Program-made: the position numbers and the translations under genes | Notes under the pieces: model-generated | Database searches by the model: none | Told to the model about the DNA's origin: nothing | What the model saw: the letters and a program-made list of their open reading frames with translations, nothing else | Part shown: piece by piece, positions 1-64,000 of the stretch | Numbering within the stretch: position 1 is the stretch's first letter | Layout: each line of letters starts with the position of its first letter | NCBI GenBank assembly: GCA_051294905.1 | Contig: CM119373.1 | Location: forward strand, 2,048,001-2,112,000 | Direction of reading: 5' to 3' | Source: Botryllus schlosseri | Lineage: Eukaryota | Length of the DNA stretch: 64,000 bases

Positions 1-179
1 CACGTACAATCGTATCAATAATCACCAGAATAATTCAGGTATTCATTGGTTGAAAATCCTTGCGCTCTTTTTGTCAAGAATGCCATAGTAGGATCTTCGC
101 CCACATCTGATGTTTTACACTGTAACTGTTTCCCAGTCACGGAAAATTCATCCGGTTCCATGAATTCGATTATCTAAGG

Positions 180-1506
180 CAGTGGTTCTCAACCTTTTTT
201 GACACGCGCCCCCCCTTGGAGATGGTCAAAAAAATCGCGCCCCCTGACCCCCCTTGCATTTATCGTCATGTCAAAAAGAGCACATCATCTAATACAGAGG
301 TGGGCAACGTTTTTGATAATCATGACTGCATTTAGATTGCTTATGTAGCGTAAGGCCGCATTCCAGGGCATAGCCGCAATGAACGATCTGGACGCAAAAT
401 TCCTATGGTAAACTGTCCATATCCATTCCCGGTGAACTCCGGACTATTGTACTTTTCACAATGGCCTATTGTATGCGCCGAAATCGCGAGTGGCAATGTT
501 ATGAATAATTGCCGGGAGGCGCATATTGTCGCGCGGAGCGCGAAAATTTTTCAGGGCCGCGAACGAATTGTTATTTCTTGCCATTTCCCATTCCGGCTCA
601 GATTAAGAAGGGCGCTACTGCAATAAAATCGAAAAATTAAGTCGTGTTGAATTGCACGGAGGGCGAAGAAAATTTCAAAAATTGCGGAAAATGCGGGAGT
701 GAATTCGTAATTGCAATTTTCATGTCTACGGCCGCCAACACATCCTAATTGATCGAATGAGGCGTCGACGGCCGCTCGAATTCCCTTCTAGGACCGCAGG
801 CTGCCCACCCCTGATCTAATAGTATACATAAGGTATATCTTACGTCAATTTTGAATCTGCATTCCAGTTGTTGAGTCTTTTACATTGCTGACAAATTTCT
901 CCAAACTTGTTTGAAAATAACAATAAAACGTTGAACAAGACATCCATTAATTAATTTCAAGGTAGGTCACCCTGAGACTAATCCTGATGCTGGTAGTGAG
1001 TACAGAGAGCAAGGCGTCGTTCTGTCCTGCCAGGCTAAATTTGATCAGTTTTGGAAATTAATAAAATTGTGTTGATTTATAGCCTAATCGAGGGCGAAAC
1101 CGTGCAACCTATGTTGCATCTAAGTCTGCCTTAGGCAGTGCAGTTCACAAGCTACTAACAACAGCTGCCCAGCGCGACAAGCTTTAGGCTACTGTCAAAG
1201 CTATGAATCAATGAATGACTTACACGTGGGAATTGCTCTCTATATCTCCAAAGAATATCAAAAATTTGCTCAAATGAAGTTGAAATCAGACTATACTCCG
1301 TTGAGCGCGGTTGCTAGAGTTTGTATTTTGCAAGCTTTCCTGAATATGGAATAATTTTCATCTCCATCAATCGTCTTCTCATAATGGATGTGAAACACAT
1401 GTTCAGACATGTACAATTTATACTGACCTTGTCAATTTCTCGCGCCCCCCCCCCCCCCTATACTGACTTCGTCAATTTCTCGCGCCTCCCAGGTTGAGAA
1501 CCTCTG
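180..1506. mobile_element. Non-autonomous hAT element (composite MITE)
   Basis: TIR CAGTGGTTCTCAACCT / AGGTTGAGAACCTCTG; 8-bp TSD ATCTAAGG (172-179, 1507-1514); empty site atccgagg at 30790-30797. Confidence 0.92.
295..813. mobile_element. hAT MITE nested in 180-1506
   Basis: TIR CAGAGGTGGGCAAC / GCTGCCCACCCCTG; 8-bp TSD ATCTAATA (287-294, 814-821). Same nest at 42073-42591. Confidence 0.9.
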
Positions 1507-1864
1507 ATCTAAGGTTTTAGTGGTCCGAAACCTAGTGAATCATGAAAATAAGTCTGGTGCCCCCCTATTTTAAGGGTGTAGTAAAAACCCAATGCGTAAG
1601 TGGTCGAAGTCCGCCTTCCGGTTAGGAATTCACTATAAGACCACTCGACTGATCAAGGGTATAATTTTTTTTGCTGTTTTCGGGATCAAATCCAGGTTGT
1701 TATAACAACCATCGGGTAAAAACTACGGGCTCATAGCATTTGGTTCGAGATCGATGGACACATCTCGAATTCTCCTCTACGATTGCCAATACGGTTAATA
1801 AAGTTGTATTCGTTTCGTTTTATTGCTTTGTGTGACCACTTAATCAACTGAGAATGTTGTAGAG

Positions 1865-3206
1865 CAGGGGTGGGCAATTATTTTCCTCCGCGGGCCAAAT
1901 GAGGAAAATAAATACGTTGGCGGGCCGAGTGAAAAATTTTGGCTATATTCTCCAGCGTATTTTAATTTTATTTCTAAATCACATTGTTAATAAATGCTGC
2001 TCCTTGAATGTGTTGATATTAGAGAATGAGAAAGTGACGGTTAATTAAAAAATATCTATTTGCTGTCATGATTCGAAACAATGTTAAACATGATACATTG
2101 ATACATTTTAGCTCTCTTCAAACCCCTATTCACGTTCTTCTATTAAGACTCTAAAGCAGTGGTTCTCAAATTTTTTTAGGCACGTCTCCCTTTATGATGA
2201 TGAACAATTTTGAGCCCCCTATCATGATATCACAAAATGCAACCAGAATGCTAGTAATCCCAACGGATAGTTTGATGGCATTGGGTATTATGGCTGTTGA
2301 TGAGCGAATTATGAAATATCAAACTCGAACAATACACAGAGCAATAGCTATAAGCTGTAGTATATCGCGCGAAGCGCGAAGATTTTTTTCGATAAAATTG
2401 GGCTTCGTGCCACCCTTCTGATGCTTTCATGTCTCCCAGTTCGAGAACCACTGCACTGAAATGAATATGCAATAGTACAAAGCTTATATTTTCTTGGTCG
2501 CTGCCATCCGAGCAGTGTACAGCTTGAATAGCTTTTATGTTGAGAGAAGCTTGCAGTTTTTCTGAACTTCGCCCTCTCTTGACCGAGTGTTTCCGTGTTT
2601 TTTTGTCATAAGAACGACTTTAATTAAAATTCCTAATCTCGGCGACCTGCCCGGTAAAAACGGAAAGGATGGGTTTACCCCTGACTCCAGTATGCGAATA
2701 TTTAGTGCTCTAAATTCTAAACCTTTGAATTTCAGTTTTCGGCTTTCTTTTTTGACATGCTCGTTAATCTTTCATGTGTGATAGATATGGCAGAGTCATG
2801 GTAATCACGAGCACTGATCGACTTGTCTTACGAAAATTCGTAACAAATTGAAACACATACCGTATAACGCGTAATGTGACAATGGCAACGAGCAAGGTTT
2901 GAAGCTTGAACTAAACTATATGGAAAGAGTAATTTTTTTTTGACTTCAATTGCTACTCATACGTTGCCACATTGCCTTTAATTTGAATATGGATTACGCA
3001 TGGCAGGTACGTAGGCAGCGTAATCGTGGCATAGTAATGAACAGGCTTCAAAGTAAACGAATTTCCTGTTCATTTGATACAGCCTATGATTTTCGTCATT
3101 CAAAAAGCAAGTTTTATGTTTTGAATTCGAAAAAACCTTTCGCGGGCCACACCGAATAGCTTCGCGGGCCGCATTTGGCCCGCGGGCCGCACTTTGCCCA
3201 GGTCTG
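1865..3206. mobile_element. hAT MITE, recent insertion unique to this unit
   Basis: TIR CAGGGGTGGGCAA / TTGCCCAGGTCTG with gcgggcc subterminal motifs; TSD TTGTAGAG (1857-1864, 3207-3214); empty sites at 43636-43643 and 62098-62105. Confidence 0.93.
2157..2453. mobile_element. Small hAT MITE nested in 1865-3206
   Basis: TIR CAGTGGTTCTC / GAGAACCACTG; TSD degraded (ctctaaag vs cactgaaa). Confidence 0.7.
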
Positions 3207-5625
3207 TTGTAGAGACTTGCTCACGTTACATTTAGCGCTGCTATTAAATTCAACATGAATGCGGGTAACAACACTCAGCAGTATCATCCTTTATGATACG
3301 ATTACGAAATATTCTGACGACATAATTTTGTAGCTCTCAAATACAAGTATATTTAGTTACTCGTTTTTGCCAGAAAGCTGCAAAACACCTTTAATGTACA
3401 AATGACATCACTCTCGAAAGTTGATCAGTAGCCTTTAGCGCCTTTGCGATTTAGGCACGCAGTGCGCATCAGGATAAAATACCTAGTCAAAAATATTTTA
3501 TGTAAAACAACCCGAGCTATCAGTATAAGTATCAATTTATTAATATTTTCATCATTTCAAAACACCACAAAACTTCGATACCATGAAAGGATAGGAAGAT
3601 GTCAAAACTACTTGGAGTATAGCTAGCGTGACGGGGTTGTTATGAAGGGGAATAAGCAATCCAAAAGTACCCCAAATTCATTTTACATGATTTAAAATAA
3701 ACCACTGCATTCATGGAATCATGAGTCGGTGGATATTTCGCGATGAGCGCGACTAAAAACGTTGTGATTTAACAGATTTTGTCGAATGTTAGTTTGCAAT
3801 GAGAAACGAGGAATAATCATATGTCCTTACTACACCATCTGCTGCGAGACCATTTTCTTCAGCGCCTCAACCGCGTCCAGAGCCAAGTGCCCTCTATTTC
3901 GCCCCCTGAGCGTTTCCGCCCCTTCAAAATCCAAGTAGCTCCCTGGGAGGCGCTGGAGACAAGGTTAAGAACCACTGATCTAAATCATCACGAACTATAT
4001 TGGTAAAATTACGTCTCCTCCAGCTTCATAAACTGCTCATCTTCGACAGTACAATGCTCCCGGACGCATAGAAGAGTAGCGTACGACCAGTGTTGCTGAT
4101 TATAAATTCTGTAGACGGAATTGGGCTCTGAGCTGTCGTAAGAAGTCGTCAGAAACAACATATACAAATGCGCGTGGTCGTGTTCGTGTAGTTTTTGCGC
4201 TATCACGAAGCAACTAACGATCCAGATTACACGTTTAAATTCTAATCTTTTCCAAGTCTATATCATGGTATCATGCTCAATCTTCTAGAATGATAGATAC
4301 TTTTGTACTCAGCGCTTCTTTGGAAATTGTGTCAATCATCACACCCATCTCTGATCTGAACATATAAAGTGTCATCACCATGTTTTCATCTGCTATCACA
4401 CTAATCGAATTTTTGAATTGTTCTTATGCTCTAATTTTAATTCTAATCTAATTCATGAATTGTTCTTATGCTCTAATTCTAATCTAATTTATTGTTTTCC
4501 TGAAAATGCCTATTTGACCGCGGCATGTTGCAGCGAGTCCATCTCGCAAAGGGATATCCAGAGTCAAGCCGCAATTGCATTACTTACACCGTACAGAAAT
4601 AGTAGTTGTTGTGCGACGAATAATAGCCATACTGGAACAATTGTGACGCTTATCGCCGAATCATGTTATTTGTGCCATGAAAATGAATGTTGCAATCTTC
4701 CTTGATCTTTGCCTTTGGAACTCTTTTTGGACTACTTCCAGTCACGTATCTATTCATCATATATCTATCTCGTTTGCATACGACCTCTTCAGTGTCTTTT
4801 GCTGACGATTTTCGAAGCTCGAGTTCAATTATTTAAACTGGGCTTTTCGTACGGCACTGCATACGCAGTGAGTTCAGCTACTAACGATTCGATATTAGGG
4901 CTATCCAGACATGTTGCTAGGTGAAAGACTATCTCATCCTAAAGATTGGCTTTGGGGACGCCCTATAGCCCTAGTTTTCCAAGCGCCTCGGTGTCGAGTG
5001 CACTGTACGTCATGGCAATATCCCTATTCATGCCAGCTGACTCTCCATCGATGGAATGCTGTTGCCTTCGTTGAAGCTATTTCCGCTATAGCGAGGAATA
5101 GTGTTGTTGAGGACAGACGAATAGGTTTATTTAATACAACAACAATAATTATTTGAAACTGAAATCAATTTTCGCATTTCAAAATGCTTTATTCGCGTTC
5201 TTCCAAATTCATAGATCAGATCGCCAGCCGCAAAATACGACTTCGCGGGCCGCCTATTGATGACCCGGGTATAGTGCAAAACGAGCGAAGCTTGATATAC
5301 AGACGTTAACCAATCTCTTTGTTATGAGACTCCACTGTGGTTTGATATGAACTGAACTTTTTGCTGTATTTATTTCTCATTCAGAATTTCATTCGATTTC
5401 CAAGTAGTTTTTCCGAATTCAGTAGCCAAATTCTAATTGTAAGTATAATCTAATTTGAAAATAACTGTGTTAATCTAATTCTAATTGTGATCTAATTTGA
5501 AAAAAATTGTATAGCTCTAATTATAATTCTAATCTAATTCGGAAATGCTAAAAATTTTCTAGTTGTCCTAGTCTGCCGCGTAAGTGGCGTCTTATAAAAG
5601 CTTATGAGTGGGCCGTGCTGCAGGT

Positions 5626-5823
5626 ATTGTTTGTTTGTTTTGGGGTATTCATGGTGTTTGTCGACTACGATGGTCATTTACACCAGGCCGAAATTCTTTT
5701 TATTTTCCGTAACTGCCGCCTTATAGCACGGCTCACCTCTAGGCTTTTGTAAGACACCGCTGACGCGGATGAGGTGGCGAGGAGGAGCCTAGGTAAACCT
5801 CCAACACTTGGGTATCGAGATTC
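5626..5823 (-). mobile_element. 5'-truncated SINE copy inserted in reverse into another copy of the same family
   Basis: 13-bp TSD CCGTGCTGCAGGT (5613-5625, 5824-5836); (AAAC)n tail on minus strand; empty site 33669-33681; duplicate at 46055-46256. Confidence 0.85.
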
Positions 5824-6274
5824 CCGTGCTGCAGGTCAGCAGCTACGAAATTTAAATGAAGCACATTGGCCTGGTGTAAATGACCATAGTAGTCGACAAA
5901 CCCCATGAATACCTCAAATCAAACAAACAAGCGACTAGAAAGGGAGCATAGAAATACGTCAACTGATATCGTCGTTAGTGCCACTGATTTAGCGCTCTAT
6001 AACTGTACTCAACAGGCAAATCATCACAATTTTGCCAATTCCATTGTTCGCGAATAAATTCGTTGCTAGAATATAAACCCTATGATCCGTGATATGATTT
6101 AATGTACTATTATGTATATATGATTGATAATAAAGTATTCAAGTGAAAATACGGACATGTGGCAAAACTTTGAAACGAGTTGACAGATGGTCGGGCCCGT
6201 GAGAAATTTGAAGATTTTAATCCTACCCGAGTAGCCATTTGAGTTTGACAACCGTTCTCTAAGCTTAATTGCGA

Positions 6275-6465
6275 TGACGAGATAGCATAATGGTATGATC
6301 CACGGCTGCAACACCAATTGGTTGCGGGTTCGAGTCTGACCGAGGTCGCCTCCAGAATTCCCAGCCAAGTGTTAGAGGTTTATATAGGGCTAGGCTCCTC
6401 TTCATTCACCAGATCGGCGCTAGCGATTTCTTAAAAAAGGCTAGAAGTGGATTTTGCTATGAGTG
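6275..6465 (+). mobile_element. tRNA-derived SINE head and body (other copies ~7797, ~15335, ~34122 split by ISL2EU, ~46708, ~52964, ~54055)
   Basis: Pol III A-box-like TAGCATAATGG and B-box-like GGTTCGAGTC, followed by a body (ctaggctcctc...cctagaagtgg.ccgtgctat) that elsewhere ends in (AAAC)n, e.g. 12690-12855. Confidence 0.7.
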
Positions 6466-6756
6466 CTCTCAATATTGCAGGCCCTGAGTATTTTTCTGCA
6501 CAGCGATCAATGTATATTTTTAAAGTTAGATGCCTCTTGGCTCTGCATTCAGAACAAGTCGTTTTACATGCAATCTAAATTCAAATCATTGGTAAAACGG
6601 AGTATATATTGCACGACATTAAAAGCTGGCGATTTCGTCTATTATAACATTTGAGATCGACCGAGACCGAGTGTCTCATTTCGATTTCCCAGAAGTGTCT
6701 ATGAATACGGGCTGGGCACCGTTTAAACCCTAATATTGTCGTTATCGAGTGATCAC

Positions 6757-7610
6757 ATATTAAAATGGCTATCCGGACCACATATTAAAATGCTCCATCT
6801 CTAGGGTATTGAAAAAATCGGATACAGGTCCAAAATATGGCCCAGAAAAATGCCCGCCATTTTTGCCCCTACCTTGGCTAGGTAACGTGTCTAGCCGTTT
6901 TGAAAAGCTTATTAAATCGGCTGTTCACCGTTGCTATTACAGCGTTAACACGCATGTAGTGTACACGACGAAACCCTTGTTACCCAACTCTCGAAAAGAT
7001 GTACTTCCTGCCTTTGATGCAAGTAATGTTGTTTACCAATACAAGTACCACTGTGATAGTAGGTATGTAGGATGTACATCTCAAAGATTGTTTGAACGTA
7101 TTAAGCAGCATATCCCAAAATTGTTTCGGTCAAAAACTTGCGCAAATGATCGCACGGAGCTCGCACGTCAGTGCAAATTGGCTGCAAAAACAGACTGCTA
7201 TGATGATTACCAAGTATATGTTTCGTCAATTGGTCAGCATAGGAGTGAAAACCTTGCCTGTGCACAGCACTATGATGACAATATGTTCACTGTCATTGCG
7301 CGTGGTAGGTCTGTGTTTCATTTAAAAGTGTTGGAGTCTACTATTATTCAGTTGAGCAAACCTATTTTATGATAACCTACAAATTTCTCATTAGTGCGTG
7401 TTGTTCCGTGCGTGTAATTGTTTATTTACAAATTGTGCTGCTACTATAGTACCGTATGTCCGTATAGGCCTACTTCATAGTTTGTTATTGTTGCCATTGG
7501 TACAATGCGAATTTCATGGTTTGTGATTTTGATTGTTGCGTCATACTTTGCCTTTTTGGTTTTGATTTTAAATCTGTTTAAATCCCTTTAGTGTGCCGAT
7601 AACTCTTGAA
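6757..7610 (+). mobile_element. Penelope-like retroelement 3' fragment (RT C-terminus plus GIY-YIG endonuclease)
   Basis: NGYPDHILK upstream of ORF 6809-7372, which has LPWLGNVS, NVVYQY..CDSRYVGCTSQRLFERIKQH, SSIGQH and LESTII...KPIL. End coordinate approximate. Confidence 0.9.
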
Positions 7611-8785
7611 AATATGATTTAATGTACTATTGTGTATATATGATTGATAATGGAGTATTCAAGTGAAAATTAAGGACAGGTGGCAAAATTTTTAACCGAG
7701 TTAGCTGATAGTCCGGCCAATGACAGATTTGGAGGTTTGAATCCGACCCGCGTTGCCATTTGAGTTTGACAACCCTGCTCTAAGCTGGGTCGCCATGGCG
7801 AGATAGCATAATGGTATGATCCACGGCTGCAACACCAATTGGTTGCGGATTCGAGTCTGACCGAGGTCGACTCCAGACTTCCCAGCCAAATTTTAGCGGT
7901 GCTAGGCTCCCTTCTTGCGGTTTCTTAAAAAAAGCCTAGAAGTGGACGTGCTATGAGTGCTCTCAATATTGCAGGCCCCGGGTATTTTCTGCACAGCGAT
8001 AAATGCATATTTTTAAAATCAAATGCCTCGTGGCATTGCATTCAGGACAGTTTGTTTTACATGCAATCGAAATTCAAATCATTGGTAAAACAAAGTATCT
8101 ATTGCAAGACATTAAAAGCCGGTGATTTTGTCTATTATAACATTTGAGATTCTATATAGTTGCTAAGATGTAAAGACCGAGTGTCTCATTTCGATTTCCC
8201 AAAACCGTTTATGAATACTGACTGAGTGCCGTACAAACCTTAATACTGTCGTTATCGAGTGATCACTAGTAAATTATGAAAACTACATAAAGGTAAGCTT
8301 TAAAGCTGCCAAACACAGTAGACCTGCCGTCTCCGTGGATTCAGTCGGACGGATTTACATGCCGATGTATTACTGGCGACAACTTTTTGAAAGATGCAGA
8401 GATTGCTATCATCCCATTGTACAGAATTCTACGTCGAAATCGGCCCCATATATTTGTTACTCAGAAAACAGAGTTTCCAAATAATGTCAGGGAACTAGCT
8501 CATAGGTAATTTTACAAATTTCTATTGTGTTTGAGTGTATTCGATCAAATGAAATCTAGAAGCTTCTACTCGACTCGAGGATCAATTCTCGAATCGGAAT
8601 CGTATCTCCTGAGCCCTCGATGTCGCTCAGTCACCATTGCAATATTATGTTACTTGAAATGATGACAAAGCAATCGTAGCACAGTAATGTGATACAAATA
8701 GTATTTAACCATTTAATGACAGAAGTTACAATTTCATTTTCGAAGGCTAATGAAAGTAATGTTATACGATATTTTATCATTTTAG

Positions 8786-8953
8786 TTGCAAATGCTCGTT
8801 ATCATGGACAATTCAATGAATGAAGATGGATATGAAGTACTCGTTCACATTCTGAAGCGGTCAGATTGCAAGGAATTGCAACTCCAATATTGTTGTCTCA
8901 CCAAGACTAAGTTGCAAGGAGTATTGAACGGATGTCGGGATCAAAATATCCAG
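8786..8953 (+). CDS. Internal coding exon, two RI-like LRRs (LRR exon copy 1), probable NLR-like/LRR gene
   Basis: Acceptor ttttatcattttAG and donor CAG|GTGCGT; 168 nt open in phase 0: LQMLVIMDNSMNEDGYEVLVHILKRSDCKELQLQYCCLTKTKLQGVLNGCRDQNIQ, matching LxxLxIxxNxM and CxxLxLxxCxL. NLR assignment is inference. Confidence 0.8.
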
Positions 8954-11900
8954 GTGCGTCATCATGAAAAATCAGTAATATACAAGAAGACATGTCCCTA
9001 ACGATTCAAAATTGTTCGTCATCCTACATCGCCTCAAAAAGTATGCAGCATAAAATCGTTCACCGTTTATCCTGGCGTTTACCAATACTCGTCTGAGATT
9101 CGAATACCGCAGGCGTTTCGTATTTTGCAACACAGAGAAGCTTGTACATTTTTGAAATAGTTAACGACGCGACAGGGTGGATATTATCAATATTGGAATA
9201 TTCTTGAGACAAATCTAACTGGTGAGGCCGCTTTAGTGTTAGATGATGCGGTTCCATGCACCTGTTGTCGTGGCATGGAATTTGGGAATTCTAGACAAAC
9301 TGTTGCTGATGGAAATGCGGACAATAATTTGCGGCTTTGGTAAGGCGTCCCTGATCTACAGTGAAGTAATCGGCAGAAAAGGGCCAATGTTAAATTTAGG
9401 ATTTCAGGCCGCAAATTGGACACAATTTCATACTTTTAAGTTGCTTATAAATTTGGGTGGAGATAGTTATGTCAATCACTGATTGTCCAATTGGGAGGTC
9501 AAGAAATAACAGCATGCAATAAAAGTGACTAATAACAATTGGCCCACAGCATGATGCATCATTATATATAACTTGCCCCCCCCCCCCCCGGTTCGAAGAT
9601 ACCCCTCGATCAACTCTACTGGTGAATGGGATCACATGGGCTGAGAAAGGATTCATGCTTAATAGGAATATGTGAAACTGTTAACATTAATGACGAAATT
9701 CATTAGTGAATCTGAACAGCTTCTTGGAGCTACATAACTTCAATATCCGATTGAATAGTATATTCATACTGAAATGAACCCGAATATTTTCGGCTGACAC
9801 TCGTTAGGGGTAATCGTCAGCAACTAGTGGAGAATTCAAAAGAACAGCGTATATCAACAATCGTAACACAAAATATGACGTCACCAGCAGCATTAGTGAA
9901 TCTGGAAGTTTTTCGTTCCCATAACGTGACCACTCGCAATTTGGGTGCGTGTAGTAAGCGGATATGAAATAATATAGATAAGTCCGGAGCTCATCGGAAA
10001 TGGACATGGATCCCTCAATATTGGTAGTTGGCGTCCAGCTAGTTCATCGCGACTAAGCCCTGGAATGCTGCCGTAGGCTACATGATTAATCGATATGCAG
10101 CCGTGAATAGTAAAAAGGTTGGCGACCCCTTGGAAATGAATTCCAGCTAAGCTTTTCATTTAAGAGAGCTCGTTTCTCATGCACTTGAAATTCAAATCAT
10201 TCAAACTTTTTTTTATAATGGTGTCGAAGCATATACACTTATACAATCTTCCAGCGATTTCAATACCAATTGACAATATATATCAGTATTTTAATAATCT
10301 GTAATATGTATTGTGCTGCATCCGGAATATTTCGCGATCGGTATTTTTCGTTACATGTCGCTACATCTCTAATCGCAAAACCATGTATTCCAAGGCGCCC
10401 ATTGTAAAATGCCAACATGAAACAAGGTTTTTGTTATCGCTGGCCACAGCGTCAATATGGGTATGCAATGTATTTTTAAGTATGTCGTATTTGACGAGGT
10501 GAAATTGTTCGATTGAAGGTTAACCGAAATAGCAGACTGAGATTCCACAAATATCGTGACATTGTGATTTTCTATTTTTTAGCAATTTATGCGTTGCACG
10601 AATAAAAACCACATTCATGAATATTTGACTAGAACTGTCATTGTACTTGACAGGGAGTACGCGTCATTTGTCAAAATTATGAGAAATAGGCAACATAGCC
10701 GAATCTAGTTTTAAGATATCATATTGATAAGTATAGGCTATTGATTATGTCATTGCCCAAGTCAAAATAAAACAGCGTTGGATTTAACTTCACTGGTGTT
10801 ACAGCGGTGGAGCGTAGCACTACGGTATTCACCCTCTTATATCGGCGATAAAGATATGGATAAAGGGGACAAAGATGAAACTGACTACACATTCAGGGTG
10901 CAATAGAATGATCACTGTTGTTATAACAACTTGCGTCGATAGCGAAATACCGTGTCACGAGCTCAATTCCAATCAGTCGAAGCGGAGTTATTGCCGTCGC
11001 AAAATTTTGGATTTGAATAAAATAGTATTTACGGTGACCGATTCTTTAATCATTTATTATAATTGTGCCCACCGTAAATAGTATTTTATGCAAATCCAAA
11101 TTTGTCGACATCAATCACTACGCTACGGCTGGTTTGAATGGAGCCAAATTTGGTGGACATCGTTTCTATCGACAACCTTACAATTTCATGGGTGAACAGA
11201 AAATTTTGAATTTTTTTTTATCAATTCTGATATAATAAATAAAAAAACTTTCTTCTCCTGTAGCAATGCGGCTACTGGTTGGAATTGAACCAAATTTGGT
11301 GTGTAGGCTTCAATTCGGTAATCTAACAATTTTATCAAGTAGCCAGTAGAATTTGAAAGAAAAAGTCATTTTTGAACACCCCTACTGTACAGTGTACAGA
11401 CATTTGCTATTCCCATGCGCATAAGATGAACTATGATTTGATATTAACGGGTGTGAGTATACACCATGGCACAAGAGACCTGAACGTACCTCATACTTAT
11501 ACCGCGGTATAAATTGAGTGCAATATTTTAATCCAAATTTTGCATGCACGTAGGATATATGACCTCGATCTCATTATGACTCATGTTTTGTTTTCATGTA
11601 CCACCCTTTTCGGCCCCTTAGGTGCAAATACACACTATTTTCGCTAAAAGTGCACTCGAATAAAATATGCATGTTACGCATAAAACGCGTAGTATATTAT
11701 GCCCATTGGAAATCGGTGTCTACTCTACCAGTTGTAAACCCAAATGTACGAACGGGCAGTGCATTCATCGATTCGGTATCTCTAAAATTCCATTGTGAGT
11801 CAACAAACCTGACTGAAATACGAGGTCACTGCAAATTGGTCGATTGTCGCTTCATTGCGAAACATTCATTATTTTCAATGAAACATTCTTTCTTTGACGA

Positions 11901-12957
11901 TATAATCAGTGTTTTTCCAAATCGTAACGACCGTAAAAGCATTTCAGCACTATTACACGCGGCATTTTTCATTTCATCGCCGATATCCACTAATTGCATA
12001 TTAATATGAAATTCGCTAAAATATTCATTTATGCGAATGAGAATCTAGAGTTAGTGATCATTATGCAAAGGTGAATTGCAAGATATGGTCGGAAGTTTCA
12101 TCGCCCTTATTCTTGAATAGGCAACACAACTGTGAGAAGTCCATCCGTCTGAAGTATAATTATGCGGTCGTTTTCACAATAAAATATTTTAAATTGATAA
12201 TAATACAAACATCAAGTCAAGTGTTTAGATGTGCAAATCTGAATTTATTAGCTATGAAAATTCTGTAACCGAAAATATATAAAAAGGAACGATATTTATC
12301 ATGTTCCCAGCTATATTCGGATGAACTCTCGCAACTTTCGTATCTGATATCTTAAATTGGCTCATTAAACAAACGCTCTGTACGAATTCACATTCATATG
12401 ACGATAATCAACATATGCGACTCGTAGCTTACATTGTCGTAAACTTGCTTACCTCAACCAGCCCTCTTGTATATAATTTAAACCAAACGAATATCGTTCA
12501 TACGTTTATAATTGTATATCGTTGATAAGTAGGTGGGTAGGGTATTGAACTATATCAATTTTAAACATTCTGAGGTTTCGTATGTTGTCCTCTATTTTGG
12601 CTGATATTTAAAGACTGGCTACATCGCCATACTTGCGTAGTTGAGCAGTTCTGCGTATGCGTGAGCGATACAGCGCCTCTTCATTCCATTACTCCTCGCC
12701 ACTTAATCCGCGTAAGCCGTGACTTGCGCAAAGTCTAGAAGTGGGCCGTGCTATAAGTCGGCAGTTGACGAATAAATATGAAGAATATTGGCCTGGTGTG
12801 AATGGCCGTAGTAGTTGACAAACACCATGAATATCTCAAAACAAACAAACAAACTATTTATTCGTTCGTCGATTCCGAATAAATGGGTACTTCATCTGTA
12901 TTTAAAACAGTTAGCAAAATGTAATGACTTTGAATCATGTCCAGTACGTTGAAATTT

Positions 12958-13097
12958 CAACTTGACTTGACTAGTGACTTGACTAGTGACTTGACTAGTG
13001 ACTTGACTAGTGACTTGACTCGTGACTTGACTTGACTTGACTTGACTTGACTTGACTTGACTTGACTTGACTTGACTTGACTTGACTTGACTTGACC
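12958..13097. repeat. (CTTGA)n microsatellite with 12-mer TAGTGACTTGAC variant
   Basis: Directly visible; sister copy at ~52009-52051 is much shorter and lacks the 12-mers. Confidence 0.95.
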
Positions 13098-14199
13098 CGA
13101 GTCACCTTTGAAAATCAAGTGACTTGACTTGACTCGAGTCAAAATGAATTGGCAACAAAACGTTTCCATGAATCTCGACGAAGTCACAAAATCAATGTAG
13201 ATACAGGCCAATGGCACACAAAGGCAGACAAACGTTTACAGGGGATCCAAATATAAATAAGCAGTGGGACAGTATTGAATGCTTACACATCGGAATTGAA
13301 TACTATATTGTTCCACATAATTCCATCGTTAATAATTCAACGGTATGAAGTGTATGCTCGAGCAGTATAGCTAACCCGTCGCTTCCACAATTGCATGTCT
13401 TAAATTGATATTTATCCAAACTTCAAGTCAAAAATATGGATGTGCGAACCTGAATCTAGTAGCTATGAAATTCTAAATCCGATATTGATCGAATGAACCC
13501 TGCAAGATTGATATCTGAAATCGGTTCATCAAACAAACGGTATGTGCGAATTCACAATCGTAATATCGAGAATCAACATCTGTGACTTTTCAGTGTCTTC
13601 TGATGGGAGTGCAATTCTTCAAAAAATATCACAAACCATAACGTATTCTTTATTGTAGTCTTACCATAGCGGTACCCTATATAAAAAGATTGATGTGGCA
13701 ATTATACAATTCATTTTTTATGTCGAAACAATAATACACCGTGTCGACCGGCACTGATATCTTAAGCGTTTCGGCGTCGCGTGCATTCTACGTCATGGCA
13801 ATATGCCTATTCATACCAGCTGACTCTCCGTCGATGGAATGCTGATGCCTCCGTTGAAGCTATTTTCGCTATAGCGAGGAATAGTGTTGTTCAGGACAGA
13901 CGAATAAGTTTATTTAAAACTACAACAATAATAATTTGAAACTGAAATCATTTTCGCATTTCAAAATGCTTTATTCGCGTTCTTCCAAATTCACAGATCA
14001 GATCGCCGGCCGCAAAATACAACCTCGCGGGCCGCCTGTTGATGACCCCTGGTGTTGTGCAAAACGAGCAAAGCTTGATATACAGGCGTTAACCAATCTC
14101 TTTGTTATGAGACTCCATTGTGATTTGATATGAACTGAACTTTTTGCTGCATTTATTTCTCATTCAAATTTTCATTCGATTTCCAAGTTTTTCCGAATT

Positions 14200-14820
14200 C
14201 AAATTCTGATGCTAATTATAATCTAATTTGGAAAAAAGCTGTGTAGCTTTAATTCTAATTCTAATCTAATTTGGAAAAATTGTATAGCTCTAATTCTAAT
14301 TCTAATCTAATTTGGAAAAAGCTGTGTAGATGTAATTCTAATTCTATTATAATCTGGAAAAAAGCTGTGTAGATTTAATTCTAATTTTAATTTAATTTGG
14401 AAAATATGCATAGCTCTAATTATAATTCTAATATAATATGGAAAAAGCTGTGTGGATCTAATTCTAATTCTAATCTAATTTGGAAAAAGCTGTGTAGATT
14501 TAATTCTAATTTCAATCTAATTTGGAAAAATTGTATAGCTCAAATTATAATTATAATCTAATTTGGAAAAAGCTGTGTAGATCTAATTCTAATTCTAATC
14601 TAATTTGGAAATAACTGTGTTGATCTAATTCTAATTCTATTCTAATCTGAAAAAAAGCTGTGTAGCTTTATTTCTAATTTGAATCTAATTTGGAAAAATT
14701 GTATAGCTCTAATTATAATTCTAATCTAATTTGGAAAAAGCTGTGTAGATCTAATTCTAATTCTAATCTAATTTGGAAATAACTGTATAGCTCTAATTCT
14801 AATTCTAATATAATTTGTAA
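14200..14820. repeat. 41-42 bp minisatellite (CTAATTCTAATTCTAATCTAATTTGGAAAAAGCTGTGTAGAT), ~15 units
   Basis: Directly visible; shorter arrays at ~5433-5545, ~33490-33600, ~45860-45975, ~53170-53540; related variant at ~4400-4490 and ~32330-32510. Confidence 0.93.
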
Positions 14821-16296
14821 AAGCTTAAAAATTCTTAGTTGTCCAAGTAAGCGGTGTCATATAAAAGCATCAGTGGGCCTTGCAGCAAGTCAGCAGCTAC
14901 GGATTTTAAATGAAGCACATTGGCCAGGTGTAAATGACCATAGTATTCGACAAATCCCAAGATTACCTCAAAACAAACAAACAAGCGACTAAAAAGGGAG
15001 CATAAAAATACGCCAACTTCTATCGTCGTTACTGCCACTGATTTAGCGATCCATAACTGTACTCAACAGGCAAATCATCGCATTTTTGCCAATTTCATTG
15101 TTCGCGAATAAAGTCGTTGCTAGAATATAAACCCTATGATCCGTGATATGTTCTAATGTACTATTATGTATGTATATAATGATAGATAATAAAGTATTCA
15201 AGTGAAAATACGGACATGTGACAAAATCTTTAAATGAGTTGACTGATGGTCCGGCCTGTGAGAGATTTGAAGGTTTGCATCCGACCCGCGTCGCCTTTTC
15301 AGATTCACAATCCTGATCTAAGCTGAATCGCCATGACGAGATAGCATAATGGTATGATCCACGGCTGTAACACCAATTGGTTGCGGGTTCGATGCTGACC
15401 GAGGTCGACTCCAGAATTCCCAGCCAAGTGTTACAGATTTATCTAGGGCTATGCTCCTCTTTATTCACCAGATCAGCGGTAGTGGTTTCTTAAAAAAGCC
15501 TAGAAGTGGATCGTGCTATGAGTGCTCTCAATATTGCAGGCCCTGAGTATCTTCTGCACAGCGATCAATGTATATTTTTATAATTGAATGCCTCTTGGCT
15601 TTGCATTCAGGACAGTTTGTTTTACATGCAATCGAAATTTAAATCATTGGTAAAACAGAGTATATATTGCACACATTGTCTATTATAATATTTGAGATTC
15701 TATATAGTTGCTGAGTGACGTAAAGACCGAGTGAGTGTCTCACTTCGATTTCCCAAAAGTGTTTATGAATACTGGCTGAGTGCCGTAGAAACCCTATAGT
15801 ACTGTCTTTATTGAGTGATCATTAGTAAATTAGTAATCATAAAAACTGCATAACGGTATGCTTTAAAGTTGCCAAACACAGTAGACCTGCCGTCTCCGTG
15901 GATTCAATCGGACAGATTTACTTGCCGACATCCTGATGGCGACCACTTTTTGAAGGAGGAATAGATTGTTGTTATTCCAGTTAACAGAATTCAACGTCGA
16001 AATCAGCCAACACATATTTTACTCAGAGGACCGAGTTTCCAAATAATGTCAGCCAAATAGCTCATAGGTAATTTTACAAATTTCTGTTGTGTTTGAGTGT
16101 ATTCGATCAAATGAAATCTAGAACATTCTACTCGACTCGAAGATCAATTCTCGTTTCGAAATCGTATTTTCCGAGCCCTCGATTTCGCCCAGTCACAGTT
16201 GCAAGATTATGGTATTTTAAAGTCTACTGACAGTAATTTCGATTTCATTTTCGAAGCATAATAAAAGTCATTTTATCCGATATTTGATCATTTTAG

Positions 16297-16464
16297 TTGC
16301 AAAAGCTCGGAATCGTCGACAACTCAATGAAAGAAGATGGATATGAAATACTCGTTCACATTCTGAAGCTCTCAGATTGCAAGGAATTGGTGCTCCAAGA
16401 TTGTTGTCTCACCAACACCAAGTTGCAAGGAGTATTGAACGGATGTCGGGATCAAAATATCCAG
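16297..16464 (+). CDS. LRR exon copy 2 (168 nt, phase 0-0)
   Basis: tcattttAG|TTGCAA ... ATCCAG|GTGCGT; LQKLGIVDNSMKEDGYEILVHILKLSDCKELVLQDCCLTNTKLQGVLNGCRDQNIQ; no stop or indel. Confidence 0.8.
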
Positions 16465-18115
16465 GTGCGTCATCATGAACAATCCGTAATGTCCAATAAG
16501 ACATATCGTCCAACGATTCGAAATTGTTCGTCATCCTACTTCGCCTCTAATCCATGTAACATAAAATCGTTCACCATTTATTCTATCGTTTACCAATACT
16601 CGTCGGAGGTAATTCGAATACCGCAGGGGTTTAGTATTTTGCAACACAGATTACTTTGGACATTTTTAAAATTGTTGACGACGCGACAGCGTAGATATCA
16701 TCAATATAGGAATATTCATGACATAAATCTAGCCGAAAAGGCCGAAAGAGTGATAAAATTAGTTTTTAGGATTTTGGGCCGAAAATTGGGCACACTTTCA
16801 TACTTTTACGTTGCCTATAAATTAGGGTGGATAGAGCTATGTCGATTAATGATTGTCAACTTGGGAGGTCAAGAAATAACAGCATGCAACAAAGTGACTG
16901 ATAAAAATTGGCCCACAGCATGATGCACCATTATGCAAAACTTGCCCTCAGTTTTTGAAGACACCCCTTGATCAACTCTACCGGTGAATGCGATCACGGG
17001 GGCTGGAAAAGAATTAATGTTTGATAGGAATATGTGAAACTATCAACAATAATGACGAAATTCATTAGTGAATCTGAAAGTTTTTCGCACTTCGCGCGAT
17101 CATAACCGTTACCGTAACATGACCAATTGACCACTCGCGATTTCGGTGCCGGTGCGTGTAGTAAGCGAATATGAACTAATAGATAAGTCTGGAGCTCACC
17201 GGAAATGGAGATGAATCTCTTAACATCGGTATTTTGCATCCTGATAGTTCATCGCGACTATGCCATGGAATGTGGCCGCAGGCTACATGATTAATCGTAA
17301 TGCAGCCGTGAATAGGAGAAGGGTTTGCAACCACTGATTTACCCCTTGGAAATGAATTCCAGCTAAGCTTTTCATTCAAGAGAGCTTGATTCTCGTGCAC
17401 TCAAAATTCAAATAATTCATTTTTTTTCATCCCGGTGTTGAAGCATTTACAATTTACCAGCGACGTCTAAACTAGTCGACAATATGCAACAGTGTTTTAA
17501 TAATCTGGAATATGTAGGCTATTGTGCTGCATCCGGAAAATTTCTCGAGCCTTATCTTTCATTACGTGTCGCTATATATCTGGCCGCAAAACCATGTATT
17601 CCATGAAGCTCATTGTAAAATGACAGCATGTAACGAAGTTTATTTAAGCGCTGTTAACGAAACGACCGGTGGACGGTCATATTATCAGTATATATTATAG
17701 GATAATAGCCCACGTTAGAAATCTAACCACCAACGCCGACTGAGTAACGAAAATCAATTTAGTGTTTGATGTTTGACTCAAATGCACTCGGGGGCCAATT
17801 TCCAAATTTTTGACTACCCTGCGGAACACGACGTCAATATGGGTATTCAATGTATGTTCAAGTATGTCGTATTTGACGAGGTGAAATTGTACTATTGGCC
17901 GGAATAGCAGATTGAGATTCCGAAAATATAGTGAACTTATGATTTACTACTTATTTTACCAATTTACGCGTGGCACCAATGAAAACCACATACACAAATA
18001 TTTGACTAAAATTGTCGTTGTACTAGGCAGGGAGTACGCATCATTTGTCGCAATTATGAGAAATAGGCACCATAGCCGAATCTAGGTTTGGGGTACCATA
18101 TTGATAAGTATAGGC

Positions 18116-20108
18116 CAGGGGTAGGCAAACCCCGGCATTCTTTCCATTTGTGCCACGCGAAATGATTTTTCATGGCATGCCAAATGATTTCACGCAAACG
18201 ATATATTCATACCATGTTTTTGCAAAAAGTGAAACAGAAGTTTTCAAAACGTGAAATGCTCGTAAACAATCCAAAATTATTATTATTATTTCCCATTTTA
18301 CAGTGGTGCTTCTCGCCTTTTTCCGGCTATGTGCACCACGACAGGAATATTTGTAATGTTAATAAGTCTTTGCCTTTGTGTTAATCTTGGGGACGACTTC
18401 TTCATTCTTTCGCACATCCAGACGTCAGTCTTTCTCGCACCCATGCGTCCCCGTCGAGGTCTTTGCTGCCGACTTCTAGGACGGCTCACTTTCAATCTGG
18501 GCTTTTCAATGCACTGCAACTGCAGTGAGGTCGGCAATGGGTAGCCCAGAGAAACCTCCGACACATAGAGCCTGATGTGTTAATTATGTTATGGGAACCC
18601 CCAATAAATAGATAAATATATATGCATTTATAAAATGTTATAAAAATCTATGCATAGTGTACAGAAATGAGTCAACCGTATTAGCAGTTGTGAAAGAACG
18701 TCAACCGAATATCGTTTGAAAACGTTTGGATGCTTTAGTCTCGGAGTGTTATTCACTGTGTAGCCTGTGGGATTGCAACTTCTGAACCGGCATTACGACG
18801 CTGGGCATCTTCACGCTATAGAATACACGACCTAGATATAGAGTTTCGGACAACATCCGACCATGCGACTAACAGGCGGTCTATGCGTTGCCAAAATGAT
18901 TGGCGGCGATAAAACCTTGAAACAAAATAGCCGCTGCATCATGGACAAAACGTTAGACATTGATATGTCCACTGGCAAGGCGCCGATGTGACCAGCGCCG
19001 AATTGCCAGCGCCCGCAGCTTGAGCCGCACGGAAGATAATGAGCCCCGTGTCGAAATGCGAATCGTGTTCGTCTCTCGGAAGTAGAGTCTGGTGTGCACG
19101 CGATTCCATATCTTGAGCAACGACAATCTTTACCGTTCGACTGCGACCTTTGCCGACAAATCTAGTGTCAGACCGAACTTATATATATATATCGACTTTT
19201 CAATTAGATAAATAAAAATGAAAAGGGCAAAAGAAAACAGGAAACAAAATACATCAAGATAATCAGTTTTAGGCTCGTATTAAGCGTCTCCAACGTAGGC
19301 GGTCGTGGGCGTCTTCAAGCGACAGCCCGCGTTGCGCTAGGTCAGTCTCCATTGTCGAGCGCCATGTTTTCCGATTCCAGCCACCTCTGCGCCATGGCTC
19401 CGTCGGAATGTAATTGATGATGGCGGCGGCCGGTTGCTCGTCTTGATGCCGCACTAGATGGCCGATCAGGCGGAAGCGTCGTTCAGCTGCCAGTAGACGG
19501 CATGGGACCGTTCCTGTGAACTCTCGCAATGCATTCGTGGATATATGCTCCGGATGGTGAATGCCGAGTGCATAGCGGAGGAGTGCGTCATAGTTAGCGT
19601 TGAGCGTCTTAGCCAGCTTCTCTGTCAGCGTGAGTGCCTCTTCAGCGTGAGTGCCGTGAGACCGAACTTAATGTGACACCAAACCGATTTGAATGAGACT
19701 GTGGGGAGGGGGGAAACACTTTTCATCATCATCAGACCATATCATCGTAGCTACACTGATTGACCCGCCACTTACTGTATATGGTAACAAACATAGTGGA
19801 CTTGGAAACGATCCAATCAACCGCAGAAGATCGATCATTGCCCAATGGCGCGAAAAAAAATAAATTATGTAAATGTCGCGTAGGCCTACATATAAGCGAT
19901 AGGTCGGGTGCGGTAGTGTCCAAAATTCAATCCCTTCAAGACCAATCAAGAATTGCCGGCGTGACGAATGGCGTTGCCAGGTTGGTGGTATTCCTTGCTG
20001 CTTGAAACGTTAAATAATAATAAATTCAATGTTTGGCACGGAAACTAGTAAAAAATTGACATTTTTTGACATTTTGGCACGCTGCACATAAAAGGTTGCC
20101 GGCACCTG
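18116..20108. mobile_element. Non-autonomous hAT element carrying an RTE insertion
   Basis: Termini CAGGGGTAGGCAAACC / GGTTGCCGGCACCTG; TSD gtataggc / gtataagc; empty site gtataggc at 10731-10738. Confidence 0.88.
19182..19658 (-). mobile_element. 5'-truncated RTE-clade LINE
   Basis: Minus-strand frame LLRYALGIHHPEHISTNAL...RRFRLIGHLVR...WRRGG.NRKTW..TMETDL...AHDRLRWRRLI* resembles the RTE ORF C-terminus; (TA)n tail; 12-bp TSD AGACCGAACTTA (19170-19181, 19659-19670); empty site 39638-39649. Confidence 0.92.
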
Positions 20109-20439
20109 GTATAAGCTATTGATCTTGTCATTGCCCAAGTCAAAATAAAACAGCGTTGGATTTCACTTTACTGGTGTCACAGCGGTGGAGCGTGCCGCTG
20201 CGGTATTTGCCATCTTTAATCGGCTATAAAGCTATGGAATAAGGCAGTGGTTCTCAACCTTTTTGACTTCGCGGCACACTTTGAAAATGAAAAATAGTTC
20301 GCGGCACACTAGCACAGTGATTCTGAACTCTTTTGGCTTACGGCGCAGGCAAACTAACAGATTGCGTATAGCAGCAACCATATAGTCATACAGAGTTGGT
20401 CATGGTCACTGACGAAGTACTTCTACCTTTTTGGAACAC

Positions 20440-20640
20440 TCAAATAGGCTTTTCTCTGCTTGAGTTTTCTTTTATCTCTGCGGACATCTCTAAAATACGT
20501 CTTCGAATGGTATCATTTGACATGGGAATCGTTTTCGATTCTTCCCGAACATTTTTTACAATTTTATTGCAAGTTGGAAGAAGAACTTTCTCCGCTTCCG
20601 TGTGAGGTTTTGAATTATCAGCTATTACCTCTGTTACCAA
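20440..20640 (-). pseudogene. Buster/Charlie-like hAT transposase remnant
   Basis: KPHTEAEKVLLP...IPMSNDTIRRRILEMS matches the family motif KPHTIAE.LI.P...IPLS..TV.RRI..MS. Confidence 0.85.
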
Positions 20641-21788
20641 GAATACTAAAAAATAATGTCATCACTTCGGATTTTTTGTGCACAACTTACAATTTCTGTG
20701 CGCAGACCCGTGTCAGCACTGCGCGTCTGCGCACTTACACAGCTTGGAGGAACGTTGGTTACCACAAAACTGTCCCGCTGAGATCTCGTTTAAACTTCAG
20801 GTTGAGCTTAATTTCAACAGATTGGATTGACAATAAAGCCTGCCCATTACCGCATTGTCGATGTAATTAACCGTCGCATCGAAGAGTCCAATCACGATCG
20901 CCACTAACAAATACAGAGACGTAGAGGTGTATTATACATGGATGCCAAACGCATTTCCACGCAGATCGTGTAATAGCATCTGTGAGGATAATATACCTCA
21001 ATAGTGTTACTAGCACCCACCCGCAATTCAATTGTAGTTCCAACAAACCGGGATAATAAACCTCAGCGGCGGGGAAATTTGTAACTGATATAATTTGATC
21101 AAATTTACTTCTCCATTTTAGAATTTGTCGCCTGCAACATAACGTTGCACCCTGAGCCTACATTTCACCTGCAGTGCAAGCACGCTACCTAACAATCTCA
21201 ATATGAATGACTATGTTGGAAATTCTAATTGGTAAACGTGAACATCACTTCCACATAAATTCATTTCTCGATGGTGAGAATGCCTTCCTAGGTGTTTGGG
21301 GTTTATGTACGCTCCTGCTCGTCCTCCGATCTTCAAAATCAGGGTCTCACAAGAAGTGGGCCGGGCTATGAGTTGGCATCTCAGGAATCAAAATAATAAG
21401 TAATATCGGTATGGTGTAAAATGATCATCGACATGGCAAGAATACGACTACAAATAGAAACAGAAAAATGTCATCAACCTGCGTCATGTCCCTGTTCTGC
21501 CTCCGGTTCTGATGGGGGTGACGAGTAAAAGGTGAACACTTCGGCCACACGTCAATATCATAGTCCAATTGCCCGAGTTTAGTTATTCCCGTCCTAAATG
21601 CTACTATATGTGGGTAAACTAGCGTATCACACCCATTGACGGTGGAGGCCCCAGTTTGATTCATGGCAGTACAGTAGCAAGTTACGAAGCGTCGCAGATT
21701 TGTGAGATTCTCCGACACTATACGTTGCTGTGCTCAGAGCGTCTTTACAATAAAAAGCCCTGAGAAAGACCCAATCCATGACCTAATG

Positions 21789-22117
21789 CAGGGTTAGCAT
21801 ACGTCATCCTTTTTCGGGTTTTTGAAAATGTCCTCCGAGGATGCCTAAATGTCCTCCTTTATGAGATTTTGTCCTCTTGTTTGAGAATTTTCATTAAACA
21901 TAGGGCAAAATGCGACCGAGATACCATAAAATAGCACTGAACTAACACTCAGGCGGGTATTTCGGGAGATTAGCGAAAGTTGACTTTTTTCTTTAGTCAA
22001 CCGACCACGAAGTGAAAAACATATACCATTTTTTCAGGATTTTCCACCGGTATTCTTGGTTTAGAAATTTTGAAAAAAAGTGTCCTCTTATCCCGGCTCC
22101 AGAATATGGTAACCCTG
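21789..22117. mobile_element. MITE nested in 20245-22378
   Basis: TIR CAGGGTTAGCATA / TATGGTAACCCTG, internal tgtcctc motifs; direct repeat CCTAATG (21782-21788, 22118-22124). Confidence 0.8.
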
Positions 22118-23889
22118 CCTAATGGGGATGCCAGATTGATATACTAGATTGAGATACCGTAACTACGGTCGCCTTGTCAACCTTATATCTGTTCAATGCA
22201 TCGGATTGTGCATCGCGTGACTTGATCGGGCAAATTCAATAGAAAAACCAACAATGACACACTCAAAATTTGGATTTTTGTTATACTTCGACATAGTTTA
22301 CCACATTTTGCTCGCGGCACACCTGAGCAGTCCAATTGGCACACTAGTGTGCCGCGGCACACCGGTTGAGAACCACTGGATTAAGGGATCAAAGATGCAA
22401 CTGAGTGCACATTAAGGGGGCAACAGAATGCTAAATGTTGATATAACAACTTACGTCGATAGCGAAATACCATGTCACGAGCTTATCATCTAATACGATC
22501 CCCTGGTCACGCGAAAAATAATTTTTGCGTCCAGGTTATAAACATGTCACGACACTCCGAGTTACTCGGAGTCGACTCGAGTCATTTTCACTTTTTATCA
22601 CCGAGTCATTCTGACTAATTCAGCGAAAGGTCGCCTCCAACTCCAAGTCACATTTTTCAGTCTCGAATCATATACGGTTCATGTTTTATCATCAAGATTA
22701 GAATATTCTATGTAATAGCAGATCTTCCACCGCATAGTAGCGTTTGAAAGTGATGCCATATAGCGAACTTTAATCAGTAGTTGTATGTTTTTTTGGCAAA
22801 TTTAAATGAAATGATAACTTTTCAAATCTGACAAAAAGAAACGTTGCACTGAGCTGCTTCCAAGTATCGCCTCCTTGGAAATCCAAAATTTTGACGTGGC
22901 CGAGCAAAATGTCCTTGTGGGTCGCGTGTTCGGGACACAGGCTTAGATCATACGGGTTACCACTATCAAAACTACTGCTGCACTGTAAAAAAAAAAACCT
23001 CGATTTACCGCGAAATGTTTGGAAGCACGGTAGCCAGACATTTCGTGGTAATTCAACATTACCATTAGTCAATGTAAATTTAACTTACACTCGTCCGGCA
23101 ATCTCACTTTACACGCCAGACTGTAATGTTACAGTCACCTCCAGTATATCCAATCTACATTGTATCCTGTATATTTGCCACTCAGACTGTAATTTAACCG
23201 CCTACCTACATACATGCTGTCTGTGTAAATCAGGATTACATACCAGCTTGTAAATTCACGTACATCCCATACCTATCGCAAAGCAACCCGATGCTAAAAT
23301 ATCGCAAAAGCTTCTCCACACCCCCTAACGACATTGGTACAAACTGTATATTCATTCATGATTCACGATGAGAAGATTATCGATGGAAAAGTATTGCTGC
23401 TGGAGGTCTAATTTTTCTTTAGGAGACATGCAGTAACACGAGTGGTCTCCCACCATCGGTCAACTTCCAATTGTTTCTTTTTCTCGTCCTCATTCCTTCT
23501 GTGTAGCTAGTATCTTGCAGTTCCACTAAAAAGAATACATGCGTAAGTCGCTATATTAAGCAAAGTTCCTAACCTAGACATGACATTATAAAGACTACTA
23601 AGACAAATAGGGTAACAAAAATATAACAATTTTTGAAGTACCGGTACTGGTACATTGTGTGGTGACGGCTCCGCCTTTTACATGATATAGCAGAGATTCA
23701 TGACTTACTTTATCAAATGCAGCAGGCAAGTTATAAATGATATTGCATCTTCGTGTGGGCCAATTATTATTAGTCATGCACTTTATTGCATACTGTTATT
23801 TCTTGATCCCCGATCCGAATTGTTCATCGTATCGGTAGTGGAAATATATTGAAATCGCCCAAATGTACCATAAAAAAATTTCTTTCGTG

Positions 23890-24761
23890 AGGAGCACACG
23901 ATTCTGATTCCTGCTCAGATTTAGAAGGGCGCTACTATATTAGAATCAAAAAATTAAGTTATGTTGCGTGGAGCGCGAAGAAAATTTCGAGAATAATTAA
24001 AAATTTAAAAAAAATTGGGAGTGAATTAGTAATTTCAATTTGCATGTCGACGGATGCTAACACATACTAATTGAATTAGGTGTTGACAGCCGCACAAATT
24101 CCCATTCACGGCAGTAGGTGCCCATCTCAGATCTAATAGTATACGTATGGTATGTCTTACGCCAAGTTTGAATACGTACTCCAGTCTTTAAGATTTTTGA
24201 CAAATTTCCCCAAACTTATTTGAAAATAGCAAAAAAACATTGGACAGGACATCAATTTGTTTCAAGGTCGGTTGTACTGAGACTAATCCTAATGCTGTTA
24301 GTGACTACAGGAGAACAAGGAGTCGTTCGACGTTCTGTACTACCATGCCCAATTTGATCAGTTTTGGAATTGAATTGAATTGTGTTGATATAGGGTAGCT
24401 TAATTGAGTGTGAAACCGAGCAACCTATATTGCATCCAAGTCTGTCTTACGCAGTGCAGTTCGCCATCTATTAACAACAGCTACCCAGCGCAACGAGTTT
24501 TAGGCTACTGCCAAAGCTATGAAGTAATGAATGACTTACACGTGGGAATTCCTCTAAATCTTCAACGAATATCAAAAATTTGCTTGAATGAAGTTGAACG
24601 CGACTGCTGGAGTTTGAATTTGGCGAGCTTTCTTGAATACCGGTACGAAATAAGTTTCATCTTCAACAATCGTCTTCTGAAATTGGTAACGAAACACATG
24701 TTTAGTCAGAATCCATACAGACTTAGTCAATTTCTCGCGTTCCCCAGGTTGAGAACCACTG
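23890..24761 (+). mobile_element. Diverged truncated copy of the composite hAT MITE at 180-1506
   Basis: Colinear with ~530-1506, including the nested-element end plus atctaatagtatac; ends CCAGGTTGAGAACCACTG. Start approximate. Confidence 0.8.
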
Positions 24762-25119
24762 ATATTAGGGTATTGAAGCAAAATGTTCCTCATTTGAGGT
24801 GACCAGGGTGAAGTTAGCCCTCAACGATTTGGCCCTCAAATTAAAAATTACCAACTAAGATACTTACGACAGCATGAATCCAATGGATCACCATTTTTAA
24901 AATATCGACCATGATCTGTAAATCTCAAACGCCAAACGTAGTATTTTCATGAAATCAAATCAAAGCATTGGCCTGCAACAAACCTAGAATGATAATATTT
25001 TAGGGGTTGATTATGGTGATTCAACTTTTACTAAGGCATAACCTAATATATTTCGCTTGACGAATCAAACCCGATCTGCACAGCCCTCTGGTTACTTATG
25101 CCACCATTATATTTTTTTA

Positions 25120-27079
25120 TGATTAACATGATCGCTCTACTGTGGAAAATAAAAAGCGTCGAATCTTGAAATAAGAACGAATAAATCCAATACCTAGCAC
25201 ATTAATCACGTACCGAGTCTTGACTTCTGAGAGGAGCCGATTATGATCCAGATTAGAGGATGAAGATTCTTTGTTTAGACAAATTAACAGGATCGCTCTG
25301 CAGTGGAAAAACTAAAGAGCGTCGAATATTGGAATCACAACGAATAAAACTACTACCCAGCACATTAATCACACACCAAGTCTTGACTTCTGACAGGAAC
25401 CGATTAGGGTCCAGATCCGAGGATGAAGATTCTCTGTTTAGATAAATTAACATGATCGCTCTGCAGTGGAAAAACTAAAGAGCGTCGAATATTGGAATCA
25501 CAACGAATAAAACTACCATCTAGCACATTAATCACACACCGAGTTTTAACTTCTGACAGGAACCGATTAGGGTCCAGATCCGAGGATGAAGATTCTCTGT
25601 TTAGATAAATTAACATGATCGCTCTGCAGTGGAAAAAAGAAAGAGCGTCGAATCTTCAAATCAGAACGAATAAAACTAATACCTAGCACATTAATCACAC
25701 ACCGACTCTTGACTTCAGACAGGAGCCGATTAGGGTCCAGATCAAAGGATGAAGATTCTCTGTTTAGATAAATTAACAAGATCGCTCTACAGTAGTAAAA
25801 ATAAAGAGCGTCGAATATTGGAATCAAAACGAATAGAACTACGACCTAGCACATTAATCGCACACCGAGTCTTGACTTCTGACAGGAACCGATTAGGGTC
25901 CAGATCCGAGGATGAAGATTCTCTGTTTAGATAAATTAACACGATCGCTCTGCGGTGGAAAAAAGAAAGAGCGTCGAATCTTCAAATCAGAACGAATAAA
26001 ACTAATACCTAGCACATTAATCAAACACCGACTCTTGACTTCAGACTGGAGCCGATTAGGGTCCAGATCAAAGGATGAAGATTCTCTGTTTAGATAAATT
26101 AACAAGATCGCTCTACAGTAGTAAAAATAAAGAGCGTCGAATATTGGAATCAAAACGAATAGAACTACGACCTAGCACATTAATCGCACACCGAGTCTTG
26201 ACTTCTGACAGGAACCGATTAGGGTCCAGATCCGAGGATGAAGATTCTCTGTTTAGATAAATTAACAAGATCGCTCTACAGTAGTAAAAATAAAGAGCGT
26301 CGAATATTGGAATCAAAACGAATAGAACTACGACCTAGCACATTAATCGCACACCGAGTCTTGACTTCTGACAGGAACCGATTAGGGTCCAGATCCGAGG
26401 ATGAAGATTCTCTGTTTAGATAAATTAACATGATCGCTCTGCGGTGGAAAAAAGAAAGAGCGTCGAATCTTCAAATCAGAACGAATAAAACTAATACCTA
26501 GCACATTAATCACACACCGACTCTTGACTTCAGACTGGAGCCGATTAGGGTCCAGATCAAAGGATGAAGATTCTCTGTTTAGATAAATTAACAAGATCGC
26601 TCTACAGTAGTAAAAATAAAGAGCGTCGAATATTGGAATCAAAACGAATAGAACTACGACCTAGCACATTAATCGCACACCGAGTCTTGACTTCTGACAG
26701 GAACCGATTAGGGTCCAGATCCGAGGATGAAGATTCTCTGTTTAGATAAATTAACAAGATCGCCTTACAGTAGTAAAAATAAAGAGCGTCGAATATTGGA
26801 ATCAAAACGAATAGAACTACGACCTAGCACATTAATCGCACACCGAGTCTTGACTTCTGACAGGAACCGATTAGGGTCCAGATCCGAGGATGAAGATTCT
26901 CTGTTTAGATAAATTAACATGATCGCTCTGCAGTGGAAAATAGAAAGAGCGTCGAATATTGGAATGAGAACGAATAGAACTACTACCTAGCACATTAATC
27001 ACACACCGAGTCTTGACTTCTGACAGGAGCCGATTAGGGTCCAGATCAAAGGATGAAGATTCTCTGTTCAAGATCGCTC
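25120..27079 (+). repeat. 163-bp tandem repeat, ~12 units (left foldback arm)
   Basis: The gatcgctct motif and ORF-track starts recur every 163 nt (25749, 25912, 26075, 26238). Confidence 0.97.
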
Positions 27080-27160
27080 CGAGGCTGCTAACCGTAGTTC
27101 TTCAGAATGATGTTCTGTATTCAATGTAGCATGTGCGTGCAATCTATGAGATAACAATTG

Positions 27161-27855
27161 CGACGCTCTTTATTTTTTCCACTGCAGAGCGATCATGTTA
27201 ATTTGTCTAAACAGAGAATCTTCATCCTCGGATCTGGACCCTAATCGGTTCCTGTCAGAAGTCAAGACTCGGTGTGTGATTAATGTGCTAGGTATTAGTT
27301 TTATTCGTTCTGATTTGAAGATTCGACGCTCTTTCTTTTTTCCACTGCAGAGCGATCATGTTAATTTATCTAAACAGAGAATCTTCATCCTCGGATCTGG
27401 ACCCTAATCGGTTCCTGTCAGAAGTTAAAACTCGGTGTGTGATTAATGTGCTAGATGGTAGTTTTATTCGTTGTGATTCCAATATTCGACGCTCTTTAGT
27501 TTTTCCACTGCAGAGCGATCATGTTAATTTATCTAAACAGAGAATCTTCATCCTCGGATCTGGACCCTAATCGGTTCCTGTCAGAAGTCAAGACTTGGTG
27601 TGTGATTAATGTGCTGGGTAGTAGTTTTATTCGTTGTGATTCCAATATTCGACGCTCTTTAGTTTTTCCACTGCAGAGCGATCCTGTTAATTTGTCTAAA
27701 CAAAGAATCTTCATCCTCTAATCTGGATCATAATCGGCTCCTCTCAGAAGTCAAGACTCGGTACGTGATTAATGTGCTAGGTATAGGATTTATTCGTTCT
27801 TATTTCAAGATTCGACGCTTTTTATTTTCCACAGTAGAGCGATCATGTTAATTAT
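27161..27855 (-). repeat. 163-bp tandem repeat, ~4.3 units, inverted (right foldback arm)
   Basis: Reverse complement of the outer left-arm units; ORF-track starts 27195, 27358, 27521. Confidence 0.97.
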
Positions 27856-30800
27856 AAAAAAATTATAATGGTGGCATAAGTAACCAGAGGGCTGTGCAGA
27901 TCGGGTTTGATTCGTCAAGCGAAATATATTAGGTTATGTCTTAGTAATAGTTGAATCACCATAATCAACCCCTAAAATTTTATCATTCTAGGTTTGTTGC
28001 AGGCCAATGCTTTGATTTGATTTCATGAAAATACTACGTTTGGCGTTTGGGATTTACAGATCATGGTCGATATTTTAAAAATGGTGATCCATTGGATTCG
28101 TGCTGTCGTAAGTACGTTAGTTAGTAATTTTTAATTTGAGGGCCAAATCGTTGAGGGCTAACTTCACCCTGGTTTTGAGGTGGCATGTGTGCCAAACAAA
28201 TCCAGCAGTGGATGGAAACATCTCTATGCTATGGCCCAAAAATGACATAAACATGCCAACAGTTTCAACTACTCCGCGGCAGAGTATGTGGTGTCACAGG
28301 TCAGTATATACATATAGGTCGACTAACATCCCTAAATAGAACAGAGAATGCGGCGAATGAAGTATTTCAATCATGAAATCAAAGTCATCCCGGTGGTGTG
28401 CACAGTCGTAGATATTCACGGTAACGAATACTATGTAGTACTGTACCTTTTACGATGCGTATCCCAATCAGCATTCCTAGGAATCTTCAACGATCGTGTC
28501 CACTTTCTTCAAGCCAACAAGCTTCGCTTCACCCTTTGCTCAAATCTCAATAATGGCCAGACGACGATACGACACTCTAACGATTTCGAAATAAGTGGTA
28601 TTCATCCGCTGACATGCGACCAATAATATCTACTGGCCACTGCGTTATAATGGTTAATTTAGGTCGTTTTTTTTCATACAGAAACATTTATCATTACATC
28701 TAGTTCCTTTCTTTTCCATCTAATTGCGTATAAATTGATATTTATTCCATGTGTTGTCACTACTTACCGTACTTACTTAACCAGACGCTCCTTGTGATGT
28801 CACAGTTGTGCATTGGTTGTTTACTACGAATCTCAGAAAAAGCAGTAACGCGTAACGGTAACCTATGACAGGTCGCCTTGTTCGCCATCAACGAATGGTC
28901 AACTTAGCATGCGGCGCTGATATTTCTAGTTCATGAACAATATTATACATCCTAAACAGATATTCTAACTCATCAGTCCTAGCCTTATAATATAAAATAG
29001 TGGCTATCTACGATTGTCAGTTGTTTCTTTTACCCTACTATGTACTATTGTACTATACTGAAATTGGTACTAGGGCCAACAATTTCCGTATGACAGACCC
29101 CAGTCTGGTGACCGAGGTTGAATCAGGTCAAATCACCACGAGAATGATATCAGTAACATTCATTTCCACGTATACATTGGCTGCAGAGATTTTCAGGTTA
29201 ATCAATTTTGCCAATAGCCTGGTAAACTTCAGTAACGAGTAACTGTCAGTAATTTTGCGAAGAAATCTGGTAACTTGACTTTAGAGCTAAATTGAGGTAA
29301 TATTACATGTCAAAATGTGAAATTACAAGCTACGAACAGTTATTGGCAGCTACCGGTAATTCGTTGCAAAATTTACAGAGATTTCCCAGTAAATCTACCA
29401 GATTTTTTACAGTGTGGTGTAAATAGAGAAAATAATGCCTAGCTTTGGCATGACGTTACTGGATTATTGCAAATTAATCGTCAAATATGCGGCAATACAA
29501 AATTGACGATTTTGGACCGAAAAGTTAGCATTTCACCACACGCATGTCCGTTCTCTAAGGTTGCTTGTAAAATGCAAATTAAGACGGACGGAGCTATGTC
29601 GAACAATAGCAGAGAAATCTAGCGTACCGCCGTACATGCAGTGTGACATAATGCTTATTCTTTATGCGGAATGCGGTCACTAAATGTCGCTAAAAAGTCG
29701 CTGGTAATAACAACATGTCAATGCCTACGCGCGAATTTGCGTGCTTTTTGTGCTACCAAGAAACATCATGTCGATCCAAAAAAAACTCCTAAAACCGAAC
29801 TAATCTCCAAGCTAATATATTTTCATCATTTCTGGCCTTCAATATTATTCACGACACATCGCACCGTAGATATCTTGAAGATTGCGTTCTGCAACGAACT
29901 ATAGCACTGGTCAACAAAATGAAAAATAAAAAAAATTGGCAGAACATCTAGGAACTGCTATAGGGTTTTTAAGGTTGCTGGTGACGAATAGTACATTTGT
30001 TTTGCCAGATTGACTTGCCCACTAGACTTGAGTCTTTTCTCTGGGTCATTTGCTGTCATCATTCAAGAGTTCGGCTCTCTCTTTGTCTGAGCTTTTCAAT
30101 GCACTGTATTTATAGCGGGATCGGAGATGAGGAGCCCAGATAAACCTCCGACACATAGAAACATGGCAGAGCCGAGACTCGACCCACCGTGACAGCAGTG
30201 TTTAACCAACTGCGCCACTCGCTTCCCCGTGACATAAATATATCCTTATTCTTATGACGCGGTCACATGTTAACGTATAGCTTATACAGACGTGGTGGTG
30301 TACTAGCGTTACAGCTATAGGGATCGCTCGCATGATTATAACGATAATGAAGACGTCATAGTTCAGTCGTAACAAATGATCGATCGTGTTCTCTATTGTA
30401 ACTCTAATCTTTTTAATGCTGTCTGTTGATTCGTGCGTAACCTGAATAATTCCGACTTTCAGCAGCATCGGATTATTCGCACGTTTCCATACCGCTGCTT
30501 CACACCTACAGAATAGTCTGCCGATCACTGTCGCAACAAGAACCACAATTATACTCATTTATACGCTCATTGTATTTATTACTCTGAAATCAAACTCTTA
30601 ACAAAAACACGTACAATCGTTTCATTAATTTTTTTATCGTCACCAAAATAATTCAGTTATTCCTTGGTTGAAAAATTTTGAGCTCGTTTCGTCAAGAATG
30701 TTATAGTATGATCTTCGAACACATCTGATGTTTTACTCTGTAACTGTTTCCCAGTCACGGAAAATTCATCCGGTTCCATGAATTCGATTATCCGAGGTTT

Positions 30801-33800
30801 TAGTGGTCCGAAACCTAGTGAAACATGAAAATGAGTCTGGCACCCCCTATTTTAAGGACTGTAGTAAAAACCAATGGGTAAGTGGTCGAAGTCCGCTTTC
30901 GGGTTAGGAATTCACTATTAGACCTCTCGACTAATTAACGATATAATTTTTCATGCTGTTTTCGAGATCTAATCCAGGTTGTTATAACAACCATCGGGTA
31001 AGGACTACGGGCTCATGGCATTTGATTCGAGATCGATGGACACATCTCGAATTCTCCTCTGCGATTGGCAATACGGTGAATAAAATTGTATTGGTTTCGT
31101 TTTATTGCTTTGTCTGACCACTTAATCAAATGAGAATGTGGTAGAGATTTGCTCACATTACATTTAGTGCTGCTCTTAGTTTCAACATGAATGCGGGTAA
31201 CAACACTCAGCAGTATCACCCTTTATGATACGATGAAGAAATATTCTGACGACATAATTTTGTAGCTCTCAAATACAAGCATATTTAATTACTCGTTTTT
31301 ACCAAAAAGCTGCAAAACACCTTTATTGTACAAAGGACATCACTCTCGAAAGTTGTTCAGTAGCCTTTAGCGCCTTTATGATTTAGGCACGCAGTGCGCT
31401 TCAGGATAAAATACCTAGTTAAAAATATTTTATGGAAAACAACCCGAGCTATCAGTATAAGTATCAGTTTATTATTATTTTCATAATTTCAAAACACCAC
31501 GAAACTGTGATAAAATGAGGGGATAGGAAGATGTCAAAACGACTTGGAGTAGCTAGCGTGAAAGGAGTGTTATAACGGGGAATTAGCAATCCAAAAGTAC
31601 GCCAAATTCATTTTACATGATTTAAAATTAATCACTGCGTTCATGAAAACAGGGGTCGGTTGATATTTCGCGATGAGCGCAACGAAAAACGTTGTGAATT
31701 AGCAGATTTTGTCGAATGTTAGTTTGCAATGAGAAGTCAGCAATAATCATATGTCCATACTACACCATATGCTGCGAGACAATTTTCTTCAGCGGCCCAA
31801 CCGCCACCAGAGCCCAATGCTCCCTATTTCGTCCCCTGAGCGTTTCCGCCCCTTCAAAATTCAAGCCGCCCCCTGGTAGGCGCTGGAGACAAGGTAAAGA
31901 ACCACTGATCTAAATAATCACGAACTATATTGGTAAAATTACGTCTCCTCCAGCTTCATAAACTGCTCATCTTCGACAGAACAATGCTCCCGGGCGCATA
32001 GAAGAGTAGCGTACGGCCAGTGTTGCTGAATACAAATTCTGTAGGCGGAATTGGACTCTGAGCTGTCGTAGGAATTCGTCAGAAACAACATATACAAATG
32101 CGCGTGGTCTTATTCGTGTAGTTTTTGCGCTATCACGAAGCAACTAACGATCCAGATTAAACATTTAAATTCTAACCTTATCCAAGTCTATATCATGGTC
32201 TCATGCTCAGTCTTCTAGAATGATAGATACTTTTGTGCTCAGCGCTTCTTTGGAAATTGTATCAATCATCACACCCATCTCTGATCTCAACATATAAAGT
32301 GTCATTACCATGTTTTCATCTGATATCAAACTAATCTAATTTGTGAATTGTTCTTATGATCTAATTTTACTTCTAATCTAATTTATAAAATGTTTCTATG
32401 CTCCAATTTCAATTCCAATCTAATTTATGAATTGTACTTATTCTCTAATTCTAATTCTTATCTAATTTGTGAAATGTTCCTATACTTTAATTTTAATTCT
32501 AACCTAATTTATTGTTTTTCTGAAAATGCCTATTAGACCGCGGCATTTTGCAGCGAGTCCCTCTCGAACAGGGAATTTCAGAGCCAAGCCGCCATCGCAT
32601 TACTTACACCGTACATAATTAGTAGTTGTTGTGCGATGAATAATAGCCTACCGGCATGGTAGATTGTTCGTTTGTATTCTGGAACAATTGTGACGCTTAT
32701 CGTCCAATCATGTTATTTGCGCCATGATAATGAATGTTGCAATGTTCATCGATCTTTGCCTTTGGAACTCTTTTCGGAGTACTTCCTATCACGCGTCCAT
32801 TGATCATCGATATCTATCTCGTTTGCATGCGTCCTCTTCAGTGTCTTTTGCTGACGATTTTAGAAGCTCGACTTCAATAGATCAATTTGGGGTTTTCTTA
32901 CGGTACTGCATACGCAGTGAGGTCAAATACAAATGAATCGATATTGGGACTGGATAGACATGTAGCTAGGTGAAAGACTATCTCATCCTAAAGATTGATT
33001 GTGGGGAAGCTCAGGCCCGTTTTCTAAGCGTCTCGGTCTTGGGCTTGGCGGTGTCGGGTCCATTGTACGTCATGGCAATATGCCTATTCATACTAGCTGA
33101 CTCGCCATCGATGCAATGCTGTTGCCATCGTTGAAGCCATTTCCGCTATCGCGAGGAATAGTGTTGTTGAGCACAGACGAATAGGTTTATTTAAAATAAC
33201 AACAATATTAATTTGAAAGTGAAATCATTTTCCGCATTTCAAAATGCTTTATTCGCCTTTATTCAAATTCACAGATCAGATTGCCTGCCTCAAAATACAG
33301 ATTCGCGGGCCGCGTGTTGATGACCTCTGATATAGTGCAAAACGAGCAAAGCTTGATATACAGACGTTAACCAGTCTCTTTGCTATGAGACTCCACTGTG
33401 ATTTGATATGTACTTAAATTTTGCTGCATTTATTTCTCATTCAGAATTCCATTCAATTTCCAAGTTTTTCCGAATTCAGTAGCCAAAGTCTAATTGTAAT
33501 TATAATCTAATTTGGAAATAACTGTGTTAATCTAATTCTAATTCTAATCTAATTTGGAAAAATCGTATAGCTCTAATTATAATTATAATCTGATTCGGAA
33601 AAGCTAAAAATTTTCTAGTTGTCCTAGTCTGTCGCGTAAGTGGCGTCTTATAAAAGCCTATGAGTGGACCGTGCTGCAGGTCAGCAGCTACGAAATTTAG
33701 ATGAAGCACATTGTCCTGGTGTAAATGACCATAGTAGTCGACAAACCCCATGAATACCTCAAACCAAACAAACAAGCGACTAAAAAGGGAGCATAGAAAT

Positions 33801-34474
33801 ACGCCAACTTATATCGTCGTTAGTGCCACTGATTTAGCGCTCCATAACTCTACTCAACAGACAAATCATCGTATTTTTGCCAATTCCATTGTTCGGGAAT
33901 AAAGTCGTTGCTAGAATATAAACACCATGATCCGTGATATGATTTGATGCACTATTAAGTATATATGATCGATACTAGAATATTCACGTGAAAAATAAGG
34001 ACATGTGGAAACATTTTGAACCGAGTTGACTGATGGTCCGGCTCGTGACAGATTTGAAGGTATAAATCCGACCCGCGTCGCCATTTGAGTTTGACAACCC
34101 TGCTTCAAGCTGAATCGCCATAACAAGATAGCATAATGGTATGATCCACGGCTGCAACACCAATGGGAGACATTCACAAACCACTTGGGGCGCCAACACC
34201 ACGCCCTATCGTCCGTAGTAAACAAACAAAACTTACAGCTATATTCGCTCGAAACCAGGTCAGCCACTGCCTGTTGGATTCGGGTAACAGAATTAATGTC
34301 TTGTATGTACGGAGTTTGAACATATTTACGACTGATGATTGAGTTCAGTGCAATTTATGAATTGTCAGGTTACTTCGTGTACCGATATTTCATTTCCAGA
34401 GAGTGACGTTTGAATATTAGCTGAGTGACATATATATTTCATTTTAATAGACTGTCATCTATCTACATTATAAA

Positions 34475-35760
34475 ATGACACGATATTGCTGTGTACCTGG
34501 TTGCACGAGTCGGATTGGTGGTCATTTGATTCCTAAGTCACCAGGGAAGCTGATGAAATGGAGAGAAGCAATTAATAGATCAAACTCCAAAACGAAACAG
34601 CTTTGGACAGAGACATTGGGCAGAGGGCAGAGACATTGCTTGCTATGGTCATTTTCTTCCAAGTGATTATATGAGCCGAACATGAAACTTGAAAGACAGG
34701 AGGCAGTCCCATCAGTCTTTCAGCATGATAAAAGAACGCCACTAAAAACTGTCAGAAAGACAAACAATTCGAACCCATTTACACCAGAACCTACTGAAAT
34801 AATTCATTCCGGAACACATAGTGACCAGAAATTTCAAACAGACTCGGAAAATATGGGCATTCAGTGCCAACTAGGTGCTTCAATGCCAGCTTTCAGCTTA
34901 GAAAATATCAAGGATGATATTAAGCAGTGCATGGTATTTTACTGGATTTGATGACATCAAACAGTTTCTGCTTTTAAAGGACATTGCAATGTACGATGTT
35001 CATCTATTGGAGTACACCTGTACGTTGTGTTCAAATGAAGAGCAAGTTTTTTCTGACACTAATCAAGCTCTTGATCATCAACTGCTTGGTATTGTTTCAG
35101 AATCAACAGCTTCCCGCATTATTAATGCTTGCTTGGATCAAGCATATGTACTGTTTATCATCAAAATTACTAATTTCGCCTTCAAAACAAGTAATATTGG
35201 ATCCCATGCCAGATGATTTAAAAAACTATATCCATCAACGAGATAATTATTGACTGTACAGAAATCCCAATTGAGAAGCCATCTGATTTCCATGCACACT
35301 GCACAGTCTGTTACATTCTCCACTTGAAAGAATGGAAATACCATGGAAGTATTAATTGGTAATGCACCCACGGGTGCTGTCTCCTTCATAAGTGACTGCT
35401 ATGGTGAATCCGTTAGTGACCGCAGCATTATTGAGCAATCTGATTTGCTGGCCGAAGCCAGAGCAACGTTTGAAAAGGGCGACAGTATCATGGCTGATAA
35501 AGGATACCTACTGCAAGGTTTGTTTGCACCATTCGATGTGAAAATCAACACCCCTACTTTGATGAAAGGCATGACTCAGCTCTCTCAGGAACAGCGGGTA
35601 GAGGATTACTCCATCTCCTCAAAACATGTACCGTACACCTTGAAAGGGTTATTGGTTATGCAAGGACATTCAAAATCATTCAAAATGTCTTGCCTTACAA
35701 TCTCTTGCATTTGAAAAATGTAATAGTCTTTATCTGCTTTATGATTTTTAAATTTAGGAA
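34475..35760 (+). pseudogene. Frameshifted THAP + DDE_Tnp_4-type transposase
   Basis: MTRYCCVPGC...W..AI...CYGHF, AVPSVF (THAP); FTGF, SESTASRII; IIDCTEIPIEKP; LIGNAPTGAVSFISDCYG..SD; GDSIMADKG; multiple frameshifts and stops. Confidence 0.9.
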
Positions 35761-36179
35761 AGACATACTTTGATATAGTCCTACATAATAGCATTTGATG
35801 CTTTTATTATTTTGTGTTTGCTGAAGAAGACTTGGTTAGTGATAATGATTGATTACTATTAGTGTTGCATGAATTTTCTTGCTCCCACTTCAATATTGAT
35901 GCCGCCATAATAAACCGGAATATCACTGTACTGGATTTGATGACTGAACAGAAAACATATCACTACCTAGAGTCTAGACGCAAGTTTTGTTTTCATTTAC
36001 TAAACGAGATACATAAAAACTGCCAATATACAGGTAGACTACGTAATCAACAGAAAGAATCATGGAATTTGGAAATAACAATAATCACCACGACGGCATG
36101 AACGGTTTTGCTCAAAAAATCGTATTCAAAGCTACATTGCATTCAGCAGTTTTCAGTTTTTCGTCTTGCGGTAACACAA

Positions 36180-36490
36180 TCTTGACCACCAAAAAAGGAC
36201 GCCAATACATTTCGTAGAACTTTTGCAACTTCAGAATCCTAAATTTAGGAACAAATTATGGGTCAAACTCTATATCTTCCATGTGCACATTACGAAATGT
36301 ATGCATAAAACAACATATAGTTTCATACAAGCGCAAGTCATTTGGCCTTGTACTTGGGCATACCATCTGTGATTTTTTTTTCAGATAATAGCCATCTGCA
36401 GCAATCATCAAATATTGAAAATACTTTCAAGGTGTTATTAGGTCATCCTTTACCGTGTAGGGCCACTTGACTTCCAACCAGCTACGCTAG
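36180..36490 (-). pseudogene. YqaJ/lambda-exonuclease-like ORF remnant of the ISL2EU element
   Basis: Manual minus-strand translation gives LEVKWPY, KKNHRWYAQVQGQM and VHMEDIEFDP...KLQKFYEMYWRP. Confidence 0.8.
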
Positions 36491-37583
36491 GGATGTCAAA
36501 AGACAACAAATCAAGACGACGTTTCTTTCGGTATCCAATGTAAGCAATGGATCACTAGGACGAGGTTTTGGCGCCCCTAAGTGTATGAATGTCTCCCATT
36601 GGTTGCGGGTTCGAGTCTGACCCAGGTCCACTCCAGAATTTCCAGCCAAGCGTTACAGATTTATCTAGGGCTAGGCTCCTCTTCATTCACCAGATCGGCG
36701 GTAGTTGTTTCTTAAAAATGCCTAGAAGTGGACCGTGCTATGAGTGCTCTCAATATTGCAGGTCCTGGGTATTTTCTGCACAGCGATCAATGTATATTTT
36801 TAAAATTAAATGCCTCTTGGCTCTGCATTCAGGACAGTTTATTTTACATGCAATCGAAGTTTAAATCATTGGTAAAACAGAGTATATATTGCACGACATT
36901 AAAAGCTGGTGATTTTGTTTATTATAGCATTTGAGATTCTATATAGTTGCTTAGTGACGTATAGACCGAGTGAGTGTCTCACTTCGATTTCCCAAAAGTG
37001 TTTATGAATACTGGCTGAGGCCGTACAAACCCTATTACTGTCGTTATTGAGTGATCACTAGTAAATTAGTAATCATAAAAACTGCATGAAGGTATGCTTT
37101 AAAGCTGCCAAACACTGTAGAACTGCCGTCTCCGTGGATTCAATCGGACAGATTTACATGCTCATATCCTAATGGCGACAGCATTTTGAAAGAGGCAGAG
37201 ATTGCCATCATTCCAGTCATCAGAACTCTACGTCGAAATCGGCCCCACATATTTGTTACTCAGAAGACCTAGTTTCAAATAATGCCAGGGAACTAGCTCA
37301 TATGTAATTTTACAAATTTCTATTGTGTTTGAGTGTATTCGATCAAATGAAATCTAGAACATTCTACTCGACTCGAGGATAAATTCTCGATTCGGAATCG
37401 TATCTTCCGAGCCCTCGATGTCGCCCGCCCACAATTGCAACATTATTTTAGTTGAAATGATGGCGAAGCAATCCTAGCACAGTAATAGGATACTGATAGT
37501 ATTTTACAGTTTAATGACAGAAATTTCAATTTCATTTTCGAAGGCTAATGAAAGTAATGTTATACGATATTTTATCATTTTAG

Positions 37584-37751
37584 TTGCAAAAGCTCAGTAT
37601 CATCGACAATTCAATGAATGAAGATGGATATGAAATACTCGTTCACATTCTGAAGCTGTCAGATTGCAAGGTACTGGTGCTCCAAAATTGTTGTCTCACC
37701 AAGACCAAGTTGCAAGGAGTATTGAACGGATGTCGGGATCAAAATGTTCAG
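37584..37751 (+). CDS. LRR exon copy 3 (168 nt, phase 0-0)
   Basis: tcattttAG|TTGCAA ... GTTCAG|GTGCGT; LQKLSIIDNSMNEDGYEILVHILKLSDCKVLVLQNCCLTKTKLQGVLNGCRDQNVQ. Confidence 0.8.
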
Positions 37752-38556
37752 GTGCGTCATCATGAACAATACGTAAATCACCCCTTGGAAATGAATTCCA
37801 GCTAAGCTTTTCATTCAAGAGAGCTTGATTCTCATGCACTCAAAATTCAAATAATTCAATTTTTTTTTCATCCCGGTGTTGAAGCATTTACAATTTGCCA
37901 GCGACGTCTAAACTAGTTGACAATACGCAACAGTATTTTAATAATCTGTAATATGCAGGCTATTGTGCTGCATCCGGAAAATTTCGCGAGCCTTATCTTT
38001 CATTACGTGTCGCTATATATCTGGCCGCAAAACCATGTATTCCATGAAGCTCATTGTAAAATGACAGCATGTAACGAAGTTTATTTAAGCGCTGTTAACG
38101 AAACGACCGGTGGACGGTCATATTATCAATATATATTATAGGATAATAACCCACGTTAGAATTCTAACCACCAACGCCGACTGAGTAACGAAAATCAATT
38201 TAGTGTTTGATGTTTGACTCAAATGCACTCGGGGCCAATTTTCAAATTTTTGACAACCCCGTGGAACACGGTTTCAATATGGGTATTCAATGTATGCTCA
38301 AGTATGTCGTATTTGACGAGGTGAAATTGTACTATTGGCCGGAATAGCAGATTGAGTTTCCGTAAATATAGTGAACTTATGATTTACTACTTATTTTACC
38401 AATTTACGCGTGGCACCAATGAAAACCACATTCACAAATATTTGACTAAAAATTGTCGTTGTACCAGGCAGGGAGTACGCATCATTTTTCGCAATTATGA
38501 AAAATAGGCACCATGGCCCAATCTAGGTTTGGGGTAACATATTGATAAGTGTAGGC

Positions 38557-40107
38557 CAGGGGTAGGCAAACCCCAGCACGCGTGCAATTTGTGCCACGCG
38601 AAATGATTTTTCATGGAATGCCGAACGATTTCACGCAAACGACATATTCATACCATGATTTTGCAAAAAGTGAAACAGAAGTTTTCAAAACGTGAAATGC
38701 TCGTGGGCGATCCAAAATTATTATTATTATTTCACATTTTACAGTGGTTCTTCTCGCCTTTTTCAGGCTATGTGCACCACGACACGAATATTTGTAATGT
38801 TCATAAGTCTTTGTCTTGGTGTTAATCTTGGGGACGACTTCTTCATTCTTTCGCACATCCAGACGTCAGTCTTTCTTGCACCCATGCGTCCCCGTCGAGG
38901 TCTTTGCTGCCGACTTCTGGGACGGCTCACTTTCAATCTGGGCTTTTCAATGCACTGCAACTGCAGTGAGGTCGGCAATGAGTAGCCCAGAGAAACCTCC
39001 GACACATAGAACCTGATGTGTTAATTATGTTGTGGGAACCCCCAACAAATGGATAAATATATATGTATTTACAAAATGTTTTAAAAATCTATGCATAGTG
39101 TACAAAAATGAGTCAACCGTATTAGCAGTTGTGAAAGAACATCAACCGAATATCGTTTGAAAACGTTTGAATGCTTTAGTCTAGGAGTGTTATTCACTGT
39201 GTAGCCTGTGGGATTGCAACTTCTGAACCGGCATTACGACGCTGGGCATCTTCACGCTATAGAATACACGACCTAGATATAGAGTTTCGGACAACATCCG
39301 ACCATGCGACTAACAGGCGGTGTATGCGTAGCCAAAATGATTGGCGGCGATTAAACCTTGAAACAAAATAGCCGCTGCATGATGGACAAAACGTTAGACC
39401 TTGATATGTCCACTGGCAAGGCGCCGAAGTGACCAGCGCCGAATGGCCAGCGCCCGCACCCGCAGCTTGAGCCGCACGTATCAAATGAGATCTGCCAAGG
39501 AAAATAATCAGCCCCGTGTCCAAATGCGAATCGTGTTCGTCTCTCGGGCGTAGAGTCTGGTGTGCACGCGATTCAATATCTTGAGCAACGCCAATCCTTA
39601 CCGCTTGACTGCGACCTTTGCCGACAAATATAGTGTCAGACCGACCTTAATGTGACGCCAAACCGATTTGAATGAGACTGTGGGGAGGGGGGAAACATTT
39701 TTCATCATCATCAGACCATATCATCGTAGCTACACTGATTGGCCCGTCATTTATGATTTATTGGATACGGTAACCAACATAGTGGACTTGGAAACGATCC
39801 AATCAACCACACAAGATCGATCATTGCCCAATGGCGCGACTGAAAATAAATTATGTAAATATCACGTGAGCCTACATATAAGCGATAGGTCGGGTACGGT
39901 AGTGTCCAAAATTCAATCCCTTCACGGCCAATCAAGAATTGCTGGCGTGACGAATGGCGTTGCCAGGCGTAGAAAAACGGTTGGTGGTGTTCCTTGCTGT
40001 TTGAAACGTTAAATATTAATACATTAAATGTTTGGCACGCAAGCTGGTAAAAAATCGACATTTTTTGACATTTTGGCACGCTGCACATAAAAGGTTGCCG
40101 GCACCTA
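38557..40107. mobile_element. Duplicate of hAT element 18116-20108 without the RTE
   Basis: Same termini; TSD gtgtaggc / gtataggc. Confidence 0.88.
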
Positions 40108-41957
40108 GTATAGGCTATTGGTCATGTCATTGCCCAAGTCAAAATAGAACAGCGTTGGATTTTACTTCACTGGTGTCACAGCGGTGGAGCGTGCCATTGC
40201 GGCATTCGCCATCTTTAATCGGCCATAAAGCTACGGATGAAGGGATCAAAGATGCAACTGGCTGCACATTAAGGGGGCAACAGAATGCTAGATGTTGTTA
40301 TAACAACTTGCGTCGATAGCAAAATACCATGTCACGAGCTTATCGTCTATTACGATCCCCTGTTCACGCGAATAATAATTTTTGCCTCCATGGTTATAAA
40401 CATGTCACGACACTCCGAGTTACTCGGAGTCGACTCGAATCATTTTCATCTTGTCACCGAGTCATTCCGATTAATTCAGCGTAAGGTCGCCTCCAACTCC
40501 AAGTCACAGATTTCAGTCTCGAATCATATGCGGTTCATGTTTCATCATCAAGATTAGGCTGTTCTATGTCGGCCTAATAGAAGATCTTCCACCGCATAGT
40601 AGCGTTTGAATGTGATGCCATATAGCTAACTTGGATCAGTCGTTTGATGTTTTTTGGTAAATTTAAAGGGAATGATAACTTTTCTAATCTGACAAAAAGA
40701 AATTTTGCATTGAGCTGCTTCCAAGTATCGCCTCCTTGGAAATCCAAAATTTTGACTTAGCCGAGCAAAATGTTCTCGTGGATCGCCTGTTCGGGACCCA
40801 GGCTTATATCATTCGGGTTACCGCTATCAAAAATACTGCTGGTGTAAATAGAGAAAACAATGACGTTACTGGATTATTGCAAATTAATCGTCTACGAGCA
40901 AATTTGCGTGCTTTTTGTGCTATCAAGAAACATCAAGTCGATCCCAAAAAACTCCTAAAACCCAGCCTATACTAACCGAACCCAAGTCAAACTAATCTCC
41001 ATGCTAATATGCTTTCATCATTTCTGCCCTTATTCACGACACATCGCAGCGTAGATATCTTGACGATTGCGTTCTGCAACAAACTATACCACTGGTCAAC
41101 AAAATAAAATAAAAATAATTCGGCAGAAAATCTAGGTGCTGTTATAGGGTTTTCAAGGTTGCCGATGACGAATAGTACTTTTGTTTTGCCAGATTGACTT
41201 GCCCACCAGACTTGAGTCTTTTTTCCGTGTCATTTGCTGTCATCATTCTGGAGTTCGGCTCTCTCTTCGCCTGAGCTTTTCAATACGCTGTATTTACAGC
41301 GGATCGGAGTTGAGGAGCCCAGATAGACCACATATAAACATGGCAGAGCCGATACTTGAACCACCAACCATTGGTGTCGTGACTGCAGTGTTTAACCAAC
41401 TGCGCCACTCGCTTCCACGTGACATGAATATATCCTTATTGTTATGACGCGGTCACATGTTAACGTAGCTTATATAGCGTTACAACTATAGGGTTCGCTC
41501 GCATGATTCTAACAATAATGAAGACGTCATAGCTCAGTCGTAACAAATGATACATGGTGTTCTCTATTCTAACTCTAATCCTTTTAATGCTGTCTGTTGA
41601 TCCATGCGTAACCTGAATAATTCCGACTTTCAGCTGCATCGTATTATTCGCACGTTTCCATACCGCTGTTTCACACCTACAGAATAGTCTGCCGTTCACT
41701 GTCGCAACAAGAACCACAATTATACACATTTATACATTCATTGCATTTATTACTCTGAAATAAAACTATTCACAAAAACACGTACAATCGTATCAATAAT
41801 CACCAGAATAATTCAGGTATTCATTGGTTGAAAATCCTTGCGCTCTTTTTGTCAAGAATGCCATAGTAGGATCTTCGCCCACATCTGATGTTTTACACTG
41901 TAACTGTTTCCCAGTCACGGAAAATTCATCCGGTTCCATGAATTCGATTATCTAAGG

Positions 41958-43285
41958 CAGTGGTTCTCAACCTTTTTTGACACGCGCCCCCCCTTAGAGA
42001 TGGTCAAAAAAATCGCGCCCCCTGACCCCCCTTGCATTTATCGTCATGTCAAAAAGAGCACATCATCTAATACAGAGGTGGGCAACGTTTTTGATAATCA
42101 TGACTGCATTTAGATTGCTTATGTAGCGTAAGGCCGCATTCCAGGGCATAGCCGCAATGAACGATCTGGACGCAAAATTCCTATGGTAAACTGTCAATAT
42201 CCATTCCCGGTGAACTCCGGACTATTCTACTTTTCACAATGGCCTATTGTATGCGCCGAAATCGCGAGTGGCAATGTTATGAATCATTGCCGGGAGGCGC
42301 ATATTGTCGCGCGGAGCGCGAAAATTTTTCAGGGCCGCGAACGAATTGTTATTTCTTGCCATTTCCCATTCCGGCTCAGATTAAGAAGGGCGCTACTGCA
42401 ATAAAATCGAAAAATGAAGTCGTGTTGAATTGCACGGAGGGCGAAGAAAATTTCAAAAATTGCGGAAAATGCGGGAGTGAATTCGTAATTGCAATTTTCA
42501 TGTCTACGGCCGCCAACACATCCTAATTGATCGAATGAGGCGTCGACGGCCGCTCGAATTCCCTTCTAGGACCGCAGGCTGCCCACCCCTGATCTAATAG
42601 TATACATAAGGTATATCTTACGTCAATTTTGAATCTGCATTCCAGTTGTTGAGTCTTTTACATTGCTGACAAATTTCTCCAAACTTGTTTGAAAATAACA
42701 ATAAAACATTGAACAAGACATCCATTAATTAATTTCAAGGTAGGTCACCCTGACACTAATCCTGATGCTGGTAGTGAGTACAGAGAGCAAGGCGTCGTTC
42801 TGTCCTGCCAGGCTAAATTTGATCAGTTTTGGAAATTAATAAAATTGTGTTGATTTATAGCCTAATCGAGGGCGAAACCGTGCAACCTATGTTACATCTA
42901 AGTCTGCCTTAGGCAGTGCAGTTCACAAGCTACTAACAACAGCTGCCCAGCGCGACAAGCTTTAGGCTACTGTCAAAGCTATGAATCAATGAATGACTTA
43001 CACGTGGGAATTGCTCTCTATATCTCCAAAGAATATCAAAAATTTGCTCAAATGAAGTTGAAATCAGACTATACTCCGTTGAGCGCGGTTGCTAGAGTTT
43101 GTATTTTGCAAGCTTTCCTGAATATGGAATAATTTTCATCTCCATCAATCGTCTTCTCATAATGGATGTGAAACACATGTTCAGATATGTACAATTTATA
43201 CTGACCTTGTCAATTTCTCGCGCCCCCCCCCCCCCCCTATACTGACTTCGTCAATTTCTCGCGCCCCCCAGGTTGAGAACCTCTG
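41958..43285. mobile_element. Duplicate of composite hAT MITE 180-1506
   Basis: Same TIRs, TSD ATCTAAGG and flanks. Confidence 0.92.
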
Positions 43286-46200
43286 ATCTAAGGTTTTAGT
43301 GGTCCGAAACCTAGTGAATCATGAAAATAAGTCTGGTGCCCCCCTATTTTAAGGGTGTAGTAAAACCCCAATGTGTAAGTGGTCGAAGTCCGCCTTCCGG
43401 TTAGGAATTCACTATTAGACCACTCGACTGATCAAGGGTATAATTTTTTTTGCTGTTTTCGGGATCAAATCCAGGTTGTTATAACAACCATCGGGTAAAA
43501 ACTACGGGCTCATAGCATTTGGTTCGAGATCGATGGACACATCTCGAATTCTCCTCTACGATTGCCAATACGGTGAATAAAGTTGTATTCGTTTCGTTTT
43601 ATTGCTTTGTGTGACCACTTAATCAGCTGAGAATGTTGTAGAGACTTGCTCACGTTACATTTAGCGCTGCTATTAAATTCAACATGAATGCGGGTAACAA
43701 CACTCAGCAGTATCATCCTTTATGATACGATTACGAAATATTCTGACGACATAATTTTGTAGCTCTCAAATACAAGTATATTTAGTTACTCGTTTTTGCC
43801 AGAAAGCTGCAAAACACCTTTAATGTACAAATGACATCACTCTCGAAAGTTGATCAGTAGCGTTTAGCGCCTTTGCGATTTAGGCACGCAGTGCGCATCA
43901 GGATAAAATACCTAGTCAAAAATATTTTATGTAAAACAACCCGAGCTATCAGTATAAGTATCAATTTATTAATATTTTCATCATTTCAAAACACCACAAA
44001 ACTTCGATACCATGAAAGGATAGGAAGATGTCAAAACTACTTGGAGTATAGCTAGCGTGACGGGGTTGTTATGAAGGGGAATAAGCAATCCAAAAGTACC
44101 CCAAATTCATTTTACATGATTTAAAATAAACCACTGCATTCATGGTATCATGAGTCGGTGGATATTTCGCGATGAGCGCGACTAAAAACGTTGTGATTTA
44201 ACAGATTTTGTCGAATGTTAGTTTGCAATGAGAAACCAGGAACAATCATATGTCCTTACTACACCATCTGCTGCGAGACCATTTTCTTCAGCGCCTCAAC
44301 CGCGTCCAGAGCCAAGTGCCCTCTATTTCGCCCCCTGAGCGTTTCCGCCCCTTCAAAATCCAAGTGGCTCCCTGGGAGGCGCTGGAGACAAGGTTAAGAA
44401 CCACTGATCTAAATCATCACGAACTATATTGGTAAAATTACGTCTCCTCCAGCTTCATAAACTGCTCATCTTCGACAGTACAATGCTCCCGGACGCATAG
44501 AAGAGTAGCGTACGACCAGTGTTGCTGATTATAAATTCTGTAGACGGAATTGGGCTCTGAGCTGTCGTAAGAAGTCGTCAGAAACAACATATACAAATGC
44601 GCGTGGTCGTGTTCGTGTGGTTTTTGCGCTATCACGAAGCAACTAACGATCCAGATTAAACGTTTAAATTCTAATCTTTTCCAAGTCTATATCATGGTAT
44701 CATGCTCAATCTTCTAGAATGATAGATACTTTTGTACTCAGCGCTTCTTCGGAAATTGTTTCAATCATCACACCCATCTCTGATCTGAACATATAAAGTG
44801 TCATCACCATGTTTGCATCTGCTTTAACAATAATCGAATTTTTGAATTGTTCTTATGCTCTAATTTTAATTCCAATCTAATTCATGAATTGTTCTTATGC
44901 TCTAATTCTAATCTAATTTATTGTTTTCCTGAAAATGCCTATTTGACCGCGGCATGTTGCAGCGAGTCCATCTCGCAAAGGGATATCCAGAGTCAAGCCG
45001 CAATTGCATTACTTACACCGTACAGAAATAGTAGTTGTTGTGCGACGAATAATAGCCATACTGGAACAATTGTGACGCTTATCGCCGAATCATGTTATTT
45101 GTGCCATGAAAATGAATGTTGCAATGTTCATTGATCTTTGCCTTTGGAACTCTTTTTGGACTACTTCCAGTCACGTATCTATTCATCATATATCTATCTC
45201 GTTTGCATACGACCTCTTCAGTGTCTTTTGCTGACGATTTTCGAAGCTCGAGTTCAATTATTTAAACTGGGCTTTTCGTACGGCACTGCATACGCAGTGA
45301 GTTCAGCTACTAACGATTCGATATTAGGGCTATCCAGACATGTTGCTAGGTGAAAGACTATCTCATCCTAAAGATTGGCTTTGGGGACGCCCTATAGCCC
45401 TAGTTTTCCAAGCGCCTCGGTGTCGAGTGCACTGTACGTCATGGCAATATCCCTATTCATGCCAGCTGACTCATCATCGATGGAATGCTGTTGCCTTCGT
45501 TGAAGCTATTTCCGCTATAGCGAGGAATAGTGTTGTTGAGGACAGACGAATAGGTTTATTTAATACAACAACAATAATTATTTGAAACTGAAATCAATTT
45601 TCGCATTTCAAAATGCTTTATTCGCGTTCTTCCAAATTCATAGATCAGATCGCCAGCCGCAAAATACGACTTCGCGGGCCGCCTATTGATGACCCGGGTA
45701 TAGTGCAAAACGAGCGAAGCTTGATATACAGACGTTAACCAATCTCTTTGTTATGAGACTCCACTGTGGTTTGATATGAACTGAACTTTTTGCTGTATTT
45801 ATTTCTCATTCAGAATTTCATTCGATTTCCAAGTAGTTTTTCCGAATTCAGTAGCCAAATTCTAATTGTAAGTATAATCTAATTTGAAAATAACTGTGTT
45901 AATCTAATTCTAATTGTGATCTAATTTGAAAAAAATTGTATAGCTCTAATTATAATTCTAATCTAATTCGGAAATGCTAAAAATTTTCTAGTTGTCCTAG
46001 TCTGCCGCGTAAGTGGCGTCTTATAAAAGCTTATGAGTGGGCCGTGCTGCAGGTATTGTTTGTTTGTTTGTTTTGGGGTATTCATGGTGTTTGTCGACTA
46101 CGATGGTCATTTACACCAGGCCGACATTCTTTTTATTTTCCGTAACTGCCGACTTATAGCACGGCTCACCTCTAGGCTTTTGTAAGACACCGCTGACGCG

Positions 46201-47189
46201 GATGAGGTGGCGAGGAGGAGCCTAGGTAAACCTCCAACACTTGGGTATCGAGATTCCCGTGCTGCAGGTCAGCAGCTACGAAATTTAAATGAAGCACATT
46301 GGCCTGGTGTAAATGACCATAGTAGTCGACAAACCCCATGAATACCTCAAATAAAACAAACAAGCGACTAGAAAGGGAGCATAGAAATACGTCAACTGAT
46401 ATCGTCGTTAGTGCCACTGATTTAGCGCTCCATAACTGTACTCAACAGGCAAATCATCACAATTTTGCCAATTCCATTGTTCGCGAATAAATTCGTTGCT
46501 AGAATATAAACCTTATGATCCGTGATATGATTTAATGTACTATTATGTATATATGATTGATAATAAAGTATTAAAGTGAAAATACGGACATGTGGCAAAA
46601 CTTTGAAACGAGTTGACAGATGGTCGGGCCCGTGAGAAATTTGAAGATTTTAATCCTACCCGAGTAGCCATTTGAGTTTGACAACCGTTCTCTAAGCTTA
46701 ATTGCGATGACGAGATAGCATAATGGTATGATCCACGGCTGCAACACCAATTGGTTGCGGGTTCGAGTCTGACAGAGGTCGCCTCCAGAATTCCCAGCCA
46801 AGTGTTAGAGGTTTATATAGGGCTAGGCTCCTCTTCATTCACCAGATCGGCGCTAGCGATTTCTTAAAAAAGGCTAGAAGTGGATTTTGCTATGAGTGCT
46901 CTCAATATTGCAGGCCCTGAGTATTTTTCTGCACAGCGATCAATGTATATTTTTAAAGTTAGATGCCTCTTGGCTCTGCATTCAGAACAAGTCGTTTTAC
47001 ATGCAATCTAAATTCAAATCATTGGTAAAACGGAGTATATATCGCACGACATTAAAAGCTGGCGATTTCGTCTATTATAACATTTGAGATCGACCGAGAC
47101 CGAGTGTTTCATTTCGATTTCCCAGAAGTGTTTATGAATACGGGCTGGGCACCGTTTAAACCCTAATATTGTCGTTATCGAGTGATCAC

Positions 47190-47510
47190 ATATTAAAATG
47201 GCTATCCGGACCACATATTAAAATGCTCCATCTCTAGGGTATTGAAAAAATCGGATACAGGTCCAAAATATGGCCCAGAAAAATGCCCGCCATTTTTGCC
47301 CCTACCTTGGCTAGGTAACGTGTCTAGCCGTTTTGAAAAGCTTATTAAATCGGCTGTTCACCGTTGCTATTACAGCGTTAACACGCATGCAGTGTACACG
47401 ACGAAACCCTTGTTACCCAACTCTCGAAAATATGTACTTCCTGCCTTTGATGCAAGTAATGTTGTTTACCAATACAAGTACCACTGTGATAGTAGGTATG
47501 TAGGATGTAC
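47190..47510 (+). mobile_element. Duplicate Penelope-like fragment truncated by a deletion
   Basis: Matches 6757-7077, then joins directly to the equivalent of 9928. Confidence 0.9.
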
Positions 47511-48776
47511 GACCACTCGCAATTTGGGTGCGTGTAGTAAGCGGATATGAAATAATATAGATAAGTCCGGAGCTCATCGGAAATGGACATGGATCTCTCA
47601 ATATTGGTAGTTGGCGTCCAGCTAGTTCATCGCGACTAAGCTCTGGAATGCTGCCGTAGGCTACATGATTAATCGATATGCAGCCGTGAATAGTAAAAAG
47701 GTTGGCGACCCCTTGGAAATGAATTCCAGCTAAGCTTTTCATTTAAGAGAGCTCGTTTCTCATGCACTTGAAATTAAAATCATTCAAACTTTTTTTTTAT
47801 AATGGTGTCGAAGCATATACACTTATACAATCTTCCAGCGATTTCAATACCAATTGACAATATATACCAGTATTTTAATAATCTGTAATATGTATTGTGC
47901 TGCATCCGGAATATTTCGCGATCGGTATTTTTCGTTACATGTCGCTACATCTCTAATCGCAAAACCATGTATTTCAAGGCGCCATTGTAAAATGCCAACA
48001 TGTAACAAGGTTTTTGTTATCGCTGGTAACGAAACGACCGGCGAACGGTCATATTATCAATATCTATTATAGGATAATAACTCATGGTATAAATCTAGCC
48101 GACTGAGTGAAGAAAATCGATTTAGTGTTTGATGCTTGACTCATATGTACTCGGGATCCAATTTCCTAGTTTTTGATCACCCCGCTGGCCACAGCGTCAA
48201 TATGGGTATGCAATGTATTTTTAAGTATGTCGTATTTGACGAGGTGAAATTGTTCGATTGAAGGTTAACCGAAATAGCAGACTGAGATTCCACAAATATC
48301 GTGACATTGTGATTTACTATTTTTTAGCAATTTATGCGTTGCACGAATAAAAACCACATTCATAAATATTTGACTAGAACTGTCATTGTACTTGACAGGG
48401 AGTACGCATCATTTGTCAAAATTATAAGAAATAGGCAACATAGCCGAATCTAGTTTTAAGATATCATATTGATAAGTATAGGCTATTGATTATGTCATTG
48501 CCCAAGTCAAAATAAAACAGCGTTGGATTTAACTTCACTGGTGTTACAGCGGTGGAGCGTAGCACTACGGTATTCACCCTCTTAAATCGGCGATAAAGAT
48601 ATGGATAAAGGGGTCAAAGATGAAACTGACTACACATTCAGGGTGCAATAGAATGCTCACTGTTGTTATAACAATTTGCGTCGATAGCGAAATACCGTGT
48701 CACGAGCTCAATTCCAGTCAGTCGAAGCGGAGTTATTGCCGTCGCAAAATTTTGGATTTGAATAAAATAGTATTTA

Positions 48777-50076
48777 CGATTACCAGAGAACCCGTCCCTT
48801 GGGGAACCCGTCCCTACCAACTCGGCCCTCGGAGAACCCGGCCCTTGGAGAACCCGGCCCTCGGGAAATTTTGCATATCAAGCACTCGTGGTCTACTTGT
48901 TGTCGTATTTACGGTGTTTTTCGACTACTCTGGACCTCGGAGAATGCGGCCCGCGAATAATTTTGTATTAAAAATGCATTAAATGTGAAGCCGGCCCTCG
49001 GGAAATATTGTATTCACCGGCAACCCTAATATCCCACCTCCACCAACCCTAATATCCCACCCCCGGCAACCCTAATATCCTAACCCTAACCCTAATATCC
49101 TCCCCCAACCCTAATATCCCCCTCCCCCAACCCTAATATCCCCCTCCCCCAACCCTAATATCCCACCTCCGGCAACCCTAATATCCCACCTCCACCAACC
49201 CTAATATCCCACCCCCGGCAACCCTAATATCCTAACCCTAAAGCTAATATCCCCCCCCCTACCCTAATATCCCCCTCCCCCAACCCTAATATCCCACCTC
49301 CGGCAACCCTAATATCCCACCCCCGGCAACCCTAATATCCCACCCCCGGCAACCCTAATATCCCCCTCCCCCAACCCTAATATCCCACCTCCGGCAACCC
49401 TAATATCCCACCCCCGGCAACCCTAATATCCCACCCCCGGCAACCCTAATATCCTAACCCTAACCCCAATATCCTCCCCCAACCCTAATATCCCCCTCCC
49501 CCAACCCTAATATCCCACCTCCGGCAACCCTAATATCCCACCTCCACCAACCCTAATATCCCACCCCGGCAACCCTAATATCCCACCCCCGGCAACCCTA
49601 ATATCCCACCCCCGGCAACCCTAATATCCCACCCCGGCAACCCTAATATCCCATCCCCGGCAACCCTAATATCCCATCCCCGGCAACCCTAATATCCCAC
49701 GCATGCCCTGACCTCCTTACAAGACCGACAAATCAGTTGATAATAACATTATTACTTTATTAATTCATATTAATACTTGTGAATACACTTAATTTCTAAA
49801 TTTCCCGAGGAATATTACTTTTCATTCAGTGTGCATGCCTCTTATTTACTTCGCCTAGGCTAAGGTGGGTGTCTGATCTTAATGGCTACTCCAAGTTGTT
49901 TCGACACCCTCCTATCTTTTCATTGTATCGCAGTCTTGTGATGTTTTGAAACGATGAAAATATTAATAAACCTGACTGACTGACTTCACCGAGGGCCGGG
50001 TTCTCCAAGGGCCGGGTTCTCCGAGGGCCGAGTTGGTAGGGACGGGTTCTCCAAGGGACGGGTTCTCCGGCAACCG
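48777..50076. mobile_element. Unclassified TIR element with 6-bp TSD and internal minisatellite
   Basis: ~90-bp TIRs CG(A/G)TT(A/G)CC(A/G)GAGAACCCGTCCCTTGG built of ~17-bp subrepeats; TSD TATTTA (48771-48776, 50077-50082); empty site 11026-11031. Confidence 0.9.
49016..49700. repeat. ~19-21 bp C-rich minisatellite (CCCCGGCAACCCTAATATCCCA) with telomere-like AACCCTAA core
   Basis: Directly visible, >30 units, including TAACCCTAACCCTAA at ~49081. Confidence 0.95.
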
Positions 50077-53000
50077 TATTTACGGTGACCGATTCTTTAA
50101 TCATTTATTACAATTGTGCCCACCGTAAATACTATTTTATGCAAATCCAAATTTGTCGACATCAATCACTACGCTACGGCTGGTTTGAATGGAGCCAAAT
50201 TTGGTGGACATCGTTTCTATCGACAACCTTACAATTTCATGGGTGAACAGAAAATTTTGAATTTTTTTTTATTAATTTTTATATAATAAATAAAAAAACT
50301 TTCTTCTCCTGTAGCAATGCGGCTACTGGTTGGAATTGAACCAAATTTGGTGTGTAGGCTTCAATTCGGTAATCTAACAATTGTATCAAGTAGCCAGTAG
50401 AATTTGAAAGAAAAAGTCATTTTTGAACACCCCTACTGTACAGTGTACAGACATTTGCTATTCCCATGCGCATAAGATGAACTATGATTTGATATTAACG
50501 GGTGTGAGTATACACCATGGCACAAGAGACCTGAACGTACCTCATACTTATACCGCGGTATAAATCGAGTGCAATATTTTAATCCAAATTTTGCATGCAC
50601 GTAGGATATATGACCTCGATCTCATTATGACTCAGGTTTTGTTTTCATGTACCACCCTTTTCGGCCCCTTAGGTGCAAATACACACTATTTTCGCTAAAA
50701 GTGCACTCGAATAAAATATGCATGTTACGCATAAAACGCGTAGTATATTATGCCCATTAGAAATCGGTGTCTACTCTACAAGTTGTAAACCCAAATGTAC
50801 GAACGGGCAGTGCATTCATCGATTCGATATCTCTAAAATTCCATTGTGAGTCAACAAACCTGACTAAAATACGAGGTCACTGCAAATTGGTCGATTGTCG
50901 CTTCATTGCGAAACATTCATTATTTTCAATGAAACATTCTTTCTTTGACGATATAATCAGTGTTTTTCCAAATCGTAACGACCGTAAAAGCATTTCAGCA
51001 CTATTACACGCGGCATTTTTCATTTCATCGCCAATATCCACTAATTGCATATTAATATGAAATTCGCTAAAATATTCATTTATGCGAATGAGAATCTAGA
51101 GTTAGTGATCATTATGCAAAGGTGAATTGCAAAATATGGTCGGAAGTTTCATCGCCCTTATTCTTGAATAGGCAACACAACTGTGAGAAGTCCATCCGTC
51201 TGAAGTATAATTATGCGGTCGTTTTCACAATAAAATATTTTAAATTGATAATAATACAAACATCAAGTCAAGTGTTTAGATGTGCAAATCTGAATTTATT
51301 AGCTATGAAAATTGTGTAACCGAAAATATATAAAAAGGAACGATATTTATCATGTTCCCAGCTATATTCGGATGAACTCTCGCAACTTTCGTATCTGATA
51401 TCTTAAATTGGCTCATTAAACAAACGCTCTGTACGAATTCACATTCATATGACGATAATCAACATATGCGACTCGTAGCTTACATTGTCGTAAACTTGCT
51501 TACCTCAACTAGCCCTCTTGTATATAATATAAATCAAACGAATATCGTTCATACGTTTATAATTGTATATCGTTGATAAGTAGGTGGGTAGGGTATTGAA
51601 CTATATCAATTTTAAACATTCTGAGGTTTCGTTTGTTGTCCTCTATTTGGCTGATATTTAAAGACTGGCTACATCGCCATACTTGCGTAGTTGAGCAGTT
51701 CTGCGTATGCGTGAGCGATACAGCGCCTCTTCATTCCATTACTCCTCGCCACTTAATCCGCGTAAGCCGTGACTTGCGCAAAGTCCAGAAGTGGGCCGTG
51801 CTATAAGTCGGCAGTTGACGAATAAATATGAAGAATATTGGCCTGGTGTGAATGGCCGTAGTAGTTGACAAACACCATGAATATCTCAAAACAAACAAAC
51901 AAACTATTTATTCGTTCGTCGATTCCGAATAAATGGATACTTCATCTGTATTTAAAACAGTTAGCAAAATGTAATGACTTTGAATCATGTCCAGTACGTT
52001 GAAATTTCAACTTGACTTGACTTGACTTGACTTGACTTGACTTGACTTGACCCGAGTCACCTTTGAAAATCAAGTGACTTGACTTGACTCGAGTCAAAAT
52101 GAATTGGCAACAAAACGTTTCCATGAATCTCGACGAAGTCACAAAATCAATGTAAATACAGGCCAATGGCACACAAAGGCAGACAAACGTTTACAGGGGA
52201 TCCAAATATAAATAAGCAGTGGGACAGTATTGAATGCTTACACATCGGAATTGTATACTATATTGTTCCACATAATTCCATCGTTAATAATTCAACGGTA
52301 TGAAGTGTATGCTCGAGCAGTATAGCTAACCCGTCGCTTCCACAATTGCATGTCTTAAATTGATATTTATCCAAACTTCAAGTCAAAAATATGGATGTGC
52401 GAACCTGAATCTAGTAGCTATGAAATTGATCGAATGAACCCTGCAAGATTGATATCTGAAATCGGTTCATCAAACAAACGGTATGTGCGAATTCACAATC
52501 GTAATATAGAGAATCAACATCTGTGACTTTTCAGTGTCTTCTGATGGGAGTGCAATTCTTCAAAAAATATCACAAACCATAACGTATTCTTTATTGCAGT
52601 CTTACCATAGCGGTACCCTATATAAAAAGATTGATGTGGCAATTATACAATTCATTTTTTATGTCGAAACAATAATACACCGTGTCGACCGGCACTGATA
52701 TCTTAATGTCTAATATAATGAAAATCGAAACCACTAAGAATAATATTGTTAAAATTTCGTCTCCACCAGCTTCAGAAACTGCCCATCTTCGACAGTACAC
52801 TACTCCCGGGTTCTTATTATGACGTGGCGGAAATTGCAAAAGCCACCAAATGCGCCGAAGTGTGTGTACCGAACCCAATTCCAACGTCCACGTTTACGGT
52901 TTAATCTCTTGTATTCTTACCAACGCACACTCGGGGTCAACATCCAGTGACGACTAAAAAGAGTGGTGGGATAGCATAGTGGTGTAATCCACTGCTGCAA

Positions 53001-55032
53001 CACCTATGGGTTACTGGTGCGAGTGCGAACAATTTCGACTCTAGAATTCCTAATTAAGCGTTGGAGGTTTAGCTAGGCTCCTCCTCGCCATCTCATACGC
53101 GTAACAGACTTGGACAACTAGATAATTCTAGTTGTCTAATTTCACTAAATTAGAGCGAAATAGCAGTAATCGAATTCTAATCTAATTTATAAAATTTTTC
53201 TATGCTCCAATTCTAATTCTAATTCTGATTCTAATCTAAATTGAGAAACGTTCTTATACTCTAATTATAATTATAATCTAATTTGGAAAAAGCTGTGTAG
53301 ATCTAATTCTAATTCTAATCTAATTTGGAAATAACTGTGTTGATCTAATTCTAATTCTATTCTAATCTGAAAAAAAGCTGTGTAGCTTTATTTCTAATTT
53401 GAATCTAATTTGGAAAAATTGTATAGCTCTAATTATAATTCTAATCTAATTTGGAAAAAGCTGTGTAGATCTAATTCTAATTCTAATCTAATTTGGAAAT
53501 AACTGTATAGCTCTAATTCTAATTCTAATATAATTTGTAAAAGCTTAAAAATTCTTAGTTGTTCAAGTAAGCGGGGTCATATAAAAGCATGAGTGGGCCT
53601 TGCAGCAAGTCAGCAGCTACGGATTTTAAATGAAGCACATTGGCCCGGAGTAAATGACCATAGTATTCGACAAATCCCAAGATTACCTCAAAACAAACAA
53701 ACAAGCGACTAAAAAGGGAGCATAAAAATACGCCAACTTCTATCGTCGTTACTGCCACTGATTTAGCGATCCATAACTGTACTCAACAGGCAAATCATCG
53801 CATTTTTGCCAATTTCATTGTTCGCGAATAAAGTCGTTGCTAGAATATAAACCCTATGATCCGTGATATGTTCTAATGTACTATTATGTATGTATATAAT
53901 GATAGATAATAAAGTATTCAAGTGAAAATACGGACATGTGACAAAATCTTGAAATGAGTTGACTGATGGTCCGGCCTGTGAGAGATTTGAAGGTTTGCAT
54001 CCGACCCGCGTCGCCTTTTCAGATTCACAATCCTGCTCTAAGCTGAATCGCCATGACGAGATAGCATAATGGTATGATCCACGGCTGTAACACCAATTGG
54101 TTGCGGGTTCGATGCTGACCGAGGTCGACTCCAGAATTCCCAGCCAAGTGTTACAGATTTATCTAGGGCTATGCTCCTCTTTATTCACCAGATCAGCGGT
54201 AGTGGTTTCTTAAAAAAGCCTAGAAGTGGATCGTGTTATGAGTGCTCTCAATATTGCAGGCCCTGAGTATCTTCTGCACAGCGATCAATGTATATTTTTA
54301 TAATTGAATGCCTCTTGGCTTTGCATTCAGGACAGTTTGTTTTACATGCAATCGAAATTTAAATCATTGGTAAAACAGAGTATATATTGCACGACATTAA
54401 TATTGCACACATTGTCTATTATAATATTTGAGATTCTATATAGTTGCTGAGTGACGTAAAGACCGAGTGAGTGTCTCACTTCGATTTCCCAAAAGTGTTT
54501 ATGAATACTGGCTGAGTGCCGTAGAAACCCTATAGTACTGTCTTTATTGAGTGATCATTAGTAAATTAGTAATCATAAAAACTGCATAACGGTATGCTTT
54601 AAAGTTGCCAAACACAGTAGACCTGCCGTCTCAGTGGATTCAATCGGACAGATTTACTTGCCGACATCCTGATGGCGACCACTTTTTGAAGGAGGAATAG
54701 ATTGCTATTATTCCAGTTAACAGAATTCAACGTCGAAATCAGCCAACACATATTTTACTCAGAGGACCGAGTTTCCAAATAATGTCAGCCAAATAGCTCA
54801 TAGGTAATTTTACAAATTTCTGTTGTGTTAGAGTGTATTCGATCAAATGAAATCTAGAACATTCTACTCGACTCGAAGATCAATTCTCGTTTCGAAATCG
54901 TATCTTCCGAGCCCTCGATTTCGCCCAGTCACAGTTGCAAGATTATGGTATTTTGAAGTCTACTGACAGTAATTTCGATTTCATTTTCGAAGCATAATAA
55001 AATTCATTTTATCCGATATTTGATCATTTTAG

Positions 55033-55200
55033 TTGCAAAAGCTCGGAATCGTCGACAACTCAATGAAAGAAGATGGATATGAAATACTCGTTCACATTCT
55101 GAAGCTGTCAGATTGCAAGGAATTGGTGCTCGAAGATTGTTGTCTAACCAAGACTAAGTTGCAAGGAGTGTTGAACGGATGTCGGGATCAAAATATCCAG
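55033..55200 (+). CDS. LRR exon copy 4 (168 nt, phase 0-0)
   Basis: tcattttAG|TTGCAA ... ATCCAG|GTGCGT; LQKLGIVDNSMKEDGYEILVHILKLSDCKELVLEDCCLTKTKLQGVLNGCRDQNIQ. Confidence 0.8.
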
Positions 55201-57015
55201 GTGCGTCATCATGAACAATCCGTAATATCCAAGAAGACATGTCATCTTACGATTCGAAATTGTTCGTCATCCTACTTCGCCTCAAATCCATGCAGCACAA
55301 AATCGTTCACCATTTATTCTATCGTTTACCAATACTCGTCGGAGGTAATTCGAATACCGCAGGGGTTTAGTATTTTGCAACACAGATTACTTTGGACATT
55401 TTTAAAATTGTTGACGACGCGACAGCGTAGATATCATCAATATAGGAATATTCATGACATAAATCTAGCCGAAAAGGCCGAAAGGGAGATAAAAATCGTT
55501 TTAGGGTTTGTTGGTGCGGTTCCATTCACCTGTTGTCATGGATTAGAATTTGGGAATTCTAGGGAAATTGTTGGTGGTAGAAATGCGAAAAATAATTTGC
55601 AGCTTTGGTATGGCGTCCCTGATCTACTATGAGGTAATATGCAGAAACGAGCCGATGTTGCATTAAGGATTTCGGGCCGAAAATTGGGCACACTTTCATA
55701 CTTTTACGTTGCCTATAAATTAGGGTGGATAGAGCTATGTCGATTAATGATTGTCAACTTGGGAGGTCAAGAAATAACAGCATGCAACAAAGTGACTGAT
55801 AAAAATTGGCCCACAGCATGATGCACCATTATGCAAAACTTGCCCTCAGTTTTTGAAGACACCCCTTGATCAACTCTACCGGTGAATGCGATCACGGAGG
55901 CTGAAAAAGAATTAATGTTTGATAGGAATATGTGAAACTATCAACAATAATGACGAAATTCATTAGTGAATCTGAAAGTTTTTCGCACTTCGCGCGATCA
56001 TAACCGTTCCCGTGACATGACCAATTGACCACTCGCGATTTCGGTGCCGGTGCGTGTAGTAAGCGAATATGAACTAATAGATAAGTCTGGAGCTCACCGG
56101 AAATGGAGATGGATCTCTTAACATCGGTATTTTGCATCCTGATAGTTCATCGCGACTATGCCATGGAATGTGGCCGCAGGCTACATGATTAATCGTAATG
56201 CAGCCGTGAATAGGAGAAAGGTTTGCAACCACTGGTTCACCCCTTGGAAATGAATTCCAGCTAAGCTTTTCATTCAAGAGAGCTTGATTCTCATGCACTC
56301 AAAATTCAAATATTTCAATTTTCTTTTCATCCCGGTGTTGAAGCATTTACAATTTGCCAGCGACGTCTAAACTAGTTGACAATACGCAACAGTATTTTAA
56401 TAATCTGGAATATGTAGGCTATTGTGCTGCATCCGGAAAATTTCGCGAGCTTTATCTTTCATTACGTGTCGCTATATATCTGGCCGCAAAACCATGTATT
56501 CCATGAAGCTCATTGTAAAATGACAGCATGTAACGAAGTTTATTTAAGCGCTGTTAACGAAACGACCGGCGGACGGTCATATTATCAGTATATATTATAG
56601 GATAATAGCCCACGTTAGAAATCTAACCACCAACGCCGACTGAGTAACGAAAATCAATTTAGTGTTTGATGTTTGACTCAAATGCACTCGGGGGCCAATT
56701 TCCAAATTTTTGACTACCCTGCGGAACACGACGTCAATATGGGTATTCAATGTATGTTCAAGTATGTCGTATTTGACGAGGTGAAATTGTACTATTGGCC
56801 GGAATAGCAGATTGAGATTCCGCAAATATAGTGAACTTATGATTTACTACTTATTTTACCAATTTACGCGTGGCACCAATGAAAACCACATTCACAAATA
56901 TTTGACTAAAATTGTCGTTGTACTAGGCAGGGAGCACGCATCATTTGTCGCAATTATGAGAAATAGGCACCATGGCCGAATCTAGGTTTGGGGTCCCATA
57001 TTGATAAGTGTAGGC

Positions 57016-58569
57016 CAGGGGTAGGCAAACCCCGGCACGCGTGCCATTTGTGCCACGCGAAATGATTTTTCATGGCATGCCAAACGATTTCACGGAAACG
57101 ACATATTCATACCATGTTTTTGCAAAAAGTGAAACAGAAGTTTTCAAAACGTGAAATGCTCGTAGGCGATCCAAAATTATTATTATTATTTCACATTTTA
57201 CAGTGGTGCTTCTCGCCTTTTTCAGGCTATGTGCACCACGACACGAATATTTGTAATGTTCATAAGTCTTTGTCTTTGTGTTAATCTTGGGGACGACTTC
57301 TTCATTCTTTCGCACATCCAGAGGTCAGTCTCTCTCGCACCCATGCGTCCCCGTCGAGGTCTTTGCTGCCGACTTCTAGGACGGCTCACTTTCAATCTGG
57401 GCTTTTTAATGCACTGCAACTGCAGTGAGATCGGCAATGGGTAGCCCAGAGAAATCTCCGACACATAGAGCCTGATGTGTTGATTATGCTGTGGGAACCC
57501 CCAATAAATAGATAAATATATATGTTGTATTTATAAAATGTTTTAAAAATCTATGCACAGTGTACAAAAATGAGTCAACCGTATTAGCAGTTGTGAAAGA
57601 ACATCAACCGAACATCGTTTGAAAACGTTTGGATTCTTTAGTCTAGGAGTGTTATTCACTGTGTAGCCTGCGGGAGTGCAACTACTGAACCGGCATTACG
57701 ACGCTGGGCATCTTCACGCTATAGAATACATGACCTAGATATAGAGTTTCGGACAATATCCGACCATGCGACTAACAGGCGGTCTATGCGTTGCCAAAGT
57801 GATTGGCGGCGATAAAACCTTGAAACAAAATAGCCGCTGCATCATGGACAAAACGTTAGACCTTGATATGTCCACTGGCAAGGCGCCGAAGTGACCAGCG
57901 CCGAATGACCAGCGCCCGCACCTGCAGCTTGAGCCGCACGTATCAAATGAGATCTGCCAAGGAAAATAATCAGCCCCGTGTCCAAATGCGAATCGTGTTC
58001 GTCTCTCGGGCGTAGAGTCTGGTGTGCACGCGATTCAATATCTTGAGCAACGCCAATCCTTACCGCTTGACTGCGACCTTTGCCGACAAATATAGTGTCA
58101 GACCGACCTTAATGTGACGCCAAACCGATTTGAATGAGACTGTGGGGAGGGGGGAAACATTTTTCATCACCATCAGACCATATCATCGTAGCTACACTGA
58201 TTGGCCCGTCATTTATGATTTATTGGATACGGTAACCAACATAGTGGACTTGGAAACTATCCAATCAACCACACAAGATCGATCATTGCCCAATGGCGCG
58301 ACTGAAAATAAATTATGTAAATATCACGTGAGCCTACATATAAGCGATAGGTCGGGTACGGTAGTGTCCAAAATTCAATCCCTTCACGGCCAATCAAGAA
58401 TTGCTGGCGTGACGAATGGCGTTGCCAGGCGTAGAAAAACGGTTGGTGGTGTTCCTCGCTGCTTGAAACGTTAAATATTAATACATTAAATGTTTGGCAC
58501 GCAAGCTGGTAAAAAATCGACATTTTTTGACATTTTGGCACGCTGCACATAAAAGGTTGCCGGCACCTA
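57016..58569. mobile_element. Third copy of hAT element 18116-20108 (no RTE)
   Basis: Same termini and TSD as 38557-40107. Confidence 0.88.
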
Positions 58570-60418
58570 GTATAGGCTATTGGTCATGTCATTGCCCAAG
58601 TCAAAATAGAACAGCGTTGGATTTTACTTCACTGGTGTCACAGCGGTGAGCGTGCCATTGCGGCATTCGCCATCTTTAATCGGCCATAAAGCTACGGATG
58701 AAGGGATCAAAGATGCAACTGGCCGCACATTAAGGGGGCAACAGAATGCTAGATGTTGTTATAACAACTTGCGTCGATAGCAAAATACCATGTCACGAGC
58801 TTATCGTCTATTACGATCCCCTGGTCACGCGAATAATAATTTTTGCCTCCATGGTTATAAACATGTCACGACACTCCGAGTTACTCGGAGTCGACTCGAA
58901 TCATTTTCATCTTGTCACCGAGTCATTCCGATTAATTCAGCGTAAGGTCGCCTCCAACTCCAAGTCACAGATTTCAGTCTCGAATCATATGCGGTTCATG
59001 TTTCATCATCAAGATTAGGCTATTCTATGTAGGCCTAATAGAAGATCTTCCACCGCATAGTAGCGTTTGAATGTGATGCCATATAGCTAACTTGGATCAG
59101 TCGTTTGATGTTTTTTGGTAAATTTAAAGGGAATGATAACTTTTCTAATCTGACAAAAAGAAATTTTGCATTGAGCTGCTTCCAAGTATCGCCTCCTTGG
59201 AAATCCAAAATTTTGACTTAGCCGAGCAAAATGTTCTCGTGGATCGCGTGTTCGGGACCCAGGCTTATATCATTCGGGTTGCCGCTATCAAAAATACTGC
59301 TGGTGTAAATAGAGAAAACAATGACGTTACTGGATTATTGCAAATTAATCGCCTACGAGCAAATTTGCGTGCTTTTTGTGCTATCAAGAAACATCAAGTC
59401 GATCCCAAAAAACTCCCAAAACCCAGCCTATACTAACCGAACCCAAGTCAAACTAATCTCCATGCTAATATGCTTTCATCATTTCTGGCCTTATTCACGA
59501 CACATCGCAGCGTAGATATCTTGACGATTGCGTTCTGCAACAAATTATACCACTGGTCAACAAAATAAAATAAAAATAATTCGGCAGAAAATCTAGGTGC
59601 TGTTATGGGGTTTTCAAGGTTGCCGATGACGAATACTACTTTTGTTTTGCCAGATTGACACGCCCACCAGACTTGAGTCTTTTTTCCGTGTCATTTGCTG
59701 TCATCATTCTGGAGTTCGGCTCTCTCTTCGCCTGAGCTTTTCAATACGCTGTATTTACAGCGGATCGGAGTTGAGGAGCCCAGATAGACCACATATAAAC
59801 ATGGCAGAGCCGATACTTGAACCACCAACCATTGGTGTCCTGACTGCAGTGTTTAACCAACTGCGCCACTCGCTTCCACGTGACATGAATATATCCTTAT
59901 TGTTATGACGCGGTCACATGTTAACGTAGCTTATATAGCGTTACAACTATAGGGTTCGCTCGCATGATTCTAACAATAATGAAGACGTCATAGTTCAGCC
60001 GTAACAAATGATACATGGTGTTCTCTATTCTAACTCTAATCCTTTTAATGATGTCTGTTGATCCATGCGTAACCTGAATAATTCCGACTTTCAGCTGCAT
60101 CGTATTATTCGCACGTTTCCATACCGCTGTTTCACACCTACAGAATAGTCTGCCGTTCACTGTCGCAACAAGAACCACAATTATACACATTTATACATTC
60201 ATTGCATTTATTACTCTGAAATAAAACTATTCACAAAAACACGTACAATCGTATCAATAATCACCAGAATAATTCAGGTATTCATTGGTTGAAAATCCTT
60301 GCGCTCTTTTTGTCAAGAATGCCATAGTAGGATCTTCGCCCACATCTGATGTTTTACACTGTAACTGTTTCCCAGTCACGGAAAATTCATCCGGTTCCAT
60401 GAATTCGATTATCTAAGG

Positions 60419-61747
60419 CAGTGGTTCTCAACCTTTTTTGACACGCGCCCCCCCTTGGAGATGGTCAAAAAAATCGCGCCCCCTGACCCCCCTTGCATTT
60501 ATCGTCATGTCAAAAAGAGCACATCATCTAATACAGAGGTGGGCAACGTTTTTGATAATCATGACTGCATTTAGAGTGCTTATGTAGCGTAAGGCCGCAT
60601 TCCAGGGCATAGCCGCAATGAACGATCTGGACGCAAAATTCCTATGGTAAACTGTCCATACCATTCCCGGTGAACTCCGGACTATTCTACTTTTCACAAT
60701 GGCCTATTGTATGCGCCGAAATCGCGAGTGGCAATGTTATGAATAATTGCCGGGAGGCGCATATTGTCGCGCGGAGCGCGAAAATTTTTCAGGGCCGCGA
60801 ACGAATTGTTATTTCTTGCCATTTCCCATTCCGGCTCAGATTAAGAAGGGCGCTACTGCAATAAAATCGAAAAATGAAGTCGTGTTGAATTGCACGGAGG
60901 GCGAAGAAAATTTCAAAAATTGCGGAAAATGCGGGAGTGAATTCGTAATTGCAATTTTCATGTCTACGGCCGCCAACACATCCTAATTGATCGAATGAGG
61001 CGTCGACGGCCGCTCGAATTCCCTTCTAGGACCGCAGGCTGCCCACCCCTGATCTAATAGTATACATAAGGTATATCTTACGTCAATTTTGAATCTGCAT
61101 TCCAGTTGTTGAGTCTTTTACATTGCTGACAAATTTCTCCAAACTTGTTTGAAAATAACAATAAAACGTTGAACAAGACATCCATTAATTAATTTCAAGG
61201 TAGGTCACCCTGAGACTAATCCTGATGCTGGTAGTGAGTACAGAGAGCAAGGCGTCGTTCTGTCCTGCCAGGCTAAATTTGATCAGTTTTGGAAATTAAT
61301 AAAATTGTGTTGATTTATAGCCTAATCGAGGGCGAAACCGTGCAACCTATGTTGCATCTAAGTCTGCCTTAGGCAGTGCAGTTCACAAGCTACTAACAAC
61401 AGCTGCCCAGCGCGACAAGCTTTAGGCTACTGTCAAAGCTATGAATCAATGAATGACTTACACGTGGGAATTGCTCTCTATATCTCCAAAGAATATCAAA
61501 AATTTGCTCAAATGAAGTTGAAATCAGACTATACTCCGTTGAGCGCGGTTGCTAGAGTTTGTATTTTGCAAGCTTTCCTGAATATGGAATAATTTTCATC
61601 TCCATCAATCGTCTTCTCATAATGGATGTGAAACACATGTTCAGACATGTACAATTTATACTGACCTTGTCAATTTCTCGCGCCCCCCCCCCCCCCCCCT
61701 ATACTGACTTCGTCAATTTCTCGCGCCCCCCAGGTTGAGAACCTCTG
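60419..61747. mobile_element. Third copy of composite hAT MITE 180-1506
   Basis: Same TIRs, TSD and flanks. Confidence 0.92.
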
Positions 61748-64000
61748 ATCTAAGGTTTTAGTGGTCCGAAACCTAGTGAATCATGAAAATAAGTCTGGTG
61801 CCCCCCTATTTTAAGGGTGTAGTAAAAAACCAATGTGTAAGTGGTCGAAGTCCGCCTTCCGGTTAGGAATTCACTATAAGACCACTCGACTGATCAAGGG
61901 TATAATTTTTTTTGCTGTTTTCGGGATCAAATCCAGGTTGTTATAACAACCATCGGGTAAAAACTACGGGCTCATAGCATTTGGTTCGAGATCGATGGAC
62001 ACATCTCGAATTCTCCTCTACGATTGCCAATACGGTGAATAAAGTTGTATTCGTTTCGTTTTATTGCTTTGTGTGACCACTTAATCAACTGAGAATGTTG
62101 TAGAGACTTGCTCACGTTACATTTAGCGCTGCTATTAAGTTCAACATGAATGCGGGAAACAACACTCAGCAGTATCATCCTTTATGATACGATTACGAAA
62201 TATTCTGACGACATAATTTTGTAGCTCTCAAATACAAGTATATTTAGTTACTCGTTTTTGCCAGAAAGCTGCAAAACACCTTTAATGTACAAATGACATC
62301 ACTCTCGAAAATTGATCAGTAGCCTTTAGCGCCTTTGCGATTTAGGCATGCAGTGCGCATCAGGATAAAATACCTAGTCAAAAATATTTTATGTAAAACA
62401 ACCCGAGCTATCAGTATAAGTATCAATTTATTAATATTTTCATCATTTCAAAACACCACAAAACTTCGATACCATGAAAGGATAGGAAGATGTCAAAACT
62501 ACTTGGAGTATAGCTAGCGTGACGGGGTTGTTATGAAGGGGAATAAGCAATCCAAAAGTACCCCAAATTCATTTTACATGATTTAAAATAAACCACTGCA
62601 TTCATGGAATCATGAGTCGGTGGATATTTCGCGATGAGCGCGACTAAAAACGTTGTGATTTAACAGATTTTGTCGAATGTTAGTTTGCAATGAGAAACCA
62701 GGAATAATCATATGTCCTTACTACACCATCTGCTGCGAGACCATTTTCTTCAGCGCCTCAACCGCGTCCAGAGCCAAGTGCCCTCTATTTCGCCCCCTGA
62801 GCGTTTCCGCCCCTTCAAAATCCAAGTAGCTCCCTGGGAGGCGCTGGAGACAAGGTTAAGAACCACTGATCTAAATCATCACGAACTATATTGGTAAAAT
62901 TACGTCTCCTCCAGCTTCATAAACTGCTCATCTTCGACAGTACAATGCTCCCGGACGCATAGAAGAGTAGCGTACGACCAGTGTTGCTGATTATAAATTC
63001 TGTAGACGGAATTGGGCTCTGAGCTGTCGTAAGAAGTCGTCAGAAACAACATATACAAATGCGCGTGGACGTGTTCGTGTGGTTTTTGCGCTATCACGAA
63101 GCAACTAACGATCCAGATTAAACGTTTAAATTCTAATCTTTTCCAAGTCTATACCATGGTATCATGCTCAATCTTCTAGAATGATAGATACTTTTGTACT
63201 CAGCGCTTCTTTGGAAATTGTGTCAATCATCACACCCATCTCTGATCTGAACATATAAAGTGTCATCACCATGTTTGCATCTGCTTTAACAATAATCGAA
63301 TTTTTGAATTGTTCTTATGCTCTAATTTTAATTCCAATCTAATTCATGAATTGTTCTTATGCTCTAATTCTAATCTAATTTATTGTTTTCCTGAAAATGC
63401 CTATTTGACCGCGGCATGTTGAAGCGAGTCCATCTCGCAAAGGGATATCCTGAGCCAAGCCGCAATTGCATTACTTACACCGTACAGAAATAGTAGTTGT
63501 TGTGCGACGAATAATAGCCATACTGGAACAATTGTGACGCTTATCGCCGAATCATGTTATTTGTGCCATGAAAATGAATGTTGCAATGTTCATTGATCTT
63601 TGCCTTTGGAACTCTTTTTGGACTACTTCCAGTCACGTATATATTCATCATATATCTATCTCGTTTGCATACGACCTCTTCAGTGTCTTTTGCTGACGAT
63701 TTTCGAAGCTCGAGTTCAATTATTTAAACTGGGCTTTTCGTACGGCACTGCATACGCAGTGAGTTCAGCTACTAACGATTCGATATTAGGGCTATCCAGA
63801 CATGTTGCTAGGTGAAAGACTATCTCATCCTAAAGATTGGCTTTGGGGACGCCCTATAGCCCTAGTTTTCCAAGCGCCTCGGTGTCGAGTGCATTGTACG
63901 TCATGGCAATATCCCTATTCATGCCAGCTGACTCATCATCGATGGAATGCTGTTGCCTTCGTTGAAGCTATTTCCGCTATAGCGAGGAATAGTGTTGTTG

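Follow-up and report, generated by a model that had tools for sequence, protein, structure and literature searches.

The window, a 64,000-nt stretch of the Botryllus schlosseri genome, probably lies inside a giant NLR gene, the third of its locus, whose array of LRR exons changes by recombination of repeat units and whose predicted contact positions are favoured to vary. Five direct observations underlie this reading: the exons themselves, the fact that they are intact, the order of the genes, how the exons vary and the mosaic relatedness of the units.

Four LRR exons in the window

The window contains four copies of a 168-nt exon (repeat family D19; spacings of 7511, 21287 and 17449 nt; Table 1). 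All four are preceded by ...ttttag and followed by gtgcgtcatcat, without stops or indels. The flanking DNA aligns at ~80-87% and is interrupted by indels, one of them a 51-nt gap that copies 2 and 4 show 80 nt upstream; homology between w3 and the other copies stops 25 nt past the donor site, at the boundary between units U1 and U2. Exon w1 encodes 56 aa comprising two predicted RI-type LRRs with the hypervariable signature M-V-M / E-Q-Q-Y. The preliminary description of this DNA had reported four intact plus-strand, phase 0-0 exon copies with AG/GT sites in indel-rich surroundings, and all of these features are confirmed here: the flanks are AG/GTGCGT, frames 1 and 2 contain one to five stops each in all 27 genomic copies described below, and U1 carries an inserted satellite and a transposon.

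The window contains 257 stop-to-stop ORFs of at least 60 aa, and the 148 of at least 72 aa were scanned against Pfam. Only four gave matches at E≤0.01; two were remnants of DDE_Tnp_4 transposases, and the other two matched SMEK_N and DUF4758 under the cut-offs of these families. Pfam LRR models did not match the exon-bearing ORFs among the 148 scanned. A tblastn search of the window with 19 related proteins and the window ORF P0020 matched the four exons only. By Pfam scan and tblastn, no NLR-like coding sequence other than the four exons occurs in the window, in agreement with the initial view that each unit carries a single recognisable type of host-coding exon. Neither tRNAs nor Rfam families were found in the window. 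A conservation-island scan for a second exon type, comparing the window with gene 1, was non-discriminating because mosaic relatedness produces 92-99% islands everywhere. A read-through extension of the exon, suggested by a 199-208-aa open frame running from w2 and w4 into the intron, was rejected; its coding is not conserved across copies.

Table 1. Coordinates of exons, repeat units and segments (window positions, unless prefixed with C3)
Feature	Position	Strand	Remarks
LRR exon w1	8786..8953	+	ttttag acceptor, gtgcgt donor, 0 stops
LRR exon w2	16297..16464	+	Intact splice sites; phmmer matches to NACHT-LRR proteins, best E 7e-25
LRR exon w3	37584..37751	+	Intact splice sites, 0 stops
LRR exon w4	55033..55200	+	Intact splice sites; 97% identity to w2 over 221 nt
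Head-to-tail exon junction, expected			...AATATCCAG joined to TTGCAA...
Intact NACHT exons	C3:1,422,156, 1,696,722, 1,929,385		Open frames of 391-483 aa
HD2-like exons	C3:1,435,740, 1,715,579, 1,935,798		
Repeat unit U0	1..17340	+	Cut by window start; carries w1 and w2; self-BLAST
2.85-kb segment carrying w1	7078..9927	+	In U0, absent from U2 (47510/47511)
Intron segment ~300 nt downstream of exon	16765..17801	+	L001 positions 1969-3005
Repeat unit U1	17341..37777	+	Older copy; 75-94% identity to U2; ends with w3
Repeat unit U2	37778..56236	+	18,459 nt; carries w4
Repeat unit U3	56237..64000	+	Cut by window end; self-BLAST

The exon product and its relatives

A phmmer search returned 19 proteins at E≤0.001; among the 12 scanned for domains, NACHT was found in two and LRR families in five. 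The best matches are NACHT-LRR proteins rather than non-LRR or transposable-element proteins. A profile of the exon aligned both beta-strand motifs with ribonuclease inhibitor, at a weak E of 0.048. The AlphaFold model of the exon peptide places beta-strands at residues 3-6 and 30-33 and alpha-helices at 13-25 and 40-47, with a pLDDT of only 66.5. These three lines of evidence support the earlier proposal that the exon encodes a double LRR of the ribonuclease-inhibitor type that is typical of the NLR family.

The closest named relatives are two predicted Styela clava NLR-like proteins of 2508 aa (XP_039248824.1) and 1383 aa (XP_077976009.1), which are the best database matches (E 7e-25 and 2e-19, respectively). 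These computed gene models contain NACHT and NOD2_WH domains followed by ~20-30 highly self-similar units that recur every 56/112 aa; their identity to the exon is only 23-25% across all matched stretches. In a word-indexed search of a 5.8-billion protein collection, covering longer or similar-length proteins, none shared words with the exon; thus, no public gene model appears to use these exons.

Three tandem NLR genes

A DNA search of the genome for the exon yielded 35 candidates, all of which were scored. Twenty-seven are array exons at C3:1.487-2.153 Mb, every one on the plus strand, split 5, 7 and 15 among genes 1, 2 and 3. Each of the 27 is flanked by an AG acceptor and a GTGCGT donor and is free of stops, and the sole indel among them is one in-frame 6-nt deletion; frame 0 is the only frame open across the 27 copies. 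Nucleotide identity to w2 is at least 89% in 25 of the 27, most copies differ by 7-20%, and mean column identity among 24 exon peptides is 88%.

The preliminary description had also suggested searching the flanking scaffold for a single upstream NACHT or death-fold exon and further exon copies, and the region contains three NACHT exons besides the 27 LRR exons. In gene 1, the NACHT exon has a Pfam NACHT (PF05729) match at 1e-14, and the exons of genes 2 and 3 are 77% and 85% identical to it, respectively. A search for HD2-like sequence, with 30 of 30 candidates scored, places exactly three in the region. Gene 1 is colinear with S. clava XP_039248824.1, matching residues 64-384, then 383-439 and 413-545, then the LRRs. 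The presence of three copies each of the NACHT and HD2-like exons argues for three tandem NLR genes rather than one; the window would thus lie inside the third, within C3:1.42-2.15 Mb. That the NACHT and LRR parts may share one transcript or protein is suggested by the colinear exon order on one strand.

The NACHT exon of gene 3 (C3:1,929,385-1,930,530, plus strand) precedes the window by 118 kb, and no further copy intervenes. It is followed by an HD2-like exon (C3:1,935,798-1,936,151), and we read the two stops inside this match as an intron at the match edge, since the open frame there is 126 aa. The 15 array exons of gene 3 are 4.4-30.7 kb apart, and those in the window are the tenth to thirteenth. 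Gene 3 is at least 223 kb long; in compact paralogues of the same genome, LRR exons are 0.6-3.3 kb apart. Genes 2 and 3 outside the window were placed mostly by search coordinates, and C3:1.60-2.048 Mb and the part beyond 2.112 Mb were mapped by search coordinates plus 3.2-kb loci. The earlier idea that the locus is one very large LRR gene is thus corrected to three NLR genes in tandem, the window belonging to the third.

The ratio of 27 LRR exons to three NACHT and three HD2-like exons also bears out the suggestion that the duplicated unit is an exon plus intron. One gene per repeat unit is ruled out, there being no NACHT or HD2 copies per unit, and so is a transposon-captured exon: the 27 copies share a single strand and a single region, and their variation is position-specific.

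No N-terminal effector domain (CARD, PYD, Death or TIR) was found among the 83 of 151 ORFs of at least 95 aa that were scanned in C3:1.40-1.60 Mb; these ORFs gave only NACHT and transposon domains, and short exons would escape such a scan. According to a review, the N-terminal domain is missing from ascidian NLRs (PMC11508797). A 3' terminal exon was not found with the tail of the Styela protein, whose one match (E 2.03) is on another contig.

Repeat units and probable exchange between genes

Self-BLAST divides the window into four units. U0 and U2 correspond over 1-7077 and 41779-47510 at 99% identity and over 9928-16774 and 47511-55509 at 97-98%. The 2.85-kb segment with w1 lies between these two stretches of U0 with exact breakpoints, the units being otherwise 98-99% identical, and represents the gain or loss of an exon between units. 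The same exon-bearing arrangement is found again at C3:1,812,555 and C3:2,033,583. U2 and U3 match over 37778-45538 and 56237-64000 at 98.4% with an offset of 18,459.

Relatedness among the units is mosaic. Copies that share 97-98% identity in the intron segment downstream of the exon have only 81-86% identity in the upstream intron, which implies a recombination breakpoint inside the intron. The two oldest copies have only the exon ± 17 nt in common with the rest. For 13 of the 27 units the nearest relative is in another gene, with identity of up to 99.4% over 3165 nt; for instance, the 3.1-kb locus around w1 and the unit at C3:1,812,555 in gene 2 share 99.4% identity. Genes that contain such similar units have NACHT exons with amino-acid differences of at least 8%, so these units have apparently been exchanged or duplicated recently. 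Either exchange of units between genes or recent block duplication is thus supported. Recombination between units, as originally postulated, is evident in the self-BLAST, the mosaic intron and the cross-gene nearest relatives.

Variation at predicted contact positions

Amino-acid variation among the exons is concentrated at the x positions of two LxxLxLxx(N/C) strands. At codons 3, 5, 7, 30, 32, 34 and 35, which were picked after seeing the data, pN is 0.38. Framework codons have a pN of 0.041 and a pS of 0.111, and the intron p-distance is 0.186, such that framework pN is 4.5 times below intron divergence; these pairwise values are without phylogenetic independence. The a-priori x positions {2,3,5,7,8,29,30,32,34,35}, tested separately, account for 14.47 of 25.81 bits of entropy, a value reached by none of 200,000 random ten-position sets. 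The evidence for excess change at surface positions thus consists of pairwise counts and an entropy permutation rather than a codon model. Among the 27 exons there are 24 distinct hypervariable signatures. This pattern fits a diversifying receptor surface and agrees with the initial view of the locus as a candidate receptor-diversification system.

Proposed mechanism and alternative explanations

In the model that we favour, the LRR domain of gene 3 would be encoded by its 15 near-identical, symmetric phase-0 exons of 168 nt. The array would have grown, and would still be changing, as exon-plus-intron units undergo unequal crossing-over or gene conversion, both inside a gene and among the three genes. 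Selection would maintain the splice sites and the LRR framework and favour change at the seven concave beta-strand positions. Head-to-tail splicing would produce a solenoid of ~30 LRRs whose concave face serves as the ligand-binding surface, and exon symmetry would let copy number change in frame. A precedent exists in the relatives P0001, P0002 and P0010, gene models in which 56-aa units are joined in the same register. Weighing against the model are the zero RNA-seq depth described below, the lack of these exons in public proteins, the missing 3' terminal exon, the failure of Pfam LRR models to match, the weak ribonuclease-inhibitor match and the low pLDDT.

A more far-reaching possibility, which we put forward tentatively and consider rather unlikely, is germline and possibly RNA-level diversification, in which the ~27 cassettes with their 24 signatures are shuffled among three giant genes by unequal recombination and, given their symmetry, maybe variably spliced. 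The outcome would be individual-specific receptor surfaces for non-self or pathogens, an animal LRR counterpart of fungal HET-E/NWD.

It is unlikely that the exons form a bank from which skipping or mutually exclusive splicing selects alternatives or variable subsets to give many isoforms per gene. Such use would suit the symmetry of all 27 exons, any subset of which is in frame, their wealth of distinct signatures and the 4-31-kb introns between identical splice sites, which would ease skipping; however, the relatives' gene models, with ~20-30 units in series, provide a precedent for serial use.

Very unlikely is that the array is a silent by-product of segmental duplication, no longer transcribed in a working receptor and intact because it is young. 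Two subsampled RNA-seq runs, X16 (~6% read) and X17 (~13% read), gave a depth of 0 at the exon-bearing bins 8005-9338 and 16009-16675, and the zero reads, the lack of the exons in public proteins, the 97-99% identity of many units and the missing terminal exon would all be expected of such a relic. However, copies at 80-83% nucleotide identity are still open with both splice sites while their introns are beyond alignment, the framework pN is low relative to intron divergence, and variation falls at predicted ligand-contact positions. The kept frames and splice sites, the low framework pN and the contact-position variation are thus unlike neutral decay. A 198-nt contig of X1, tentatively labelled 'RNA?', aligns to 16333-16462 with three mismatches. 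It was not counted as splicing evidence; the match halts 2 nt before the donor, and its 68 further letters, which do not match the window, could lie on either side.

Percent-level heterozygosity can occur in ascidian genomes, and the exact tandem arrangement of U2 and U3 at 98.4% identity could suggest that some 97-99% identical neighbours (U0, U2, U3) are haplotypes assembled in tandem and that the true copy number is lower, but this is highly improbable: the three units lie in different contexts, with U1 between U0 and U2, and are distinguished by a 1.3-kb insertion as well as the 2.85-kb segment with w1, differences of 7-20% separate the majority of the 27 copies, and even the extreme case would take away only a few copies.

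Comparison with known systems

As in the array described here, a NACHT exon, exons for helical domains and then symmetric exons for RI-type LRR pairs follow one another in mammalian NLRP and zebrafish NLR-C genes. In the mammalian genes, each LRR exon has a length of 171 nt. The present array differs in consisting of 15 near-identical exons, each in its own duplicated 4-31-kb intron unit, in a gene of at least 223 kb with variation confined to seven positions.

Lamprey VLR LRR cassettes lack splice sites and enter the gene by somatic copying, and the Ig-domain exons of Drosophila Dscam1 are used in a mutually exclusive manner. Both systems, like the array here, contain banks of similar cassettes for variable binding surfaces, but every cassette of the present array, which is known from genomic sequence, has both splice sites.

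The closest mechanistic analogue is the repeats of fungal HET-E/HET-D/NWD proteins. According to two reports, these NACHT receptors contain repeats ~85% identical to each other; the repeats are swapped, within as well as between paralogues, through unequal crossing-over or conversion, and are under positive selection at a few surface positions flanking conserved ones (PMC1805685, PMC4986451). The array here similarly has repeats that are ~85% or more identical and excess amino-acid change at few surface positions. However, the fungal repeats are WD40, ANK or TPR rather than LRR and are contiguous in one exon, whereas here there is one exon per repeat pair, many kilobases apart. The allorecognition role of the fungal system has been shown experimentally, whereas the Botryllus array is known from sequence alone.

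Significance

In the full-text literature, whose coverage excludes subscription journals, we found no tunicate NLRs described as having LRR arrays of this kind. The usual picture of animal NLRs is of receptors that sense invariant ligands and owe their diversity to gene number. Here, diversity would lie within a gene, in near-identical LRR exons that vary almost only at the residues predicted to contact a ligand and that pass from one paralogue to another, the same logic as in fungal allorecognition NLRs and plant resistance genes. The locus would show how exon-plus-intron duplication can expand a gene of 20 kb to over 200 kb, and would offer a concrete, testable case of how an invertebrate chordate diversifies its intracellular receptors.

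LRR exons of the window and their protein family

The feature is an NLR LRR-exon array. Four copies of a repeat family, spaced 7511, 21287 and 17449 nt apart by the repeat finder, bear the exons w1 to w4, each encoding two RI-type LRRs (Table). As the preliminary description had stated, every copy is intact: a pyrimidine-rich tract ending in AG lies upstream and GTGCGTCATCAT downstream, there are no stops or indels inside the exon, and frame 0 is the only frame open in every copy. The exon flanks are ~80-87% identical, with gaps, among the window copies, and the homology of w3 to the others is gone from 25 nt past the donor site. No further exon site was found in the window by tblastn, in which 19 related proteins and the window's own ORF (P0020) matched only w1 to w4.

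Table. Exons, NACHT exons and tandem repeat units (window positions unless prefixed by C3)
Feature	Position	Strand	Observation	Source
w1, LRR exon	8786-8953	+	168 nt, open	alignment and translation
w2, LRR exon	16297-16464	+	168 nt, open	alignment and translation
w3, LRR exon	37584-37751	+	168 nt, open	alignment and translation
w4, LRR exon	55033-55200	+	168 nt, open	alignment and translation
NACHT exon, gene 1	C3:1,422,156	+	open frame intact	
NACHT exon, gene 2	C3:1,696,722	+	frame intact; 77% aa identity to gene 1 copy	
NACHT exon, gene 3	C3:1,929,385	+	frame intact; 85% aa identity to gene 1 copy	
U0, repeat unit	1-17340		matches U2 at 97-99%	self-BLAST
U1, older copy	17341-37777		75-94% identity	self-BLAST
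U2, repeat unit	37778-56236		matches U3 at 98.4%	self-BLAST
U3, repeat unit	56237-64000		matches U2 at 98.4%	self-BLAST

A phmmer search of 1.84 billion representative proteins returned 19 matches at E<=0.001, the top two from Styela clava; among the 12 matches scanned for domains, NACHT occurred in two and LRR families in five. A profile of 24 exon peptides matched ribonuclease inhibitor weakly (E 0.048), on both LxxLxLxx(N/C) motifs, with NLRP14 next (E 0.44), and no Pfam LRR model matched the exon-bearing ORFs of the window. The AlphaFold model built from the 24-peptide alignment has beta strands at 3-6 and 30-33 and helices at 13-25 and 40-47; its pLDDT (66.5) is modest. The original assignment to the NLR LRR exons is sound. 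In P0001, P0002 and P0010, which are related gene models, 56-aa units are joined in the register of this exon's ends, so that exons spliced head-to-tail would yield a continuous solenoid; that the exons instead form a bank of alternatively spliced cassettes is less likely.

Three tandem NLR genes

In the 495.5-Mb assembly, the window occupies C3:2,048,001-2,112,000. A DNA search of the genome with the exon, with all 35 candidates scored, placed 27 on C3:1,487,493-2,152,554, without exception on the + strand; identity to w2 is 89% or more for 25 of these and 80-83% for the remaining two. The region holds three NACHT exons and exactly three HD2-like exons (C3:1,435,740, 1,715,579 and 1,935,798; all 30 candidates scored), and therefore comprises three genes in tandem, carrying 5, 7 and 15 LRR exons of the array type, rather than the one gene first proposed; that the duplicated unit is an exon plus intron was confirmed. 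The window carries exons 10 to 13 of gene 3, which extends over at least C3:1,929,385-2,152,554 (223 kb) and whose neighbouring array exons lie 4.4-30.7 kb apart. Pieces of gene 1 are colinear with S. clava XP_039248824.1 (residues 64-384, 383-439 and 413-545, then LRRs), and in the 200 kb read at gene 1 the only domains besides NACHT were those of transposons. Two array exons of gene 2 (C3:1,797,675 and 1,798,569) are only 894 nt apart, versus 4-31 kb elsewhere, possibly through local intron collapse.

At C3:6.03-6.37 and 7.18-7.24 Mb, members of the same NACHT clade form compact paralogues whose LRR exons are separated by 0.6-3.3 kb. The subfamily has another spread-out locus on the minus strand at C3:33,012,265-33,427,746, where two NACHT and two HD2-like exons accompany three LRR exons of the array type at distances of 116-172 kb from one another. 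The clade of the 404-aa NACHT exon of the array locus has ~27 members at >=47% identity, on C1, C3, C5, C9, C12 and C15. The NACHT repertoire of the genome is very large (224 candidates at first look); all 94 that were scored exceed the Pfam cut-off, most with intact ~500-aa exons.

Other content of the window

The window contains 257 stop-to-stop ORFs of >=60 aa, none longer than 202 aa. A Pfam scan of the 148 ORFs of >=72 aa gave a family at E<=0.01 in four: two belong to a PIF/Harbinger DDE_Tnp_4 transposase (35328-35770), of which they are fragments, and the other two, SMEK_N and DUF4758, are sub-threshold. The degraded transposase (54.8 bits, 34667-35770, split over two frames) occurs only in U1, which also carries a 163-bp satellite whose 12 copies, ~90% identical (25122-27068), are followed by 4.3 inverted copies (27161-27853), the two blocks making a large inverted arrangement. 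A C-rich 23-bp minisatellite (49017-49700, ~31 copies, containing the word CCCTAA) accounts for the strong GC skew (-0.34) of the bin at 48-50 kb and is missing at the homologous place in U0. A 42-bp AT-rich minisatellite recurs at corresponding positions in three of the units, where it precedes the exon by ~1.5-2 kb (14205-14822, 32331-32512 and 53218-53545; 14.7, 4.3 and 7.8 copies). A 202-aa open frame without a Pfam match (6764-7369; also 47197-47547) begins at the precise end of a truncated copy, lacking the exon, of the upstream intron segment (6092-6764); the middle of the frame may resemble the GIY-YIG nuclease of Penelope-like retroelements.

Expression

None of the listed records that contain the exon is an RNA record. 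Window positions 1-20000 were compared with two sets of contigs and with raw reads from RNA-seq runs X16 and X17, of which ~6% and ~13% were read; in both runs depth was 0 on the three bins containing w1 and w2, while transposon bins were covered. With shallow sampling of unspecified tissues, these zero depths argue only weakly against expression. One contig of X1, a set guessed to be RNA, matches 16333-16462 and ends 2 nt before the donor site; its nature and orientation are uncertain.

Hundreds of X16 reads are piled on ~74 nt within an intron (13023-13096), where joints read 'goes back 70/74' and 134 molecules start at 13096, suggesting a small transcribed element that is abundant or tandemly repeated. 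Two short intronic stretches, 18411-18569 and 9770-9889, stand out by a very high depth of reads or contigs (as many as 457 reads in X17) and by numerous loose ends; each is probably a copy of an abundant short interspersed element. ARAGORN and Rfam gave no match anywhere in the window.

Selection and exchange between units

All 27 array exons retain an open frame between an AG acceptor and a GTGCGT donor, and their sole indel is one in-frame 6-nt deletion. At 29 of the 56 positions one residue is common to 26 or 27 copies; positions 3, 5, 7, 30, 32, 34 and 35 are the most variable, with 6-7 different residues each. Total entropy is 25.81 bits, of which the ten x positions of the two beta-strand motifs, fixed before data inspection, account for 14.47, a value reached by none of 200,000 random ten-position sets. 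As all-pairs and hence non-independent averages, pN and pS are 0.38 and 0.27 for the seven hypervariable codons and 0.041 and 0.111 for the other 49, framework codons, and the flanking-intron p-distance is 0.186. For the two oldest copies (C3:1,487,510 and 1,551,675), similarity to the rest is limited to the exon +/- 17 nt. The pattern of exon variation is the opposite of neutral decay and, judged from the sequences, fits purifying selection on the fold and splice signals and diversifying selection on the concave face.

For 13 of the 27 units the closest relative lies in another gene. The w1 unit and the gene 2 unit at C3:1,812,555, for example, have 99.4% identity across 3165 nt. Given their identities to gene 1, the gene 2 and gene 3 NACHT exons must differ from each other by at least 8% of amino acids. 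Among copies whose upstream intron is 81-86% identical, the intron piece lying ~300 nt past the exon shows 97-98% identity, and a 2.85-kb segment with w1 (7078-9927) is present in U0 and absent from U2, with exact breakpoints. As read from the alignments, the cross-gene relatives, the mosaic intron identity and this exon-bearing indel together show apparently recent recombination between units, with breakpoints inside introns.

Full-text searches of non-subscription journals found no description of such an LRR-exon array in tunicates. The closest mechanistic likeness is to the highly conserved fungal HET-E/NWD repeats, for which passages of two papers describe concerted evolution and positive selection on a small number of surface positions (PMC1805685, PMC4986451); the B. 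schlosseri repeats, by contrast, are of the LRR type, with a separate exon for each pair.

What the first reader, a model, noticed from the sequence alone, without database searches (positions are those of the whole stretch)
8786..55200. Amino-acid variation concentrates on the LRR concave-face x positions
Seen (manual alignment of the 4 exons): 12 of 56 codons vary in amino acid. Seven of these (3, 5, 7, 30, 32, 34, 35) are among the 10 x positions of the two LxxLxLxxN/C strands, versus 5 of the other 46. Several need multiple base changes or have three states: codon 5 GTT/GGA/AGT, codon 7 ATG/GTC/ATC, codon 32 CAA/GTG, codon 35 TAT/GAT/AAT. Scaffold L/I/N/C residues are invariant. Established: these positions form the ligand-binding face in RI-type LRRs, plant NLRs and lamprey VLRs. 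Inference: diversifying selection on a functional recognition surface.
Basis: partly seen in the sequence, partly recalled or inferred. Interest (0 to 1): 0.8.

Follow-up and report, generated by a model that had tools for sequence, protein, structure and literature searches.

The report
Hypervariable repeat exons of giant immune-sensor gene
Four near-identical small exons in this window belong to a set of at least 27 copies that probably form the sensor end of three huge NLR-type immune genes, and their amino-acid differences pile up on the predicted binding face faster than silent changes, although no RNA from them has been seen.

Summary
The four 168-nt exons (8786, 16297, 37584, 55033) differ at 12 of 56 codons. 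Seven of these are among the 10 x positions of the two LxxLxLxxN/C strands (Fisher p=3e-4).

On their own the four copies do not show dN/dS>1 (0.86 at x positions). The genome holds 29 intact copies, all with ag/gt splice sites, and in that sample they do:
- Site models reject neutrality (2dlnL 38-72), with omega 4.5-6.9 for about 14% of sites.
- The selected sites are 3, 5, 7, 30, 32, 34, 35, plus 25.
- The other 46 codons are under purifying selection (omega 0.3-0.5), also on terminal branches.

The exons are two-repeat, phase-0 RI-type LRR modules. The window's four are copies 10-13 of 15 lying downstream, on the same strand, of an intact NACHT exon 119-173 kb upstream of them. Two sister arrays follow two further NACHT exons. 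The array grew by tandem exon-plus-intron duplication, with gene-conversion patches.

Four RNA runs gave zero reads on two of the exons, the 3' end was not found, and no ligand is known. This is a new variant of a known theme: diversifying LRR faces in plant NLRs and hypervariable repeats in fungal NACHT-WD genes.

The parts
8786..8953 (+). LRR cassette exon, copy 10 of 15 behind NACHT exon 3 (genome C3:2,056,786). 56 codons, two RI-type LRRs, phase 0/0, ttttag|...|gtgcgt. It lies in a 2.85-kb segment (7077-9928) that the otherwise 98-99% identical unit at 47510/47511 lacks.
16297..16464 (+). LRR cassette exon, copy 11 (C3:2,064,297)
37584..37751 (+). LRR cassette exon, copy 12 (C3:2,085,584)
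55033..55200 (+). LRR cassette exon, copy 13 (C3:2,103,033). Its flanks are 97% identical to those of copy 11.
52770..52865 (+). 96-nt in-frame relic or short exon (ccag|...|gtaccg) related to the first 32 codons of the second LRR exon type ('D2'). Six copies with the same 32 residues lie in the 257-kb region, five of them 2.3-3.8 kb upstream of a cassette.
1..17340 (+). Tandem segmental-duplication unit A (its start lies about 4 kb before the window). It carries cassette copies 10 and 11.
   Evidence: 1-7077 = 41779-47510 at 99.1%; 9928-13765 = 47511-52706 at 97-98%; 14498-19181 = 53216-58111 at 95-97%
17341..37779 (+). Unit B, more diverged. It holds a 163-bp satellite and a Harbinger-type transposase fragment, and carries copy 12 at its end.
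37780..56236 (+). Unit C (18,459 bp), carrying copy 13. Unit D starts at 56237 and is 98.4% identical over 7.8 kb.

Best explanation
The four exons are LRR cassette exons in the sensor-encoding 3' part of a very large NLR-like (NACHT-LRR) gene.

The exon and its repeats:
- Each exon encodes two RI-type leucine-rich repeats: strand-helix-strand-helix, in 56 residues.
- Each is frame-preserving (phase 0 at both ends).
- Spliced head to tail, the exons would each add two turns to an LRR solenoid.

Place in the gene:
- The window's four are copies 10-13 of 15 such cassettes.
- The cassettes are interspersed with a second LRR exon type.
- All lie on the + strand downstream of one intact NACHT exon at contig 3:1,929,367-1,930,818.
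- The span from the NACHT exon to the last LRR exon found is at least 233 kb.

How the array arose:
- Repeated tandem duplication of exon-plus-intron units of 7-20 kb built it. Some copies are still 98-99% identical.
- Gene conversion or unequal exchange among cassettes then altered it.

Selection:
- Selection keeps the hydrophobic/Asn/Cys scaffold, the reading frame and the splice sites.
- It favours amino-acid differences at the strand positions that face the concave surface: 3, 5, 7, 30, 32, 34, 35.
- As a result each repeat offers a different patch of a presumed ligand-binding face.

Shown: the copies, their integrity, the selection signature, the NACHT exon upstream on the same strand, the duplication and conversion pattern.

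Inferred: that all cassettes are spliced into one mRNA with that NACHT exon, that the protein is made, and that the variable face binds ligands.
For: Copies and integrity:
- 25 copies at >=90% nt identity, plus 2 at 78-81%, lie on the + strand of contig 3 between 1.49 and 2.15 Mb. Three more lie on the - strand at 33.0-33.3 Mb.
- 29 of 29 fetched copies have an open frame, AG acceptor and GTGCGT donor. The only indel is an in-frame 6-nt deletion.
- The flanking 300 nt carry 8 (upstream) and 43 (downstream) indel events.
- The donor and the next two bases are invariant in 25 of 25 core copies. Only 7.5% of downstream columns are invariant, and 0 of 284 six-column windows are.

Selection:
- Exon tree, 29 copies: M1a/M2a 2dlnL 38.2, M7/M8 43.9, omega 4.5 for 14% of sites. 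Posterior >0.9 at codons 3, 5, 7, 30, 34, 35; 0.77-0.83 at 25; 0.59-0.68 at 32.
- Flank tree, 25 copies: 2dlnL 68.8 / 71.9, omega 6.8-6.9.
- A-priori partition: omega_x 2.9-4.8 against omega_rest 0.44-0.50. The LRT of omega_x=1 gives p 2.7e-7 to 3.5e-12, and holds without the window's four copies.
- 9 of 9 null simulations gave 2dlnL <=1.05.
- Tree-free minimum allele counts, 25 copies: x positions >=34 nonsynonymous and >=2 synonymous states; the rest 24 and 14.
- Purifying selection on the other 46 codons, omega 0.31-0.35, and 0.36-0.39 on terminal branches.

Family:
- The library search hit NACHT proteins: P0004, and P0011 with Death+NACHT. It also hit LRR_6-rich proteins: P0007 at E 2.9e-10 and P0013 at 2.1e-6.
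- The AF2 model of the exon is strand 2-6, helix 13-26, strand 28-33, helix 40-52, pLDDT 79.9.

Gene context:
- The only close NACHT exons on this strand in the region are at 1,422,300, 1,696,863 and 1,929,523.
- The third scores Pfam NACHT 3e-13 and is open.
- Compact paralogues elsewhere have the same exon types 0.6-2.5 kb apart behind a NACHT exon.
- Relatives such as P0005 carry seven such modules in series.
Against: - Four bulk RNA-seq runs (1.1-1.9 Gb read from each, 6-13% of each run) gave depth 0 on exon 1 and about 0.07 in one run at exon 2. All laid reads sat on dispersed repeats. This is weak evidence against strong expression in those samples.
- No protein of 99-2000 aa in the 5.8-billion-cluster collection shares three 5-residue words with the cassette.
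- The 3' end of the gene was not found, and no exon junction has been seen. 'One gene' therefore rests on strand, order and analogy.
- Pfam does not call the single exon an LRR. The best PDB sequence match, ribonuclease inhibitor, has E 0.12. Foldseek gave no match at E<=0.001.
- Parsimony counts give only omega 1.2-1.95 at the x positions when their own few synonymous sites are the yardstick (not significant), and 1.75-2.9 against the pooled synonymous rate.
- The x-position diversity of 0.299 exceeds the upstream intron (0.135, p 5e-5) but not the downstream intron (0.288, p 0.39). With the x pattern slid over the flanks, 12.6% of placements reach it.
- Exon and flank distances are uncorrelated (r 0.09). 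One cassette differs at 15-17 nt inside 97-99% identical blocks. Recombination is therefore present and can inflate site-model tests.
- The codon models are my own simplified implementation (fixed relative branch lengths), not codeml or HyPhy.
Confidence: 0.6

Rival explanations
1. Concerted evolution with preserved differences. Gene conversion among cassettes keeps homogenising the exon, both scaffold and silent sites. Selection only rejects conversions that erase older, repeat-specific surface residues. The apparent omega>1 then reflects old differences on a young background, not repeated adaptive change.
For: - Exon third positions (0.077) are less diverse than the introns: 0.135 upstream and 0.288 downstream.
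- Exon and flank distances are uncorrelated, r 0.09.
- Copies at 1,820,251 and 2,002,881 have identical exons but 5.3% different flanks.
- Copy 9 looks like a conversion patch, with 15-17 differences inside 97-99% identical blocks, 2-5 of the differing codons synonymous only.
- First-strand and second-strand residue combinations are mosaic across copies.
Against: - Variable and conserved codons alternate at single-codon spacing (3, 5, 7 against 4, 6, 8), so conversion tracts cannot spare one set. The silent sites of the same exon are therefore a fair yardstick, and by them omega is 2.9-4.8.
- There are 4 to 7 amino-acid states per hypervariable codon in 25 close copies, and many changes fall on terminal branches: 48 nonsynonymous against 6 synonymous at x positions.
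- Even if true, this is still selection for diversity on that face.
Confidence: 0.2
2. Relic exons. Most cassettes are unused copies stranded in duplicated intron sequence of a decaying locus. The pattern of variation was inherited from functional ancestors, and the copies are too young to have decayed.
For: - No RNA reads lay on exons 1 and 2.
- No predicted protein contains the cassette.
- Introns of 7-20 kb are full of satellites and transposon fragments.
- Several units are only 1-2% diverged.
- A truncated 96-nt version of the second exon type is present six times.
Against: - 29 of 29 copies are intact, at a mean exon divergence of 7.6% and flank divergence of 13-29%.
- There are 51 indel events in 600 flanking nt against one in-frame event in the exon.
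- Omega is 0.36-0.39 at scaffold codons on terminal branches, p<=6e-4.
- The donor is invariant in 29 of 29 copies.
Confidence: 0.1
3. Cassette choice. The symmetric exons are not all included. They are used in alternative or mutually exclusive combinations, so that one giant gene yields many receptors with different binding faces.
For: - Every cassette is phase 0/0 and 168 nt, so any subset keeps the frame.
- The cassettes carry a uniform, slightly weak donor (GTGCGT), while the other LRR exon types have gtaagt/gtaagc.
- LRR exon skipping is documented for human NLRP3 (PMC6642158, passages read).
Against: - No RNA evidence of any kind.
- A search for complementary 'docking/selector' sequences found only 12-17-nt matches at E 0.1-0.4. 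It compared the 10.5 kb behind the NACHT exons with 800 nt on either side of all 15 cassettes.
- Relatives carry such modules in series.
Confidence: 0.1

Closest known systems
Exon-modular RI-type LRR domains of vertebrate NLRs, e.g. human NLRP3 (Hoss et al. 2019, PMC6642158; passages read)
   Same: - One short, frame-preserving exon encodes two alternating RI-type LRRs.
- The exon border falls at the same point of each repeat.
- The LRR exons lie downstream of a NACHT exon.
- The design permits exon gain, loss or skipping.
   Different: - The exon is 168 nt (27+29 residues) rather than 171 nt (28+29).
- Introns are 7-20 kb (0.9-120 kb across the three arrays) instead of about 1 kb.
- There are 15 near-identical cassettes (84-99% amino-acid identity) in one array.
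- Strong omega>1 at strand positions, which the passages read do not mention for NLRP3.
- No transcript has been seen.
Sister array in the same genome, 249 kb upstream
   Same: The same 168-nt cassette family follows its own NACHT exon (1,696,863) over 124 kb.
   Different: The window's array is a different, larger one: 15 cassettes and three full D2-type exons over at least 233 kb. Cassettes of the two arrays still exchange sequence. The window's exon 1 and the copy at 1,812,552 differ by 0.4% in 1 kb of flanks.
Plant NLR and Cf-type LRR domains with diversifying selection on solvent-exposed xxLxLxx residues (recalled; listings only)
   Same: Omega>1 is confined to the x positions of the LRR strand, with a conserved scaffold. 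The loci are tandem arrays shaped by duplication and intergenic exchange.
   Different: - Plant LRRs are of the plant-specific class and are mostly encoded in one exon.
- The plant comparison is between paralogous genes or alleles, not between exons of one gene.
- Plant NLRs have an NB-ARC domain, not NACHT.
Fungal NACHT-WD40 genes het-d/het-e/NWD (Paoletti et al. 2007, PMC1805685; abstract and outline read)
   Same: - A NACHT protein with highly similar internal repeats.
- A few residues per repeat, on the interaction surface, are under positive diversifying selection.
- Repeats are exchanged within and between family members.
   Different: - WD40 rather than LRR repeats.
- The fungal repeats are head-to-tail units of one WD-repeat domain (abstract), without the multi-kilobase introns seen between cassettes here.
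- RIP is proposed there as a mutator.
- An allorecognition function is demonstrated there; none is here.
Lamprey VLR germline cassettes (recalled, no call)
   Same: Many flanking LRR-encoding cassettes with variable concave-face residues.
   Different: VLR cassettes are copied somatically into an incomplete gene and are not spliced exons. The cassettes here have canonical, conserved ag/gt sites, and nothing indicates somatic assembly.

Membership tests
RI-type (Pfam LRR_6-like) leucine-rich repeat | LxxLxLxxN/CxL strand motif recurring every 27-29 residues, alternating Asn-type and Cys-type repeats | tested here: met
   L1-L4-I6-N9-M11 and C28-L31-L33-C36-L38 are present in all four window copies. 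They are invariant or >=90% conserved in the 27-row alignment.
RI-type (Pfam LRR_6-like) leucine-rich repeat | Significant sequence similarity to recognised LRR proteins or models | tested here: inconclusive
   Library-wide phmmer hits P0007 (E 2.9e-10; Pfam LRR_6 7.9e-63) and P0013 (E 2.1e-6; LRR_6 4e-93). But the 56-aa exon itself gets no Pfam LRR hit at E<=1, and its profile reaches ribonuclease inhibitor only at E 0.12, aligned in register over several repeats.
RI-type (Pfam LRR_6-like) leucine-rich repeat | Strand-helix-strand-helix fold matching solved LRR solenoids | tested here: inconclusive
   AF2 on the 27-row alignment gives E2-6, H13-26, E28-33, H40-52 at pLDDT 79.9. Foldseek finds no match at E<=0.001. 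The human NLRP1 LRR domain is rank 2 (TM 0.58, 27% identity, E 1.0). The first residue was read as M by the tool instead of L.
Metazoan NLR (NACHT-LRR) gene | NACHT NTPase domain encoded upstream on the same strand | tested here: met
   There is an open 483-codon exon at C3:1,929,367-1,930,818 with Pfam NACHT 3e-13 (50.4 bits, cut-off 26.7) and a GEAGAGKST P-loop. No other close NACHT exon lies between it and the window.
Metazoan NLR (NACHT-LRR) gene | NACHT and LRR exons joined in one transcript | tested here: inconclusive
   Reads of four RNA runs laid on window 8500-16700 gave depth 0 on exon 1 and about 0.07 at exon 2 in one run, with no joint at either exon. The sample was small and its tissue unknown.
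Metazoan NLR (NACHT-LRR) gene | Frame-preserving modular LRR exons | tested here: met
   All cassettes are 168 nt (one is 162) and phase 0/0, with conserved ag and gt. The two other LRR exon types are also 168 nt.
LRR receptors under diversifying selection on the concave face | dN/dS>1 confined to x positions of the strand, scaffold under purifying selection | tested here: met
   Caveats: recombination, a home-made implementation, and the downstream-intron comparison.
Dscam-type mutually exclusive exon clusters | Conserved docking/selector RNA complementarity and one-of-many inclusion | tested here: inconclusive
   Only chance-level 12-17-nt complementary matches were found (E 0.1-0.4) between the post-NACHT introns and the cassette flanks. 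Inclusion could not be observed.
VLR-type somatically assembled LRR cassettes | Cassettes without splice sites, copied into an incomplete germline gene | tested here: not met
   29 of 29 cassettes have canonical, conserved splice sites. Somatic rearrangement itself is not testable with these tools.

The most novel reading that the evidence does not exclude
The three giant loci are germline libraries of interchangeable LRR modules. A chordate without antibodies draws from them different receptor faces out of one NACHT gene, by regulated choice of symmetric cassette exons or by exchange between cassettes. The receptors could serve pathogen recognition or self/non-self recognition. This would be a spliced counterpart of the fungal NACHT-WD repeat system and of lamprey VLR cassettes.
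Probability: 0.08. Interest if true: 0.9.

Novelty: new variant of a known kind. Interest (0 to 1): 0.55.

Why it matters
Diversifying selection on the LRR face is textbook for plant NLRs. In animal NLRs the LRRs are often seen as autoinhibitory or invariant. In the zebrafish NLR-B30.2 family, for example, the B30.2 domain varies and the LRRs do not (PMC4852459, passages).

Here an animal NACHT gene family shows the plant- and fungus-like pattern, and at the level of individual exon cassettes. These cassettes are amplified together with their introns into loci of 124 to over 233 kb.

If the exons are expressed, this gives a tractable case for two questions. One is how an invertebrate chordate enlarges innate recognition capacity. 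The other is whether exon-modular LRRs are used combinatorially.

The finding also warns annotators. Gene finders miss such genes entirely: no predicted protein in the large collection contains the cassette.

Tried and rejected
- **RNA holders.** No RNA holder was listed for window 8000-17000.
- **Other coding sequence in the window.**
  - tblastn with the 22 proteins held (the exon's own peptide and its 21 library hits, among them the NLR-like P0004, P0005 and P0011) hit nothing but the four exons.
  - Pfam on 45 of the 60 ORFs of >=90 aa gave only a DDE_Tnp_4 fragment and one sub-threshold hit. The 15 left out were satellite frames, the read-through frame of exon 4 and other frames that mostly lie in the duplicated units C and D.
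- **Read-through of the donor.** The long open frames after exons 2 and 4 (208 and 199 aa) translate to unconserved sequence. Other copies close after 61-137 aa, so I treat this as chance.
- **Gene 3' end.**
  - An HMM of the LRR exon types over 257 kb found one more D2-type exon at 2,162,870, and nothing reaching E 1 beyond it up to 2,182,000.
  - tblastx against 4 kb of a compact paralogue found only that exon and repeats with stops.
  - Further genome fetches were not possible.
- **Docking/selector complementarity.** Chance level only.
- **Transposon carriage of the exon.** Rejected. All 27 copies in the 1.49-2.15 Mb region lie on one strand behind three NACHT exons, and the only other close copies form a like cluster at 33 Mb.
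- **Longer proteins containing the cassette.** None found.
- **Earlier notes.** By place (near) and by sequence: nothing.
- **Literature.** Four searches listed no paper on tunicate NLR LRR cassettes. Listings only were inspected, apart from the three papers cited.

Full report
**1. The observation**

The window is AT-rich eukaryotic DNA (37-46% G+C). At 8786-8953 lies a 168-nt open stretch bounded by ttttag and gtgcgt. It translates to LQMLVIMDNSMNEDGYEVLVHILKRSDCKELQLQYCCLTKTKLQGVLNGCRDQNIQ.

Repeat finding and tblastn give exactly four copies in the window, at 8786, 16297, 37584 and 55033, all on the + strand.

- 12 of 56 codons vary in amino acid.
- 7 of them are among the 10 x positions of the two LxxLxLxxN/C strands, against 5 of the other 46.
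- Fisher one-sided p = 3.1e-4.
- The quoted codon states are correct and the scaffold residues are invariant.

With only these four copies, Nei-Gojobori dN/dS is 0.86 at the x positions and 0.18 elsewhere. The four copies show concentration of variation, not positive selection.

**2. What the window is**

Self-alignment shows tandem segmental-duplication units of about 18.5-21 kb. The boundaries lie near 17340, 37779 and 56236. Blocks are 95-99% identical.

- Unit A carries two cassettes.
- The 2.85-kb piece holding exon 1 (7077-9928) is absent from the otherwise 98-99% identical unit C.
- Apart from the four exons, NLR-like proteins hit nothing in the window.
- Pfam on 45 of the 60 ORFs of >=90 aa finds only a Harbinger-type DDE fragment at 35328-35770.
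- The rest is satellite, minisatellite and repeat sequence.

**3. The larger sample**

The window is contig 3:2,048,001-2,112,000 of a 495.5-Mb assembly. Searches with the exon peptide and with exon DNA find:
- 25 copies at >=90% nucleotide identity between 1,530,125 and 2,152,548, all on the + strand, 0.9-120 kb apart;
- two more at 78-81% (1,487,493 and 1,551,658);
- three on the - strand at 33.0-33.3 Mb.

More distant relatives lie in compact clusters (6.05-6.37 Mb and 7.18-7.25 Mb, among others) where such exons are 0.6-2.5 kb apart.

I fetched 29 copies; the one at 1,551,658 was not fetched. All 29 have an open frame, an AG acceptor and a GTGCGT donor. One has an in-frame 6-nt deletion.

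**4. Gene context**

A NACHT exon from the region, used as query, finds close paralogues on the + strand at 1,422,300, 1,696,863 and 1,929,523 only. Two more lie on the - strand next to the 33-Mb copies.

I fetched 257 kb around the window and scanned it with proteins and with an HMM of the exon types. In order, it contains:
- an open NACHT/winged-helix exon at 1,929,367-1,930,818 (Pfam NACHT 3e-13);
- a diverged 168-nt LRR exon ('D1') at 1,938,009;
- cassettes 1-7;
- a second 168-nt LRR exon type ('D2') at 2,017,923;
- cassettes 8-13, of which the window's four are numbers 10-13;
- a second D2 copy at 2,118,076, giving the same 56 residues as the first;
- cassettes 14-15;
- a third D2-type exon at 2,162,870.

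Six 96-nt relics of D2 that give the same 32 residues also occur, five of them 2.3-3.8 kb upstream of a cassette. One is at window 52770-52865.

In compact paralogues a D2-like exon follows the cassette-like exon by 2.5 kb. The ancestral unit was therefore probably a two-exon module.

That all of this is one gene of at least 233 kb is an inference. It rests on strand, order, frame compatibility and the architecture of paralogues.

My searches confirm its layout: the NACHT exon, then seven cassettes up to 1,820,231.

**5. Family**

The library-wide phmmer search with the exon returns 21 proteins at E<=0.001:
- NACHT proteins: P0004; P0011 with Death+NACHT; P0005 with an NLRC4-type helical domain and seven matched stretches.
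- Proteins made of Pfam LRR_6 repeats: P0007 and P0013.

The exon alone is too short for Pfam. Its profile aligns in register with several repeats of ribonuclease inhibitor, but at E 0.12.

AlphaFold2 on the 27-row alignment gives strand-helix-strand-helix at pLDDT 79.9. Foldseek has no significant match; the human NLRP1 LRR is rank 2.

The first repeat is of the Asn type and the second of the Cys type, as in RI-like A/B repeats. That the x residues of the strand face the concave surface is established knowledge for LRR structures, recalled here. I did not measure it on coordinates.

**6. Evidence that the copies are maintained as coding exons**

- Among the 25 close copies, mean pairwise difference is 0.027 at first and second positions of the 46 non-x codons and 0.068 at their third positions. 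It is 0.135 in 641 upstream intron columns and 0.288 in 295 downstream columns.
- The 300 nt on each side carry 8 and 43 indel events, 36 of them not multiples of three. The exon carries one, in frame.
- The donor and the next two bases are invariant in all 25. Only 7.5% of downstream columns are invariant, and none of 284 six-column windows is.
- Parsimony counts give omega 0.31-0.35 for the 46 codons (p 3e-7 and 3.5e-5), and 0.36-0.39 on terminal branches alone (p <= 6e-4).

**7. Diversifying selection**

I wrote a Goldman-Yang-type likelihood program (F3x4; topology and relative branch lengths fixed from IQ-TREE).

| Data | M1a vs M2a (2dlnL) | M7 vs M8 (2dlnL) | omega, top class |
|---|---|---|---|
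| Exon tree, 29 copies | 38.2 (p 5e-9) | 43.9 (p 3e-10) | 4.5, 14% of sites |
| Flank tree, 25 copies | 68.8 | 71.9 | 6.8-6.9 |

- On the exon tree, posteriors exceed 0.9 at codons 3, 5, 7, 30, 34 and 35. They are 0.77-0.83 at 25 and 0.59-0.68 at 32.
- The flank-tree values would be inflated if that tree is wrong for the exon.
- Nine of nine data sets simulated under the fitted M1a gave 2dlnL <= 1.05.
It rejects omega_x = 1 at p 2.7e-7 to 3.5e-12. This holds when the four window copies are removed.
- A count that needs no tree and is insensitive to recombination takes the number of distinct amino acids minus one per codon, and the extra synonymous codons. It gives at least 34 nonsynonymous and 2 synonymous states at the x positions, against 24 and 14 elsewhere. 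The binomial p against the pooled synonymous rate is 2e-4.
- The hypervariable codons have 4-7 amino-acid states each.

**8. Results against, or tempering, this reading**

- Parsimony counts give only omega 1.2 (exon tree) to 1.95 (flank tree) when the x codons' own 4.9 synonymous sites are the yardstick (not significant). Against the pooled synonymous rate they give 1.75-2.9.
- Diversity at first and second positions of the x codons (0.299; 0.416 for the seven) exceeds the upstream intron (p 5e-5) but not the downstream intron (p 0.39). With the x pattern slid along the flanks, 12.6% of placements reach it.
- The downstream alignment is poor (43 indel events) and mosaic. The argument therefore rests mainly on the interleaved silent sites of the same exon.
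- Recombination is evident:
  - Exon and flank distances are uncorrelated, r 0.09.
  - The exons at 1,820,251 and 2,002,881 are identical while their flanks differ by 5.3%.
  - Cassette 9 differs from cassettes 11, 13 and 14 at 15-17 nt inside blocks that are 97-99% identical on both sides. Two to five of the differing codons differ only synonymously, which looks like a conversion patch.
  - High-identity blocks often begin 88 bp before or end about 29 bp after an exon.
- Recombination can inflate site-model tests.
- The most recent pairs (8/10, 13/14) show no excess in the exon.

**9. Expression**

- No RNA run holds the stretch in the index (reported only as tried).
- Raw reads of four bulk RNA-seq runs of the same species label were laid on window 8500-16700, with 1.1-1.9 Gb read from each.
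- Depth was 0 over exon 1 and about 0.07 in one run at exon 2, with no joint at either exon.
- The 145-476 reads laid per run sat on dispersed repeats, and 98-99% of them ran on into unlike sequence.
- No protein of 99-2000 aa in the large collection shares three 5-residue words with the cassette.
- Expression is therefore unproven. The samples are small and of unknown tissue, so this is weak evidence against.

**10. Mechanism and rivals**

Most likely (0.6): serially spliced LRR modules of a giant NLR-like gene, amplified by tandem exon-plus-intron duplication, reshuffled by conversion, and selected to differ on the concave face.

Rivals:
- Conversion-driven homogenisation, with selection merely preserving old surface differences (0.2). 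This is still selection for diversity.
- Unused relic exons (0.1). The integrity, terminal-branch constraint and donor conservation argue against it.
- Combinatorial or mutually exclusive use of the symmetric exons (0.1). There is no support from a search for docking/selector complementarity, but it is not excluded.

**11. Comparison with what is known**

- The exon design matches the modular RI-type LRR exons of vertebrate NLRs. NLRP3 has 171-nt exons of two repeats, frame-preserving, with exon skipping shown (PMC6642158, passages).
- The selection pattern matches plant NLRs (recalled) and, more closely, the fungal NACHT-WD het-d/het-e family. There, near-identical repeats exchange within and between genes, and four surface residues per repeat are under positive selection (PMC1805685, abstract).
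- It contrasts with the zebrafish NLR-B30.2 family, whose LRRs are described as not particularly variable (PMC4852459, passages).
- Four literature searches listed nothing on tunicate NLR LRR cassettes.
- That the organism is an ascidian comes only from earlier notes of this scan. I did not check it.

**12. Verdict**

- This is a new variant of a known kind.
- Interest is moderate to high for comparative immunology. It is limited by the missing transcript evidence and by an earlier report on the sister array.

Noticed in passing
window 24802-28173: A 163-bp satellite has 12 copies at 25122-27068, followed by 4.3 copies in the opposite orientation at 27161-27853. 24802-25820 matches 28173-27155 inverted at 97.7%, so the array is a head-to-head palindrome inside unit B.
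   Followed up: no
window 48779-50075: About 1.3 kb is present in unit C but not in the 98% identical unit A (10438-11033 = 48183-48778; 11025-13037 = 50076-52089). It holds a C-rich 23-bp tandem array (49017-49700, unit CCGGCAACCCTAATATCCCACCT, strong negative GC skew). The array is flanked by 16-bp arrays that are reverse complements of each other (48786-48861 and 49992-50068). It looks like an inserted element with terminal inverted arrays.
   Followed up: partly
window 35328-35770: Frameshifted fragment of a PIF/Harbinger-type DDE transposase (Pfam DDE_Tnp_4, 1.1e-14) in the intron before exon 3.
   Followed up: no
window 52770-52865; five more copies between C3:1,977,089 and 2,122,498: A 96-nt, in-frame, ag/gt-bounded stretch encodes the first 32 residues of the D2-type LRR exon, with the same residues in all six copies. 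It is either a truncated relic or a short single-repeat exon. The copies give no evolutionary signal either way.
   Followed up: partly
window 9596-9900, 11240-11500, 12610-13157: RNA reads pile up here (summed depth up to about 48 in one run). But 98-99% of the laid reads run on into unlike sequence, so they come from other, transcribed copies of dispersed repeats, not from this locus.
   Followed up: no
window 8786 (C3:2,056,786) against C3:1,812,552 and 2,033,580: Exon 1 and 1 kb of its flanks differ by only 0.4-0.7% from a copy 23 kb upstream and from one 244 kb away in the sister array behind a different NACHT exon. This means very recent long-range duplication or conversion, or an assembly duplication.
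   Followed up: partly
window 1864-3205: A 1.34-kb stretch is present in unit A but absent from the 99% identical copies at 43643 and 62105. It is probably a recent insertion.
   Followed up: no
window 14205-14822 and 53218-53545: A 42-bp AT-rich minisatellite (TCTAATTCTAATTCTAATCTAATTTGG...) lies 1.5-2 kb upstream of exons 2 and 4. Shorter runs are at 4401, 5432, 32331, 33489, 44832, 45861 and 63294. Copy number differs between duplicated units.
   Followed up: no
C3:33.0-33.43 Mb, minus strand: A mirror cluster holds two close NACHT exons (33,064,360 and 33,426,616) with cassette and D2-like exons 50-126 kb apart, so giant NLR loci of this family are not confined to one region.
   Followed up: no
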